This document shows positions 1 through 36,886 of a stretch of 36,886 nt of DNA, piece by piece. The stretch is taken from assembly GCA_028281425.1 (NCBI GenBank), contig JANQJX010000244.1, forward strand, positions 1 through 36,886, written 5' to 3'. The number at the start of each line of letters is the position of its first letter. The stretch's first letter is position 1. The stretch is from Simkania sp. (GTDB lineage: Bacteria > Chlamydiota > Chlamydiia > Chlamydiales > Simkaniaceae). The position numbers were made by a program, and so were the translations under genes. The notes beneath the pieces are model-generated. The model was not told where the DNA came from, made no database searches, and worked only from the letters and a program-made list of their open reading frames with translations.

Positions 1-278
1 GGATCTTTGATCACCGTCACCGTGCCTCCAAAAGCCCCTCCATCGAGAATCACAGGGGTGATGATCGACCCTTGAACGCAAAGGGTTCCACTCTTAATGC
101 CTGTTGTTCCCGTGTAGGTATTTTTCCCCTTTAAGGTGAAAGAGGCCCTGTTTCCATCCCCCATCGTCAGCCCCTCTGCTGTGACATCTCCTCCTCCGAT
201 TCCTTTGTTACTTTCAATAGGATGTGGAACAAAAGAGCTTTGATTGAAGTTTTGGATGGTGATTTGTCCTCCTGACAT
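1..278 (-). CDS. Partial CDS (N-terminal ~92 aa; continues past window start): autotransporter/Pmp-like beta-strand-repeat outer-membrane protein fragment
   Basis: Absent from the ORF track because it runs off the edge. Reverse-strand translation from ATG at 278 (alternative ATG at 305; in-frame stop at 312-314) gives MSGGQITIQNFNQSSFVPHPIESNKGIGGGDVTAEGLTMGDGNRASFTLKGKNTYTGTTGIKSGTLCVQGSIITPVILDGGAFGG... The segment GKNTYTGTTGIKSGTL resembles the autotransporter-associated beta-strand repeat (NTYTGxTxIxxGTL). No signal peptide is visible. Confidence 0.45.
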   Translation of the reverse strand, partial: MSGGQITIQNFNQSSFVPHPIESNKGIGGGDVTAEGLTMGDGNRASFTLKGKNTYTGTTGIKSGTLCVQGSIITPVILDGGAFGGTVTVIKD

Positions 279-561
279 TATAAAAATATGGAGATTGGGC
301 AACATTTGGGATCATGAGTCGACAAGCCAATGCCCTACAAGATGATTCGATTTGGTCGATGTGGTTTGGTCCCCTTCAAGACCCTAATATTTCTTCTCGT
401 ATCCACTCCGTTTTAAGCTATCTCAATCAGAAGCAAGACAAAAATCTAGTCGAGTTTATTTTTAAACCCTAATCTGTACTTTTACCAAAAGACAAAAAAT
501 AACCCCCCTTGCTTTAGTCATGGGATTGTTGAAAATTAGATTTTAAGTAATTTCTAAAATA

Positions 562-635
562 CGCATCGGAGAGGATTCGAACCTCTAACCACCTGATCCG
601 AAGTCAGGTACTCTATCCAATTGAGCTACCGATGC
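562..635 (-). tRNA. tRNA-Arg (anticodon UCG)
   Basis: Reverse complement GCATCGGTAGCTCAATTGGATAGAGTACCTGACTTCGGATCAGGTGGTTAGAGGTTCGAATCCTCTCCGATGCG folds as a cloverleaf. It has a 7-bp acceptor stem, anticodon stem CCTGA/TCAGG with loop CTTCGGA, and T-arm AGAGG-TTCGAAT-CCTCT. CCA is not encoded. Confidence 0.9.
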
Positions 636-811
636 TTTTTAACTTTCTTATCTAAACCAAAAAAATGAGATTTTTATCGAAAAAACTTGTTTCTTTTTAT
701 TATGCTATATTGATAAGTGTAAGGGTTCTGCTATTTTCACCGCCCATAAAGACAGGACAAAGTAACAAAACTTCCTAATTTTATCTAGAAGTTAAAAACC
801 TTAATAATAAG

Positions 812-1432
812 ATGCTAAGAGAATATCAAAATGAAGGGATTATTTTAAAAACATATCCCTATAAAGAGCAAGGAAGAATTGCTCATCTTTTTACTCCTAA
901 TTTGGGAATCGTACATCTTTTCATCAAACGCATCTCTCCTAAAAATTCGCAACTCATGAATTTAATGGCACCTCTTTGCCTTGGAAAATATATCTATCGT
1001 CTTGGAAAATCAGACCTTTACTTATTTATCGATGGGTTTATCATCAATCTTCATCTTTTTTTACGTCAAGATTTTGTTTTATTAAACTACGGAAGCCAGA
1101 TGATTCAAGCCATCCACCTTTCTCAATTCCCAGGGAAACCTGCTCCTAAACTCTACCTCCTTTTATTGACATACCTTAAAAAACTTCCTTTAGCGCCTAA
1201 AATACTTTGGACAAGCTTTAGACTTAAGCTCCTGATGCATGAAGGCTTCATGGCTCTATCAAAAGGCTCCATTTACTTCGAAGGAAATCAGATACAAGTT
1301 TCTTCTGATGCCTGGAAACTTTTAGTCATCTTAACCAGAGCGCGTCTTTTTACTCCCCTTCTTCATTTGGATCTTCCTCAAGATCTCGAAGAAAAAATCG
1401 ACACTCTTTTTGCTCTTTTTTTAAAAAAATAA
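812..1432 (+). CDS. recO: DNA repair protein RecO (short form)
   Basis: The N-terminus MLREYQNEGIILKTYPYKEQGRIAHLFTPNLGIVHLFIK matches the RecO OB-fold pattern (xxxGIVLxxxxYxExxxIvxlFT). At 206 aa it is shorter than typical RecO, and no C-terminal zinc motif is seen. Confidence 0.6.
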   Translation: MLREYQNEGIILKTYPYKEQGRIAHLFTPNLGIVHLFIKRISPKNSQLMNLMAPLCLGKYIYRLGKSDLYLFIDGFIINLHLFLRQDFVLLNYGSQMIQAIHLSQFPGKPAPKLYLLLLTYLKKLPLAPKILWTSFRLKLLMHEGFMALSKGSIYFEGNQIQVSSDAWKLLVILTRARLFTPLLHLDLPQDLEEKIDTLFALFLKK

Positions 1433-1569
1433 CTAAAATATATGACCTCGGAGTATCCCCTATTTTTCTCTTTAGCGCTACATAGTCACCTAATTTCATC
1501 GGAAAGGAAATTGCTACATCTCACAAACATCCTTATCCAAACCCTCTCTGGATTCTTGTGAATTCTTCT

Positions 1570-1742
1570 TACTCACCCGTATTTTACGCGACCCCTGAAA
1601 AAAGGCATGCTTGAGTGTTTTTCGAAAAGCCAAGAAATTTTCGAATGGATAAGTTTGCAACCTCACCTAAAAGAATTTATTGGAGGTATCGGAAAACAGA
1701 GCATGTGGATTTTTCTAAAATGGGTATGTGAAATAGAAGCTA
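1570..1742 (+). mobile_element. MITE family A, full copy (173 bp)
   Basis: Left end TACTCACCCGTATTTTACGCG. Core CAAGAAATTTTCGAATGGATAAGTTTGCAACCTCACCTAAAAGAATTTATTGG...GCATGTGGATTTTTC. Right end GGGTATGTGAAATAGAAGCTA. Collinear with the other A copies listed; TA at both flanks. Confidence 0.75.
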
Positions 1743-2429
1743 GCCTATTATTGAGCTATTCAAAAAATTAGAAACCCACGATTCAATAGGATTAAAATTC
1801 CTCCTTCCTTATGCGCTCAATTAAATTTGATCAAGAGGAGATGATAGTTCATGAACAAGAAAGTAAGAAGTCATAGATGCTATAGAAAATTTATGGATCT
1901 CAAAAAATCTATCATCGATTTTTTTGATAACATTTCTTTTTTTTAAAAATGAATTAAAATGCCTACTTACTCAAAGTCTTCAACATTATCAAACAAAAAA
2001 TCTAAATTAGGATGAACATGTTAAAAATCAAAATAAATCTCTATCTAAAAATAAAAATTAAACTTGATTTTTATCTAAATTTTTCCTCAAAATGCTTTTA
2101 TCTTTTTATACCAGTCATGTTTGAAAAATCTTTTTAACAAATGGGATTGCTCAACAGTGAGATTTTTTGGGAAGGAATTTTCTCTTTTATCGCAAATATG
2201 TTTTAAGCTAAGTTGACGCCATCAAATGAAATTCGCTGATTTAAGCTCAAAATACATTTGTATAAAAGAGGAAGTGGCATTTTCATCGAAGCGGTTCCAT
2301 AATCTTTCAACAAAGGCTATGTAAACGGAGGTAAAAATGACCTCTTTTCCAAATGGAAAAAAGATTTTTCACTCTCGATTGATATGAGACATAGAATTCA
2401 TAAACTCTTAAAAAAGGAAAATAAATTTT

Positions 2430-3443
2430 ATGTTAAAATTTCTTTTAAAAAAGAGCTTTTTTTTCTTTCTTCTCTTTCCATTTTTTTTCTCAGATCTTTT
2501 TTCTTATGCTTATGAAAATCAAATCGAATGGCAAAAAGGGTCTCAAACAAGTCGAAGAAAAAATTTAAGTGACGCCATCAAAGAAGGAGATATAACCAGT
2601 GCTAAAGCCTTAATTCTCTATTTGGAAAATATCAACGCCCCTTTATTTGATCAAAATGAAATGACCCCTCTTATGGAGGCTGCTTATTATGCTCAAATTG
2701 AACTTGTGAAATTATTGCATCATTTAGGCGCAGATATAGAAGCTTGTGACCGAAATGGATATACCGCTCTTTCTCACGCCTCATGTTATGCAAAAAATGC
2801 AGATCCAAATAGTGCTAAAATCGTTGTTGATTTCCTTATTCAAGCAGGTGCTGATATCGAATCTTCAGGATATAACAATGAAACTCCCCTTATTCGCTGC
2901 TGTTACAAAGAAAGATATGCATCTATTGCTAAATTTTTAATCGACTCAGATGCAAACATCGAAGCAATCAATAACTGTGGGAAAACACCTCTTATGATCG
3001 GAGCAATGCATGAAAATATCACAATTGTCAAGCATCTCTTAGAAGCAGGGAGTCAAGTTGAAACAAAAGATATCGACGGAAGAACAGCTTTAACACTTGC
3101 TGCAATGTTTAATCAAAATACCCAAGTCTTAACTCTTCTTAAAGCCTTTAATGCCAATTTTAATACGCTTGATCTTTCTGGAAAAACCACTCTTATCAAT
3201 GCACTTCATCAAAATAAAAATATCTTTGTCATTAAGTTTTTAATCGAATCTGGGGCCAAAACTGAAACTCCTGTATCTGAAATTATAAAAGAAGTAGACC
3301 CCCTAGAAACGATGAACAAAAATTTGGATAACCAAAACAAAGATCTCAATGATCATCATTCTATTCCAAGTGAAGAAATGACATTTGAAGAAACAGTTCA
3401 AAACATAAAAAAAGACTCTATTTCAGAAGAAGAAAAAAGCTGA
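2430..3443 (+). CDS. Secreted ankyrin-repeat protein (about 7 ANK repeats) with low-complexity acidic C-terminus
   Basis: Hydrophobic N-terminal signal-like segment (FFFFLLFPFFFSDLFSYA). Repeated ANK consensus follows: MTPLMEAAYYAQIELVKLLHHLGADIEACDRNGYTAL, NETPLIRCC..IAKFLIDSDANIE, GKTPLMIGAMHENITIVKHLLEAGSQVETKDIDGRTALTLAA. Confidence 0.85.
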   Translation: MLKFLLKKSFFFFLLFPFFFSDLFSYAYENQIEWQKGSQTSRRKNLSDAIKEGDITSAKALILYLENINAPLFDQNEMTPLMEAAYYAQIELVKLLHHLGADIEACDRNGYTALSHASCYAKNADPNSAKIVVDFLIQAGADIESSGYNNETPLIRCCYKERYASIAKFLIDSDANIEAINNCGKTPLMIGAMHENITIVKHLLEAGSQVETKDIDGRTALTLAAMFNQNTQVLTLLKAFNANFNTLDLSGKTTLINALHQNKNIFVIKFLIESGAKTETPVSEIIKEVDPLETMNKNLDNQNKDLNDHHSIPSEEMTFEETVQNIKKDSISEEEKS

Positions 3444-3465
3444 AATAAAATTTAAAAAACAAACA

Positions 3466-4974
3466 ATGGTAAGCAAAAAGAGCGTGATATTCTGCTCTGA
3501 AAATGAGGTTATTATGCTAAAACTAAAAGATCCAACTCTTTTAAAAACTCAAAGTTATATCAATGGAAACTGGGTAAGTGGAACCCAAAGCTTTAAAGTT
3601 TACAATCCTTTTGATGGAACGCTTGTAGCCGAAGTGACAGAAGTTAGCAAAAAAGAGACCATAAAAGCCATTGAAATGGCGCAAAATGCTTTCATCTCTT
3701 GGAAAAACCTTACAGCCGAGGAAAGAGGGAGCTATCTTTTAAAATGGGAAAAACTCATTCATAAACATTGGGATGATATCGCCACAATTTTAACTCATGA
3801 AGTGGGAAAACCCTACGAACAATCGGTCCATGAGCTCATGGGGAATGTAGGTTTTTTGAATTGGTATGCTCAAGAAGGCAAGCGTCTCCATGGACATACT
3901 CTCCAATCTCCTGACCCAAATCGTCGCTTCATGACGATCAGACAACCTCTCGGAGTCTTAGGACTGATTACTCCTTGGAACTTTCCTTCTGTTCTTGTAG
4001 TGCAAAAATGTGCTCCTGCACTTGCCTCTGGATGTACCATGGTTTTAAAACCAGCAGAAGATACCCCTCTTTCTGCTCTTGCTCTTGCAGAACTTGCTCA
4101 TCGAGCCGGTTTTCCTCCAGGTGTCTTTAATGTTCTGCCTTGTCTTGACCCAACAGAAGTAGGAACAATTTTAACTTCCCATTCTCTTATTCGTAAAGTC
4201 AGCTTTACAGGATCGACCTATGTAGGAAAAAAGCTGATGAGCGCAGCAGGTAAAGGAATCAAAAATATTTGCATGGAACTTGGAGGCAATTGCCCTGCAA
4301 TCATTTTTGAAGATGCTCAATTAAACCGCGCTGTTGAAAGCACTTTTTGGTTTAAATTTTATAATGCAGGCCAATGTTGCAATAATATCAATCGCTTTCT
4401 AGTCCAGGAGAGTGTCTATGAGACTTTTGCACAAAAATTTCAAGCCATGATCGATAAACACCTTAAAATGGGCTCTGGTATGGACCCCTCTAACAACCTC
4501 GGTCCTCTTATCAATGAGCAAGGCATTGCTAAAGTAGAAGAACTTATTCAAGATGCCCTTCAAAAAGGAGCAACTCTTCGATGTGGTGGCTCTCGATCAA
4601 ATATGGGCCCCCTTTTTTATAACCCTACCATTTTAACCAATGGAAATCAAAATATGCGCCTATACCGAGAAGAAATTTTTGGGCCAGTTGCTGCAATGTA
4701 TCCTTTTAAAACAGAAGAAGAAGCCATTCAAATGGCAAATGATACTCAATATGGACTAGGAGCCTATTTCTTTACTGAAAATATAGGAAGAAGCTTTAGA
4801 GTTTCTGAAGCACTCGAAGCAGGCTCTGTTGGAATGAATACAACCGATGTCTGTTCAGAACTCCTTCCCTTTGGGGGATGGAAAGAATCGGGCATTGGAC
4901 GGGAAAATTCAGCCCTTGAAAGCCTCAATGATTACTGCGAAATCAAGTCGGTTATTTTTGGAGGCATTCACTGA
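3466..4974 (+). CDS. gabD: NAD(P)+-dependent succinate-semialdehyde dehydrogenase (aldehyde dehydrogenase family)
   Basis: Aligns from recall along its length with GabD. Matching segments: INGNWV, ITPWNFPsvlvvqKcAPALAsGCTMVLKPAedTPlSALALAELAhRAGfPpGVFNV, Glu motif MELGGNCP, and catalytic Cys region FYNAGQCCNNINRFLVQ. The likely true start is the internal ATG at 3514 (MLKLKDPTLL...). Confidence 0.85.
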   Translation: MVSKKSVIFCSENEVIMLKLKDPTLLKTQSYINGNWVSGTQSFKVYNPFDGTLVAEVTEVSKKETIKAIEMAQNAFISWKNLTAEERGSYLLKWEKLIHKHWDDIATILTHEVGKPYEQSVHELMGNVGFLNWYAQEGKRLHGHTLQSPDPNRRFMTIRQPLGVLGLITPWNFPSVLVVQKCAPALASGCTMVLKPAEDTPLSALALAELAHRAGFPPGVFNVLPCLDPTEVGTILTSHSLIRKVSFTGSTYVGKKLMSAAGKGIKNICMELGGNCPAIIFEDAQLNRAVESTFWFKFYNAGQCCNNINRFLVQESVYETFAQKFQAMIDKHLKMGSGMDPSNNLGPLINEQGIAKVEELIQDALQKGATLRCGGSRSNMGPLFYNPTILTNGNQNMRLYREEIFGPVAAMYPFKTEEEAIQMANDTQYGLGAYFFTENIGRSFRVSEALEAGSVGMNTTDVCSELLPFGGWKESGIGRENSALESLNDYCEIKSVIFGGIH

Positions 4975-5005
4975 GCTTTTAAAATCAGATCAAGAAAAGA
5001 GAAAA

Positions 5006-5091
5006 TGCGAAAGGGGGGACTTGAACCCCCAAGGGATTTTACTCCCACTACCACCTCAAGGTAGCGTGTCTGCCAGTTCCACCACTTCCGC
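5006..5091 (-). tRNA. tRNA-Leu (anticodon GAG), long variable arm
   Basis: Reverse complement is GCGGAAGTGGTGGAACTGGCAGACACGCTACCTTGAGGTGGTAGTGGGAGTAAAATCCCTTGGGGGTTCAAGTCCCCCCTTTCGCA. It has anticodon stem CTACC/GGTAG with loop TTGAGGT, a class II variable arm, and T-arm GGGGG-TTCAAGT-CCCCC. Confidence 0.9.
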
Positions 5092-5144
5092 AAAAGGGAA
5101 AAACATTGTATGATATCTATAAGTAAGTATCCAAGCAAGAGGTT

Positions 5145-5357
5145 TTGTACGTGAAAAAGGTTTTAATTTTTTTAGTAAGGCTTTATCAATTTCTCATCCG
5201 CCCCCTGTTGGGACAGTGCTGCCGCTTTTATCCCTCATGCTCTGATTATGCTCTTTGTGCAATCAAGAAATATGGGTCCTTTAAAGGAATTTATTTAACT
5301 CTAAAACGCCTTTGTAAATGTCATCCTTGGCATCCAGGAGGCATCGACTTTCCTTAA
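5145..5357 (+). CDS. yidD: Membrane protein insertion efficiency factor YidD
   Basis: Hallmark motif [12 protein letters not shown]...[12 protein letters not shown]. The track start is TTG at 5145. GTG at 5151 has better spacing to the AGAGG at 5137-5141. The TAA stop (5355-5357) is also the first 3 nt of a family-A MITE. Confidence 0.85.
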
Positions 5358-5700
5358 ACCCCTATCTCTCATTCCCCCTATGGAAAAAGAGTTGCACAAC
5401 TGTTTTCAGAAACGCCAAGAAATTCTCGAATGGATAAGTTTGCAACCTAACCTAAAGGGCCTGCCTTGAAATGGAAAGTCATTGTCTAAAGGATCTTTTC
5501 TCCTTAGGCCTTAAGATAAGTCGCATCTCCTTTTGCTCTCAAGAGTCTAATGCATTTGCACCTTTCACAATTTTCGAAAAAAATCTCAAGGGATCCGAAC
5601 AATTTTTCAGTTCAAGGCAGGCTCCTAAAAGAATTTATCGGATGTGTGAGCGAAACAGAGCATGTGGATTTTTCAGAAAGGGAAAGCGAAATGCGAGCTA
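5355..5700 (+). mobile_element. MITE family A copy interrupted by a nested family-B MITE
   Basis: A-left runs 5355-5456 (...GCCAAGAAATTCTCGAATGGATAAGTTTGCAACCTAACCTAAA). A-right runs 5625-5700 (CTAAAAGAATTTATCGGATGTGTGAGCGAAACAGAGCATGTGGATTTTTC...GCGAAATGCGAGCTA). Removing B and one CTAAA leaves 173 bp, matching uninterrupted copies. Confidence 0.8.
5457..5624 (+). mobile_element. MITE family B copy (168 bp) nested in family A
   Basis: Termini are GGGCCTGCCTTGAA...TTCAAGGCAGGCTC, flanked by the direct repeat CTAAA (5452-5456 and 5625-5629). Collinear with the B copies at 15908, 20643 and 23162. Confidence 0.8.
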
Positions 5701-5706
5701 AAATCC

Positions 5707-6870
5707 CTATCTCTCTCTTTCTTCTCCTTTAGGGATAAGAAGAACTTTTCCTGGACACAGCAGGGTAGATTCAAGAGCGTTGGCTTTCTTAAGTTCTTCA
5801 ATGGAAATATTAAATCGACGGGAAAGACTCCAAAGAGAATCTCCTTTTCGTATCACATATTCAATCGCCTTTTCTTGGGGACTTTTGGGACGAATAAAAG
5901 CCTCGTTTTCCCACAAAACAAGTCTTTGTCTTGCAAGATCACAAATCGCATTGGAACGCAAAGAAGTCTCAACAATGCGTTTTAAAAAAGCTATGACTGG
6001 TTCTGTTGGTTGATCTAAAAGCTTTAAAAAAATTTCCAGCTGCTTGTTGCTCAAACAATTGTAAGCATAAGCGGGATTGAGAGTCACAAGCAAATAAGCT
6101 GCAAGTTTTGAATGATGAAAACCACTCAAAAAAGCTCCTAAATCAAGAATCTCACCTGCGGGATTTTCTTCTATAGAAATACAGACAGAAACGATTTGCT
6201 TCCAATTGCCATCTAAAAGCAGCTTAAGAATGATCTCTTTTGGAAAAATAAAAGGAAGACGATTAAAAGCTTTTTCAATAAGATAAAATTCTTTAGAAAG
6301 AAAAAAAGTCTCTTTAAGAGATGAGGGCGTTTCTCCTTTGAATTCTTTAAGTTTCTCAAAAAGACCTTGAGGAGTGAAAGGCCATTTTTCGAAATGAGCA
6401 AAAAAGACAATCGCCCTAAATTTCTCATCATCAAGTCCAGGAAAAAGGGGGAGATCTAGATTCATTTCTTTGAGATGAAAAAACCGAGTTTCCAATTTTT
6501 GCCCTGAAAGCGCTCTTTCTATATCGAAAAAATACCTAGAAACAAGCGCAGAAAGAGCAAGATCTCGTTTGCAAAATCCCTGTTCAACCAGTTTCGAATT
6601 TTCTAGTTTTTTTAAAAGATCATTAAAAGGCAAATTGAGATATTTTTTCAAAATCTCTTGATTTGTCAAAGAAAAAGAAGAAAAAATAGATTTTTTTGGA
6701 ACAAAGATTTTCTGACGAAAGAGAAGTTCAATTTTTTTTTCTTTTTTAAGAAAAAAAGTGAGAAATGTCGCAATCAGTCCAATATTAAAAGTCACACTGA
6801 TCATGAGTGCTTGAACAAGGAGTTTAGAGCGTTTATAAAAAAGATTTTTAAGATAGGTTTCTTCTTGCAT
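5707..6870 (-). CDS. Membrane-anchored protein with C-terminal LysM peptidoglycan-binding domain
   Basis: N-terminal TM segment (LLVQALMISVTFNIGLIATFLTFFL). The C-terminus YVIRKGDSLWSLSRRFNISIEELKKANALESTLLCPGKVLLIP fits the LysM consensus. Confidence 0.7.
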   Translation of the reverse strand: MQEETYLKNLFYKRSKLLVQALMISVTFNIGLIATFLTFFLKKEKKIELLFRQKIFVPKKSIFSSFSLTNQEILKKYLNLPFNDLLKKLENSKLVEQGFCKRDLALSALVSRYFFDIERALSGQKLETRFFHLKEMNLDLPLFPGLDDEKFRAIVFFAHFEKWPFTPQGLFEKLKEFKGETPSSLKETFFLSKEFYLIEKAFNRLPFIFPKEIILKLLLDGNWKQIVSVCISIEENPAGEILDLGAFLSGFHHSKLAAYLLVTLNPAYAYNCLSNKQLEIFLKLLDQPTEPVIAFLKRIVETSLRSNAICDLARQRLVLWENEAFIRPKSPQEKAIEYVIRKGDSLWSLSRRFNISIEELKKANALESTLLCPGKVLLIPKGEERER

Positions 6871-6985
6871 GATCCTTTGAAAATAACAAAAAAATCACCA
6901 CCCGCCAATAGAAAAAAACAAAAGTTTTCTTTCTTCAATCGATAAAATCTGTTAAAATCGCTCAAAAATATGACCCCCTACATGT

Positions 6986-9391
6986 ATGCTTGTTCCTTTA
7001 TCTTGGCTCCGAGATTACCTTTCGACCGACTTATCTCCCCATCAGTTATCTGATGCAATGACACTTGCTGGCTTAGAGGTGGATCAAATCATCAAAAAAT
7101 CCTTCTCTTTTTCTGGCGTTGTTGTCGGAAAAATTATAGAGGTCAATCCCCATCCTTCTCATGAAAATCTAAAGGTTGCCCAAGTCTTTGATGGAAAAAC
7201 CACTTTGCAAGTCGTCTGCGAAGCTTCCTGTTGTCAAAAAGGGCTTATCACTGCTTTTGCAAAAATAGGTGCAAAGCTTACTGATGCTTCGGGAAAAGTT
7301 TTAGAAATTAAAAAAGCCACTCTATATCAAGTTGAGTCTTATGGAAAGTTTTGTTCAGAAAAAGAACTTCTCTTATCAGATGCTCATGAAAAAATTATGG
7401 AGCTCCCATGGGACTCCCCTCTTGGAACAGATCTCACCCAACTTTTTGAAGATGTGATTCTCGAAGTCTCACTCACCCCCAATTTAGGCCATTGTATGAG
7501 CATATGTGGGATAGCACGAGATCTTGCTGCGATTTTAGATATTCCCTACAAACGTTCTCCTGTTCAATTGATTGAAAATCAAGAAAAAAAAATAGATGAG
7601 ATGATTCAAATCGAAGTCAAAGAAAAAAAGGGGTGTTTACGCTATTTAGCCCGATTACTTCAAAACGTTCAAGTGGCTCCTTCTCCTTTTTGGCTTCAAA
7701 ACCGGCTTCAATCAGCAGGTATTAGGAGGATTAATAATATTGTTGATGCCACAAATTATGTCATGCTTGCATCAGGACTTCCCATCCATGCTTTTGATTA
7801 TGACAAAATAGCAGGACACCAAATAAGAGTCGATCAAACCCAAAAAGAAATTTCTTTTGTAACCTTAGATGAGAAAACAGTCAAAGTTCCTCCTTCTACC
7901 CTTATGATTTGGGATCGAGATAAACCCATTGCTATTGCAGGGATTATGGGAGGCTCTAATTCGCAAATCAGTGAAAATAGCTCCCGTATTTTATTAGAAG
8001 CAGCCCATTTTCATCCCTCTTTTATTCGAAAAGCAAGTCGTAGCATGCATCTTCGGAGCGACGCCTCAAACCGCTTTGAGAGAGAAATTGACCCTAAAGG
8101 CATTGCTCGTGCCCTTGATGAAGCAGCTTCTTTGATCCAAAAACTTGCAAAAGGGGAAATCCTAAAAGGAAAAATTGATGATCATGTTCACTCCTACACC
8201 CCTAAAAAAATCTTTTGTCGTATCGACTATGTCAATCAGATTTTAGGAACAGCCTTTAGTATTGGTGAAATTGAATCTTTTTTAAAACGATTAGAAATGC
8301 AGATCCTCTTCCAAAATGAGGAAAAATTAGAGGTTCTTATTCCTTCTTATCGGAATGATATTGAAGAGGAAATCGATTTAATTGAAGAGATCGCTCGTAT
8401 TTATGGATACAACAACATTAAATCCAGTGAAAAACATGCCATTCATTCGCCTCTTCCTCCGGCACCTCTTTTTCTGGTTGAACAAAAAGTACGCTCTCTT
8501 CTTTTACGCGAAGGACTCCAAGAATTTTTAACTTGCGATTTAATCAGTCCTGAACTTTCCCAGCTCTTCTTAGAAAAAGCCCTTCCAAAAGAAGAACACA
8601 TCCATGTTTTACACCCAACCTCCATTGATCAATCGGTTTTACGTTCTTCTTTACTTCCCGGATTGCTGGTGGCAATTAAAAGAAATTTTGATAAGCAATG
8701 TTTCAATATTTCTGCTTTTGAAATAGGACGTATTCACTTTAAGGACAAAAAACACTTTAAAGAACAATCAACAGCAGCTATTATTTTAACAGGAAATCGA
8801 ACTCCTCATTTCTGGAATCAGCAAAATGAAAAGGTCGATTTTTTTGATCTAAAAGGAATTGTAGAAAACCTCTTAGAAAACTATGGGATTAAAAAAACTT
8901 CTTTTATCCCTTCAAATTTGCAAAGCTTTCACCCTTATAAGCAAGCATTGATTCAAAGCAATGAGATGCAAATAGGAATCTTAGGAGAAATTCATCCTAA
9001 AACATTAAGCGTTCTCAATCTCTCTAAACCTCTTTTCTTTGCACAAATCAATTTACATCCCCTATTTGATCTTAAACCTGGATTTCCTCAGGTAAAACCT
9101 CTGTCTCAATTTCCGGGATCTGATCGTGACTGGACTTTTACTCTCAGTAAGACAACTCCCATCGATATCATTTTAAATGCTATTTCTCGTATCTCTTCAA
9201 AACTCTTAAAAGAGGTTGTTCTACTTGATATTTATGAAAGTGAAAAAATTGGTCACGATCAACGAAACATCACTTTACGTTTGACTTATCGAGATGACAA
9301 AAAAACCCTCACACAAAAGCAAGTAGAAAAAGAACACCATCATCTGATTCATCTTATCGCTAAGAAATTTCATTTATCTTCCCCTTTTTGA
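6986..9391 (+). CDS. pheT: Phenylalanine--tRNA ligase beta subunit
   Basis: Length is 801 aa. N-terminus MLVPLSWLRDYL is typical of PheT. A tRNA-binding OB region (VVGKIIEVNPHPSHENLKVAQV) is present, along with B3/4 and B5 regions and a C-terminal FDX-ACB-like end. Confidence 0.9.
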   Translation: MLVPLSWLRDYLSTDLSPHQLSDAMTLAGLEVDQIIKKSFSFSGVVVGKIIEVNPHPSHENLKVAQVFDGKTTLQVVCEASCCQKGLITAFAKIGAKLTDASGKVLEIKKATLYQVESYGKFCSEKELLLSDAHEKIMELPWDSPLGTDLTQLFEDVILEVSLTPNLGHCMSICGIARDLAAILDIPYKRSPVQLIENQEKKIDEMIQIEVKEKKGCLRYLARLLQNVQVAPSPFWLQNRLQSAGIRRINNIVDATNYVMLASGLPIHAFDYDKIAGHQIRVDQTQKEISFVTLDEKTVKVPPSTLMIWDRDKPIAIAGIMGGSNSQISENSSRILLEAAHFHPSFIRKASRSMHLRSDASNRFEREIDPKGIARALDEAASLIQKLAKGEILKGKIDDHVHSYTPKKIFCRIDYVNQILGTAFSIGEIESFLKRLEMQILFQNEEKLEVLIPSYRNDIEEEIDLIEEIARIYGYNNIKSSEKHAIHSPLPPAPLFLVEQKVRSLLLREGLQEFLTCDLISPELSQLFLEKALPKEEHIHVLHPTSIDQSVLRSSLLPGLLVAIKRNFDKQCFNISAFEIGRIHFKDKKHFKEQSTAAIILTGNRTPHFWNQQNEKVDFFDLKGIVENLLENYGIKKTSFIPSNLQSFHPYKQALIQSNEMQIGILGEIHPKTLSVLNLSKPLFFAQINLHPLFDLKPGFPQVKPLSQFPGSDRDWTFTLSKTTPIDIILNAISRISSKLLKEVVLLDIYESEKIGHDQRNITLRLTYRDDKKTLTQKQVEKEHHHLIHLIAKKFHLSSPF

Positions 9392-9504
9392 ACTTTTCTT
9401 TCATTTTTGTTAATGCAAAATGAGTTTTAGGTTTATCTTCATTTTCCAAGATGATAAGATAGAGAAGTTGGATTACTACAAACTTTAGGTCATGAGGTTA
9501 AAGT

Positions 9505-10503
9505 ATGAAAAGATATTGTTCCTATTTTTTATCTCTTTTTTCACTTGTTGTTATGGGATGTCATTCTAGTCGAGATGAAGACAGTCAAGTGATTTCCAAA
9601 CGCTATATTCATAAATATGGATATGATGTGTCAAAAAAAGAATGGGAATCGGCGAATTACCCAGGTCAAGTCATTTCAACAATGCACAATGGTGTGACCC
9701 TTTCGGTCTCTTACGAAAATGGAATTTTACATGGACCCATGACAGCAACTTACCCCCATTCTCAAACAATTGAATCTTTAAGCATCTATGAAAAGGGGAA
9801 TTTAATCAAAAAAAAGATCTATGATATTCGAGGAACCCCCAAAGAAGAAACAGAATTTCTCTCTCCTTCTCATATCAAAATCTTTCGATGGTTTTTTTCT
9901 GGCACTCCCTTGAGTATCGAAGAATATCACAATAGCGAACTGCTTGAAGGGGAATATTACAATAAGAAAAATGAACTGGAAGCGCGAGTGATCAAGGGGA
10001 AAGGAATGCGTATTACCCGCAATCAGCGAGAAGAAATCGTTGCAAAAGAGACCATTGAAAATGGATATCCCATCTTATCTGAAACATTTCACTCCCATGG
10101 TATTCCTCATACAGTTACACCTCTTTTAGGAGGTCAAATTCATGGTGAAAAAAAAGTTTTTGCCCCTACAGGAGAACCTATTTCTGTCGAAACCTATGAA
10201 AAAAACGTCTTGAGTGGGCTTGCTTATTATTACCAAAATGGTTGTCTCTATCTCGAAGTGAATTATAAAGAGGGTAAAAAGCATGGTTTAGAAAAACATT
10301 ACGTTGACGGGGAAACTATCATTGAAAAAATCAACTGGTATGAAGGTAAAAAACACGGCCCTTCTACTCTCTACTTTGATGATATGTCAAAGGTCAGCTG
10401 GTATTATAATAATAAAGCTGTGACTAAAGATCGCTATCGTCAGCTCATTCAACAAGAAGAAAATATTGCGATTATGAATGATCGTGCAAACGGGCTTAAT
10501 TAA
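9505..10503 (+). CDS. Lipoprotein with MORN-variant (YwqK-type) repeats
   Basis: Lipobox-like signal LFSLVVMGC. Repeated motifs: YENGILHGPMT, YEKGNLIKKKIY, YYQNGCLYLEVNYKEGKKHGLEKHY, WYEGKKHGPSTLYF. Confidence 0.7.
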   Translation: MKRYCSYFLSLFSLVVMGCHSSRDEDSQVISKRYIHKYGYDVSKKEWESANYPGQVISTMHNGVTLSVSYENGILHGPMTATYPHSQTIESLSIYEKGNLIKKKIYDIRGTPKEETEFLSPSHIKIFRWFFSGTPLSIEEYHNSELLEGEYYNKKNELEARVIKGKGMRITRNQREEIVAKETIENGYPILSETFHSHGIPHTVTPLLGGQIHGEKKVFAPTGEPISVETYEKNVLSGLAYYYQNGCLYLEVNYKEGKKHGLEKHYVDGETIIEKINWYEGKKHGPSTLYFDDMSKVSWYYNNKAVTKDRYRQLIQQEENIAIMNDRANGLN

Positions 10504-10933
10504 GTTTCCAAAGAAAGTAGTCAAAGCTGCTTAAAACACCCTTGAGTTTGACAAGGGAATAGTCACCCTCAACAAATCGTCTTATTGCTTCTAATGTGCT
10601 AAGGGAGAGGTGTCTCCAGATAGGGTTTATTTTAAAATAAGCATAAAATCGGAGAAATCACCTACTTTTCGATGAACTTCTTGATCCATCGACTTATTTC
10701 GTTTTTATAACATAATTTTTGCTTCAGATCGCAATAGGCCTACATTTTAAGAATTCGCCTGAACCTGTAGATTTTTATCTCTTACAAAGCCTTTAAAGCT
10801 TAACAATTTATCATCATCTTGAACAAGATCGACTGTGAAAACCTTTGATAAAGAGCATGCTTTTTGCATATGAATAAAATAGGTGGTCAAAAGGATACTA
10901 TCACCTCCTTTATGGAGAAGTTACTGCAAAAAA

Positions 10934-11035
10934 GGATTTTCCAGTTCAAGGCAGGCCCTTAAAAGAGCTATTTTGGAATATTCGAGATAACAGATATTTC
11001 ACACTTTCAAAGATGACTTTTGAGACATAAGGGTT
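10934..11035 (+). repeat. Degenerate remnant: 25-nt family-B terminus fused to a decayed family-A right half
   Basis: GGATTTTCCAGTTCAAGGCAGGCCC (10934-10958) matches a B terminus. It is followed by TTAAAAGAGCTATTTTGG...GAGACATAAGGGTTA, which parallels A (CTAAAAGAATTTATTGG...GCGAAATGCGGGTTA). Confidence 0.5.
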
Positions 11036-11157
11036 AAAGATTGGATTCCAAATCAAAAGAGGAAAAAAATGGCAGCAAGATAATAGGTATAGAAGTTTTA
11101 TTTTAAAAGACTTAAGAGAGGAAGGTCTAAATCGCCTTATCACCTGTGTGAGGGAAA

Positions 11158-11334
11158 ATGAACCAAGATCAACTAAAGAAAAAAATTGCAAAGCTTGAAT
11201 CTTTATGCGATCAATTACAAGCTGAAATGAATTATTTAGATAAGTTGTTGATCGAAGTGGGTTTTGAAGAAGGACTTAAAACCCTAAAAGCAGCAGCAAT
11301 TGAGCTCATCGAGAAAAAAAATCAATTAGAATAG
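11158..11334 (+). CDS. Small (58 aa) predicted coiled-coil protein, hypothetical
   Basis: Below the ORF-track cutoff. Translation is MNQDQLKKKIAKLESLCDQLQAEMNYLDKLLIEVGFEEGLKTLKAAAIELIEKKNQLE, with heptad-like spacing. A purine-rich AGGGAAA lies immediately upstream. There is no homology evidence. Confidence 0.3.
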   Translation: MNQDQLKKKIAKLESLCDQLQAEMNYLDKLLIEVGFEEGLKTLKAAAIELIEKKNQLE

Positions 11335-11432
11335 CTAAAAGGAATGCCTTAAACTAAAAAACTTTTCGGATCAACTGAGATTTTTTTAAAAGTGGTAAGA
11401 TAGGGGCTAGGGAATACTCATGGATTTAAATT

Positions 11433-12398
11433 TCAAGAATTGAATTTAAGTTTTTCATTAAAAGAAAGTTTTCGATAAGGCTTTGGTTTCGCTTCAATTG
11501 CTATTTCTCTTCGTCTAGGTGTTTGCAAACAAGAGGACGAGCAGCAGCCAAGAAACTTTTTTGTGCAATCCAAGCAACTAAGAAAAAGGTCATTACAGTC
11601 CATATTTGCACAATTATAAATAGTACTTGTCTTAGCATTGCAATGATGACATTTTCCAATCGGATCACTTTGACCTTCAGCAACAATAGGAATCACAAGA
11701 CGATCATCAAAGACAAAAAGTTCTCCAAGCCAATGCTCAGATCCTACTTCTACCCCATATTGAATGATACCTCCTTGAAGTTGGTAAACTTCAAGGTACC
11801 CTGCCTCTTTACAAAGGCAAGAATAAAATTCACATCTAATTCCTCCTGTACAAGACATTAAAATGGGTCTTCCTTCTTCTGGGGGATACCTTTTTTTGAT
11901 CTTTTCTAAAAAAAAAGGAAACTCTCTAAATGTTTTACATTCAGGACGTAAGGCTCCTTTAAAGTGTCCAACATCCCATTCGTAATCATTACGCACATCT
12001 AAAATCAAGATTTTATCATCTTTTTTATCAAGCATCTCTTTCCATTGAAGAGGGCTAAGATAGGCTCCTCTTTTAGAATAATCCACATGTTTGTCTAAAG
12101 CAACAAGCTGCTTGCGATATTTCACCGTTTTCTTGGGAAAGACATGTTCGTGATAAAGATGGGTTTTAATATCACTTTTTCTAAACGCTTTATTTTGAAA
12201 ATACCATTCAAGGAAAAGAGGAGCATCTTTTTTAAAAACACTCATTTGAGCATTAATCCCTTCTTCATTGATATAAATACGTCCTTGAATATCATGGCTC
12301 TTAAAAAAATCCTTAAAACTTTTGATAAGCTCCTTTGGATTCTCAATAGGATGAATAAGATAAAAAGAAAGAACGAAGTAATTCTGTGTTTTTTGCAT
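11433..12398 (-). CDS. trhO: Rhodanese-domain tRNA uridine(34) hydroxylase (UPF0176/YceA family)
   Basis: N-terminal YceA-like fold (VLSFYLIHPIENP...IQGRIYINEEGINAQMS). A rhodanese domain carries the active-site loop MSCTGGIRCE. The C-terminal tail is Cys-rich. Confidence 0.8.
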   Translation of the reverse strand: MQKTQNYFVLSFYLIHPIENPKELIKSFKDFFKSHDIQGRIYINEEGINAQMSVFKKDAPLFLEWYFQNKAFRKSDIKTHLYHEHVFPKKTVKYRKQLVALDKHVDYSKRGAYLSPLQWKEMLDKKDDKILILDVRNDYEWDVGHFKGALRPECKTFREFPFFLEKIKKRYPPEEGRPILMSCTGGIRCEFYSCLCKEAGYLEVYQLQGGIIQYGVEVGSEHWLGELFVFDDRLVIPIVAEGQSDPIGKCHHCNAKTSTIYNCANMDCNDLFLSCLDCTKKFLGCCSSSCLQTPRRREIAIEAKPKPYRKLSFNEKLKFNS

Positions 12399-12539
12399 AA
12401 GTTTGAGAGTTTATCAGATAAAAAAGCAAAACGTTCATAGTGAGAGTGCTCAAAACCTAGATCATGAGCAATTACACAGTTTAAAGCGGTTGTAGAAATT
12501 TATCTACAATTAAATTTATTTTTTGTTCTCATAACCGTT

Positions 12540-12563
12540 TATACCCTGTATTTTTACGCAAAC
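12540..12563 (+). repeat. Solo family-A left-TIR-like sequence
   Basis: TATACCCTGTATTTTTACGCAAAC resembles the A left TIR (TAGCCCTTATTTTACGCCACC). It lies 42 bp upstream of the full copy at 12582. Confidence 0.4.
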
Positions 12564-12581
12564 TGTAAGAAAAACATGGAC

Positions 12582-12754
12582 TAGCCCTTATTTTACGCCA
12601 CCTCTTTCGAAAAGGCACACACGATTGTTTTTTGAGGCCTAAGAAATTTTCGAATGGATAAGGGTGCAGCTTCACCTAAAAGAATTTATTAGATGTACCA
12701 GCGAAAAAAAGCATGTGGATTTTTCTAAAGTGGGCACGAGAAATGGGGGCCATA
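12582..12754 (+). mobile_element. MITE family A, full copy (173 bp)
   Basis: TAGCCCTTATTTTACGCCACCTCTTTCGAAAAGGCA...CTAAGAAATTTTCGAATGGATAAGGGTGCAGCTTCACCTAAAAGAATTTATTAG...GCATGTGGATTTTTCTAAAGTGGGCACGAGAAATGGGGGCCATA. It lies in the divergent trhO/rpsD spacer. Confidence 0.8.
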
Positions 12755-12868
12755 GCGCAAGCAAGTGATAAACTTAGGCTACGCAACAGACTTTACCCTT
12801 GAGCTAAATGAATCATTTAAATTAAGATAGCAAGTTGAACCTTTTAGGGTGAATTTTAAGGAGATAGA

Positions 12869-13489
12869 ATGTCACGATATACTAGAGCAAAAAATCGCAT
12901 TGCTCGCCGTTTTGGAGTTAATATTTTTGGACGTCTGCGGAATCCTCTCCTACACAAATCAAACCCTCCCGGAATGCACGGAAGTAAACGGAGAAAAAAA
13001 TCAGATTATGGCTTGCAGCTAGAAGAAAAACAAAAGCTCAAAGCTGTTTATGGAATGCTTACAGATAAACAGCTTCTCCGCTCTTATAAAGAAGCTATTG
13101 CTAAAAAAGGAAATACAGCCCATCTCTTATTAGAAAATCTTGAAACTCGCTTAGATAATATCGTGTATAAACTTAAATTTGCTACAACAATTTTTCAAGC
13201 GCATCAACTCGTTTCTCACGGTCATGTTCTCATCGATGGAAAAAAAGTTGACATCCGTTCTTTTCATGTTAAGCCAGAAATGATCATTTCGATTAAGGAA
13301 AAATCTCAGAATATGAAATGCTTCAAAGAGACTTTCTCTAATACTTCGCGAACTGTTCCTGAATATCTGTCACTTGATGAAAAAAAATTCACAGGGCAAC
13401 TTCTTTCTATTCCTCAAGCAGATCAAATTACACTCCCTCTTCCTATTAATATTGCTCTTGTTTGTGAATTTTTAGCTCATACTCATTAA
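12869..13489 (+). CDS. rpsD: 30S ribosomal protein S4
   Basis: Starts MSRYTRAKNRIARRFGVNIFG. An S4 RNA-binding domain is present (LETRLDNIVYKLKFATTIFQAHQLVSHGHVLIDGKKVDIRSF). AAGGAG RBS lies upstream. Confidence 0.95.
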   Translation: MSRYTRAKNRIARRFGVNIFGRLRNPLLHKSNPPGMHGSKRRKKSDYGLQLEEKQKLKAVYGMLTDKQLLRSYKEAIAKKGNTAHLLLENLETRLDNIVYKLKFATTIFQAHQLVSHGHVLIDGKKVDIRSFHVKPEMIISIKEKSQNMKCFKETFSNTSRTVPEYLSLDEKKFTGQLLSIPQADQITLPLPINIALVCEFLAHTH

Positions 13490-13556
13490 AAACATACACT
13501 CTACTAAAGCTTAAGTTTTGGGAAATGTCTTGCATGTTTTACAGTAAATTCAAAAG

Positions 13557-14429
13557 ATGATCGCAAAAGAATCTTTATTTATCGGAGCTCATATGTCTAT
13601 CAGCGGAGGAGTGCATCAAGCGCTTCTGCGAGGGCAAGAAATTGGGGCAACTACCATTCAAATTTTTACCGCTAACCAAAAACGATGGGCATCACGTCCA
13701 ATTTCTGAAAAAGAGATTTTTCTATGGGAAAAAACCTTAAACGAAACTCAAATCAAAAAAGTGATGAGTCATGACAGCTATCTTATCAATTTAGGTTCCC
13801 CTAAAAAAGATGTCGAAGAAAAAAGCCTTAAAGCCTTTGAAGCAGAAATTCAAAGATGCCTGCAGCTCAACCTCAATTTTTTAAACTTCCATCCAGGAGC
13901 TGCAACTGGAGATACAGAAGAAAGCTGTCTCAACCGTATCAGTGCAAATTTGATAAAAATGGTACCTCTATTTGAAAAAAACCATTCTCTTAAGCTCTTA
14001 ATTGAAACAACAGCTGGACAAGGAACAACTATCGGATATCGATTCGAGCATCTTGCTTACATTATAGGAAAAGTCCATGGCATTCTTCCTATTGGAGTGT
14101 GTCTTGATACATGCCATATTTTTGCAGCAGGCTATGATATTTGCACTTTAGATGGATGGAATGCAACACTAGATGCATTTGAAAAAATCGTAGGGCTCAA
14201 ACATTTATGTGCTTTACATGTGAATGATTCTAAACAAGCACTTGGATCGAGAAAAGACCGTCATGCTTCTTTGGGAAAAGGAGAAATAGGTTTGGAATCT
14301 TTTCGTTTCATGATGGAGCACCCCAAACTCAAAACAATCCCTAAATATTTGGAAACACCTGATGGAGAAACAATGTGGAAAGATGAAATCGCACTGCTTC
14401 AAAAATTTGCAAAACAAACGTGCGATTAA
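13557..14429 (+). CDS. nfo: Endonuclease IV (AP endonuclease)
   Basis: Motifs IGAHMSISGG, FHPG, LIETTAGQGT, CLDTCHIFAAGYD, LHVNDSK...GSRKDRHASLGKGEIG. The rpsD-nfo adjacency matches chlamydial synteny as I recall it. Confidence 0.9.
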   Translation: MIAKESLFIGAHMSISGGVHQALLRGQEIGATTIQIFTANQKRWASRPISEKEIFLWEKTLNETQIKKVMSHDSYLINLGSPKKDVEEKSLKAFEAEIQRCLQLNLNFLNFHPGAATGDTEESCLNRISANLIKMVPLFEKNHSLKLLIETTAGQGTTIGYRFEHLAYIIGKVHGILPIGVCLDTCHIFAAGYDICTLDGWNATLDAFEKIVGLKHLCALHVNDSKQALGSRKDRHASLGKGEIGLESFRFMMEHPKLKTIPKYLETPDGETMWKDEIALLQKFAKQTCD

Positions 14430-15804
14430 AACTCTTTTTGAAGCAAATGAAGAGGCTATAGAAAACAAAATTGTAACCGTATCTGGTTGGGTACGCACAG
14501 TTCGAAAGAAAAAATCTTTTACATTTATCGAAGTCAATGACGGTTCCTACTTCGAAAATTTGCAGGTGATTGCAGATCATAAGCTGAAAGATTATGAAAG
14601 CATGATCTCTTCTCTTTCAACGGGTGCTTCCCTTTCTATTACTGGAACAATTGCAAAAAGCTTAGGAAAAGGGCAAAAAATTGAGCTCCATGCTGAAAAA
14701 GTGACTCTCTATGGCTTTTGTCCAAACGATTACCCTCTCCAAAAAAAAAGACACTCCTTTGAATTTTTGCGTACTATTGCCCATCTGCGTCCTCGCACCA
14801 ACACGCAAGGAGCTGTAGCTCGCGTACGGAGTCGTCTAACCTACGCAGTTCATAAATTTTTTCAAGAACGGGGCTTTATCCATCTCCAATCCCCAATCAT
14901 TACAGGTTCGGATTGTGAAGGAGCAGGAGAACTTTTTCAAGTCACAACTCTCAACTTAGAAAACCTTCCCCGCAAAGAAGGTAAAATTGACTACAACCAA
15001 GATTTTTTTTCCAAAGAGGCTTATTTGAGTGTTTCTGGACAACTCAATGGAGAAGCCTATGCTCTTGCTTTATCAGATATTTATACCTTTGGCCCCACAT
15101 TTCGCGCTGAAAACTCTCATACGTCTAGACACCTCGCTGAATTTTGGATGATTGAACCCGAAATGGCCTTTACCGATTTAGATGGGATTTGTCTTCTTGC
15201 TCAAGAGTTTCTTACCACCCTCATTCAAGAAGCACTCACCCATTGCTTAAAAGACTTAGAATTTTTTAACCAATTTATTGAAAAAGGACTTATCGAAAGG
15301 CTCGAACATGTCATCAAAACTCCTTTTATTCGCCTTCCCTATTCAGAAGCCATTACGCTTCTTAAAAAATCACAAAGAAAATTCGAATATCCTGTCGAAT
15401 GGGGTCTTGACTTGCAATCAGAACATGAACGTTATCTCAGTGAAGAACATTTTAAAAAACCCTTGATTTTGACCGATTACCCTAAAGAAATTAAAGCCTT
15501 TTATATGCGTGACAATGAAGATGGAAAAACAGTTGCTGCTCTAGATGTTCTTGTTCCAAAAATTGGAGAAATTATTGGGGGAAGTCAAAGAGAAGAACGC
15601 TTGGATATTTTAAAAAGTAAAATTGAAAAGAAAGGACTCAATCCAAATGATTATAAGTGGTATCTTGATCTTAGAAAATTTGCCACAACACCTCATGGAG
15701 GATTTGGGCTCGGATTTGAACGTTTTGTGCAATTTATTACCGGAATTGAAAATATCCGGGATGTTATCCCTTTCCCTAGAATCCCTAATCAATGCGACTT
15801 TTAA
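14362..15804 (+). CDS. asnS: Asparagine--tRNA ligase
   Basis: OB anticodon-binding N-terminus ([25 protein letters not shown]). Class II motifs are present ([41 protein letters not shown]). The start is uncertain: the track ATG at 14362 overlaps nfo by 68 nt, and ATG at 14383 fits N-terminal length better. The TAA stop (15802-15804) is the first 3 nt of a family-A MITE. Confidence 0.9.
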
Positions 15805-16141
15805 CTCACATTTCTCACCAACTCTTTCGAAAAGGCATGCACGAATATTTTTTGAGACGCCAATAAATCTTCAAAGGAAAGGTTGCAACCTTTCCGAGAT
15901 AATTTATGGGCCTGCCTTGAACTGGAAAGTCATCGTCTAAAGGATCTGTTCTCCTTAGGCTTGACATCAGTCGCATCTCCTTTTGCTCTCAAGGGTATAG
16001 TGAATTTGCACCTTTCACAATTTTCGAAAAAAATCTCAATGAATCGGAACAATTTTTCAGTTCAAGGCAGGCCCTTTATTGAGTGTCTGGAAAAACAGGA
16101 GATACGGATTTTTCTAAAGTGGGCACGCGAAATGTGGGTTA
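15802..16141 (+). mobile_element. MITE family A copy interrupted by a nested family-B MITE
   Basis: TAACTCACATTTCTCACCAACTCTTTCGAAAAGGCATGC...GGTTGCAACCTTTCCGAGATAATTTAT[B]TTTATTGAGTG...GGATTTTTCTAAAGTGGGCACGCGAAATGTGGGTTA. TTAA lies at both flanks. The element fills essentially the whole spacer between the convergent stops of asnS and the 16147 ORF. Confidence 0.85.
15908..16074 (+). mobile_element. MITE family B, reference copy (167 bp)
   Basis: Perfect 17-bp TIR GGGCCTGCCTTGAACTG / CAGTTCAAGGCAGGCCC. A perfect 5-bp direct repeat TTTAT flanks it (15903-15907 and 16075-16079). Confidence 0.9.
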
Positions 16142-16146
16142 ACATG

Positions 16147-17301
16147 TCACCTTGTGTCATGAAACTTCTTTTGACTTAAAGCCATTCCTCCCAACCCAAA
16201 AAACAAGCAAACAAGAGCAATAAGAGACCCTAAATAGGGGATCGATGTCATAAGATAATAGGGAATGAGTGTGAATATAAAAAAAAGAGTTTGATGCTTT
16301 TGAAAATCAAAACGAGAAAAAAGTTGCTTTGCAGCCCAAGTGATTGTCAAGATTTTAGCACTGTAAAAACCAATCATGTTAATTGCAAGCAGAGTAAGAG
16401 CAAAAGGAATTCCTACAATCGTAATGAGAAATATAAAAAATAGTAGAGGAAAGATAATGACAAGAACCAAGCCAGCAAGAAAAGAGTGAAAAGGTCGCTT
16501 TTTTAAAACACTAAGAGCTAATTCAAGCCGTGCATGAAAATAGCGCATGAAAATAAGAGCAATTGCAAGCGTATAAAAAAAATTCATGATCAATCCAGTC
16601 AGCTTTGATCCTATTTTAAAACCTCTTAACACTTTCCCATGAAAGATAGAATAAAAAAAGGAGGGGTGATGGATAATTTCTCCTCTTATTTGAGCCTTTG
16701 AATTGATCACTGCTAATTGATTGCTCCAATACTCAAACTTATCTCCAACATAAGCTTTTGAAGTCAACCGCATCTGAGAGGCACAAACATACAGTTTTTT
16801 TTTGACTCGACTCGAAAAACGCAAGTTTGACGTATACACACGGGCATTATTTCCAACTACACCCCCCAAATCGACATTTCCCCCAACTACAACAACATTA
16901 TACCCCACATCAGCAACTGGAGCTAGTTCAAAGGTTGCACCTATAGCTGTGACATTTCTTCCAACATGTCCTGTGATGATCACTTGTCCTCCTAATATTC
17001 GAACATCTTGAGAAACCGTTCCAGAAATTTCAACGCTTCCCCCTGCAACAAGCACATCCCCGTGGATGACTCCATCAATAAATACTTGCCCCCCTAAAAT
17101 ATAAACATCTCCATTGACTGTACCCAAAATCTCAATCGTTTTGCCATATGCAAAAAAATCTTCATTCACAATCTCTTGGCTTGGCAAAATATGAATTCCA
17201 TCTTTTTCACTTGGGATTTCAAGTGATAAGAGCGCCCATTGAATCCACAAAAAAATTAAGGTAAAAGAGCAAGCTTGTCGCATGAGCTTGCATATCTCCA
17301 T
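16147..17301 (-). CDS. Bactofilin-like (polymer-forming/beta-helix repeat) domain fused to a polytopic membrane domain
   Basis: N-terminal signal/TM segment. About 150 aa of G-x-V-x-G-D/N-V type repeats follow (GTVNGDVYILGGQVFIDGVIHGDVLVAGGSVEISGTVSQDVRILGGQVIITGHVGRNV...). The C-terminal half has about 5 predicted TM helices. The ORF overlaps the hemA 3' end by up to 46 nt. Confidence 0.55.
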   Translation of the reverse strand: MEICKLMRQACSFTLIFLWIQWALLSLEIPSEKDGIHILPSQEIVNEDFFAYGKTIEILGTVNGDVYILGGQVFIDGVIHGDVLVAGGSVEISGTVSQDVRILGGQVIITGHVGRNVTAIGATFELAPVADVGYNVVVVGGNVDLGGVVGNNARVYTSNLRFSSRVKKKLYVCASQMRLTSKAYVGDKFEYWSNQLAVINSKAQIRGEIIHHPSFFYSIFHGKVLRGFKIGSKLTGLIMNFFYTLAIALIFMRYFHARLELALSVLKKRPFHSFLAGLVLVIIFPLLFFIFLITIVGIPFALTLLAINMIGFYSAKILTITWAAKQLFSRFDFQKHQTLFFIFTLIPYYLMTSIPYLGSLIALVCLFFGLGGMALSQKKFHDTR

Positions 17302-18275
17302 TTGGATATTTGTTTTTTGTAAAAAAGGTCCACTTGCTTTTCAATCACATTTTCAATGCGTGTTTCACAAAATTGGATTTTTTTACCTGTCACTTTTTGT
17401 TGACCATTGGCTATTTGACTCAAAGTATGAAGACTAAAAAGATCAATCAAAGGATGATAATGTAAAAGAGGGTCCATATTGCGTGGCATTCCCAGATCAA
17501 AAAGAATAATTTGCTTTTTTAGGTGTTTTAGCTTTCGACATTCCTTTAAAATATACCCATCATGGTAAGTTGCTGCAATCACCACATCAAATTGCATCCA
17601 ACGATCACACATTTCCCAATTATAAATCTTTAAGCTTAAGAATTTTTTATTAGGATTACGTGTTGTCATATAAAGATCATACTCCTTTTTCTTCATAAAA
17701 AAAGAAGCCATCGTGCGATTAATCATCGAATTGCCAACAAATAAAATGGACCTGCTCATTCTCTCTTTTTGCAAACGCTTTAAAATGGTAAAAACTGCAT
17801 CTGGCAATCGAGAATGAGAAGAGAAAACAGTCGTACGCATCTCTTTCCCAATTTTGAGCCCTTTTTGAAATAAATAATGGAGAGAAGAAGAGAGCTTACG
17901 CAAATGACGTGATCTTTCATAAGCCACCTTCACCTGACGTTGGACATCACTCTCTCCAAAAATAAGGCTATCCATGCCACAAATCACACGTCCTAAATGT
18001 AAAAAGCATTCTTGACCAAAATAAGAATAAAAAACTCCTTCAAAGGGTTCATGAATCTTTTCTCGAAGAAGCTGCAAAACTTTAATGTGTGTATCACTAA
18101 GACAAAAAGAAGAAAAATAAAGTTCACTACGATGACAAGTTGAAACTAAAACATAACTTGCTTCTAACTTAGAGTCCGATTGAGAAAATAGATGAGAAAA
18201 AATCTGAGTCATTTTTTCTCGCAAATAAATCAAAGGACAAGAAAACGAATTAATTCCAATAACACCAACTTGCAT
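17256..18275 (-). CDS. hemA: Glutamyl-tRNA reductase (short chlamydial-type)
   Basis: N-terminus MQVGVIGINSFSCPL plus the catalytic-Cys motif VLVSTCHRSELYF (consensus STCNRxEiY). A central NAD-binding-like region ILFVGNSMINR is present. Length is 339 aa. Confidence 0.8.
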   Translation of the reverse strand: MQVGVIGINSFSCPLIYLREKMTQIFSHLFSQSDSKLEASYVLVSTCHRSELYFSSFCLSDTHIKVLQLLREKIHEPFEGVFYSYFGQECFLHLGRVICGMDSLIFGESDVQRQVKVAYERSRHLRKLSSSLHYLFQKGLKIGKEMRTTVFSSHSRLPDAVFTILKRLQKERMSRSILFVGNSMINRTMASFFMKKKEYDLYMTTRNPNKKFLSLKIYNWEMCDRWMQFDVVIAATYHDGYILKECRKLKHLKKQIILFDLGMPRNMDPLLHYHPLIDLFSLHTLSQIANGQQKVTGKKIQFCETRIENVIEKQVDLFYKKQISKWRYASSCDKLALLP

Positions 18276-18644
18276 TTAAAAAAAATTTCTTTTTTTAAAG
18301 GATTTTACACCAATTTCTGTCATTAACTCATCTTATGCAAAAAATGGGATTAACCAAACAGAATTTTTTGGTTCAATTGATTTTTCAAATTCTTTGATTC
18401 GTTGTATCTTCCCCTTTTTGAATAAGGCAAGTTCATGATTGAAATTGGGATTCCCTTGTATTTTTTTTCATTGCTCCCTACTTGGAATTTGATATATCAC
18501 AAAATTTCATATAAATGAAATAGATTCAAAATGCAATGATTTGAGGAATTCAAAACGAGAGATTTCAGATTGCAACGCTCAAAAATACCCAAGCTTACGT
18601 TAAACTCACGTTTTTTTAGTGCGCTGAGGGGATTAGGGTCACAA

Positions 18645-19692
18645 TCAGAGGTTTAAAGAACCTTTTCTAGAAAGCCATTGGATGACAAGATCACGTGTTG
18701 CATGAGCACAAGCAACAAAAATATGCCCTTTATCAAAAATAGAGCGCAAAACCTCTTCCTTCAGGCGGAAGATCTAGAGCTCTCAGGCGCCTTTTTGCTG
18801 CTGCTTAATGGACTCCACGCAAAGTAGCGATGCATGCTTAACTCTCCAAAGTGCTGTTAAAGCACTAGGGAATCCTCTTCGTTTAGGGAGAGGAGGATGT
18901 CAATGGGAATCATAGCCATTTGTTCTTCTTTGTCACTGATGAGAACAGATTCACGAGGGATAAGCCAATCGTTTTCCGCAACAATCGTATAGAGTTGAAC
19001 GAGATCGCGATTTTTTTTGATACGTTCATAAATAAGCTCAATTCTCTTTAAAGTTTCATAGCAATAAGGGTAAAAAGGAGTTTCTATAGGCTTATCAATA
19101 TTTTTAAGACGTCCCGCAATGGAAATGACCTTGTCAACCGTCCTATTTTCAATCCATTTCTCTTGATCAAACGCATCATCAGCAGCAATAATAGTTCCAA
19201 GAGAGTGCCCTACGAGATTTAAGTAGGAGAGTTTCTGCTCCTGCTTCAAGATACATCTCTCGAATAGACCTAATTCTTTTGATAAGCGCTGTGACGCCCT
19301 CTCCTTCTTGGAAGTTGAAAGTGAAAACAGGGCCACAAAGGTCACCAAAATTTTCATCTTCCATAGAGTGAAGGAGAGGAAGCCATTCACCCTGGTTAGA
19401 TTGACTGGAATGAATAAGAATTGGTAGCAGGACATTTGGATTGGCATTTAGACACCCAAGATGGATTGCATCCGTAATAAAAAAAATCCTTTTTAGGTCC
19501 CCATAGATAGCGATCCCATAAAAACTGACTGAGCACATTTATCGAGAGAGCATCAATCTCTTCTTTTCCTCGTTCAAAAACACTGTTAGAACTTTCCTGT
19601 ATCTCCATACAAGAAGGTTGCGGAAAACGTTCCTTAGAAAAAAGAATAAGGGGGAGAAGAAATAGAAGAAAAAAAACACTTATGCATTTCAT
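18645..19692 (-). pseudogene. Secreted alpha/beta-hydrolase (lipase/esterase-like) pseudogene: at least 2 frameshifts plus a 167-bp element insertion
   Basis: Three overlapping track ORFs in three frames (19396-19692, 19179-19538, 18857-19447) jointly encode a signal peptide (MKCISVFFLLFLLPLILFS), PILIHSSQSNQGEW, nucleophile elbow LVGHSLGT and an acid-residue region AENDWLIP. A fourth piece (18645-18734) encodes DKGHIFVACAHATRDLVIQWLSRKGSLNL*, which carries the expected GH. Confidence 0.7.
18735..18901 (+). mobile_element. Miniature IS200/IS605-like element (PATE-like, 167 bp) inserted in the hydrolase gene
   Basis: The first ~57 nt are near-identical to 36682-36738. It is inserted 3' of TTATC with no target duplication. 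Subterminal hairpins lie at 18754-18772 (TCTTCC/GGAAGA) and 18873-18894 (TCCTCT/AGAGGA), plus AGTGCT-GTTAA-AGCACT at 18850-18866. In-silico excision joins ...ATGGCTATGATTCCCATT|GATAAAGGGCAT... in frame. Boundaries are ambiguous by 2 nt. Confidence 0.55.
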
Positions 19693-19787
19693 AAGCGAAG
19701 ACTTTAACTTAATCTAAAATAAATCCCCTTTCATGAAGACAACAAATCTATATTAATTCATACTATTTCAAAAAATTCATACACCGC

Positions 19788-20655
19788 ATGAGGTTCATGA
19801 TGTTTCGAATGATTTCTATGACCCTTCTTTTTCTCAATCCTTTCCTTTTTTCCAGTGACTCTCTAGTCAAGCAGCTCAAAGTGCGCCAATATGCCATTGT
19901 TCCTATTGAAACAAAGACAGAATGGTTTGATGAAGCTATTCAAGCATACGACAGCTTCTTAAAGCTCCCTGAAGAAGTGAAAAAAAAATATATGGCACAG
20001 TTTTTCCTTTGCACTCCCGCTCTAATTGCGGATATCGATTAGAAACTCACAATCACGGGAAAAACCTTAGAATGTACTTTCTATATCACCCCAAGCTCGA
20101 GTCTCAATGTCAATCATTTATAAAAGAAAACGCATCGATACGTTCTCTTTTCGAAAAAACCAAACCTCTATGGCAAACTTCAAATAGCTGTTTTAAAAAA
20201 GTCATTCATGAACTTAGCGCCTCTTTTCCTCCAAATGCCTATGATTCTATCTTTGCAAAAGATTCACATCAAGTACGCCTTGTTCTTGCTTTGATTAAGT
20301 ATTCCGATAAAGAAGAAAGAAAGCGATCAATAAGCCATTTTGACGGCGGATGTGCTAGCCTTGCGCTATTAGAAAGTGCTCCTGGCCTTCGAATTGGAAG
20401 CTGCGAAAAAACTCTATCTGATGCTGCTCATTGTAGAGGAACTGCTATTTTTTTCTCGGGAAAAACTTTAAGTCAATCGTTGGAGAAAGAAGTGGGATTC
20501 TTCCTGGTTGGCATGATGTCAGGCCTGGCTTAGGAAATAGATTTGCAATTATCGCCTTTCTCGATACACTCCATTCTAAAGGCGTCACAGAGGAAGAAAC
20601 TCATGAAAATCCCCTCAATATGGAACTTCGAAGTCCAATAAAGGGCCTGCCTTGA
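19788..20655 (+). pseudogene. 2-oxoglutarate/Fe(II)-dependent oxygenase-like pseudogene (2 frameshifts; 3' end runs into a family-B MITE)
   Basis: Frame 1 (19788-20042) encodes ...WFDEAIQAYDSFLKLPEEVKKKY. Frame 2 (20009-20533) encodes ...ISHFDGGCASLALLESAPGLRIG...AIFFSGKTLS, containing an HxD motif. Frame 3 (about 20495-20655) encodes GILPGWHDVRPGLGNRFAIIAFL, containing the distal His and an RxA/S motif. The terminal TGA (20653-20655) lies inside the B TIR. Confidence 0.55.
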
Positions 20656-20809
20656 ATTGAAAAATTGTTCCGATCCATTGAGATTTTTTTCGAAAATTGT
20701 GAAAGGTGCAAATTCACTATACCCTTGAGAGCAAAAGGAGATGCGACTGATATCAAGCCTAAGGAGAAAAGATCCTTTAGACGATGACTTTCCAGTTCAA
20801 GGCAGGCCC
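20643..20809 (-). mobile_element. MITE family B copy (167 bp), inverted relative to the 15908 copy
   Basis: GGGCCTGCCTTGAATTGAAAAATTGTTCCGATCCATTGAG...GACTTTCCAGTTCAAGGCAGGCCC. There is no flanking direct repeat (left ATAAA, right ATTTG). Confidence 0.85.
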
Positions 20810-20900
20810 ATTTGCAACCTCACCTAAAAGAATTTATTGGATGTCCCAATGAAACAGCGCCTGTGGATTTTTCTAGATTGGGCATGCGAAATGCGGGTTA
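20810..20900 (+). mobile_element. MITE family A, right half only
   Basis: ATTTGCAACCTCACCTAAAAGAATTTATTGGATGTCCCAATGAAACAGCGCCTGTGGATTTTTCTAGATTGGGCATGCGAAATGCGGGTTA. The left half is missing and the sequence abuts the B copy directly. Confidence 0.75.
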
Positions 20901-21073
20901 GCTCCATCAGCACATGGATGCCTAAGGGCATAAGAGCATGGACTAAAAACGGGTTCATTCTTAAGCTACTTTTATTGATTTTTGGACATGTTAGTCAAAT
21001 ACTTAATAAAAGTCAGTTAACACATCATCCATTTTTTAGAATTGACACATCTATTTTGCTTTCTCCCTTCACT

Positions 21074-21089
21074 AAAGTGGATCCACTTT
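21074..21089. promoter_or_regulatory. Perfect 16-bp palindrome AAAGTGGATCCACTTT (candidate dimeric-regulator site)
   Basis: Read directly from the sequence. It lies about 175 bp upstream of the small ORF pair at 21263/21453. No functional evidence. Confidence 0.25.
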
Positions 21090-21262
21090 AACTCAGTGCT
21101 CATCTCATATCTGCCACTTATTCAAAAAGCCGATGCCACAAAATAGAAGGAATTTTTCATGAGATTCCAGTTTGGAAAAGGGCTCATTATAAATTGAACT
21201 TTTTAATAAATATCCTTGCTGATAAAGTGAAAAAAAAATCGAAAAAAATTGAGGATAGCCTT

Positions 21263-21442
21263 ATGAAAGATATCTCTGGGGTCTCTGGAACAAGCCACTC
21301 TCAACATCCCATCTCCTCCGAAAACATTTCATCCAACGCAGCGCAAGCACAACAACTAGAAGAAGTTTTATCTTTTATGATCAAGCTTCCATCTCAACTC
21401 GCAAGCCTCAAAAAAGCAGATGAGAATCGTCTAAAAAAATAG
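21263..21442 (+). CDS. Small hypothetical protein (59 aa from the internal ATG)
   Basis: The track ORF 21194-21442 begins at a TTG. The ATG at 21263 is preceded by GAGGAT at good spacing. Translation is MKDISGVSGTSHSQHPISSENISSNAAQAQQLEEVLSFMIKLPSQLASLKKADENRLKK. Confidence 0.4.
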   Translation: MKDISGVSGTSHSQHPISSENISSNAAQAQQLEEVLSFMIKLPSQLASLKKADENRLKK

Positions 21443-21452
21443 GATTCTATTT

Positions 21453-21773
21453 ATGACTGAAACAAGTGGTGTAACCCCTCCAGGGTCAAGTAGTGGAAGC
21501 CCTCAAAGCTCAGACAGTTCTGAATTAAATGAAATTGCACAAACTCCCTATGGACAATCCTACCAGTTAAAAGGCAATACAGCTATGCTTCAATGGGTCA
21601 ATCATTTCTACCCTAATATGAGTGAAGATCAAAAAGAACAATTTGTCGAACAATTCAATATGAACCTTTGTAAGCAAGTGTCTCAAACAATTCAACAAGA
21701 TCTTTCTAAGATGCAAAAAGATGCAAAAAAAATGAAAGATGCCCAAGAAGGTATCATCGATTCTAACGATTAA
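21453..21773 (+). CDS. Hypothetical protein (106 aa) with Ser/Gly-rich disordered N-terminus
   Basis: AGGAT lies upstream of the ATG, and the ORF starts 10 nt after the preceding stop. The N-terminus MTETSGVTPPGSSSGSPQSS shares an SGV[ST] start motif with the upstream ORF. The C-terminus is helical and charged. Confidence 0.5.
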   Translation: MTETSGVTPPGSSSGSPQSSDSSELNEIAQTPYGQSYQLKGNTAMLQWVNHFYPNMSEDQKEQFVEQFNMNLCKQVSQTIQQDLSKMQKDAKKMKDAQEGIIDSND

Positions 21774-21808
21774 AAAGGACTCCAATTAAAATCTATTCCT
21801 TTTCTCCT

Positions 21809-22117
21809 TAGAGGAGACTCTCTCTGAATGCCACCTATGTTGAAAAGGACTTCCTTAAACTGAAAAATTGTTCCGATCCATTGAGATTTTTTTCGAAAAT
21901 TGTGAAATGTAGGGCTTTCTCAAACCTAAAGAGAAAAGATCCTTTAGATGAGGATTCTCCAGTTCAAGACAATTCCTGAAAGGCATGCTTGAGTGTTTTT
22001 TGAGGCCTAAGAAATTTTCGAAGGAAAGGTGGTAAACTTGGGCTAAAAGAATTTATTGGGGGTGCCAGCGAAACAGAACATGCGGATTTTTCATAGGGGC
22101 AGGCGACATGCGGGTTA
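21809..22117 (+). mobile_element. MITE family A copy (degenerate left end) carrying a degenerate nested family-B copy
   Basis: ...CTGAATGCCACCTATGTTGAAAA[B]CTGAAAGGCATGCTTGAGTGTTTTTTGAGGCCTAAGAAATTTTCGAAGGAAAGGTGGTAAACTTGGGCTAAAAGAATTTATTGGG...GCGGATTTTTCATAGGGGCAGGCGACATGCGGGTTA. The last 3 nt (22115-22117) are the rluD stop codon on the reverse strand. The left boundary is approximate. Confidence 0.65.
21847..21975 (-). mobile_element. MITE family B, degenerate copy with internal deletion (about 129 bp)
   Basis: GGACTTCCTTAAACTGAAAAATTGTTCCGATCCATTGAGATTTTTTTCGAAAATTGTGAAA...CCTAAAGAGAAAAGATCCTTTAGATGAGGATTCTCCAGTTCAAGACAATTC. The TIRs are mutated and about 40 bp of core are replaced. Confidence 0.6.
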
Positions 22118-23056
22118 GGTGATATCCTCAATGTGAGTAAAAAATTTTTTCAAGCAATGAGAAAAATCGCAAGGAAAAGGAGCTGTCAGATGGAGAGGAG
22201 TCTTTTTCACTGGATGTATAAGGAAGATCTTCCATGCATGAAGCATTTGTCGAGAGATTTGAAATTTATCGTTAATTTGAGAAAATCCGTAGAGGGAATC
22301 GCCTAAAATAGGGGCATTTTGAGACCTAAGATGGACTCGGATTTGATGGGTACGCCCTGTGATAAGTTTTGCTTTTATCAAAGAGAAATAGGCCGTTTTT
22401 TGAAGGAGAAAAATTTCTGTGATAGCTTCTTTTCCTCCTTCTTTTAAGAGACTCATTTGTTCTCTTTTTCTAGGATTTCTTCCAATGGGAACATTAATGA
22501 TAGAAACATTTGGATTTCCAACTGTTATTGCTAGGTAGGTTTTTTCGATCTTTCTTGAACTGAACTGTTCAATTAAATTTTGATAGGCTTCATATGTTTT
22601 TGCCCCAACTAATATTCCTGAAGTCTCTTTGTCTAAACGATGAACTATTCCAGGACGAGACGCAAGACCTGGCAATTGATTTTGACTACAATGAAAAGCA
22701 AGAGCATTTGCAAAGGTTTGACTTGGATGTCCTGGAGCAGGATAGACAACCATCCCCGCTGGTTTATTCACACAGATTAAATCTTCATCTTCATAGAGGA
22801 TTTCAAGAGGAATAGCCTGGGGTATGAGGTCTAATAATTGAGGAAAGGTAAAAATAACTTCAATCCTATCATTTTTTTTAATAAAATGCCCTTTTTTGAC
22901 AATATTCCCATTGATACGAACATTTTTTTTCTCGATGAGACGTTGAAAATAAGAACGAGAATAATTGGAAAAGCGCTTTGAGAGACATGTATCTAAACGC
23001 TCTTTTCCTTCTTGCTCAAAATGAAAAACATCTTTCAACAACTCATTTTCCATCAC
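22115..23056 (-). CDS. rluD: 23S rRNA pseudouridine synthase, RluA family (RluD subfamily, N-terminal S4 domain)
   Basis: S4-like N-terminus (RSYFQRLIEKKNVRINGNIVKKGHFIKKNDRIEV). Catalytic motif GIVHRLDKETSGILV. Also TGRTHQIRVHL. Confidence 0.8.
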   Translation of the reverse strand: MMENELLKDVFHFEQEGKERLDTCLSKRFSNYSRSYFQRLIEKKNVRINGNIVKKGHFIKKNDRIEVIFTFPQLLDLIPQAIPLEILYEDEDLICVNKPAGMVVYPAPGHPSQTFANALAFHCSQNQLPGLASRPGIVHRLDKETSGILVGAKTYEAYQNLIEQFSSRKIEKTYLAITVGNPNVSIINVPIGRNPRKREQMSLLKEGGKEAITEIFLLQKTAYFSLIKAKLITGRTHQIRVHLRSQNAPILGDSLYGFSQINDKFQISRQMLHAWKIFLIHPVKKTPLHLTAPFPCDFSHCLKKFFTHIEDIT

Positions 23057-23161
23057 GTTCCAAAAATAGGTGACTATTTTTTAAAATCATATCCATGATA
23101 CCAAAAACCCACAAATTCTTGCTCACCTTTTCACTTCAACTGAAATTCTATCTTATTGAAA

Positions 23162-23329
23162 GGGCCTGCTTTGAACTGGAAAGTCCTCGTCTAAAGGATC
23201 TTTTCCCCTTAGGGTTGACATCCAGTCGCATCTCCTTTTGCTCCCAAGGGTATAGTGAATTTGCACCTTTCACAATTTTCGAAAAAAATCTCAATAGATC
23301 CAAACAATTTTTTAATTCAAAGCAGGTTC
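23162..23329 (+). mobile_element. MITE family B copy (168 bp)
   Basis: GGGCCTGCTTTGAACTGGAAAGTC...CAATTTTTTAATTCAAAGCAGGTTC, flanked by the direct repeat TGAAA (23157-23161 and 23330-23334). Confidence 0.8.
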
Positions 23330-23361
23330 TGAAATTGTCAATCAAAAAGATAGAATTTCGG

Positions 23362-23492
23362 CTTCAAATGCCCCTTCTTTCGAAAAGCCAAGAAATTCCC
23401 GAATGGATAAGTTTGCAACCTTATTCTAAAAGAATTTATTGGATGTATCGGAAGTCAAGGAGCATATGGATTTTTAATGAGTGATATCGGGA
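23362..23492 (+). mobile_element. MITE family A, partial/rearranged copy
   Basis: ...ATGCCCCTTCTTTCGAAAAGCCAAGAAATTCCCGAATGGATAAGTTTGCAACCTTATTCTAAAAGAATTTATTGGATGTATCGG...GCATATGGATTTTTAATGAGTGATATCGGGAT. A second A-left-TIR-like stretch (ACCCACAAATTCTTGCTCACC) sits at about 23107-23127. Boundaries are approximate. Confidence 0.55.
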
Positions 23493-23735
23493 TCTCCAAA
23501 TTGACACAATTCTCTGAGATTAGACGATTTAAGATTGCTTACAACATCCCCATGATTTTCCAAGTATAACCGGTATAGAGTCTGTATATTCAACGGGTGT
23601 TCAGCTAACAAAAATCTACTTTTGATTCTATCATTTTAATTTTCTAGATTTATAAATAATGCTTTAGTACTCTCATAAAGGGAACATAAACCATATAAAT
23701 CCTCTATTGCAAAGCCAGAACCTAAGGATCGAACC

Positions 23736-23990
23736 ATGAAAGAATTTGTTGAGTACATTGTTAAAAATCTCGTTGATAACCCTGATAAAGTCAAAATTAA
23801 TGAAATCGGTGGAACACATACTCTTATCATCGAGTTAAGTGTCGAAAAATCCGATATTGGAAAGATCATTGGAAAAAAAGGAAAGACGATCAATGCTATT
23901 CGCACTCTTCTTATGTCTGTTGCAAGTCGCAATGGAATCCGTGTGAATCTTGAAATATTAGAAGAAGGGGGAAATTCCATCGAAGCGTAA
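23736..23990 (+). CDS. KH-domain RNA-binding protein (UPF0109/YlqC-like)
   Basis: MKEFVEYIVKNLVDNPDKVKINEIGGTHTLIIELSVEKSDIGKIIGKKGKTINAIRTLL contains the GKIIGKKG (GxxG) KH motif. AAGGAT RBS lies upstream. Confidence 0.85.
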   Translation: MKEFVEYIVKNLVDNPDKVKINEIGGTHTLIIELSVEKSDIGKIIGKKGKTINAIRTLLMSVASRNGIRVNLEILEEGGNSIEA

Positions 23991-24434
23991 TCTTTAATTT
24001 TTCAAAAGGGTACTTATCTTGCAAAATGTAAGAAAGTCCCCTTTTTTAACCCATCTTTTAAGATCAACAAAGCCTCTTCTCACAAAAAAAGACCAAGCAG
24101 CACAGTGCGAGGAATCTGCATGCTATGTTGTGGGGGACCACATCCTACTTGTGAACCCCTTCTACCCAGCTGCGATCAGGCTTAAACCACATATGCCTTA
24201 AAAAAAATGCAAAGCTCCATAGAAAATGTGGAGAGCTATGAGCAGAAAGAAAACGCTAACCGTTCTCTTCAAAAAGAAAAAAGGGACGACATGAATCACT
24301 TAAATAAAAGAACAGATGCCATCCCAGGAATACTCATTAGAAAATCTCTAATCCACTCAAAGCAGTCCCTTTAAAGGTTTTTTTTAACCAATCTAAAAAT
24401 TTAAAAAACCCCAATATTTTTTAACCTCGAAACT

Positions 24435-27074
24435 CTATCTATTTAAACGGGGAAGATAAGGAGCAATTTGCCCTTTTCGAGAATTGAGCGTCCCCGCATC
24501 AAAACACAAAATAGCAAGGGGCAAGTTTTTTTCTTTAGAAATTTTTGTTTCGACTCTTCCTGGGGTTTTGATAAAGCTTTCTTTAAAAACCAAAGAAAGC
24601 TCTTCGGCATGTTCTCCTAAAAATTCAATCATGATTTTTTTAACACGTCCTGACCAAGGAGAGGATTTAAAAGAGCTTAAAAAAAGTTTTAATCTTTCAA
24701 CTGCCAGCTCTACATTTGGAATCCAAATCCAAAGTTCATCCAAATGCCAGTAGGAAATTTCTTTCCCTTTAAAAAGATCATCTGCACTTGTCACAGTAGA
24801 AATCATGTGAAGATATAGAAGAACCTCATGATTATGATCATAAAAGTCGACCGATTTTTGATGCCAAATCTCATATAACTTCAACTTATTTTCCTCAAAC
24901 ACAGAGTAATTACGTGCAAAGATTTTTGTCTGACTTACCCGGTTACAGACATTGAGCACTTTTATATCACTAAAAACAGATGACTCCAACTTTTTTGCAC
25001 ACTGCTTTAACTCTTTTTCAATACATTTTTCTTTATAGATATAGATTTTACTATAGAGAGAATAAAAATCTGGATGTTTTAAAAGAGATGAAGCTGCTTT
25101 ACGTGTAAAATATTCATCTTCCTGAATTTCATCAAAATGGATCACTTCTACTTCTTTTTTAAGATGGAGAGATTTTAACCGATTGAGCAAACAAGCCATG
25201 ATTTCAACATCCAAACGAGACACTTTTGTCAAAAGATCGGTATCATCTAAAATCGCATAGACAAAATGGAGATATTCTATAAATTCTCTTTGGGGATCGA
25301 TAAAATAAGAAAAATTTGCCTTTAAAATTTTCTTTTTTTGAAGAAGCCTTTGATAAAGGCGAATCTTTTGAGAAGTTCCCAAATCATTTTGCAAATCTTT
25401 TAATTGCGCTTCTACTTCTTTAAGTGTCATCCCTCCTGTTGCATACTGATCATTGATCTTAAAAGTCATTTCAGCAACAAGAGCATTTGAAGCTTGAGCA
25501 TCTCCGATGATAGCTCTTGGAGGCATATCTGTTGCAAGAGTGCTTTTATGATGGTCAATGACACTAATCACTTCAAGGTAGGAAGGAATGTTCATCTCTT
25601 CCCGGTTGCAAAAATCACGGAGTGTGACAGTTCCAAGAGGTTTTTTTTGAAGATCCACTGCATGAATCACACCAATTGGAACTTTATGGCCATCTAATCC
25701 TGTATGATTCACGGTCATATAAGAATAATTCTTAATCTTTGCTCGAATCTCATCGACATCTGTCCGATGAGTTAAATATTGAGGGATAAAACCAAAAACA
25801 TCTGTTTTAATTTTAAACGCAATTTCCAACCGATCGACAAAAAGGCGAATCAATCTAAATGCATCGGAAAGCATTTTAACTAAAATTTCTAGCTGATTAA
25901 AAATCTTAGGCCTTTTTTCTGTCAATCTTCCAGACCCATCAAAAAGATCGGAAAGAGTTAGAGATCTAAGCCACTCAATTATCTGCGTAAACTTTACAAC
26001 TCCAAGCTCTTCCATATTAAGAGAAAACTCCTCAAATGTTGCTTCTAATCCTTTTTCATTCTGAAGAACTTTGATGAGATAATCATTGACAAGTTTGATC
26101 TGAGTTGGAGGAAGTTCTTTGCAAGGATTACAAAGGCCCAACTTCATATCCAAAAGGCCTCGAATGACCGTTGAGATATGCTCTACTGTCAAATGATCCT
26201 TAGCAAAGCAAGAAATAAGCTGAATGTGAAAATTGGATTCGATCCACATTAAGCAATTATTAAAAATCATGACAATTTGTCTTACACCTTCGACATCAAT
26301 CGTACGCCAATCTCCTAAATAAAATCCTTGATCATCGACAAGAACAATCGCACTACGTCCTCTTTCATGATCGAAATTCAAAGTCAATTCTTGAGTACTT
26401 TTTTGACTCATGCCAGATTGAGTAAGCAGATCAAGACTTGTTAAAGTCAACGAAAGGCGGCTTTTAGATGCCAAATCAAAGATTTCTTGACCAAAGAAAT
26501 CTTGAAAGAGAACTTTGACTTCGACTTGCTGATAAGGAGGTCCCCCTGGGACATTCCAAACATGAAGCCCATCACCAACTCGGGCAGCAAAAGCATCTAG
26601 CCATCCCCAAAATGAAGCAACCAATGTATCTAAATCTGGGGACATATGCGCTGTAACAAAATGGGTCCCCCTATAAGATTTTCCCATCCCAATAGGAAAA
26701 TAGATTTGATAGGCATCACGTGGAATCGATTTGCCGGCAATTTTACTTCGGATAGAGAAATTTTCTTCTCGGCTTAAACCTGAGAATTGATTGAGATAAA
26801 ATTCAAAAGAAGAAAACGTGTAATTTTCTAAAATATTTTCTCGATTGATTCGGCTGATAAACTCAATAACTGCCTTGAGTAAAAAAGAAGACCCTTTTTT
26901 TGACATGATGAGTTTCACAAGCACTTGGCCTACGATTTTATTTTTTTCATGTCCATTAAGGTTCAAAAAGGAAGAAGTTTTAAACTGAGAAAAAATAGAA
27001 TCAAGATCAGAAAATAGATAAACTTGAAATGTGAAATCACCAAAATTTAAGTTTTTGTCACTTTTCTTTTTCAT
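24435..27074 (-). CDS. Large DHH/DHHA2-family phosphoesterase-like protein (879 aa)
   Basis: DHH motif I-like HMSPDLDTLVAS. Motif III VISVIDHHKS is about 350 aa downstream. A DHHA2-like segment follows (FSDIKVLNVCNRVSQTKIF). The long N-terminal extension and the insert have no motif I recognise. Confidence 0.5.
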   Translation of the reverse strand: MKKKSDKNLNFGDFTFQVYLFSDLDSIFSQFKTSSFLNLNGHEKNKIVGQVLVKLIMSKKGSSFLLKAVIEFISRINRENILENYTFSSFEFYLNQFSGLSREENFSIRSKIAGKSIPRDAYQIYFPIGMGKSYRGTHFVTAHMSPDLDTLVASFWGWLDAFAARVGDGLHVWNVPGGPPYQQVEVKVLFQDFFGQEIFDLASKSRLSLTLTSLDLLTQSGMSQKSTQELTLNFDHERGRSAIVLVDDQGFYLGDWRTIDVEGVRQIVMIFNNCLMWIESNFHIQLISCFAKDHLTVEHISTVIRGLLDMKLGLCNPCKELPPTQIKLVNDYLIKVLQNEKGLEATFEEFSLNMEELGVVKFTQIIEWLRSLTLSDLFDGSGRLTEKRPKIFNQLEILVKMLSDAFRLIRLFVDRLEIAFKIKTDVFGFIPQYLTHRTDVDEIRAKIKNYSYMTVNHTGLDGHKVPIGVIHAVDLQKKPLGTVTLRDFCNREEMNIPSYLEVISVIDHHKSTLATDMPPRAIIGDAQASNALVAEMTFKINDQYATGGMTLKEVEAQLKDLQNDLGTSQKIRLYQRLLQKKKILKANFSYFIDPQREFIEYLHFVYAILDDTDLLTKVSRLDVEIMACLLNRLKSLHLKKEVEVIHFDEIQEDEYFTRKAASSLLKHPDFYSLYSKIYIYKEKCIEKELKQCAKKLESSVFSDIKVLNVCNRVSQTKIFARNYSVFEENKLKLYEIWHQKSVDFYDHNHEVLLYLHMISTVTSADDLFKGKEISYWHLDELWIWIPNVELAVERLKLFLSSFKSSPWSGRVKKIMIEFLGEHAEELSLVFKESFIKTPGRVETKISKEKNLPLAILCFDAGTLNSRKGQIAPYLPRLNR

Positions 27075-27096
27075 TGAACTTTATCTTCTATAAAAA

Positions 27097-27170
27097 CGGA
27101 TTGAGCAGGACTCGAACCTGCGACCGCCCGCTTAGAAGGCGGGTGCTCTATCCAACTGAGCTATCAATCC
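27097..27170 (-). tRNA. tRNA-Arg (anticodon UCU)
   Basis: Reverse complement is GGATTGATAGCTCAGTTGGATAGAGCACCCGCCTTCTAAGCGGGCGGTCGCAGGTTCGAGTCCTGCTCAATCCG. It has anticodon stem CCCGC/GCGGG with loop CTTCTAA and T-arm GCAGG-TTCGAGT-CCTGC. Confidence 0.9.
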
Positions 27171-27264
27171 CTCCCTTAAATTTTCAAACGATTAAATATG
27201 CTATTTTGAGAAAAACCTAAATTTTATTCATCGGAAAAATGATTTTCAAGTATATTTAACCTTA

Positions 27265-27438
27265 TGACCCCTGTTTCACATGTCTGCTCTTTCGAAAAAA
27301 GACACAGACTGTTTTCGGAAATGCCAAGAAATTTTCTTAGGCAGAAGTTTATGACCTTATCCTCGAGAATGTATTGGATGCATCTGGAAATAGAGCCTGT
27401 GGATTTTTCTAGAATAGGCACGCAAACTACGGGGTAAG
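27265..27438 (+). mobile_element. MITE family A, diverged full-length copy (174 bp)
   Basis: TATGACCCCTGTTTCACATGTCTGCTCTTTCGAAAAAAGACA...GCCAAGAAATTTTCTTAGGCAGAAGTTTATGACCTTATCCTCGAGAATGTATTGGATG...CTGTGGATTTTTCTAGAATAGGCACGCAAACTACGGGGTA. Confidence 0.7.
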
Positions 27439-27652
27439 CTTCATTTTATCAACATTAAAACTAATGCGAATTTAACATGAAGCACTCTATCAGAAAACCA
27501 GAATTTTCGATGAGATTTTAAGAAAAATAGATGGAAGGAAATCATCAAAGCGCCATTTTTAAGCCAATTTTTTTGGGAAAATCGCAAAAAGAGCGCCTTT
27601 TTTAGACATCTTTTTATAGAGATTAAGGAAACATTCAACAAGGAAGCCTTCA

Positions 27653-28513
27653 ATGAAAGAACTTTCATTTCAAATTGGAAATGTCTATTTAGGAAAAGAT
27701 CATCCTCTAGTCGTGATTTCTGGGCCTTGCGTCATTGAAAGCCTTTCACATGCTTTAAAAACAGCAGACATGCTCAAAAAAATTTTTAATAAACACCACA
27801 TACAGCTCATTTATAAGTCGAGTTATGATAAAGCAAACCGCTCTTCTTTTACCTCATTTCGGGGGCCAGGTCTTCAAGAAGGTTTAAAAATTTTAGAAAG
27901 GGTGAAAAGAGAGTTTGATCTACCCATCTTAAGTGATATCCATCAAGTCAATGAAGTAAAAGCTGCAGCTGATGTTTGTGATATTATTCAAATTCCTGCT
28001 TTTTTATCTCGTCAAACCGACTTGCTTATTGCAGCAGGTCAATCAAATGCGTGGGTGAATATTAAAAAAGGGCAGTTCATGTCTCCTTGGGACATGGAAT
28101 ATGCAGCTGATAAAATCAGCTCAACAGGCAATCATAAAATCATTTTAACGGACCGAGGAACTTGCTTTGGGTATAACAATTTAGTCTCTGATATGCGTGC
28201 TATTGTGATTATGAAACGATTCGGATTTCCAGTCTGTTTCGACGCTTCTCACTCGACCCAACTTCCTGGAGGAAAGGGAAATCAATCAGGGGGACAATCC
28301 GAATTTATCGCTCCTCTTGCTAAGGCAGCCCTTGCTGTTGGCACAGACCTTCTTTATATCGAATCTCATCCCCATCCTCAAAAAGCAAAAAGTGATAAGC
28401 ATTCTGTACTCTCCTTTGAAGCTTTAAATCCCCTTTTAAAAGAATTAAAATCTATTTATAACCTCATTCACGCAACTGACTCTGGGGACCTTGGATGTTC
28501 AAGCGAGCAATAA
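27653..28513 (+). CDS. kdsA: 2-dehydro-3-deoxyphosphooctonate (Kdo-8-P) aldolase
   Basis: Motifs VISGPCVIES, LIYKSSYDKANRSS, DIHQ, IQIPAFLSRQTDLL, NIKKGQF, FDASHSTQLPGG. Confidence 0.9.
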   Translation: MKELSFQIGNVYLGKDHPLVVISGPCVIESLSHALKTADMLKKIFNKHHIQLIYKSSYDKANRSSFTSFRGPGLQEGLKILERVKREFDLPILSDIHQVNEVKAAADVCDIIQIPAFLSRQTDLLIAAGQSNAWVNIKKGQFMSPWDMEYAADKISSTGNHKIILTDRGTCFGYNNLVSDMRAIVIMKRFGFPVCFDASHSTQLPGGKGNQSGGQSEFIAPLAKAALAVGTDLLYIESHPHPQKAKSDKHSVLSFEALNPLLKELKSIYNLIHATDSGDLGCSSEQ

Positions 28514-29082
28514 GCTTAGCCTTTTTATTTCTAGTCCTTTTATCTGGACTGGTCTTTTTTTGGGTCTTAAAACCTAAAAAATGCCTTCTTAAAAGATTTG
28601 AACCTTCTTTATCTAGAAATAAGGTCAAAAGCTCTTCTTACCAAATACGTCTAGAAGTTCAAAAAGATTTTTGGATTGCAAACCATTTAGATAGGTTGCA
28701 TCATCGTTTAACCAGTCCTCGATCGGTTTTAACTGCCTATCTCCATCAAAACCATTTTGAACTTATCGAAGAATTAGAAGAGATGAAATGTTATTTACAA
28801 GAAGAAGTTTCTGAAAAAGAGCAAACACAACAAATCCGCTTCATCAAATCCCATTTTGGAACCTATGACTACTCCAACCAATCCTTTGAAGCCAATCAAG
28901 TTCATTTAGCTCTTTTTCGCCTTCCCGGAAACCAACTTAAAACCCCTCTCGATTTAAAGTCTGCATTCTTAAAGGGCATTGCATATAAAATTTTTCTTTC
29001 TTTCAGCAGTCACAAACCCTATTTCCATGCTGAAAAATTTCAAGCTCATATTTATCCTGAAAATGATAAAAAAAATTTATGA
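28495..29082 (+). CDS. Membrane-anchored periplasmic protein, LptC-like by position and architecture
   Basis: A single N-terminal TM anchor (ISLAFLFLVLLSGLVFFWVL) and a length of 195 aa resemble LptC. The ORF overlaps the kdsA end by 19 nt and the next ORF by ATGA. No sequence motif is recognised. Confidence 0.4.
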   Translation: MFKRAISLAFLFLVLLSGLVFFWVLKPKKCLLKRFEPSLSRNKVKSSSYQIRLEVQKDFWIANHLDRLHHRLTSPRSVLTAYLHQNHFELIEELEEMKCYLQEEVSEKEQTQQIRFIKSHFGTYDYSNQSFEANQVHLALFRLPGNQLKTPLDLKSAFLKGIAYKIFLSFSSHKPYFHAEKFQAHIYPENDKKNL

Positions 29083-30515
29083 ATCACTCTTTTATCCTTT
29101 TTTTTTCCTTCCTTCTTTTTCCTTTTTTAAGAGGAATAGACTTGCATGAAACTTCCCCAAAAATTTTTTCCGATGATGTTTACTCCGATGGGCAACATCT
29201 TTTACTAAAAGGACATGTTAGAGTCTATGACGCTTTGGGAGTGATGCAAGCGTATGAAGCCGATTTAGAAAAGAAGAAACAAGGTCAAACTCTTTCCAAA
29301 CTCCTCTTAAAAAAAGATGTCTTTCTTTCTTTTCAAGATGAAACAACCCTTCTCTGTGATGAGGCCTTGATTGATTTTATTTCTTGCAAAGGGCATGCTC
29401 TTTCTTTCAAGAGACCCACCTTCTATCGAAGCTTATGGAAACCATCAAAAAAACCTTTTTCCATTTCAAGTGAAAGAATCGATTTCACATTTTCTCAAAA
29501 TGAAGAAAAAAAAAGAACCCTTGAAACCCTCACCGCTTATAAAAAAGTGGTCATTCGCTATGATGAAATGTTTCATCTTCAGTGTGACAGAGCCGTTTTA
29601 GCAAATGAGAAATTAAACACCTTTTCCAATGCTTCTTCTAACTGCAGTCTCACCCATTTTGATAAGACTATTGAAGCTAAAAATATGCAATTGAACCTTC
29701 ATTTACAAACTCTAGAAATGAAAATAGTTCAAGGAAAAATTCCTTCCTTTGTATCAAAAAATCCCCTTCTTCCTTCTTGGTGTTTTTTTTCAGCAAAAAA
29801 GATGATTTGGAATGATCGTAATCACACGATCCTCTTAGAGTCTGATGTCACTTTCTCCGACATCATGATAGGTTCTTTAAACACAGACAACAAACTGCTC
29901 CTTTCCCTGCAAAAAAACCCAAAAAAGCCGGTCATTCAAACGATTCAAACATTTGGAGAAACCACTTTGATCATGAAAGAAGAAAACTCTCATGAAATCG
30001 ACCAATTGAAATGTTTTGGCACTCTTAAACTCGACCCTACCACCTTTGTCTTAAAGGGAAATAGTCCCCAAACCAAAGGAAAAGTTTTATTAACCAATCA
30101 GCTGCTTTTAAAAAAAAAAGACACAACTTTTTATGCCGACCGATTAGATTTAAAATACCACCTATCTCAAGGATCTTTTAAGCCTCTTTCGATGCACCTT
30201 GAAGGCAACGTCCGTTTTATCTCAAAAGATCTGCCCTTTCAATACGGTCTTGCTGATGAAGCCCATTATGATCCAAAAGCGCATGAAATGCTTTTTCTCT
30301 CCAAACATAAGAAGGAAGCTCTATTTTGGCATAAAAAAGAAAATTACATCCTTAGTGCTGACCAACTTTTGATTTCTTTAGATCCCATGACAAAGAAAGA
30401 GAAAATTGAAGGAATAGGCGTCGTGCGCCTCTCTTCTCAGGAAAAAGAAAAACTGAAACTGCACCGATTTTTTCCCAATGCAGTCACCTTAAATCAAGAA
30501 ACAGATCTGCCATGA
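29079..30515 (+). CDS. Secreted OstA/LptA-like protein (enlarged, 478 aa)
   Basis: Signal peptide (FILFFSFLLFPFLRG). Repeated LptA-like strands are present (LLLKGHVRVYDALGVMQAYEADL; MHLEGNVRFISKD). ATGA overlaps occur at both ends, so the ORF sits between the LptC-like gene and lptB. Confidence 0.4.
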   Translation: MNHSFILFFSFLLFPFLRGIDLHETSPKIFSDDVYSDGQHLLLKGHVRVYDALGVMQAYEADLEKKKQGQTLSKLLLKKDVFLSFQDETTLLCDEALIDFISCKGHALSFKRPTFYRSLWKPSKKPFSISSERIDFTFSQNEEKKRTLETLTAYKKVVIRYDEMFHLQCDRAVLANEKLNTFSNASSNCSLTHFDKTIEAKNMQLNLHLQTLEMKIVQGKIPSFVSKNPLLPSWCFFSAKKMIWNDRNHTILLESDVTFSDIMIGSLNTDNKLLLSLQKNPKKPVIQTIQTFGETTLIMKEENSHEIDQLKCFGTLKLDPTTFVLKGNSPQTKGKVLLTNQLLLKKKDTTFYADRLDLKYHLSQGSFKPLSMHLEGNVRFISKDLPFQYGLADEAHYDPKAHEMLFLSKHKKEALFWHKKENYILSADQLLISLDPMTKKEKIEGIGVVRLSSQEKEKLKLHRFFPNAVTLNQETDLP

Positions 30516-31231
30516 TATTAGAAGTTAAAAATCTAAAAAAAATCTATCGAAAAAAAATCGCTGTCAATGGACTTTCTTTGAGTCTCAAAAAAGGGGAAGT
30601 TGTAGGACTCTTGGGCCCAAATGGGGCGGGTAAAACAACCGCTTTTTATATGATCATTGGGCTTTTGCGCCCCGATAGTGGAAAAGTCTTCTTTTTAGAT
30701 CAAGATATCACACCACTTCCCCTTTATAAAAGGGCCCAAATGGGGATAGGCTATCTCGCACAAGAACCCTCTATCTTCAAACAAATGACCGTTGAACAAA
30801 ACCTCATTGCGATTCTAGAGACCCTTCCTCTTTCCAAAAAAAAGCGAAAAGAGCGCTTAGAAGAATTACTAGAAGAACTCAATTTGCATCATCTCTCCAA
30901 AAAACGGGCCTATACTCTATCGGGTGGAGAAAGAAGAAGGCTTGAAATTACACGCGCTTTAATCACTCACCCTACTCTTCTTTTACTTGACGAACCTTTC
31001 GCTAATATTGACCCAATTACCATCTATGATGTAAAACAAATGATTCTCCATCTCAAAGAAAAAAACATCACCATATTAATCACAGATCATAACGCACGTG
31101 AAATCTCATCTATCGTGGATCAAAGCTATCTGATTCAAGAAGGAAAAGTGATGATAGGAGGAACTGTCTCTGAGCTTCTTGAAAATGACGAAGCTAGAAT
31201 CAGCTATTTTGGAAAAGACTTTAGATTGTAA
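30512..31231 (+). CDS. lptB: LPS export ABC transporter ATP-binding protein
   Basis: Walker A GPNGAGKTT, signature LSGGERRR, Walker B LLLLDEPF, H-loop ITDHN. Length of 239 aa and context match LptB. Confidence 0.85.
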   Translation: MILEVKNLKKIYRKKIAVNGLSLSLKKGEVVGLLGPNGAGKTTAFYMIIGLLRPDSGKVFFLDQDITPLPLYKRAQMGIGYLAQEPSIFKQMTVEQNLIAILETLPLSKKKRKERLEELLEELNLHHLSKKRAYTLSGGERRRLEITRALITHPTLLLLDEPFANIDPITIYDVKQMILHLKEKNITILITDHNAREISSIVDQSYLIQEGKVMIGGTVSELLENDEARISYFGKDFRL

Positions 31232-31270
31232 CTTCAAAGCGAGTTTAACATCCACTTTCTTATAGAGCGC

Positions 31271-32398
31271 TTATGTTAAATTTGCCTTAACTTTAAAAAG
31301 CAACTTTTCTTCTTTCTCTGATATTTCTAAAAGAGAAAAAGCTTCTCTTAAAATCTGGTCTGGAGAAAGTCTCTCTAAACAATCACTTTTAAAGCTTCCT
31401 CCACAACCACTTTGATAACAGGGACGACAAGAAAAATCTCCTTTGACAATACGCGCCTTCTTATTTTGATACGGACTCCAATTGACTTCACATGTAGGAC
31501 CAAAAATAGCAACAGTCTTTTTCTTCAAAGCACTTGCAAGATGTATGGGTAGAGAATCTATAGAAATCAGCAACTTACTCATTGCAATAAGAGCTCCAAA
31601 TTCTTTGAGACTCATCTGACCTGACAAATCAATCGTTCCCGGAGCAAGTGCTCTAATCTTTCGATTCATCTCCATTTCTTCTGGATCTGAGCTTGCAGTT
31701 AAAACAACAACCTCTTTTCTTTTTTGTAAACATCGAATCACCTGAACGACTGTTTCAATGGGAAGTGTTTTAAACATCCATCTCGATACGGGATGGACTT
31801 GCACAAACCGATAAGGAGAGACCCCTTTTTCAAGTAAGAGGCTTTCTATCTTTTTTTTACTCTCTTCTGGAATATGAAAGAAAAGGGACCTCTCCTCAAC
31901 CTTAGGATAAATTCCAAGGCACCGAAGCGCATCAAGGTGTTTTTCAACTGTATGGCGAGGCTTGGGGGTATGTTTAATGATGTGAGTATAACACTTTTTT
32001 TTCCCAAACATTCCTTTTTTTTCTGGATCAAACCCAATGCTGTAAAGAGCTTTAGAAAACCTGCAAGCAAGGGCCCCACGGTCCCCCTCTGTTAAATTGA
32101 TCACAAGATCATATTTTCTCTTTCTAATTGTTTTGAGCAACTTGACTTCATAAAAGAGTCGAGATACCAAGGGAAGTTTTTTCCATTTACGGTCATATAA
32201 AAGAAACTGAGAAATTGCAAAATGCCCTTCTAATAAAGGAAGGGTTTCTTTGTAGAGATACGCATCGATTTCAAGATGGGGATAGGAAGTTTTTAAAATA
32301 GAAAAGAGAGGAGAAGATAGCAAAACATCGCCATGATGACGAAGTTTGGCAACAAGGACACGTTTGAGTCTATTAAAATCAACCGGCTTTTGTCTCAT
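31271..32398 (-). CDS. Glycosyltransferase family 9 (LPS heptosyltransferase-like)
   Basis: N-terminus RVLVAKLRHHGDVLLSSPLFSILKTSYPHLEIDAYL. C-terminal motif LLISIDSLPIHLASAL (consensus GnDSGpmHLAAA). Followed by AIFGPT. Confidence 0.8.
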   Translation of the reverse strand: MRQKPVDFNRLKRVLVAKLRHHGDVLLSSPLFSILKTSYPHLEIDAYLYKETLPLLEGHFAISQFLLYDRKWKKLPLVSRLFYEVKLLKTIRKRKYDLVINLTEGDRGALACRFSKALYSIGFDPEKKGMFGKKKCYTHIIKHTPKPRHTVEKHLDALRCLGIYPKVEERSLFFHIPEESKKKIESLLLEKGVSPYRFVQVHPVSRWMFKTLPIETVVQVIRCLQKRKEVVVLTASSDPEEMEMNRKIRALAPGTIDLSGQMSLKEFGALIAMSKLLISIDSLPIHLASALKKKTVAIFGPTCEVNWSPYQNKKARIVKGDFSCRPCYQSGCGGSFKSDCLERLSPDQILREAFSLLEISEKEEKLLFKVKANLT

Positions 32399-32524
32399 GC
32401 TCCAAAGTTTAACATGAAAATAGAGAAAATAAGGAGAAATTTATTCACACATCTTAAGAAAAACGAGAGATAAACAGTGTGAGAGATTTTGAAAACTGCT
32501 TTTTATTTTGCAGAATGATGAAAC

Positions 32525-33250
32525 TTAAGTTTCAAAGCGATATAAATACTTATTCCAAAGATCCATATCCATTTCTTTGACCATCGCATCTAATTCTAGT
32601 AAAATTCTTTGTGGGCTTTGTTTTGAATAATATAAGATGTCTTTTCCTTTGGATTTTGATTCATGCTGCTGATGGTAGGATTCTAGAATTCTCATCCGAT
32701 AGGCATCCATATGATTCATATAGTCACTTAAACCTCTCTCTTCTTCTCCCAAAAATTTCAAAATCCCTTTTAAAGTTTTTTTAGGAAAAAGCAAGATGTC
32801 TTCATAATACACCAGCAGGCGTCGAGAAGGATCCCAATCATCAAAAAACCGAAACATTTTTAAATAGTAATTGAGATATTGAAAAGCAAAATCTCGAATT
32901 TTCTCTTTTTTTCCGTGCCCTCTTCTTCCAAAATTTCGAAGAAAAATTTCTTTAGGGTTACGAGTCAAAAAAATCAATCGATTTTTAGCGGATGAGATCC
33001 CTTTTAAAGCACTATAATGATGGATACGCAGAAGAGGTTTTTTAGAAAAATCTAAATCGATCAAAAGGAGATTTTCATCTCGACTACTCTTTTCCATCCC
33101 TTCTTGATACACAAATAAACAGGGAATTTTGGCAATGATTTGAAGGGAGCTTATTGTTAAATTTGTTCCTGATCTTGGTGTTGATAATAAAAAAATCTGA
33201 TCCTGCACAAGATGGGGCGGTTCAATCAAAACAAAAGAAGATGCTTCCAA
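32525..33250 (-). CDS. PAPS-dependent sulfotransferase-domain protein
   Basis: 5'-PSB-like loop LLSTPRSGTNL and 3'-PB-like region RLIFLTRNPKEIFLR. Mid-region LLVYYEDILLFPKKTLKGILKFLG is typical of sulfotransferases. The track start is TTG. An upstream ATG (33279) is out of frame by one T in a T9 run. Confidence 0.7.
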   Translation of the reverse strand: MEASSFVLIEPPHLVQDQIFLLSTPRSGTNLTISSLQIIAKIPCLFVYQEGMEKSSRDENLLLIDLDFSKKPLLRIHHYSALKGISSAKNRLIFLTRNPKEIFLRNFGRRGHGKKEKIRDFAFQYLNYYLKMFRFFDDWDPSRRLLVYYEDILLFPKKTLKGILKFLGEEERGLSDYMNHMDAYRMRILESYHQQHESKSKGKDILYYSKQSPQRILLELDAMVKEMDMDLWNKYLYRFET

Positions 33251-33350
33251 AAAAGAGAAACAAAAAAAAACAATTTCATGACATGATGAAGATGGCTTCT
33301 ATTTCGCATACCAGCCCTAAAATAAGAGATGTACGATGTTTTTAGAAACA

Positions 33351-33405
33351 CCCATAAAGTTTCCTTGGGTAAGGTTTGAGAGCTTACCCAAGGAAACTTA
33401 TGGGG
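33351..33405. terminator. Long near-perfect hairpin (about 22-bp stem, 8-nt loop)
   Basis: CCCATAAAGTTTCCTTGGGTAAG-gtttgaga-CTTACCCAAGGAAACTTATGGGG has one bulge. It lies 37 nt downstream of the stop of the 33442-33699 (-) ORF and upstream of the sulfotransferase start. T-tracts are only weak on either strand. Confidence 0.4.
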
Positions 33406-33441
33406 TGCAGAGGTTAGATCTATTTTTTTCTATGATGTTCC

Positions 33442-33699
33442 TTACGGATCCATTTCTTGTTGTCTTCTTTCTTGCCTCTCTAACCTCAAAATTCCTTCGC
33501 GTCGCACTCGCATTGCTTTTTCCATTCTTATGATCTCTCTTCTTTCATCTTCATCTAAATCTTCTGTTTCATCAATAAAATAATTCTCTATTTCATCTTC
33601 AAACTGATCTTCAGAATAAAGCTTTCCAATATTAAAAAAAGAAAAGCAAACAAACAAAAAAAAGGAGAAAACTTGAATATTAAAAAATCTTAAATTCAT
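33442..33699 (-). CDS. Small secreted hypothetical protein (85 aa), acidic then basic
   Basis: Signal-like N-terminus (FFNIQVFSFFLFVCFSFFNIG). An acidic stretch follows (EDQFEDEIENYFIDETEDLDEDE), then Arg/Glu-rich helical sequence. No homology evidence. Confidence 0.4.
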   Translation of the reverse strand: MNLRFFNIQVFSFFLFVCFSFFNIGKLYSEDQFEDEIENYFIDETEDLDEDERREIIRMEKAMRVRREGILRLERQERRQQEMDP

Positions 33700-33991
33700 A
33701 ATTTCACCTTTAACAAAAACGATACGTTTGACTTAAAGATGGTCCTCGAGTCAAAACCTTTTGAGTAGAATTTTTTATTTTTAGCAAAAAAAAATCCCAT
33801 TTCTACAACTATAACACAATGCTTGAATTTTTATTTTAAAATATCGAAAGAAGTGGTTTTTCAATGAGACTCTAAAAAAAATGAACGTAAGAAAATATAC
33901 CGGTTATAATCTTCCAATTATGATTTAAGCGTACTCTTTGTTTGGTGGTTTCAAGTGTCTAGCGCGACAACTCTTTAAAAAAAGATCACTT

Positions 33992-34535
33992 TCAATCATA
34001 ACCGATACATCTATTCCTGCTATATTGGCTTAAATATTTATTGTGGATATCAGGAAAACAGTTTTTTACATACTGGTCAATGGATTCTACTTCTAATCTT
34101 GAGAGGTTTTTGGCATGACATTTAAGATCCCTTCCCTTTGATTGAGAACCTCCAAACCTCGGTTGTGAATCATAATCTAAAGAGCATTTTTTATGATACT
34201 CAAAATCCCGCATAAATTCTTTTAAAGAATTGGCGTTCTCTTTTAGGAAAAGAAGGACTTTTTTCATAGTGCTTTCAAAATCATTTATCAGATCTTCATA
34301 GTAGATTAAAAGCCTATTTAATTCCTTTAAAGGATTCATGAATATCAGAGCTAGAGTTGTTCAAATGATTCCAAATATTATTAAAATTACAATAGTGCCT
34401 AGAAAAGCATTCAATATCATCCCGAACGATCAAAATCAACTTTTCTTGGTTTTTACATGGCTTATCACAACAAAGTATATCATTTGCTCTATGTCTATGA
34501 TCAAATTCCTTATCAGAAGATAGTATCACTATCAT
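33992..34535 (-). pseudogene. Sulfotransferase paralog, frameshifted and 5'-degraded
   Basis: ORF 34314-34535 contains KLILIVRDDIECFSRH (compare RLIFLTRNPKEIFLR). ORF 33992-34339 contains RLLIYYEDLINDFESTMKKVLLFLKE...SQSKGRDL...NKYLSQY, collinear with the C-terminal half of the 32525 gene. They are in different frames. Only a degenerate PSB-like remnant lies upstream (to about 34620). Confidence 0.6.
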
Positions 34536-34661
34536 TTACAAAACTATTGCAAGTTCAACAGTCCTTGCCGTTAAACTCGCGCTTTGCTACCAAAACTAAC
34601 CATCTTTCCAGATTGTTCTTTTTTATTAAACTTTTTTAAATACCAAATTGAAAACCGCTCT

Positions 34662-34830
34662 TAGCCTGCATTTTACGCCACCTCTGGAAAAAGAGCTGCA
34701 CGAATGTTTTCAGAAACGCCAAGAAATTCTCAAATGGATAAACTTGCAACCTCACCTAAAAGAATTTATTGGATGTGCAAGCGAAACAGAGCATGCAGAT
34801 TTTTTCAGGGGTAGCGTAAAATACGGGTTA
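34662..34830 (+). mobile_element. MITE family A, best-preserved copy (169 bp)
   Basis: TIR alignment: TAGCCTGCATTTTACGCCACCTCTGG against the reverse complement of the right end, TAACCCGTATTTTACGCTACCCCTGA, gives 20/26 identical. The core is collinear with other copies. Confidence 0.85.
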
Positions 34831-34983
34831 AATCATTTTCTCTCTTTGATACAGGAAAAAAAATCTCTTTTAACTTTCTTTTGCGTAAGGTGAGTAAAAA
34901 ATGTTCCAAAAAAAATCGGCGTATAAAAATTGTAGCTTCTATTTTATTAATCCCTAAGGTACATTAAGATTATTTTTAAAAAT

Positions 34984-36651
34984 TTGTTGAAAATAGCAAT
35001 GACTAAAAATGCATTAAGGTATTTTGCAGTTTTTTTTACTTTTCTTATTATCTCTTTTCAAATCCATACCTACTCGAATGAAATACAGCAAGAAAAACCT
35101 TTTTCAACAGAAATCAGTCCTATTATTGTTACATTACCTAAAGCAGGAACACATCTCGTTCGAACCATTATAGAACATTTCTTAAAAAAAGAAGGAATAG
35201 GCCCCATTCCTTTTCTTCGAAAGCCCTTTTATCCTAAGCATCAGTTTTTAAATTTACATGTCACAGAAGCTGCTTCTTTGATTGAAAGCTATTGTCGTGA
35301 GTATCCCAATTGCCCTAAAATCTTAGTTGTAAGAAATTTAAGAGATATTGTTGTTTCTGCAAAAGATTTTATAACAAAAACAGGGTTTTATAATTTTGTT
35401 TTTTTTGCTGAGCTCTTTGCAAAATCCATCAATTACACAAAAAATTATGACAAAATCAAAGGAAACAAAGAGCTTAAAAAAATCTGGGATTCTTTGAGCA
35501 ACGATGACAAATTGACCCAATTTATTCAATATTACTACAACTTTAAAAAAAGTCCTGATCAGTTTATGGCACATAATTTGCTTTATTATGTTCAAGACTC
35601 TATTCATTTTTTGCAGAAATATCCAGATACTTTAGTGGTAAGATTTGAAGACCTTTTCGATGAAAATGAATGTATTTCGGTAAAAGAACTTAGAAAAATT
35701 GCAACCTTTTTGGGAAAAAATGTTTCACATAAACAGCTAATAAAAATGTCAAAAGAAATTTATGGGCATTCAAAAAGCCGTACGTACCGAATAGGTAAAA
35801 AAGTGGGACGAAGTGATTTAGAATTTAAAAAACAGCATGTCTCTTTATTTAAATCCTATTTTGAAACTGAAGAAAAAGAATTTAATAGCTACTTTGGTTA
35901 TCCTGACCCCCCACCCCCTTCGGACATTGATTACTTTTCTCTAATTCTTGTGACTATTCCCAAATCTGGAACACGTTTATTAACTAATCTTATTCAACAA
36001 ATTCTTCCTGGTTATCCTTTAACAAAATTTCATGTTCAAAGACGCAATGCAATAAAACAGCATTGCAATCAACATCCTAAGTGTCTTAAAATCTTAATGG
36101 TCAGAAATTTAAGAGATTTGATTCTTTCAAGAACAGATTACACGTCAAGAGAGGGTGTTGTTAAAAATCATCCTCCATTTCTAAGAAAGCACGGAAAACA
36201 AGCTTGGGATTCATTACCCAAACAAAAAAAACTTTCAAAAATCATCGACTGGTTTTACGAATTTAAACAAGTTGATTTTAGACGTCATAACTTGTGCCAT
36301 TATGTAAAAGATAGTATTTGGTTTAAGGAAAGCTATCCCGAAGCATTGGTCTTAAGATTTGAAGATTTTTTTGATGCTCAAGACCATCTAAAAAAAGCCT
36401 CTGTTTCTCAATTAGCCCACTATTTGGGACAAAATTTATCTCAAAAAAGCATTGAACAAATTCTCTCGCAAGTGGATCAAAATAAAGAAGAAAGTGCGAC
36501 CTACCGAAAAGAGAAAAAAGCAAACCGATATTTAGAAGAATTTGATTTAGAAAATAATATAAAGTTTTTACATTACTTTGAAGACTTAGAAAAAGAGTAT
36601 AATGCAGTTTTTGGATATGATTTTTTTCTCAATGAAATGATTGCAAACTAA
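34984..36651 (+). CDS. Two-domain (internally duplicated) sulfotransferase with hydrophobic N-terminal signal/anchor
   Basis: N-terminal TM/signal ALRYFAVFFTFLIISFQIHTYS. Domain 1 has IIVTLPKAGTHLV...PKILVVRNLRDIVVS...LVVRFEDLFD...FNSYFGYPD. A PDPPPPSD linker lies at about nt 35905-35928. Domain 2 has ILVTIPKSGTRLL...LKILMVRNLRDLILS...LVLRFEDFFD...YNAVFGYDF. Confidence 0.75.
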   Translation: MLKIAMTKNALRYFAVFFTFLIISFQIHTYSNEIQQEKPFSTEISPIIVTLPKAGTHLVRTIIEHFLKKEGIGPIPFLRKPFYPKHQFLNLHVTEAASLIESYCREYPNCPKILVVRNLRDIVVSAKDFITKTGFYNFVFFAELFAKSINYTKNYDKIKGNKELKKIWDSLSNDDKLTQFIQYYYNFKKSPDQFMAHNLLYYVQDSIHFLQKYPDTLVVRFEDLFDENECISVKELRKIATFLGKNVSHKQLIKMSKEIYGHSKSRTYRIGKKVGRSDLEFKKQHVSLFKSYFETEEKEFNSYFGYPDPPPPSDIDYFSLILVTIPKSGTRLLTNLIQQILPGYPLTKFHVQRRNAIKQHCNQHPKCLKILMVRNLRDLILSRTDYTSREGVVKNHPPFLRKHGKQAWDSLPKQKKLSKIIDWFYEFKQVDFRRHNLCHYVKDSIWFKESYPEALVLRFEDFFDAQDHLKKASVSQLAHYLGQNLSQKSIEQILSQVDQNKEESATYRKEKKANRYLEEFDLENNIKFLHYFEDLEKEYNAVFGYDFFLNEMIAN

Positions 36652-36681
36652 AAATTTTTTCGTATTTTTTCTATTTTTATC

Positions 36682-36886
36682 AAAAATAGAGCGCAAAACC
36701 TCTTCCTTCAGGTGGAGGATATAGAGCTCTCAGGCGCCTCCTTGAGCTTAATTTTTGGCTGAGTCTATGGAAAAAATCGGAAGAATACAGCTTTTTAAAT
36801 GAGCTTCCCTCCCAAACTCTTCAGCAAAAGTTAAAAGACTTAAGAAGAAAGCTTTTAAAGACGCTTTTGACAAAAAACAGCCCTTA
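36682..36886 (+). mobile_element. Left end of an IS200/IS605-family-like element with a TnpB-like reading frame (partial, runs off window)
   Basis: 36682-36738 is near-identical to 18735-18791, and both follow TTATC. The frame open from 36690 reads ...ELNFWLSLWKKSEEYSFLNELPSQTLQQKLKDLRRKLLKTLLTKNSP. This resembles the conserved [W/F]LxExxSQxLQQxL[K/R]DL segment near the N-terminus of IS605 OrfB/TnpB (from recall). No in-frame start codon is present and the usual first ~50 aa are missing. Confidence 0.4.

Follow-up and report, generated by a model that had tools for sequence, protein, structure and literature searches.

Bacterial MITEs of the IS630/Tc1-mariner type, such as the Nezha-type elements of cyanobacteria, are small, non-coding, multicopy and intergenic, carry terminal inverted repeats (TIRs) and TA flanks in a Y-TA-R context, and depend on a transposase supplied in trans. 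Other short repeats, namely the Neisseria Correia elements (CREE/NEMIS), ERIC and RUP, measure ~100–170 bp, have TIRs and a TA target duplication, lie near gene ends and form a long hairpin. To our knowledge, a single orientation per contig has not been described for the former, nor has uniform orientation been reported for the latter. Two reports (PMC3971601; PMC5027513) describe for IS200/IS605 elements and their derivatives (PATEs, REP/REPIN with RAYT) a strongly polarized chromosomal orientation tied to single-stranded fork DNA, and orientation biases linked to replication are on record for numerous IS families, among them IS630 in certain chromosomes (PMC3971601). The statement in an earlier note on the DNA studied here, that a TIR/TA element has no intrinsic reason for orientation bias, is therefore too strong.

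We analysed one whole contig of a Simkaniaceae (Chlamydiota) MAG, 36,886 nucleotides in length (the window). Descriptions of intergenic DNA rich in repeats are scarce for environmental chlamydiae; in this contig, the spacers between essential genes contain two or three MITE families, one nested within another. The TIR element of ~170 bp that had been noticed to recur through the window is indeed present, as a ~175-bp repeat (family A) with TA-flanked TIRs and an imperfect hairpin fold along its whole length. With an nhmmer profile built from the full copies, we located ten robust copies, seven full-length and three partial. The seven previously called full-length are so, although a second MITE of ~167 bp (family B) splits each of those at 5355, 15802 and 21809. 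Copies of both families, together with two weaker matches, are as follows.

1571-1746, + strand: A1, full-length, in the spacer between a recO-like gene (+) and an ankyrin gene (+); 165 bits on + versus 41 on -; hairpin fold
5355-5700 (nhmmer 5354-5458 and 5622-5704), + strand: A2, full-length, split by family B; its left TA is that of the yidD stop codon TAA (5355-5357)
5457-5624, + strand: family B in A2, CTAAA on both sides
10959-11038, + strand: possible very decayed right half of A, adjoining a family B end
12541-12580, + strand: partial A (model positions 1-42), head-to-tail with A3; borderline
12581-12755 (nhmmer from 12580), + strand: A3, full-length, in the divergent rhodanese (-)/rpsD (+) spacer; 164 bits
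15802-16141 (nhmmer 15800-15910 and 16074-16145), + strand: A4, full-length, split by family B; its left TA is that of the asnS stop codon and its right TA is separated by 5 nt from the stop codon of a convergent DUF8173 gene
15908-16074, + strand: family B in A4, flanked by TTTAT
20643-20812, - strand: family B left of A5
20811-20903, + strand: A5, right half of A, with family B abutting on the left; 81.5 bits on + versus 14.5 on -
21809-22117 (nhmmer 21816-21851 and 21969-22120), + strand: A6, full-length, with a shortened family B near its left end; its right TA and the minus-strand stop codon of rluD (22115-22117) overlap
21846-21973, - strand: shortened family B in A6, flanked by TGAAA
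23162-23329, + strand: family B left of A7
23376-23483, + strand: A7, central part (model positions 49-153), between rluD (-) and khpA (+), just right of family B 23162-23329; 71.5 bits on + versus 16 on -
27263-27440, + strand: A8, full-length, in the tRNA-Arg (-)/kdsA (+) spacer; 147 bits
33291-33431, + strand: A9, degenerate (model positions 4-120); 39 bits on + versus 22 on -, local alignment score 63 on + versus 29 on -
34660-34834, + strand: A10, full-length, with the best-preserved hairpin (DNA fold -28.5 kcal/mol, z = -3.75); 158 bits on + versus 48 on -

The count of ten given in the earlier note thus stands, although its membership changes: the degenerate copy at 33291-33431 had been missed, and the partial copy claimed at 10959 is not separable from chance (local score 21, below the null 95th percentile of 24). 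What had been called a solo TIR at 12540 is a borderline match (score 27; null 95th percentile 24, null maximum 30) that adjoins, head-to-tail, the full copy starting at 12581. Such head-to-tail pairs of a partial and a full copy occur twice, at 12541-12755 in the window and at 5287-5565 on a second contig, L111, described below.

Family A begins and ends as TA-RCCCGYATTTYRCGC...GCGYRAAATRCGGGT-TA, and full-length copies measure 173–178 bp. The TA reported at both flanks is present at 8/8 right ends and ~6/8 left ends, and almost every copy has flanking bases that give Y-TA-R, a target resembling that of IS630. A TA duplication may have accompanied insertion, or TA may belong to the ends themselves; a clean empty site was sought in the closest relative, whose orthologous spacers all hold B-like or family C repeats or fail to align on one side. 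Complementarity had been described as confined to TIRs of ~25 bp, but arm pairing extends beyond the ends over the entire element and is preserved in 88% of pair cells across copies, and the inner stem is bordered by an A-run and a T-run. Stops break all six reading frames in most copies, and the core motif has zero expected chance matches. All copies in the window are intergenic, the terminal TA falling on the stop codons of yidD, asnS and rluD. As the sequences flanking different copies share no similarity, the copies are discrete units rather than parts of larger segmental duplications. On the grounds of both structure (TIRs with TA ends, a whole-length hairpin, broken frames) and placement (dispersed intergenic copies with unrelated flanks, terminal TA on stop codons, Y-TA-R around it), it is well supported that family A is an ordinary TA-targeting MITE: a discrete TIR element with TA flanks and no coding capacity. 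As such, it is ordinary biology in an unusual host.

Family A copies have become preferred landing sites for family B, the younger MITE. We also considered whether A6 had been flipped by inversion between two inverted B copies around rluD. This was rejected because the B copy at 21846-21973 is bordered by TGAAA on both sides and forms a coherent insertion within A6.

The closest relative shares ~80% nucleotide identity with the window over a fully syntenic region, and gene order is colinear with its 759-kb contig (ENA ERZ26858540, ctg224429) over ~5–33 kb, except for a 1-kb inversion at rluD. Family A was not found in 36 kb of this fully syntenic DNA or in two further Simkaniaceae loci, and it has no counterpart in any syntenic spacer of the relatives' loci L100 and L110. 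The left boundary of A8 is precisely where homology to the relative breaks off (blastn/alignment breakpoint 27264), and the spacer orthologous to that of A3 keeps both flanks with other repeats inside. When GTDB species genomes, JGI/ENA metagenome contigs and IMG/VR were scanned with degenerate patterns, nothing but isolated chance matches emerged, none of which was upheld by nhmmer, including two in Chlamydiae MAGs; blastn of an A copy against PLSDB plasmids gave no match. Judged from its absence from the relative's syntenic region and from the public collections scanned, family A is lineage-specific. The pairwise JC distance between copies is 0.43, versus 0.78 at fourfold sites between the two genomes.

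All ten robust copies lie on the + strand (two-sided binomial p ~0.002, before selection, the window having been flagged for its orientation). Each copy scores far higher on + than on -, as for A1 and A10, and the weaker minus-strand matches arise solely because family A is a near-palindrome. The uniform orientation that had been reported despite genes on both strands is therefore real in the window. Gene contexts are mixed (3 convergent, 4 divergent, 2 co-directional, 1 anti-directional), and orientation is independent of neighbouring transcription. Translated A peptides, used as queries in a word-indexed search of proteins, yielded a single match (P0121), to which an exhaustive search added P0243 and P0244, the last of these leading to L111. 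The three are encoded on sibling contigs of 18,832 (P0243), 6,866 (P0244) and 5,008 bp (P0121). This is a second contig of the same organism from the same sample, in which a sibling contig is 100% identical to the window. L111 carries three copies of family A, at two independent sites, all on the same strand. Contig-scale co-orientation (10/10 in the window, 3/3 on L111) is thus a real property of the two contigs on which the orientation evidence is based. Identity between A copies is 52–81%, and the most alike are not neighbours: A2 and A10, the most similar pair (81%), are far apart, and an A8-like subfamily is present on both contigs, which speaks against simple stepwise local spread.

The absence of an autonomous partner from the window, as previously stated, was borne out by Pfam searches on all sizeable open reading frames, which found no transposase. 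No transposase with TIRs matching family A was found in the window or the relative, an observation that counts against the explanation we favour below. The relative has the one IS630 remnant that came to light (L100 14055-14982); it is degenerate and was rejected as a partner, its TIR (TATAGCGTTTTAAATTTAAAATTTC) being unlike that of family A.

The explanation we prefer, with a probability of roughly 0.4 for its parts jointly, is that family A is an old lineage-specific MITE whose polarity was fixed at insertion and kept in short-range spread. The ~175-bp element would be an old non-autonomous TIR transposon, mobilized by a DDE transposase acting in trans and inserting at TA in a Y-TA-R context of the CTAG/TTAA type known from IS630/Tc1-mariner. 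Its targets would have been the very short intergenic spacers of the Simkaniaceae chromosome, in many cases the very position of a stop codon. Amplification would have followed the split from the nearest sequenced relative, after which copies would have decayed and later served as sites for the younger family B. Our best guess for the orientation is that polarity, once set at insertion, would be retained during dense short-range spread, such that each neighbourhood or physical strand inherits one polarity, rather than being imposed afterwards through selection for a role as RNA or in regulation. We know of no IS630-type mechanism that preserves donor polarity in local hops.

For the orientation itself, what remains is contig-scale co-orientation or chance. 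That an ordinary MITE with random insertion orientation came to lie 10/10 one way by luck is unlikely. The window was singled out because of its orientation pattern, L111 contributes only two independent sites, whose agreement has p = 0.5, and we know of no mechanism in an IS630-type element. Other MITE families are mixed (family B 3 + to 2 - in the window, family C ~1:3 in the relative), and the region therefore imposes no polarity on every repeat. On the other hand, the binomial value refers to ten independent insertions with unrelated flanks and from several subfamilies, the second contig is uniform as well, and the relative's B-like copies likewise favour one strand, 7 to 1.

A stronger form of co-orientation, that A copies are laid on one physical strand over large regions, maybe chromosome-wide and independently of genes and of leading or lagging status, is a speculative idea that we consider unlikely. 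If true, it would imply strand-tracking or single-strand (hairpin) mobilization of a TA-flanked TIR MITE, and A copies would provide Chlamydiota genomes with an intrinsic record of their strand history. We know of no description of such mobilization for IS630/Tc1-mariner-type elements. Genome-wide co-orientation independent of both transcription and replichore would amount to an undescribed constraint on TIR insertion or survival, and the copies could then be used for tracing strand history and rearrangements; should co-orientation fail genome-wide, family A would be one more lineage-specific MITE.

A rule tied to replication, in which insertion or survival of family A requires one set polarity with respect to the fork and the window belongs to one replichore, fits the window well. 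GC skew there has a single sign (third codon positions negative in 17/17 genes on + and 7/9 on -; -0.11 in repeat-free intergenic DNA), all three tRNA genes are on the - strand, and the relatives' syntenic loci carry the same skew sign. IS200/IS605 elements follow this pattern, as do several DDE IS families in a statistical sense. The replication-direction effect proposed in the earlier note nevertheless failed its first independent test: in L111, whose overall skew is +0.13 (third positions +0.15 to +0.43 in 5/5 genes), all three copies read on the G-rich strand, in contrast to the C-rich strand for those in the window. As to a correlation with replichore, polarity relative to skew is therefore opposite on the two contigs, although co-orientation persists within each. 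An inversion offers no rescue because it flips element and skew together, and a post-insertion re-equilibration of the skew on L111 was ruled out by divergence, as it is impossible within the ~0.2 substitutions per site that the copies have accumulated. A plasmid location of L111 was also rejected, its genes having no chlamydial plasmid matches. Over both contigs, 10 of the 12 independent copies read on the C-rich strand, which could suggest a merely partial bias; however, both exceptions fall on the one small contig, for which the chance is ~1 in 66. The present evidence argues against a simple leading/lagging-strand rule as what sets the polarity of family A, and we regard such a rule as improbable.

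Still less probable is a domesticated element, whose copies would be kept under selection for a role that works in one polarity, be it as a transcribed small RNA, in termination or insulation, or in protein binding. The retained hairpin, its double changes at eight pairs and the A- and T-runs bordering the inner stem could be read in this way, as could the slightly better fold of the + strand (7/7 full copies as DNA, 5/6 as RNA). However, Rfam at the gathering threshold returned only tRNAs and at E<1 nothing relevant on any A copy, and no consensus terminator or sigma-70-type promoter sites recur inside the copies. Orientation, moreover, is unrelated to the flanking genes. Mismatches in the arms are symmetric (G:T 36 versus A:C 43), and neither these nor the fold energies of the two strands show a convincing asymmetry, so that strand-specific hairpin selection was rejected. 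The covariation test that had been suggested for the copy alignment gave a weak signal, barely above shuffles (0.224 versus 0.191; 21/500 shuffles reach the observed score). The copies are moreover decaying (diverged, truncated and used as landing pads by family B), and the closest relative has the same genes without family A. The earlier suggestion of strand-specific selection on an RNA, terminator or insulator thus goes unsupported. Finally, although the window comes from a MAG, a kind of assembly in which repeats often cause breaks and false joins, an artefact of segmental duplication or faulty assembly is effectively refuted by the dissimilar flanks, the colinearity with the relative's contig and an independent Logan assembly that is 100% identical across a copy boundary.

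Among known systems, integron attC arrays and CALINs resemble family A as co-oriented imperfect palindromes of ~60–140 bp spaced ~1–7 kb apart, and the outermost bases of family A (..TTAAC / GTTAA..) faintly recall attC R''/R' boxes. This likeness is superficial: the DNA between A copies holds conserved syntenic housekeeping genes on both strands rather than cassettes, the window lacks an integrase, and the Rfam search gave no attC-type match. Elements of the IS200/IS605 type ('peel and paste') share hairpin-forming ends with family A, but have neither TIRs nor target duplications, and combine asymmetric ends with a tetra- or pentanucleotide target and a constant fork polarity. Identity with IS200/IS605, PATE or REP/RAYT elements was rejected, since family A has symmetric, TA-flanked TIRs without the GTAG/CGTC head of REPs and a polarity relative to GC skew that differs between the two contigs. 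With CREE/NEMIS, ERIC and RUP, family A has in common its intergenic position close to gene ends and its long hairpin fold, but it shares no sequence similarity with them and has no evident promoter, terminator or RNase III role. It is like the IS630/Tc1-mariner MITEs in being small, non-coding, multicopy and intergenic, with TIRs and Y-TA-R TA flanks, and differs from them in a complementarity that spans its whole length and in keeping one orientation per contig.

A search of the window with a profile made from the full-length family A copies bore out the one-way repeat family described in the earlier note: ten loci were found, all on the plus strand, with plus-strand scores of 39–165 bits. 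The far lower minus-strand scores arise solely because the element is near-palindromic. The quoted core sequence occurs three times in the window and its degenerate pattern seven times, with none expected by chance. Both ends are TA followed by RCCCGYATTTYRCGC, arm complementarity spans the entire unit to form a long imperfect hairpin, and the flanks of the copies are unrelated to each other. All copies are intergenic; seven are full length and three partial. The earlier copy list lacked the 33291 copy, its 10959 fragment is without significance and its solo TIR at 12541 is borderline. The copies at 5355, 15802 and 21809 are full length as stated, each split by family B.

Family A copies in the window from the profile search, with gene context
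1571, plus strand: A1, full length; co-directional
5355, plus strand: A2, full length, split by B; convergent; terminal TA in yidD stop codon TAA (5355–5357)
12581, plus strand: A3, full length; divergent
15802, plus strand: A4, full length, split by B; convergent; terminal TA in asnS stop codon TAA (15802–15804)
20811, plus strand: A5, partial; co-directional
21809, plus strand: A6, full length, split by B; convergent; terminal TA in rluD stop codon TAA (22115–22117, minus)
23376, plus strand: A7, partial; divergent
27263, plus strand: A8, full length; divergent
33291, plus strand: A9, partial; anti-directional
34660, plus strand: A10, full length; divergent

Exhaustive searching of the translated A10 open frame against protein representatives yielded three more A-derived ORFs. 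One such protein, P0244, was traced to L111, a 6,064-bp Logan contig of run SRR20820735, which very probably comes from the same genome as the window because the run yielded another contig with 100% identity to the window. Three A copies are present on L111, sharing one strand:
1–61: A copy at the contig start
~5287–5397: 3'-truncated A copy
~5399–5565: full A copy, head-to-tail with the truncated one (111 versus 23 bits)

The left TIR of an A copy on L111 contains, at 5300–5302 (CAT within GCATGC), the start codon called for a class IV aminotransferase gene; this start was either called wrongly or is provided by the element. In P0243, from an 18,832-bp NCBI contig, the A-derived ORF runs from an A copy into tRNA-gene antisense (..GFEPATNGLTVRCSTAEL..), so this copy adjoins a tRNA gene on the opposite strand; in the window, A2 and A8 are similarly close to tRNA genes of the minus strand.

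Family A is co-oriented within each of the two contigs, and this co-orientation is real. Insertion may have set the polarity in the course of dense local spread: there are 10 copies in 37 kb and 3 in 6 kb, with two head-to-tail arrangements. Plain chance is a rival explanation, under which 10/10 copies on one strand in the window has a two-sided p of ~0.002. That the polarity reflects something new is unlikely, with a probability of about 0.2. Not all repeats of the region take one polarity, since family B, a second MITE of ~167 bp with a 21-bp TIR (GGGCCTGCCTTGAACTGGAAA), is mixed in the window (3 plus, 2 minus):
5457–5624, plus strand: family B
15908–16074, plus strand: family B
23162–23329, plus strand: family B
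20643–20812, minus strand: family B
21846–21973, minus strand: family B
near 10912–10961 and 11345–11390: family B fragments

Direct repeats of 5 bp, rich in A/T (CTAAA, TTTAT, TGAAA), flank the B copies, which are 85–90% alike; B is therefore younger than A. With A accounting for only ~16% of intergenic DNA, the position of each full B copy inside or against an A copy suggests a target preference of B for A or for hairpin DNA. The closest relative is rich in B-like elements, at its loci L100 and L110:
L100 1955–2120, 7988–8143, 12927–13070: B-like
L110 5709–5868, 9516–9675, 13858–14024, 17564–17729, 19729–19893: B-like

As 7/8 full-length copies there share a strand, this 7:1 ratio hints that skewed orientation is perhaps not unique to A. 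Two spacers, one following the LysM gene and the other following asnS, hold a B copy in both genomes, in opposite orientations.

A partial replication bias is another rival: relative to skew, A polarity at independent sites is 10:2, both exceptions being on the small contig L111. A strict replication-strand rule, initially the leading hypothesis, has been weakened. Orientation bias linked to replication is widespread in IS families, and in some chromosomes extends to IS630 (PMC3971601). The window itself lies within a single replichore, and A reads there on the C-rich (lagging-polarity) strand, because plus-strand GC skew is negative at third codon positions (17/17 plus-strand and 7/9 minus-strand genes) and likewise in repeat-free intergenic DNA, 3/3 tRNAs are on the minus strand, and the relatives' syntenic loci have the same skew sign. 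On L111, however, the strand bearing the A reading is G-rich (overall skew +0.13; third-position skew +0.15 to +0.43 in 5/5 genes). Inversion is excluded as the cause, as skew and element flip together, and so is skew re-equilibration, for which ~0.2 substitutions per site are too little. The data therefore do not support a strict leading/lagging rule, and no single replication-strand polarity fits the orientation of A. The L111 genes had no chlamydial plasmid matches.

Orientation is also unrelated to neighbouring gene direction, given the mixed contexts counted with small genes included (3 convergent, 4 divergent, 2 co-directional, 1 anti-directional). A strand-specific function, the RNA or regulatory role earlier entertained, is the least supported rival and draws no support from the tests: arm mismatches are symmetric (G:T 36 versus A:C 43), plus-strand folds are just slightly better than minus-strand folds, covariation is weak (0.224 versus 0.191; equally high in 21/500 shuffles) and A has no Rfam match.

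The window spans a complete contig, 36,886 bp being the length on record for the contig of its proteins; it has a G+C of ~36% and carries recO-like, ankyrin-protein, aldehyde dehydrogenase, yidD, pheT, rpsD, nfo, asnS/lysS-type, hemA, rluD, khpA, kdsA and lptB genes, housekeeping genes included, and three tRNAs. Its organism is an uncultured member of the Simkaniaceae (Chlamydiota), because its S4 protein shares 86% identity with that of the relative (759-kb ENA contig) and 83% with that of Simkania negevensis. We compared it with the orthologous L100 and L110, covering 36 kb of the relative's contig and colinear with window ~5–33 kb at ~80% nucleotide identity, and with loci of two more distant Simkaniaceae, S. 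negevensis among them. Family A was absent from all of these, and scanning GTDB genomes, metagenomes, viral contigs and plasmids brought up no further copies. Homology with the relative ends precisely at the left end of A8, and in the rhodanese/rpsD spacer of A3 the two flanks are conserved and the middle differs. The relative's orthologous spacers offer no clean empty site because other repeats, B-like and family C, occupy them. A copies are 52–81% identical, the closest pairs not being neighbours, and they differ pairwise by JC 0.43, roughly half the 0.78 measured between the two genomes at 4-fold sites, which fits amplification after the split. Family A is thus a lineage-specific, old and decaying MITE.

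The rluD block (22137–23066), set between A6 at one end and B plus A7 at the other, is inverted relative to L110 4304–5232; its neighbours have third-position GC skew of the other sign from its own +0.14, suggesting a recent inversion in the lineage of the window. Diverged sulfotransferase-domain paralogues (32525–33250, 33992–34339 and 34984–36651; span 32525–36651) occupy the less conserved end of the window, and the relative has a similar cluster (L110 15187–19544). Further repeats were seen:
L100 9619–9778, 8355–8516, 17384–17544: family C, MITE-like, TIRs of form GGGGGTGYTGAAATCTAGATTTTTT, both orientations
window 2158–2276: family C, single weak copy
window 18729–18797 and 36676–36744: intergenic pair, 93% identical, unrelated to A or B, taking in the last 200 bases of the contig
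window 27504–27611 and L100 5931–6039: shared short repeat, 75% identity, unrelated to A or B
L100 14055–14982: degenerate IS630-family element, HTH_Tnp_IS630 N-terminus and DDE C-terminal fragment, middle deleted

The 25-bp TIRs of the relative's IS630 (TATAGCGTTTTAAATTTAAAATTTC) are unlike those of A, and may resemble the Neisseria Correia TIR (TATAGTGGATTAAATTTAAA...).

Family A is a discrete, TA-flanked, intergenic hairpin MITE. Its copies hold no usable reading frame, in line with the MITE reading of the earlier note, and no promoter or terminator consensus recurs in them; nor does the window encode a transposase, so an autonomous partner is indeed absent there. Excising A4 with one TA would leave the stop codons of two convergent genes 4 nt apart. 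The left TA is preceded by T or C and the right TA followed by A or G, which points to Y-TA-R as the probable target, and an IS630-type DDE transposase may have mobilised A at such sites. The family is new but belongs to a known class, the bacterial MITEs, and its target is presumably of the symmetric CTAG/TTAA type linked to IS630/Tc1-mariner elements.

Follow-up and report, generated by a model that had tools for sequence, protein, structure and literature searches.

The locus analysed here raises the question of why copies of one MITE family, B, lie within copies of another, A: whether B recognises A, or whether A is simply the DNA in which an insertion can persist. The stretch under analysis (hereafter, the window) is one contig of 36,886 nt from an uncultured Simkania sp. 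(Simkaniaceae, Chlamydiota; JANQJX010000244.1, assembly GCA_028281425.1), for which a sequence-only reading had proposed that B repeatedly targets A. The copies of both families were located by profile models (nhmmer), and the likeness of flanking DNA to A was judged against shuffles. Seven B events (five copies and two fragments) were obtained, all from this single 37-kb contig.

The B elements are 167–168 bp long and carry TIRs of 17–21 bp (21 bp with one R position). The TIR, GGGCCTGCCTTGAACTG, occurs eight times in the window at three or fewer mismatches, as compared with 0.03 occurrences expected. The full copies (at 5457, 15908, 20643 and 23162) share 85–98% identity, with a pairwise mean of 91%. 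Possessing TIRs and a TSD of fixed length, being small and multicopy, and lacking a transposase gene, B is a MITE; a single frame is open through the entire element, and no transposase gene is encoded in the window. B would be mobilised in trans by a transposase, putatively of the DDE type, encoded outside the window, and would cut AT-rich N[T/G]AAA pentamers with a 5-bp stagger. The size given in the sequence-only reading was reproduced, but the 17-bp TIR that it called perfect is so only in the copy at 15908, the other copies having one mismatch per end. Similarly, its 5-bp AT-rich TSDs are found, in perfect form, around four of the five complete-ended copies (CTAAA, TTTAT, TGAAA and TGAAA), but not around the copy at 20643. 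The seven B events are as follows.

5457–5624, plus strand: full-length copy (168 bp) in the centre of an A copy; TSD CTAAA at 5452–5456 and 5625–5629
15908–16074, plus strand: full-length copy (167 bp) with the perfect 17-bp TIR; TSD TTTAT at 15903–15907 and 16075–16079
20643–20809, minus strand: full-length copy; no TSD (flanks AATAAA and ATTTG)
21846–21976, minus strand: internally deleted copy whose ends are decayed; TSD TGAAA at 21841–21845 and 21977–21981
23162–23329, plus strand: full-length copy; TSD TGAAA at 23157–23161 and 23330–23334
10905/10912–10958, minus strand: old left-end fragment of ~47–54 nt; terminal 24 nt near-perfect, inner part diverged
11340–11404, minus strand: old right-end fragment, 5 nt past the stop codon of a conserved 58-aa ORF and outside A

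Family A is a MITE of ~167 bp with imperfect TIRs of ~25–35 bp and TA duplications: TA stands directly to the left of all six intact left ends and to the right of eight of the nine right ends. In its TA flanks on both sides, its TIRs of 25–35 bp and its size, A resembles the IS630/Tc1-mariner-like (Stowaway-like) MITEs and is likely to be of this kind. A remnant of an IS630-family transposase exists in the nearest relative (L005:14564-14932), but the TIR there differs and is at most loosely similar to that of A. Unlike what is expected of this kind, every A copy has the same orientation. A cognate transposase for A was not found. As judged by the mean pairwise identities, 70% for A vs 91% for B, A is the older family and B the younger. 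The A copies are as follows.

5357–5698, plus strand: A interrupted by the B copy at 5457; halves 5357–5456 and 5630–5698; TA at both flanks
15804–16139, plus strand: A interrupted by the B copy at 15908; fills ~96% of the lysS/DUF8173 spacer
20811–20898, plus strand: truncated A beside the B copy at 20643; model positions 80–166 (match 20811–20897), left 79 positions absent
21826–22115, plus strand: A interrupted by the B copy at 21846
23359–23497, plus strand: A near the B copy at 23162; left arm decayed or deleted; model match 23376–23497
1572–1740, plus strand: uninterrupted A, serving as a paralogous empty site
12584–12750, plus strand: uninterrupted A
27265–27434, plus strand: uninterrupted A
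34664–34828, plus strand: uninterrupted A
33300–33413, plus strand: weak, decayed A (E 1e-10)

Two of these copies contribute to stop codons: the first base of the A copy at 15804 completes that of lysS, and the last base of the copy at 21826–22115, together with the flanking TA, forms that of the minus-strand rluD-like gene.

Each of three B copies (at 5457, 15908 and 21846) interrupts an A element, at a position and with a junction pair of its own, and the excision of B plus one TSD restores a colinear A in each case. The copy at 15908 lies in the A centre, 9 bp away from the site used at 5457, while that at 21846 was inserted ~20 nt into the A left arm. Since the A positions and the junctions differ, the orientation is mixed and the TSDs are intact, independent insertions are supported, and the two-tier nesting by such insertions, as first read from the sequence, is upheld. 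Another conceivable origin is a single A::B composite that arose once and was then copied whole by the A machinery. The copies at 15908 and 20643, which are 98% identical and flanked alike by the 7-nt sequence TTTATTG, are in keeping with such an origin, but the three nested copies differ in A position and TSD and occur in both orientations, and their host A copies are only 64–70% identical to one another. For the three nested copies with TSDs this origin is refuted; the 15908/20643 pair alone could have arisen so, and as an account of the nesting it is highly improbable.

The full tally of the seven events is three in A, one abutting a truncated A, one 24–41 nt outside A, and two old fragments not in recognisable A; at most four of the seven are in A. 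The sequence-only reading had counted five of six B occurrences in or abutting A. This count is borne out by the three copies inside A and by that at 20643, which abuts A at the breakpoint of the copy without its left 79 positions, 1 nt from the truncated A. It fails for a remnant placed at 10934 and said to abut A near the site used at 5457, since its flank does not resemble A significantly (P = 0.16 vs shuffles), and the abutment was rejected. The remnant is, moreover, not 25 nt but ~47–54 nt long, with nhmmer aligning positions 1–49 of the B model (E 5.6e-5); the minus orientation assigned to it holds. The second fragment (11340–11404) was absent from the earlier list. Nor does the copy at 23162 lie between A-like sequences, as had been stated: it occupies the loop of a perfect hairpin of 13 bp, 24–41 nt upstream of one neighbouring A, and nothing A-like was found to its left. 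For the copy at 20643, flanking by an inverted or a direct A left half was also considered and rejected (P = 0.09 and 0.24, respectively).

The copies at 21846 and 23162 flank the rluD-like gene, and this gene is inverted relative to L005. A reading of their two TGAAA TSDs as marks of an inversion, through recombination between B copies or intramolecular transposition, was rejected from the logic of flank exchange, given that the two copies have each kept direct duplications that match and lie on the same strand.

The relatives provide a view of B apart from A. The nearest one, L005, is syntenic with the window (S4, 86% identical) and contains 10 or more copies or fragments of the B family at 70–74% identity, while no A was found in it (best E 0.23). 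The B copies of L005 occupy the same spacers, namely, those on the downstream side of LysM and of lysS and the one upstream of the 58-aa ORF, and they are nested with or abut other MITE families: at L005:17324-17597 a family C element lies inside B, and at 2118/2119 a B with the TSD ATAAA lies at the terminus of C. In the more distant relatives L006–L012 (S4, 83–84%), both A and B are absent, and the spacers are tiny; for example, that from the 58-aa ORF to the rhodanese gene is 9–15 nt there vs 97 nt here. Two undescribed MITE families, or at least three when the relative is counted, occur at very high density in the Simkaniaceae, and most of the non-coding DNA in this lineage is MITE-derived.

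Neither family was found elsewhere in the searchable collections. The exact-pattern scan for the B core gave no match in genome_contigs and three in metagenome_contigs, which were chance likenesses of 24–25 nt alone and none of which was B; that for the B TIR gave one chance match in genome_contigs, in a high-GC Acidobacteria MAG and with no inverted partner, and none in viral_contigs. Against 5.8 billion proteins, the concatenated B-frame peptides matched only the window's own ORF, and the concatenated A-frame peptides matched nothing meaningful. The exact look-up of one window protein returned no other records, A::B had no match in the plasmid collection, and no Rfam family was assigned to A or B at the gathering threshold or by E-value. 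The sites from a promoter and terminator scan were not more numerous than in shuffled sequence, and none were linked to A or B. A full-text literature search found no paper on MITEs in Chlamydiae.

The frequency of B in A depends on the null that is applied. Under a uniform-intergenic or a pentamer-matched null, B is ~4-fold enriched in A (three of the four TSD-bearing copies; nominal P 0.01–0.04). However, when the expectation is drawn from the spacer that each B occupies, the number of B expected in A is 2.6, against 3 observed (P(≥3) = 0.54); this test may over-condition if B picks A-containing spacers. In the three spacers with nested copies, A makes up 38%, 96% and 75% of the non-coding DNA. 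Beyond availability, the targeting claimed for B is not supported, and B occurs in L005 without A; of the two mechanisms proposed in that reading, the safe haven is the fitting one.

Targeting would mean that some feature of A, for instance its central mini-palindrome C-TAAA-AGAA-TTTA-T, is recognised by the B transposase, which inserts there by preference. The copies at 5457 and 15908, one per arm of the TAAA/TTTA mini-palindrome, and perhaps that at 20643, as its TTTATTG flank suggests, fall in a 14-bp central A segment in a hot-spot-like manner; the ~4-fold excess over the uniform-intergenic null and a precedent for an IS that targets a MITE (IS1111 in QMITE2; PMC5896051) point the same way. 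Each A copy, however, offers ~10 preferred pentamers, two of which are in the centre, and the central cluster is thus unremarkable by itself; recognition of an A-encoded site is not needed for it, though it may play a part. The copy at 21846 lies elsewhere in A, neither that at 23162 nor either old fragment lies in recognisable A, four or five A copies of the window have no B, B is abundant in the nearest relative, where no A was found, and the region-conditional expectation already equals the observation. Targeting of hairpin loops receives no support either, as the insertion sites fall in no consistent loop in the predicted DNA folds of six A copies. On balance, we regard such recognition as unlikely. 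Slightly less likely still is its strongest form, in which the B transposase has a real affinity for the A centre (CTAAAAGAATTTAT) and A is a dedicated landing pad, a case of MITE-on-MITE targeting in Chlamydiota; its analogue would be the IS elements that target REPs, with the difference that both partners here are non-autonomous.

A regional effect may also be considered, in which B hops locally and overlaps A since A is in nearly every local spacer. All seven B events are within 5.4–23.4 kb, no B is present in the A copies at 1572, 27265, 33300 and 34664, and the 15908/20643 pair combines near-identity with proximity (4.6 kb apart). Nevertheless, with seven events on one contig, regional clustering is inseparable from chance, and the B copies differ by up to 15% and are hence not one recent local burst. 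Local hopping is compatible with an explanation by availability rather than exclusive of it, and as an explanation of its own it appears about as unlikely as the recognition of A.

Thus, we consider that the nesting is probably the outcome of availability and purifying selection, not of recognition of A. A would have spread first through the intergenic spacers, which may originally have measured no more than a few to a few dozen bases, and then decayed to ~70% identity; B would have spread later. By that time, most of the DNA able to take up an insertion without harm would have consisted of old A copies, and A, with a centre that reads CTAAAAGAATTTAT, would have offered several preferred pentamers. 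For these two reasons surviving B copies would often be found in A, where purifying selection presumably leaves them. An ordinary nested-TE, safe-haven pattern is the simplest explanation. The locus can serve as a worked example of nesting through availability alone and warns against taking a TE-in-TE pattern for targeting. Were targeting real, the choice of safe-haven sites could be studied here in a compact model; nothing in the present data requires it.

Among known elements, B may be compared with the Tn3-derived TIMEs. B also has 5-bp AT-rich TSDs, small size and G-run termini, and its copy at 20643, without a TSD, lies beside a deletion breakpoint. Replicative elements can leave a TSD-less copy next to a deletion breakpoint. 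The left end of B, we presume, may resemble Tn3-family IRs. The TSDs of TIMEs include AAATT, AAATA, AATAT and TTTATT, and their 38-bp IRs are held in common with a Tn3-family transposon (PMC4133298). In contrast, the TIR of B is 17–21 bp (~28–30 bp in the relative L005), its terminus starts with GGGCC, and neither a transposase of the Tn3 family nor a matching IR was found for it.

As for the nesting, MITE-in-MITE insertions were reportedly described in rice and maize by Jiang and Wessler in 2001, and nested MITEs are said to have been noted in a study of Epichloe fungi. The present case is alike in that a younger non-autonomous TIR element lies in an older one, with intact TSDs and with uninterrupted paralogues as empty sites; it differs in that the genome is a compact chlamydial one, where the host element is most of the available spacer DNA. 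Among bacteria, IS1397 and ISKpn1 insert in REP/BIME units. IS1111 inserts in QMITE2 of Coxiella burnetii (PMC5896051; PMC10969869). IS1111/QMITE2 and IS1397/BIME share with B/A the recurrence of a mobile element inside a small intergenic repeat. In those systems, however, one defined position of the repeat is used, by most or all copies and through a site-specific mechanism, whereas B uses at least three A positions, also inserts outside A (two or three of the seven events) and occurs without A in L005.

The 17-mer GGGCCTGCCTTGAACTG of family B was found at eight positions in the window with at most three mismatches, as compared with an expectation of 0.03. The alignment gave four full B copies of 167–168 bp (85–98% identical), one shortened copy, and two old fragments; the 5-bp duplications were established by reading the B junctions in the sequence. 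Copies are named hereafter by B and the start coordinate.

5457–5624, + strand: full B copy, perfect 5-bp duplication CTAAA
10905–10958, − strand: old B left-end fragment (10958 fragment), aligned across 49 positions of the B model
11340–11404, − strand: old B right-end fragment (11340 fragment), absent from the sequence-only reading
15908–16074, + strand: full B copy, perfect 5-bp duplication TTTAT
20643–20809, − strand: full B copy without target duplication
21846–21976, − strand: B copy with an internal deletion, perfect 5-bp duplication TGAAA
23162–23329, + strand: full B copy, perfect 5-bp duplication TGAAA

The orientation of the left-end fragment, previously said to hang on a single nucleotide, is thus fixed by the 49-position alignment. 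Frame +2 is open through the entire B element and produces two spurious ORFs, one of 98 aa (15883–16179) and one of 129 aa (23095–23484), which are liable to be picked up by a gene caller; the one present in the protein database is the window's own product.

Family A, with 10–11 copies in the window, is 165–170 bp long and has imperfect terminal inverted repeats (TIRs) of approximately 25–35 nt and flanking TA (left, 6/6; right, 8/9). The TA on both flanks and the TIRs are the signature of an IS630/Tc1-mariner-type MITE, as which A may be classified. Because the mean pairwise identity is 70% among the A copies and 91% among the B copies, A is the older family. All A copies (1572–34828) are on the + strand, and the neighbouring genes are on both strands (two-sided binomial P ~0.001); this bias, unexpected in a TA-duplicating TIR element, hints at a replication-linked bias of insertion or retention. 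A monotonic fall of the cumulative GC skew from one end of the window to the other points to a single replichore. Two A copies overlap stop codons by one base, those of lysS and of an rluD-like gene: in both cases the insertion site was the TA of a TAA codon (15802–15804 and 22115–22117), which is now completed by the outermost base of A. These overlaps indicate how tight the original spacers were, that between the convergent lysS and DUF8173 genes having been only ~7 bp.

Three B copies are nested in A. When B and one duplication are removed from 5357–5698 and 15804–16139, colinear A copies are restored, and B5457 and B15908 entered the A centre (CTAAA/AGAA/TTTAT) at points separated by 9 bp. 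B21846 lies ~20 nt within the left arm of A, and the 18 nt on its left side agree with the left end of A at 14 positions, in the expected register. Site, duplication, and orientation vary among the three events, and the identity between the host A copies is only 64–70%; the events are therefore independent, as the sequence-only reading had held, and amplification of one A::B composite is refuted by the same differences. A single nucleotide separates B20643 from an A copy without its left 79 positions, and a 7-nt flank is common to B20643 and B15908, which are 98% identical; the history of B20643 is ambiguous, and deletion of adjacent DNA, rearrangement, and gene conversion are all possible. 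B23162 is 24–41 nt away from an A copy and occupies a hairpin loop (hairpin of 13 bp). The 11340 fragment is outside A, and the 10958 fragment, formerly described as abutting A, has a flank that is not significantly A-like (P = 0.16).

A accounts for 15–19% of the intergenic DNA under a uniform null and for 18–23% under the observed pentamer classes. Under these nulls, the presence in A of three of the four duplication-bearing B copies has a nominal P of ~0.01–0.04, a value that takes no account of the scarcity of non-coding DNA. The A shares computed for each B-holding spacer after B removal were 38% (tRNA-Leu/LysM), 96% (lysS/DUF8173), 75% (orf106/rluD), 34% (rluD/orf114), and 18% (orf174/orf82). 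Conditional on the spacer, the expected number of B events in A is 2.6, as compared with 3 observed (P(≥ 3) = 0.54). That the B transposase specifically targets the A centre is improbable: the data do not require such targeting, and B in A lacks the single fixed position in the repeat that defines the known repeat-targeting IS elements (PMC5896051).

The window is a complete 36.9-kb metagenomic contig of an uncultured member of the Simkaniaceae (Chlamydiota), which carries pheT, rpsD, lysS, hemA, and kdsA among other housekeeping genes; its ribosomal protein S4 has 83% identity with that of Simkania and 86% with the nearest record. In the nearest relative, the syntenic locus (L005; 20.6 kb, positions 1–20621 of ENA ERZ26858540 ctg224429) contains at least 10 B-family copies or fragments (70–74% identity), and family A was not found there (best E 0.23), which argues that B is independent of A for its existence. 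The B-holding spacers are those of the window: 3′ of LysM, 3′ of lysS, and 5′ of a conserved 58-aa ORF. In the LysM and lysS downstream spacers, these B copies run in the reverse direction to the full copies of the window. The L005 B copies are nested with or adjoin other MITE families with related termini; an element of one such family, C, lies inside B (L005:17324–17597), and a B with the duplication ATAAA lies directly at a C terminus (L005 2118/2119). Both A and B are absent from the loci of more distant relatives (L006–L012), where the spacers are tiny. It follows from these loci that the same few spacers are receptive to MITEs in both lineages and that piled-up MITEs are the norm for the clade.

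L005 is a MITE jungle of B-like elements, C elements (termini GGGGGTGTTGAAATCTAGATTTTT), several nested events, and mini-elements of 55–65 bp that are scarcely more than two TIRs. That their terminal motifs are related (GGG..TG.CTTRAAYCTGRAAA) suggests that several of these families were moved by one transposase lineage. A degraded IS630-family element (L005:14070–14935; HTH_Tnp_IS630 fragment, TIRs of the form TATAGCGTTTTAAATTTAAAATTTC) occupies the spacer orthologous to the A::B at 15804–16139. C is also a third MITE family of the window, with a fragment at 2160–2275 in the long recO/ankyrin spacer (67–79% identity to the L005 C). A 69-nt direct repeat (18729–18797 and 36676–36744; 93% identical), neither A nor B, may be another small repeat family. 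The 58-aa ORF (MNQDQLKKKIAKLESLCDQLQAEM...), without a Pfam match, keeps the same position and length in every relative examined (window 11158–11335; L005:8171–8347; L006:6848–7024; L009:7261–7437; L011:2285–2461). The window's copy of this ORF has one of the two old B fragments on either side, and a sequence block upstream of it (~10840–10890) is conserved in L005 as well. The rluD-like pseudouridine synthase gene (22115–23056), bracketed by MITE clusters with inverted B copies, is inverted relative to L005:20199–20621; the intact duplications argue against B × B recombination as the origin.

Most likely, B is mobilised by a DDE transposase acting in trans, which would make 5-bp staggered cuts at AT-rich N[T/G]AAA pentamers, B being variably oriented with respect to these, and surviving insertions would be confined to dispensable DNA, here mostly old A. 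Nested transposable elements and IS insertions in repeats are well known. No description of MITEs in Chlamydiae came up in a full-text literature search, A and B had no occurrence in any searchable sequence collection, and the scans of sequence and protein collections gave nothing or chance matches only. The case is modestly interesting, both for the very high MITE density of this chlamydial lineage and as a clear illustration of nesting by availability. The 5-bp AT-rich duplication, the G-run termini, and the duplication-less copy at a deletion breakpoint point, for B, towards a Tn3-like replicative element. This stays a lead only, because no transposase gene was found in the 36.9-kb window and because the B TIR falls short of the 38 bp by which TIMEs are defined, with which B has 5-bp AT-rich duplications in common (PMC4133298).

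What the first reader, a model, noticed from the sequence alone, without database searches (positions are those of the whole stretch)
18645..18919. 167-bp IS200/IS605-like miniature element precisely splits a lipase-like gene; excision restores the frame and the catalytic GH
On the + strand the sequence reads ...ATGCCCTTTATC | AAAAATAGAGCGC...(167 nt)...GAGGAGGATGTC | AATGGGAATCATAGCCAT...

Deleting 18735-18901 gives, on the reverse strand, ATG GCT ATG ATT CCC ATT GAT AAA GGG CAT ATT TTT... This encodes ...EEQMAMIPIDKGHIFVACAHATRDLVIQWLSRKGSLNL*. It joins the third hydrolase fragment in frame to a C-terminal piece carrying a Gly-His. That His sits about 30 aa after the AENDWLIP acid-residue region, which is the spacing expected for an alpha/beta-hydrolase triad.

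Four features fit a single-strand (Y1/HUH) transposition mechanism and a PATE-type derivative:
- There is no target duplication.
- The insertion lies 3' of the pentanucleotide TTATC.
- Similar pyrimidine-rich subterminal hairpins occur near both ends.
- The element shares its left end with the element at 36682.
Basis: partly seen in the sequence, partly recalled or inferred. Interest (0 to 1): 0.65.

Follow-up and report, generated by a model that had tools for sequence, protein, structure and literature searches.

The report
Miniature IS605-type transposon remnant in pseudogene
A 170-bp gene-less remnant of an IS200/IS605-type insertion sequence, with both transposon ends but no genes, sits inside an already broken hydrolase gene; it is an ordinary example of a known kind of mobile-element debris, and its exact borders differ slightly from those first proposed.

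Summary
The insertion is real and the IS200/IS605 reading is right, but the borders and target motif need correcting.

- **Ends.** Full-length relatives (divergent tnpA and tnpB) in 160 fetched loci carry the same ends. Multi-copy genomes show flank|TTTAT-C…LE and RE…GGAGGATGTCAA|flank.
- **Corrected element.** It is 18734-18903 (170 bp), inserted 3' of TTTAT. It is not 18735-18901 (167 bp) inserted after TTATC.
- **Excision test.** Removing 170 bp gives ...MAMIPNKGHIF..., identical in length to intact orthologues (IPNKGH). The same rule restores a RelE/ParE gene, an ankyrin gene and a phosphofructokinase stop codon at relatives' insertion sites.
- **IS608-like geometry.** GAAT guide, hairpin, then TCAA cleavage site 10 nt downstream at the RE. 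AAAA guide with TTAT at the LE. Both hairpins covary, and there are no terminal inverted repeats and no target duplication.
- **Content.** The element keeps the last 9 codons of tnpA and about 93 nt of the RE.
- **Copy at 36681.** It consists of the LE plus a 5'-truncated, frameshifted tnpB.
- **Host gene.** The hydrolase has two further frameshifts, so excision would not revive it.

Whether the element moved as a miniature (PATE) or was trimmed in place is unresolved. New member of a known kind; low interest.

The parts
18729..18733 (+). Target / transposon-adjacent motif TTTAT. It is flank sequence, not part of the element.
   Evidence: TTTAT precedes the LE in both window copies and in relatives. 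Upstream flanks diverge among copies within one genome. Restoration of interrupted reading frames requires cleavage after TTTAT.
18734..18903 (+). 170-bp non-autonomous IS605-group derivative (LE + tnpA tail + RE).
   Evidence: The borders come from multi-copy relatives. Excision of this span gives IPNKGH, the same as orthologue P0001.
18748..18771 (+). LE guide tetranucleotide AAAA (18748-51) and the LE subterminal imperfect hairpin (18752-71).
   Evidence: Covariation was counted on alignment A4: 92% of cells paired, 4 of 8 pairs with compensatory changes, 0 of 500 shuffles as good. This copy has a C53/A70 mismatch that copy 2 lacks.
18783..18812 (-). Remnant of tnpA: the last 9 codons plus the stop codon (SIKQQQKGA*).
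   Evidence: It matches the TnpA C-termini YIEQQQRPH* / YIEQQQMPH* of relatives. The distance from the LE is also the same, with the stop codon 49-66 nt in.
18811..18903 (+). RE segment (about 93 nt), corresponding to the 3' end of tnpB and of the omega-RNA region in full-length relatives. It contains the hairpin 18851-67, the guide GAAT 18870-73, the RE hairpin 18874-93 and the cleavage motif TCAA 18900-03.
   Evidence: 18869-18903 is 94-97% identical to the RE of the Waddliaceae and Chlamydiae copies. All invariant RE columns are present. In the RE hairpin, 5 of 7 pairs show compensatory changes and 94.8% of cells are paired.
18904..18923 (+). Right flank, which is the position an omega-RNA guide would read from.
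   Evidence: This is an inference from the TnpB homing model (PMC10055086). It was not tested.
18645..19692 (-). Alpha/beta-hydrolase pseudogene split by the element. It has additional frameshifts near 19422 and at 19222-19236.
   Evidence: tblastn with orthologues places the pieces in three frames. Intact orthologues are 284-300 aa, with GHSLG, D and GH invariant or nearly invariant.
36676..36886 (+). Second, defective copy. It consists of TTTAT (36676-80), LE from 36681, the tnpA tail, then tnpB from about residue 54 with a frameshift at 36836-36845. It runs off the window.

Best explanation
The feature is a 170-bp internally deleted, non-autonomous derivative of an IS605-group insertion sequence (IS200/IS605 family).

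**Parent element.** The parent carried a divergent tnpA (Y1 HUH transposase) and tnpB.

**Insertion.** It entered the antisense strand of an alpha/beta-hydrolase gene by TnpA-type single-strand 'peel and paste' transposition, 3' of the motif TTTAT. It made no target duplication.

**What remains:**
- the left end, with guide AAAA and an imperfect hairpin
- the last 9 codons of tnpA
- the last 93 nt or so of the right end, with two upstream hairpins, guide GAAT, the terminal hairpin, and the cleavage motif TCAA 10 nt past it

**Mobility.** In principle both ends could still be recognised in trans by a TnpA of the same family. Excision between TTTAT| and TCAA| would rejoin the flanks exactly.

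**Shown:** the identity of the ends, the borders, the absence of a duplication, the hairpins, and the remnants of tnpA and tnpB.

**Inferred:** the transposition chemistry (by analogy with IS608), and whether the deletion came before insertion (a true miniature PATE) or after it (decay in place). I put these two options at about even odds.
For: **Shared LE and TnpB remnant**
- The LE is shared with copy 2.
- Copy 2 continues into a TnpB remnant.

**Full-length relatives**
- 160 relatives were fetched through TnpB.
- L074 has the layout LE-tnpA(-)-tnpB(+)-RE. Its tnpA matches NF033573 (E=2.7e-44) and its tnpB matches NF040570 (E=1.8e-96).
- The window RE (18869-18903) is 94-97% identical to these elements' RE.

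**Borders**
- Five Waddliaceae, eight Psychromonas and five Bacteroidetes copies fix the borders as flank|TTTAT C... and ...GTCAA|flank.

**Empty-site tests of the TTTAT| ... TCAA| rule**
- Window hydrolase: IPNKGH, 202.4 against 195.4 bits.
- L056 RelE/ParE toxin: 122.1 against 117.2 bits, with 93 residues matching 93 profile positions.
- L062 ankyrin gene: a 292-codon ORF is restored.
- L141 phosphofructokinase: the gene ends at a TAA supplied by the target, at the length of its PDB homologue.

**Structure of the ends**
- Hairpin covariation is seen at both ends.
- The LE and RE modules are direct repeats, and there are no terminal inverted repeats.
- GR GAAT and CR TCAA are identical to IS608. 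The geometry is also similar, with the cleavage site 10 nt 3' of the RE hairpin (PMC5934647, PMC3201880).
- TTTAT is a known TnpB TAM (PMC10055086).

**tnpA tail**
- The minus strand of the element reads SIKQQQKGA*.
Against: - No tnpA or intact tnpB of this family is present in the window. None was found for this genome, so a source of transposase is not shown.
- Only one miniature copy is seen.
- The LE hairpin of this copy has a mismatch absent from copy 2, so it may no longer be a substrate.
- Both copies have their top strand on the C-rich strand. This is the opposite of the simple lagging-strand-template expectation, although two copies prove nothing.
- Pfam could not separate the 170-bp rule from a one-codon-longer variant at L062.
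Confidence: 0.85

Rival explanations
1. One reading: a 167-bp PATE (18735-18901) that transposed as a miniature element into TTATC, whose excision would restore the gene.
For: - Deleting 167 nt is in frame.
- TTATC is literally present at both copies.
- PATEs derived from IS200/IS605 are known (PMC3119063, PMC10055086).
Against: - The RE of all relatives ends ...GTCAA|, two bases beyond 18901.
- The bases after TTTATC vary between families (CT, GA, CC...), so the flank cannot include them.
- The 167-nt deletion leaves one residue more than every orthologue and scores 7 bits lower.
- Two other frameshifts remain in the gene.
- No second miniature copy is seen.
Confidence: 0.1
2. Decay in place: a full-length or larger defective IS605-type element inserted into the hydrolase gene and was later reduced to 170 bp by an internal deletion. 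On this reading the miniature itself never moved.
For: - The element is a simple LE + tnpA-tail / RE join.
- The neighbouring copy is also a deletion derivative.
- The host gene and the LE hairpin are decaying.
- There is only one RE and one junction in the window.
Against: - Nothing is decisive.
- The Logan contig L003 stops 48 nt inside the RE, at 18856. This suggests the RE is repeated elsewhere in the genome, but does not say in what form.
Confidence: 0.45
3. A MITE of a DDE transposon that duplicated a 4-bp target, TCAA.
For: TCAA is present at both junctions.
Against: - There are no terminal inverted repeats. The end modules are direct repeats.
- TCAA at the right is part of a 12-mer that is invariant in relatives from several phyla.
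- CAA at the left is LE sequence, and it differs in other families.
- Flanks of five or more copies per genome show no duplication.
Confidence: 0.02

Closest known systems
IS608 (Helicobacter pylori), the IS200/IS605 paradigm
   Same: - Y1 HUH TnpA plus TnpB in the full-length relatives.
- Subterminal hairpins on one strand.
- Right guide GAAT and right cleavage site TCAA are identical.
- The cleavage site lies 10 nt 3' of the RE hairpin.
- The left site lies about 18-19 nt 5' of the LE hairpin.
- No target duplication and no terminal inverted repeats.
   Different: - The target is TTTAT (CL TTAT with GL AAAA), not TTAC (with GL AAAG).
- In the relatives tnpA and tnpB are divergent (as in IS605), not co-oriented.
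- The window element has lost both genes.
ISGst2 / GstTnpB2 of Geobacillus stearothermophilus (Meers et al., PMC10055086)
   Same: - TTTAT as the transposon-adjacent motif.
- A genome holding many tnpA-less copies and PATE-like minimal elements that are mobilised in trans.
   Different: Sequence relatedness to ISGst2 was not tested here. No function was tested here.
PATEs (palindrome-associated transposable elements; Haloquadratum, PMC3119063)
   Same: Short, gene-less elements carrying IS200/IS605-type ends.
   Different: PATEs are defined as multi-copy families. Here one copy is seen, and it still carries recognisable tnpA and tnpB-end debris.

Membership tests
IS200/IS605 family (IS605 group) | Y1 HUH transposase TnpA | tested here: met
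   Met in the full-length relatives that share both ends: L074 tnpA matches NF033573 with E=2.7e-44. In the window only a 9-codon tail survives, and there is no tnpA elsewhere in the window.
IS200/IS605 family (IS605 group) | TnpB accessory gene next to the RE | tested here: met
   The copy 2 remnant matches NF040570 with E=3e-8 and has 75 phmmer hits. Relatives carry full-length TnpB, E=1.8e-96. The miniature element itself has none.
IS200/IS605 family (IS605 group) | No terminal inverted repeats; subterminal hairpins at both ends on the same strand | tested here: met
   One search shows direct modules and no terminal inverted repeats. Covariation supports both hairpins.
IS200/IS605 family (IS605 group) | Insertion 3' of a fixed short motif without target duplication | tested here: met
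   TTTAT is present at both window copies and in relatives. The flanks are otherwise unrelated. Four empty-site reconstructions agree.
IS200/IS605 family (IS605 group) | Cleavage sites paired with guide tetranucleotides 5' of each hairpin foot | tested here: met
   GAAT/TCAA at the RE is identical to IS608. AAAA/TTAT at the LE follows the IS608 pairing pattern. This is a sequence pattern only (PMC5934647, PMC3201880).
IS200/IS605 family (IS605 group) | Orientation bias towards the lagging-strand template | tested here: inconclusive
   There are two copies, both on the + strand. That strand has negative GC skew (-0.066).
PATE (miniature IS200/IS605 derivative) | Short, no coding capacity, LE and RE retained | tested here: met
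   The element is 170 bp. No protein family is hit by its frames. LE and RE are identified.
PATE (miniature IS200/IS605 derivative) | Several copies with the same internal structure at different sites (evidence of mobilisation) | not testable with these tools
   - The source genome is available only as short Logan contigs.
- The LE 20-mer is absent from both contig collections.
- There is only one RE in the window.
- No miniature copies were found in the first 80 related loci (genome-collection set); the 80 metagenome loci were not scanned for them.
DDE-transposon MITE | Terminal inverted repeats and target-site duplication | tested here: not met

The most novel reading that the evidence does not exclude
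The miniature keeps the last 93 nt or so of the TnpB guide-RNA (omega-RNA) region, including three hairpins, up to the exact RE end. It might therefore still be transcribed into a truncated omega-RNA whose guide is the adjacent hydrolase sequence. A TnpB made elsewhere in the genome could use this RNA to re-cut the empty TTTAT site, which would make it a gene-less element maintained by homing in trans. Alternatively the transcript could act as an antisense RNA to the hydrolase remnant.
Probability: 0.1. Interest if true: 0.45.

Novelty: new member of a known kind. Interest (0 to 1): 0.22.

Why it matters
**For annotation**
- It explains one of three lesions in a hydrolase pseudogene.
- It identifies two defective IS605-type copies that gene callers would miss.

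**Wider use**
- A single copy could not fix the borders, because TCAA occurs at both junctions.
- Multi-copy relatives, together with frame restoration at four interrupted genes, fixed the borders to the base.

**The clade**
- It documents an IS605 clade that targets TTTAT.
- Its RE terminus (GGAAT...GGAGGATGTCAA) is nearly invariant across Chlamydiota, Proteobacteria, Bacteroidota and an archaeal MAG.
- This may help in finding TnpB systems with a TTTAT TAM.

Nothing here changes what is known about the mechanism.

Tried and rejected
**Searches that found nothing**
- The exact LE 20-mer in genome and metagenome contigs gave no hits. The source genome and close kin are not in those collections.
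- A word-indexed protein search with the 45-aa TnpB fragment found nothing. The exhaustive HMMER search did find hits.
- Pfam on that fragment gave nothing relevant. NCBIfam did.
- Rfam has no family for the element, at either the gathering or the E-value threshold.
- Translations of the miniature's interior hit no protein family.
- A paper search for the run accession SRR20820735 found nothing.
- A scan for miniature elements in the first 80 related loci (genome-collection set) found none.

**Weak or uninformative results**
- Whole-element folding is no better than shuffles (z = -0.4 to -0.5). The signal lies in the two local hairpins only.
- The metagenome TnpB loci were no closer to the window element than the genome loci.
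- Synteny around orthologue P0001 is not conserved.

**Border models rejected**
- Cleavage after TTTATC (169 bp) is out of frame in the window, L056 and L062.
- TTTATCAA as the target fails because the two bases after TTTATC vary between families.

**False leads**
- Several long ORFs spanning junctions in the metagenome loci (L110, L159, L140, L146) turned out to be intergenic read-through next to true gene starts. They were not used.

Full report
**1. The observation**

The sequence is as quoted. The 167 nt at 18735-18901 have 48% GC in a window of 36% GC. Removing them joins two minus-strand reading frames into ...EEQMAMIPIDKGHIFVACAHATRDLVIQWLSRKGSLNL*.

The first 31 nt occur exactly twice in the window, at 18735 and 36682, with none in 100 shuffles. 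The shared stretch runs from 18729 to about 18797 at 93-95% identity. The right end occurs once.

This one copy therefore cannot place the borders to better than 4 nt, and it cannot exclude a 4-bp duplication. A 167-nt and a 170-nt deletion are both in frame.

**2. The host gene**

The reconstructed protein has 18 homologues. Most are intact proteins of 284-300 aa covering 90-97% of it. Some carry weak PGAP1, DUF915 or Abhydrolase_6 Pfam labels.

- The alignment is collinear across the junction.
- GHSLG (Ser) and the Asp of NDWL are invariant, and the Gly-His is nearly invariant.
- tblastn with orthologues shows the gene lies in three frames upstream of the element. The shifts are near 19422 and between 19236 and 19222.

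The gene is therefore a pseudogene with three lesions, and excision would not revive it.

**3. What the element is**

*The copy at 36681.* It passes from the shared left end into sequence that, once one frameshift is corrected, matches TnpB.
- NCBIfam guided_TnpB gives E=3e-8 at profile positions 52-92 of 389.
- An exhaustive phmmer search gave 75 hits at 48-78% identity (one multi-stretch hit at 31%), matching residues about 57-100 of the full-length hits (363-426 aa).
- tblastn with a full-length TnpB places the frameshift at 36836-36845.
- That copy is therefore the LE plus a 5'-truncated, broken tnpB.

*Full-length relatives.* A profile of the TnpB hits fetched 80 genomic loci, and a second profile fetched 80 metagenomic loci.
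- blastn of the window ends against them matched the RE (18869-18903) at 94-97% identity. The match lies about 40-80 nt downstream of tnpB in Waddliaceae, a Chlamydiae MAG and others.
- The LE matched either about 490 nt or about 100 nt upstream of tnpB.
- L074 (Waddliaceae) reads LE, tnpA on the minus strand, tnpB on the plus strand, RE.
- Its tnpA matches the IS200/IS605 transposase model (E=2.7e-44) and its tnpB the guided-TnpB model (E=1.8e-96).
- This is the IS605 gene arrangement.

**4. The borders**

In genomes with several copies, the shared sequence stops at ...GGAGGATGTCAA on the right and starts at TTTATC on the left. Unrelated flanks lie beyond both points. This holds for five Waddliaceae, eight Psychromonas and five Bacteroidetes copies.

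The bases after TTTATC differ between families (AA, CT, GA, CC, AG), so they belong to the element. Two options remain: cleavage after TTTATC (169 bp in the window) or after TTTAT (170 bp).

Four interrupted genes decide for TTTAT|C...TCAA|:
- **Window hydrolase.** It becomes IPNKGH, the very hexapeptide of orthologue P0001.
- **RelE/ParE toxin in L056.** It is restored with 93 residues on 93 profile positions, at 122.1 against 117.2 bits.
- **Ankyrin gene in L062.** It becomes a 292-codon ORF. Pfam cannot separate the two in-frame variants there.
- **Phosphofructokinase in L141.** It ends at a TAA supplied by the target itself, at the length expected from its closest solved homologue.

The 169-bp rule is out of frame in the first three. 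The window element is therefore 18734-18903, and the target is TTTAT (18729-33). Copy 2 starts at 36681 after TTTAT (36676-80).

**5. Mechanism-relevant anatomy**

The two end modules are direct repeats of each other (18749-72 and 18871-94, 75% identity), and there are no terminal inverted repeats.

*Right end*
- The RE hairpin (18874-93) is paired in 94.8% of cells across 30 sequences.
- Five of its seven pairs show compensatory changes, and 0 of 500 shuffles do as well.
- GGAAT lies directly 5' of the hairpin, and the cleavage motif TCAA ends 10 nt 3' of it.
- IS608 has GR = GAAT and CR = TCAA, 10 nt 3' of its hairpin (PMC5934647, PMC3201880).

*Left end*
- The LE hairpin (18752-71) is paired in 92% of cells across 8 sequences. 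Four of its eight pairs are compensatory.
- The four bases 5' of the hairpin are AAAA in all relatives examined.
- The IS608 pairing is TTAC with AAAG. With AAAA as guide, the same pattern predicts TTAT as the left cleavage site. This agrees with the empirically derived border. This step is inference from pattern.
- TTTAT is also the experimentally determined TAM of GstTnpB2 (PMC10055086).
- The LE hairpin of the miniature has one mismatch (C18753/A18770) that copy 2 lacks.

**6. What is left inside**

- On the minus strand, 18783-18812 reads SIKQQQKGA*. This matches the TnpA C-termini of relatives (YIEQQQRPH*, YIEQQQMPH*) at the same distance from the LE.
- From about 18811 the sequence aligns with the last 93 nt or so of relatives' RE. 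That stretch begins at a degenerate GGAACC motif. It continues through a hairpin around AGTAGCGAT and a second hairpin (AGTGCT/AGCACT), whose stem varies in a compensatory way by eye.
- The upstream part of that region (TTAGCCTGTGGAGAG...GAAGCA) is missing.
- In TnpB systems this region encodes the guide RNA (PMC10055086). Whether the truncated version is functional was not tested, and Rfam has no model for it.

**7. What remains open**

- **Copy number.** Only one miniature is visible.
- **Source genome.** It is available only as short Logan contigs. One of these (L003 = window 18856-20687) stops 48 nt inside the RE, and another (L001) stops 23 nt inside the LE of copy 2. This fits repeated ends elsewhere in the genome but is weak evidence.
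- **Transposase source.** No tnpA is in the window.
- **Timing of the deletion.** I cannot tell whether the element moved as a miniature or was trimmed in place.
- **Orientation.** Both copies have their top strand on the strand with negative GC skew. With two copies this says nothing firm.

**8. Verdict**

The insertion is real, and the family assignment is correct and now supported by tool evidence. The borders and the target motif are corrected. The promise that excision restores the gene does not hold, because two further frameshifts remain. This is a new member of a known kind of element and is of low general interest.

Noticed in passing
window 15906-16081 and 20636-20811, plus about 10 further sites (e.g. 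1576-1735, 5361-5698, 12585-12749, 21843-22116, 23159-23453, 27307-27429, 34665-34829): There is a dense family of 100-180-nt interspersed repeats unrelated to the IS605 ends. One 176-nt pair, 98% complementary, brackets the 4.55-kb segment holding hemA, a DUF8173 gene and the hydrolase pseudogene. The Logan contigs end inside these arms.
   Followed up: no
window 19422 and 19222-19236: There are two further frameshifts in the hydrolase gene, independent of the insertion.
   Followed up: yes
window 19788-20533: Two ORFs (84 and 174 aa) overlap in different frames. This may be another broken gene.
   Followed up: no
window 18803-18809 and 36747-36753: The heptamer GCTTAAT is the tnpA tail in the miniature and reads as tnpB codons E-L-N in copy 2. 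The internal deletions of both copies have their left breakpoint at or right after it. Possible causes are a microhomology-mediated deletion or a hot spot.
   Followed up: partly
L064 and L065, 800-2750: In two Waddliaceae copies the tnpA gene is itself split by a roughly 1.7-kb insertion. The insertion carries a 345-aa ORF that looks, by eye only (no family search run), like an IS630/Tc1-type transposase, plus a 158-aa ORF.
   Followed up: no
L141 2126/3642: The IS605 copy sits exactly on the stop codon of a phosphofructokinase gene. The target TTTAT, read on the other strand, supplies the TAA.
   Followed up: partly
alignment A3 (RE of 30 elements): GGAAT and the terminal GAGG.TGTCAA are invariant in elements from Chlamydiota, Gamma- and Deltaproteobacteria, Bacteroidota and a Woesearchaeota MAG. 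This is an unusually conserved transposon terminus.
   Followed up: partly
L017 2220-2262: A second RE-like terminus (…GGGAGGGGAGTATGTCAA) lies about 600 nt downstream of the first, with no LE found between them.
   Followed up: no

Follow-up and report, generated by a model that had tools for sequence, protein, structure and literature searches.

A candidate lineage-specific island of predicted exported PAPS-type sulfotransferases beside conserved LPS genes in Simkania sp.

We analyzed a 36,886-nucleotide stretch of Simkania sp. DNA (the window) in which sulfotransferase genes lie next to LPS genes. The reading we favor, at a probability of roughly 0.45, is that these genes form an accessory island specific to the lineage, which encodes Sec-exported sulfotransferases of the PAPS type (SULT fold) and was inserted beside a conserved LPS block without any functional tie to it. 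The original prediction had read the cluster as an LPS sulfation system or, alternatively, as a set of exported enzymes; its PAPS-type enzymes and its export idea stood, whereas the LPS link did not. All of its ORFs were found in place when positions 31271-36651 were read again. No account of these chlamydial sulfotransferases was found in the literature, in agreement with the view that they are undescribed.

Sulfotransferase domains of the island

The island contains three intact sulfotransferase domains and one relic. HMMs, profiles of PDB structures, and AlphaFold models compared by Foldseek agree that the domains have the PAPS-dependent SULT fold. Profile comparison with the PDB matched eukaryotic cytosolic SULTs (E value, 5e-12), and a further profile search reached an E value of 1e-16; the matches were far beyond chance. 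The residues for the 5'-phosphosulfate of PAPS (Lys/Arg-Ser/Ala-Gly-Thr loop), those for the 3'-phosphate (Arg and Ser), and the catalytic His are all conserved in the intact domains, and with profiles and fold they bear out the PAPS-type identity first proposed. Eukaryotic cytosolic SULT1/2/7 enzymes (PF00685), which gave the best profile and structural matches, have in common with the chlamydial family the fold and the logic of PAPS binding, including the PKxGT loop, the catalytic His, and the RNxxDxxVS 3'-phosphate motif, with FRKGxxGxW found in relatives. The chlamydial enzymes are nevertheless only 12 to 20% identical to cytosolic SULTs (TM-score, about 0.55 to 0.6), type A has Arg at the position of the SULT 3'-phosphate Ser, and the chlamydial proteins differ further in their N-terminal segment, an export signal or anchor, and in the tandem two-domain fusion seen in one of them.

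The type-A gene (32525-33279, minus strand) was read as a 241-aa ORF with a TTG start (32525-33250) that scored 34 bits against Sulfotransfer_1 and 35 bits against Sulfotransfer_3, both exceeding the Pfam gathering scores. Its AlphaFold model (pLDDT, 83.6) had PAP-bound SULTs as top Foldseek matches. In the family alignment, S27 and G28 (PAPS loop PRSGT), H77, and R97/N98 are invariant, and most members have a TPST-like PRSGT loop. A T9 tract at 33262-33270 puts an ATG at 33277-33279 out of frame with the ORF; with one T added, the protein starts MKLFFFCFSFLEASS... and aligns with the signal-like N termini of homologs, and the family HMM match reaches 33271 in the ORF frame. This ATG is likely the true start, and the frameshift may be an assembly error. 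The suggestion that a one-T slip hides a hydrophobic N terminus was correct. Translation from the TTG still yields the full catalytic domain.

The type-B gene (34984-36651, plus strand; Sulfotransfer_1, 2.5e-10) encodes 555 aa, or 550 aa from the ATG at 34999 chosen by the gene caller. A hydrophobic helix at the N terminus precedes domain 1 (~35002-35901), which a Pro-rich linker joins to domain 2 (~35905-36624). The two domains are 35% identical (E value, 4e-46), and both have the invariant K53, G55, H92, R117, D121, and S125. AlphaFold (pLDDT, 79.9) placed each in a separate SULT fold after the helix (residues 2-34), with SULT7A1 and SULT2A1 among the Foldseek matches. The domain HMM also matched them, and the description of this protein as two complete sulfotransferase domains holds. 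Only 79 relatives were found among 1.84 billion representatives, none of them a two-domain fusion of this kind. Two observations count against our main reading: both type-B domains have a degenerate third PAPS motif (RKG...W), and the nearest solved structures have small-molecule or steroid acceptors, not glycans.

The decayed paralog of the 241-aa gene proved real. It occupies 33992-34535 on the minus strand, as delimited by the family HMM, stops, and frames, and the type-A family profile scored 75 bits (E value, 2e-24) on 34019-34324. In another frame, the profile gave a nonsignificant match (34383-34457; 3.6 bits; i-E value, 0.012) to the region of the 3'-phosphate motif. The reading frame is open over the C-terminal 40% and disrupted by frameshifting in the middle, and the N-terminal third, with the PAPS loop, is lost. 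Identity to the 241-aa gene is only 32%, so the copy represents an old, divergent family member and did not arise by recent duplication of that gene. In a tblastn search of a subset of the fetched loci, a database that did not contain the window's own type-A gene, its C-terminal ORF matched a Babeliaceae gene best (44% identity). The frameshifted start and the one pseudogene are signs of decay in the island that also speak against our main reading.

LPS neighbors and distribution of relatives

On the plus strand, kdsA (27653-28513; Pfam DAHP_synth_1, 8.7e-77) is followed by an LptC-like ORF (28495-29082), an LptA-like ORF (29079-30515), and lptB (30512-31231; Pfam ABC_tran, 3.3e-38); the LptC-like and LptA-like ORFs had no match in Pfam or NCBIfam. 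The GT9 gene, a putative LPS heptosyltransferase III (31271-32398, minus strand; Pfam Glyco_transf_9, 1.8e-29), is convergent with the end of this unit, and its score of 231 bits against NCBIfam TIGR02201 "heptosyltransferase III" exceeds the cutoff of 170. The kdsA-lptC-lptA-lptB order (27653-31231) is also present in the close relative L001 and in three other Simkaniaceae (L018-L020) and is thus conserved in the family. GT9 itself is no novelty in this lineage: orthologs with 50 to 68% identity in Simkania (including Simkania negevensis), Neptunochlamydia, Rhabdochlamydiaceae, and others already bear the annotation "putative LPS heptosyltransferase III." The premise of a classical, truncated chlamydial LPS holds for Chlamydiaceae but not for this family. 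GT9 is a conserved neighbor that lies outside the sulfotransferase island. Its product lacks a signal segment and works in the cytoplasm.

Formally, GT9 could extend the Kdo-lipid A core and the sulfotransferases could sulfate that extension, which would make this one LPS-modification locus. The adjacency of kdsA, lpt genes, and GT9 to sulfotransferases in two genomes (the window and L001) is consistent with this idea. In L001, moreover, the island continues with a PgfS/ArnC-like polyprenol-P GT2, an epimerase, an HddA-like kinase, and an NTP transferase. ArnC/PgfS-like enzymes and sugar-nucleotide genes are typically devoted to modifying LPS or surface glycans on the periplasmic face, and exported sulfotransferases would be located there too, so the L001 sugar genes favor LPS sulfation. 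However, neighboring genes of the window and L001 are 57 to 90% identical, and with genomes this closely related the adjacency is effectively one observation; sulfotransferases lie beside GT9 in these two only. L018-L020 keep the LPS block with its convergent GT9 and have no sulfotransferase nearby, whereas the sulfotransferase families recur at unrelated loci in other Chlamydiae, S. negevensis (a type-B homolog), and Babeliales. The cytoplasmic location of GT9 also argues against a joint pathway. We therefore consider LPS sulfation unlikely; the position beside the LPS genes seems to reflect a chance insertion. The island has a GC content of 31.7%, compared with 36.4% for the rest, and homologs occur mainly in obligately intracellular bacteria (Chlamydiae and Babeliales MAGs, S. 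negevensis, and Anoxychlamydiales).

N-terminal segments and donor supply

A strongly hydrophobic N-terminal window precedes the PAPS loop in 68 of 89 family proteins, and by a separate criterion 70 of the 89 have an uncharged hydrophobic run (median length, 16 residues). Flanking charge averages +2.3 on the N side of the run and -0.1 on the C side; the N side is the more positive in 54/70 proteins (positive-inside polarity), and small-x-small motifs follow the run in 42/70. The segment is missing from homologs in a giant-virus MAG (L021) and in Cyclobacteriaceae (L012; free-living Bacteroidota), which work in a cytoplasm. With these family-wide Sec-like N termini, and with one regained by the 241-aa gene upon addition of a T, the earlier suggestion of sulfotransferase export is well supported at the level of sequence.

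The segments could be uncleaved anchors, and an explanation we also regard as improbable is that they tether the enzymes to the inner membrane on its cytoplasmic side, where bacterial PAPS would serve to sulfate a polysaccharide or glycolipid before its export. PAPS, like ATP, SAM, and NDP-sugars, is cytoplasmic in bacteria. A chlamydial MAG (L003) has sulfotransferases with TauE, cysD, cysN, and an APS kinase bearing a similar hydrophobic N terminus, an arrangement that fits a membrane-anchored machine running on bacterial PAPS at least as well, and in L009 glycosyltransferases and SAM methyltransferases also carry such segments. Against this, the flank charges predict an N-in/C-out orientation, the run is short for a membrane-spanning helix and has small-x-small motifs downstream, the homologs from the free-living bacterium and the giant virus lack it, and, as originally noted, the window has no cysDN/cysC genes.

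Returning to the exported island, we hypothesize that Sec would translocate the sulfotransferases and that they would act in the periplasm, on the cell surface, or in the lumen of the host vacuole. Since bacteria keep no PAPS outside the cytoplasm, the donor would probably be host PAPS reaching the extracytoplasmic space, either by following the outer-membrane path of nucleotides to chlamydial import carriers or with the help of an SLC35-type carrier recruited from the host. The most likely acceptor would be a glycan or glycolipid displayed on the outer side of either the bacterial envelope or the vacuole, given the L001 sugar genes and the signal-bearing glycosyltransferases clustered with sulfotransferases elsewhere.

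Known systems offer partial parallels. Eukaryotic Golgi sulfotransferases are type II membrane proteins supplied by SLC35B PAPS transporters; they too have an N-terminal signal/anchor followed by a catalytic domain in a noncytosolic compartment, which for the chlamydial enzymes would be the periplasm or host vacuole, and the chlamydial genes likewise adjoin signal-bearing glycosyltransferases (L003, L009, and L016/L017). The window enzymes fall outside the Golgi subfamilies, with no Sulfotransfer_2 or HS-ST match, and no counterpart of the transporter was found. RaxST (of RaxST/RaxX in Xanthomonas), NodH, Stf0, LpsS, and BT_0416 are cytoplasmic bacterial enzymes of the PAPS type encoded beside acceptor genes, in the case of RaxST a small peptide substrate, and are usually linked to cysDN/cysC-type genes; they are not known to carry export signals. 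The window enzymes differ from this group in their signal, in having no PAPS genes in the window, and in using a catalytic His rather than Glu. In the Chlamydia trachomatis inclusion, secreted GlgA uses UDP-glucose delivered via host SLC35D2 (PMC4829429), a precedent for a chlamydial transferase supplied with a host nucleotide-activated donor outside the bacterial cytoplasm, although the enzyme family, the donor, and the route (type III secretion) are different (PMC4829429). Periplasmic aryl-sulfate sulfotransferases (ASSTs) of Enterobacteria and Sutterella carry Sec/Tat signal peptides and are active outside the cytoplasm (PMC10932419), as predicted here, but these bacterial enzymes do not depend on PAPS, measure about 600 aa, and have an unrelated fold, whereas the window enzymes have PAPS motifs and the SULT fold.

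The small secreted protein

Between the sulfotransferase genes lies an ORF for a predicted secreted, charged protein of 85 aa (33442-33699, minus strand), with a hydrophobic N terminus, an acidic patch (EDEIENYFIDETEDLDEDE), and a basic Arg/Glu-rich helix, in that order. L001 has a 94-aa ortholog at the same position (39% identity; common motif, DETED..E.ERREIIR..KAM), and the metagenome scan returned no homologs beyond L001. A hairpin (33349-33407; arms of 25 nt, loop of 9 nt) lies between this gene and the type-A gene and has no counterpart in L001. By analogy with RaxX/RaxST, an island enzyme might sulfate the Tyr in the acidic patch (EIENYFIDETEDLDEDE) to produce a sulfated effector or mimic. 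Tyr within an Asp/Glu run is the classic sulfation context of TPST substrates, and the patch Tyr is so placed; the gene holds its place in both genomes with its acidic aromatic patch conserved, enzyme and peptide both bear predicted export signals, and TPSTs, whose PRSGT loop most type-A members resemble, occur among the type-A fold matches. Yet SULTs outranked TPSTs in every search, and the family keeps the catalytic His of cytosolic SULTs where TPSTs use Glu. Moreover, the Tyr column differs between the orthologs (NYF versus DFY), no other sulfotransferase locus has a companion small gene of this kind, and a peptidase-ABC exporter is absent nearby. Tyrosine sulfation is thus very unlikely.

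The least probable explanation, that these are eroding, largely nonfunctional accessory genes with no operating system at the locus, draws on the clear pseudogene, the homopolymer frameshift at the type-A start, the degenerate third motif of the fusion protein, the low GC content, and the long intergenic spacers, but the frameshift is perhaps an assembly error that leaves a full catalytic domain from the TTG start, and three domains retain long open frames and all key residues at 36 to 67% identity to their L001 counterparts.

Sulfotransferase genes and their catalytic domains

The original prediction described several sulfotransferase domains at the right end of the window, a whole contig of 36.9 kb, and profile searches confirmed these ORFs above the Pfam cutoffs. 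The 241-aa ORF (32525-33250, minus strand), which defines the family that we call type A, scored 34.1 bits against Sulfotransfer_1 (cutoff, 22) and 35.3 bits against Sulfotransfer_3 (cutoff, 27). The two-domain 555-aa ORF (34984-36651, plus strand; type B/C), which stops 235 bases short of the contig end, scored 40.6 bits against Sulfotransfer_1 (cutoff, 22), and its halves are 35% identical to each other (E value, 4e-46). We built a type-A profile from the 241-aa protein and nine database relatives and a type-B/C profile from both halves of the 555-aa protein and their relatives. Searched against the PDB, both profiles matched the same eukaryotic cytosolic sulfotransferases (SULTs), with E values of 5e-12 and 1e-16, respectively; the type-A alignment spans the PKSGT loop, the catalytic His, and RNPK[DE]. 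EF-hand matches from a phmmer search of the PDB with the 555-aa protein were judged spurious, the family profiles having given SULTs instead. Identity to SULTs is only 12 to 20%, and a recent transfer from a eukaryote was therefore rejected.

The 5'-phosphosulfate loop (P-K/R-S/A-G-T) appears as PKAGTHL and PKSGTRL in the 555-aa ORF; its Lys and Gly are invariant in the family alignments, the loop of the 241-aa ORF itself being PRSGTNL. In the type-A alignment, H77 (the catalytic His position) and R97 (the 3'-phosphate Arg) are invariant, and an Arg occupies the place where the 3'-phosphate Ser is expected. In type B, H92, R117, and S125 are invariant in both domains, and K53, G55, and D121 are likewise kept in both. 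The third PAPS motif (R-K-G-x-x-G-x-W) is degenerate in both 555-aa domains (YRIGKKVGR and YRKEKKANR) and present in more distant type-B/C relatives (FRKGKIGxWK). AlphaFold models were confident, with pLDDT values of 83.6 (241 aa) and 79.9 (555 aa; an N-terminal helix leads into two separate domains), and the best Foldseek matches to both were PAP-bound sulfotransferases (probability, 1.00). The window's intact domains, which keep the loop, the catalytic His, and the 3'-phosphate Arg, are thus clearly members of the PAPS-dependent sulfotransferase superfamily with the SULT fold. Their catalytic domains are intact and of the PAPS type, the predicted activity being PAPS-dependent sulfuryl transfer.

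A second type-A sequence (33992-34535, minus strand) consists of two short overlapping ORFs in different frames. Its Pfam family score (18.4 bits) is under the cutoff, but it matches the type-A hidden Markov model (HMM) at 75 bits over the C-terminal 40%; the region of the 3'-phosphate motif, in the other frame, gives a nonsignificant 3.6-bit match to the same HMM. The PAPS loop is gone and there are in-frame stops, so the earlier description of a decayed paralog of the 241-aa gene was correct. Since it is 32% identical to its intact neighbor, the relic is not a recent duplicate.

Hydrophobic N termini and the start of the type-A gene

Hydrophobic N termini, on the 555-aa protein and potentially on the 241-aa protein after a one-T slip, had been proposed to signify export. 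We surveyed 89 proteins of both families with a home-made hydropathy and charge analysis. A strongly hydrophobic N-terminal window precedes the PAPS loop in 68 of the 89; a second, separate criterion identified an uncharged hydrophobic run (median length, 16 residues) ahead of the loop in 70 of 89. Across these 70 proteins, the mean charge was +2.3 in the N-terminal flank versus -0.1 in the 15 residues on the C-terminal side of the run, the N-terminal flank being the more positive in 54 and the reverse holding in 6. Judged from sequence, run length and polarity are those of Sec signal peptides or N-in/C-out anchors, and at that level the export idea is supported. The 555-aa protein itself has a 20-residue, anchor-like uncharged run at its N terminus. 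The hydrophobic segment is absent from a Cyclobacteriaceae homolog encoded within a sugar-biosynthesis cluster (L012) and from a type-A-like sulfotransferase of a giant-virus MAG (GVMAG-S-ERX556106-38, L021:5953-6618; 78 bits against the type-A HMM), both of which would be enzymes that work in a cytoplasm. The viral gene hints at sharing among amoeba-associated bacteria and giant viruses.

For the 241-aa gene, a signal-like segment requires a 1-nt correction. All nine relatives are longer (258 to 292 aa); their N termini open with a hydrophobic stretch flanked by K/R, after which come small residues, e.g., MKKILIGSLFFLLCLNA followed by SD. Between an upstream ATG (33277-33279, minus strand) and the gene body lies a T9 homopolymer (33262-33270), and adding one T to it produces MKLFFFCFSFLEASSFVL... 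from that ATG, in frame with the 241-aa ORF. The type-A HMM match reaches 33271 in the ORF frame. The match and the restored frame together indicate that the proposed one-T slip was right. The T9 tract may reflect a misassembly, a genuine lesion, or a phase (slipped-strand) switch; a T10 allele would yield a full-length, signal-bearing type-A protein.

To our knowledge, the PAPS-dependent sulfotransferases characterized in bacteria work in the cytoplasm. In the literature that we searched, the periplasmic sulfotransferases of bacteria are aryl-sulfate sulfotransferases (ASSTs), which are PAPS independent and unrelated (PMC10932419), whereas the window enzymes are of the PAPS type; no ASST family occurs among the window's Pfam matches, and the fold matches are SULTs. 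Our literature search returned nothing linking sulfotransferases with Simkania, environmental chlamydiae, Chlamydiae, amoeba, or Dependentiae, and database annotation of these proteins is generic (e.g., "sulfotransferase domain-containing protein"). What is known is the superfamily; what is new is the export-type N termini, the bias toward intracellular bacteria, and the tandem fusion. Among the type-B/C relatives found, there was no second two-domain fusion like the 555-aa protein, and one 784-aa three-domain relative carries no signal.

Distribution, gene contexts, and proposed sulfate donor

Both families are restricted mainly to obligate intracellular lineages. Type A occurs in MAGs of Chlamydiae and Babeliales (Dependentiae). 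Type B/C is rare, with 79 representatives at an E value of <=1e-3 among 1.84 billion in an exhaustive HMMER search; members include Anoxychlamydiales genes and a solitary gene in cultured S. negevensis Z (WP_013943899.1), in an unrelated context. A word-index homolog search with the 555-aa protein returned only itself, and a metagenome scan with an alignment narrower than the broad type-B/C one returned one short contig (L023). Contexts range from a lone sulfotransferase gene after secA (L015) to five type-A genes in tandem (L005) and loci in which type A is accompanied by type B, by Sulfotransfer_2, or by glycosyltransferases (L016 and L017). On a Babeliaceae chromosome (OY969927.1, L009:430-9555), a type-A homolog adjoins three GT2 genes, one GT6 gene (ABO type), two FkbM methyltransferase genes, two other SAM methyltransferase genes, and two ORFs without a family match. 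All eight family-matched ORFs there start with a K-rich hydrophobic N terminus, as would suit a Golgi-like set of signal-bearing glycan-modifying enzymes.

A PAPS-type family with export signals, found mainly in intracellular bacteria, implies either an unrecognized extracytoplasmic supply of PAPS, for which theft from the host is the simplest source, or a sulfation machine that is, unusually, anchored in the membrane. Both possibilities would alter the view of envelope and vacuole chemistry in environmental chlamydiae. Our preferred reading, which we hold tentatively, is that the sulfotransferases pass through the inner membrane and work in the periplasm, on the cell surface, or in the lumen of the vacuole, with PAPS of an origin other than the bacterial cytoplasm. 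Nucleotides from the host already have to get through the outer membrane and periplasm on their way to chlamydial nucleotide carriers, and PAPS carriers, like the UDP-glucose carrier, are members of the SLC35 family. In Chlamydia trachomatis, secreted GlgA uses host UDP-glucose brought into the inclusion lumen by a recruited SLC35 carrier (PMC4829429). By analogy with that precedent and with the nucleotide route, an extracytoplasmic supply of PAPS is plausible in such organisms. A bolder reading (probability, roughly one in four) is that obligate intracellular bacteria of Chlamydiae and Babeliales/Dependentiae, which are unrelated phyla, have a Golgi-like extracytoplasmic toolkit for glycan modification, fueled by host donors, and that the window island is one instance of it. 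The toolkit may comprise sulfotransferases, glycosyltransferases, and methyltransferases that are all exported by way of a signal segment, and may run on PAPS, NDP-sugars, and SAM made by the host and available in the periplasm or vacuole. If the toolkit reading is true, these bacteria would sulfate host glycoconjugates or their own surface with no need to synthesize PAPS, and it could give a genetic basis to sulfated glycans that were reportedly found associated with chlamydia in older work. S. negevensis, which is cultivable and carries a homolog, offers a testable model.

A rival reading, in which anchored enzymes work at the cytoplasmic face with bacterial PAPS, is less probable and draws on cofactor logic and on L003, a 1.9-Mb contig of an uncultured member of the Chlamydiae (CAWHDP010000002.1). 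This locus encodes a NodZ-like fucosyltransferase, TauE, CysD, CysN, an MFS transporter, an APS kinase, glycosyltransferases, three sulfotransferases of the Sulfotransfer_1 type by homology (two type B/C and one type A), and one Sulfotransfer_2 protein. Its APS kinase (L003:6628-7197; Pfam E value, 8e-46) itself begins with the signal-like MPKYLFLFLSFIAAANA; a good ribosome-binding site (AAGGA) lies 8 nt ahead of this start, and there is no alternative start codon. Against this rival stand the charge polarity and the shortness of the hydrophobic runs.

Surroundings of the cluster on the contig

The adjacent kdsA/LptC-like/LptA-like/lptB unit (27653-31231, plus strand) and the convergent GT9 gene (31271-32398, minus strand) had suggested an extended and possibly sulfated envelope glycolipid. 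The GT9 protein scored 231.1 bits against TIGR02201 (cutoff, 170.2), its residues 13 to 323 aligning with profile positions 1 to 310 of 344; by this equivalog score it is a putative LPS heptosyltransferase III (RfaQ-like), the sugar transferred being putative as well. Existing annotation already names orthologs (50 to 68% identity) "putative lipopolysaccharide heptosyltransferase III" in S. negevensis, Simkaniaceae MAGs, Neptunochlamydia, Rhabdochlamydiaceae, and others, so the organism is a Simkaniaceae-like environmental chlamydia and the gene is not new for it; a literature search on heptosyltransferase and Chlamydiae gave nothing relevant. An 879-aa protein (24435-27074) and the LptC-like and LptA-like (478-aa) proteins (28495-30515) have no Pfam or NCBIfam match. 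Their position beside kdsA and lptB is kept across Simkaniaceae, so the Lpt assignments are by synteny only.

Three other Simkaniaceae genomes (L018 to L020) retain the 879-aa gene, kdsA, lptB, and convergent GT9, as well as Lpt-like genes, of which L018 and L019 have two and L020 has one 201-aa ORF. On the far side of GT9 they have ndk, mreB, and unrelated ORFs, with no sulfotransferase-like sequence detectable by HMM; the idea that these ORFs are hidden sulfotransferases was rejected on that result. Among the compared genomes, only L001, a 759-kb ENA MAG contig (ERZ26858540 ctg224429) whose neighboring genes are 57 to 90% identical to the window's, shares the cluster, as a type-A gene, a small ORF, and three separate type-B/C genes replacing the fusion. 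Because the block is kept without sulfotransferases elsewhere and the cluster is common to L001 only, the adjacency is best read from synteny as one evolutionary event at a synteny break and not as a conserved association. The Kdo/Lpt/GT9 neighborhood is thus no indicator of sulfated LPS here, and LPS-core sulfation coupled to GT9, whose one support is adjacency in a single lineage, seems unlikely. The sulfotransferase cluster is an island of 31.7% GC, versus 36.4% for the rest of the contig; with GC3 similar, a strong compositional island signature was ruled out.

In L001 the cluster runs on (226-5985) with genes for a transaldolase, a PgfS/ArnC-like polyprenol-phosphate GT2, an epimerase/dehydratase, an SDR, a Gfo/Idh/MocA oxidoreductase, an HddA-like GHMP (heptose-7-P) kinase (175 bits, under the cutoff), and a nucleotidyltransferase; the window contig stops short of the region matching the transaldolase/GT2 stretch. 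These genes may form a pathway of the GDP-heptose type, which could feed GT9 or a glycosylation step in the periplasm. Given this GT2 and the glycosyltransferase-rich contexts, we favor a surface or vacuolar glycan or glycolipid as the likely acceptor; against this, the closest relatives with solved structures have small hydrophobic molecules as substrates.

Tyr sulfation of a predicted small, secreted, charged protein of 85 aa (33442-33699, minus strand) is a distinctly improbable alternative. Its Tyr lies in an acidic context, EIENYFIDETED (EIENYFIDETEDLDEDE), with EDQFEDEIENYFIDETEDLDEDE as a candidate substrate peptide, and the gene's place is kept in L001. The pairing of a sulfotransferase with a small protein bearing an acidic-context Tyr may be of the RaxST/RaxX kind, but neither PAPS synthesis genes, whose absence from the window had been noted (cysDN/cysC), nor a peptidase-type ABC exporter was found in the window or in 20 kb of L001. 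The Tyr column shifts in the L001 ortholog (RDFYLDETED), the pairing was seen in these two genomes only, and a His takes the role of catalytic base, as it does in SULTs. When 22 loci were searched for further small, secreted ORFs with an acidic-context Tyr close to sulfotransferases, only the window's own was recovered, and a metagenome scan gave no relatives of the 85-aa protein. Least probable of all is that the island as a whole is decaying and nonfunctional.

A near-perfect hairpin (25-nt arms and 9-nt loop; 33349-33407) between the 85-aa and type-A genes has no counterpart in the equivalent L001 spacer, and promoter and terminator consensus scans did not exceed shuffled expectation. An 81-aa ORF without a family match between the relic and the 555-aa gene (34648-34893, plus strand) may be spurious or a remnant. 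Rfam identified two tRNAs and nothing else, and the window's content is otherwise ordinary for a chromosome (recO, pheT, rpsD, nfo, hemA, rluD, and these tRNAs), together with a 337-aa ankyrin-repeat protein (2430-3443; Ank_2 at 2e-30), a typical candidate for a eukaryote-like effector of intracellular bacteria.
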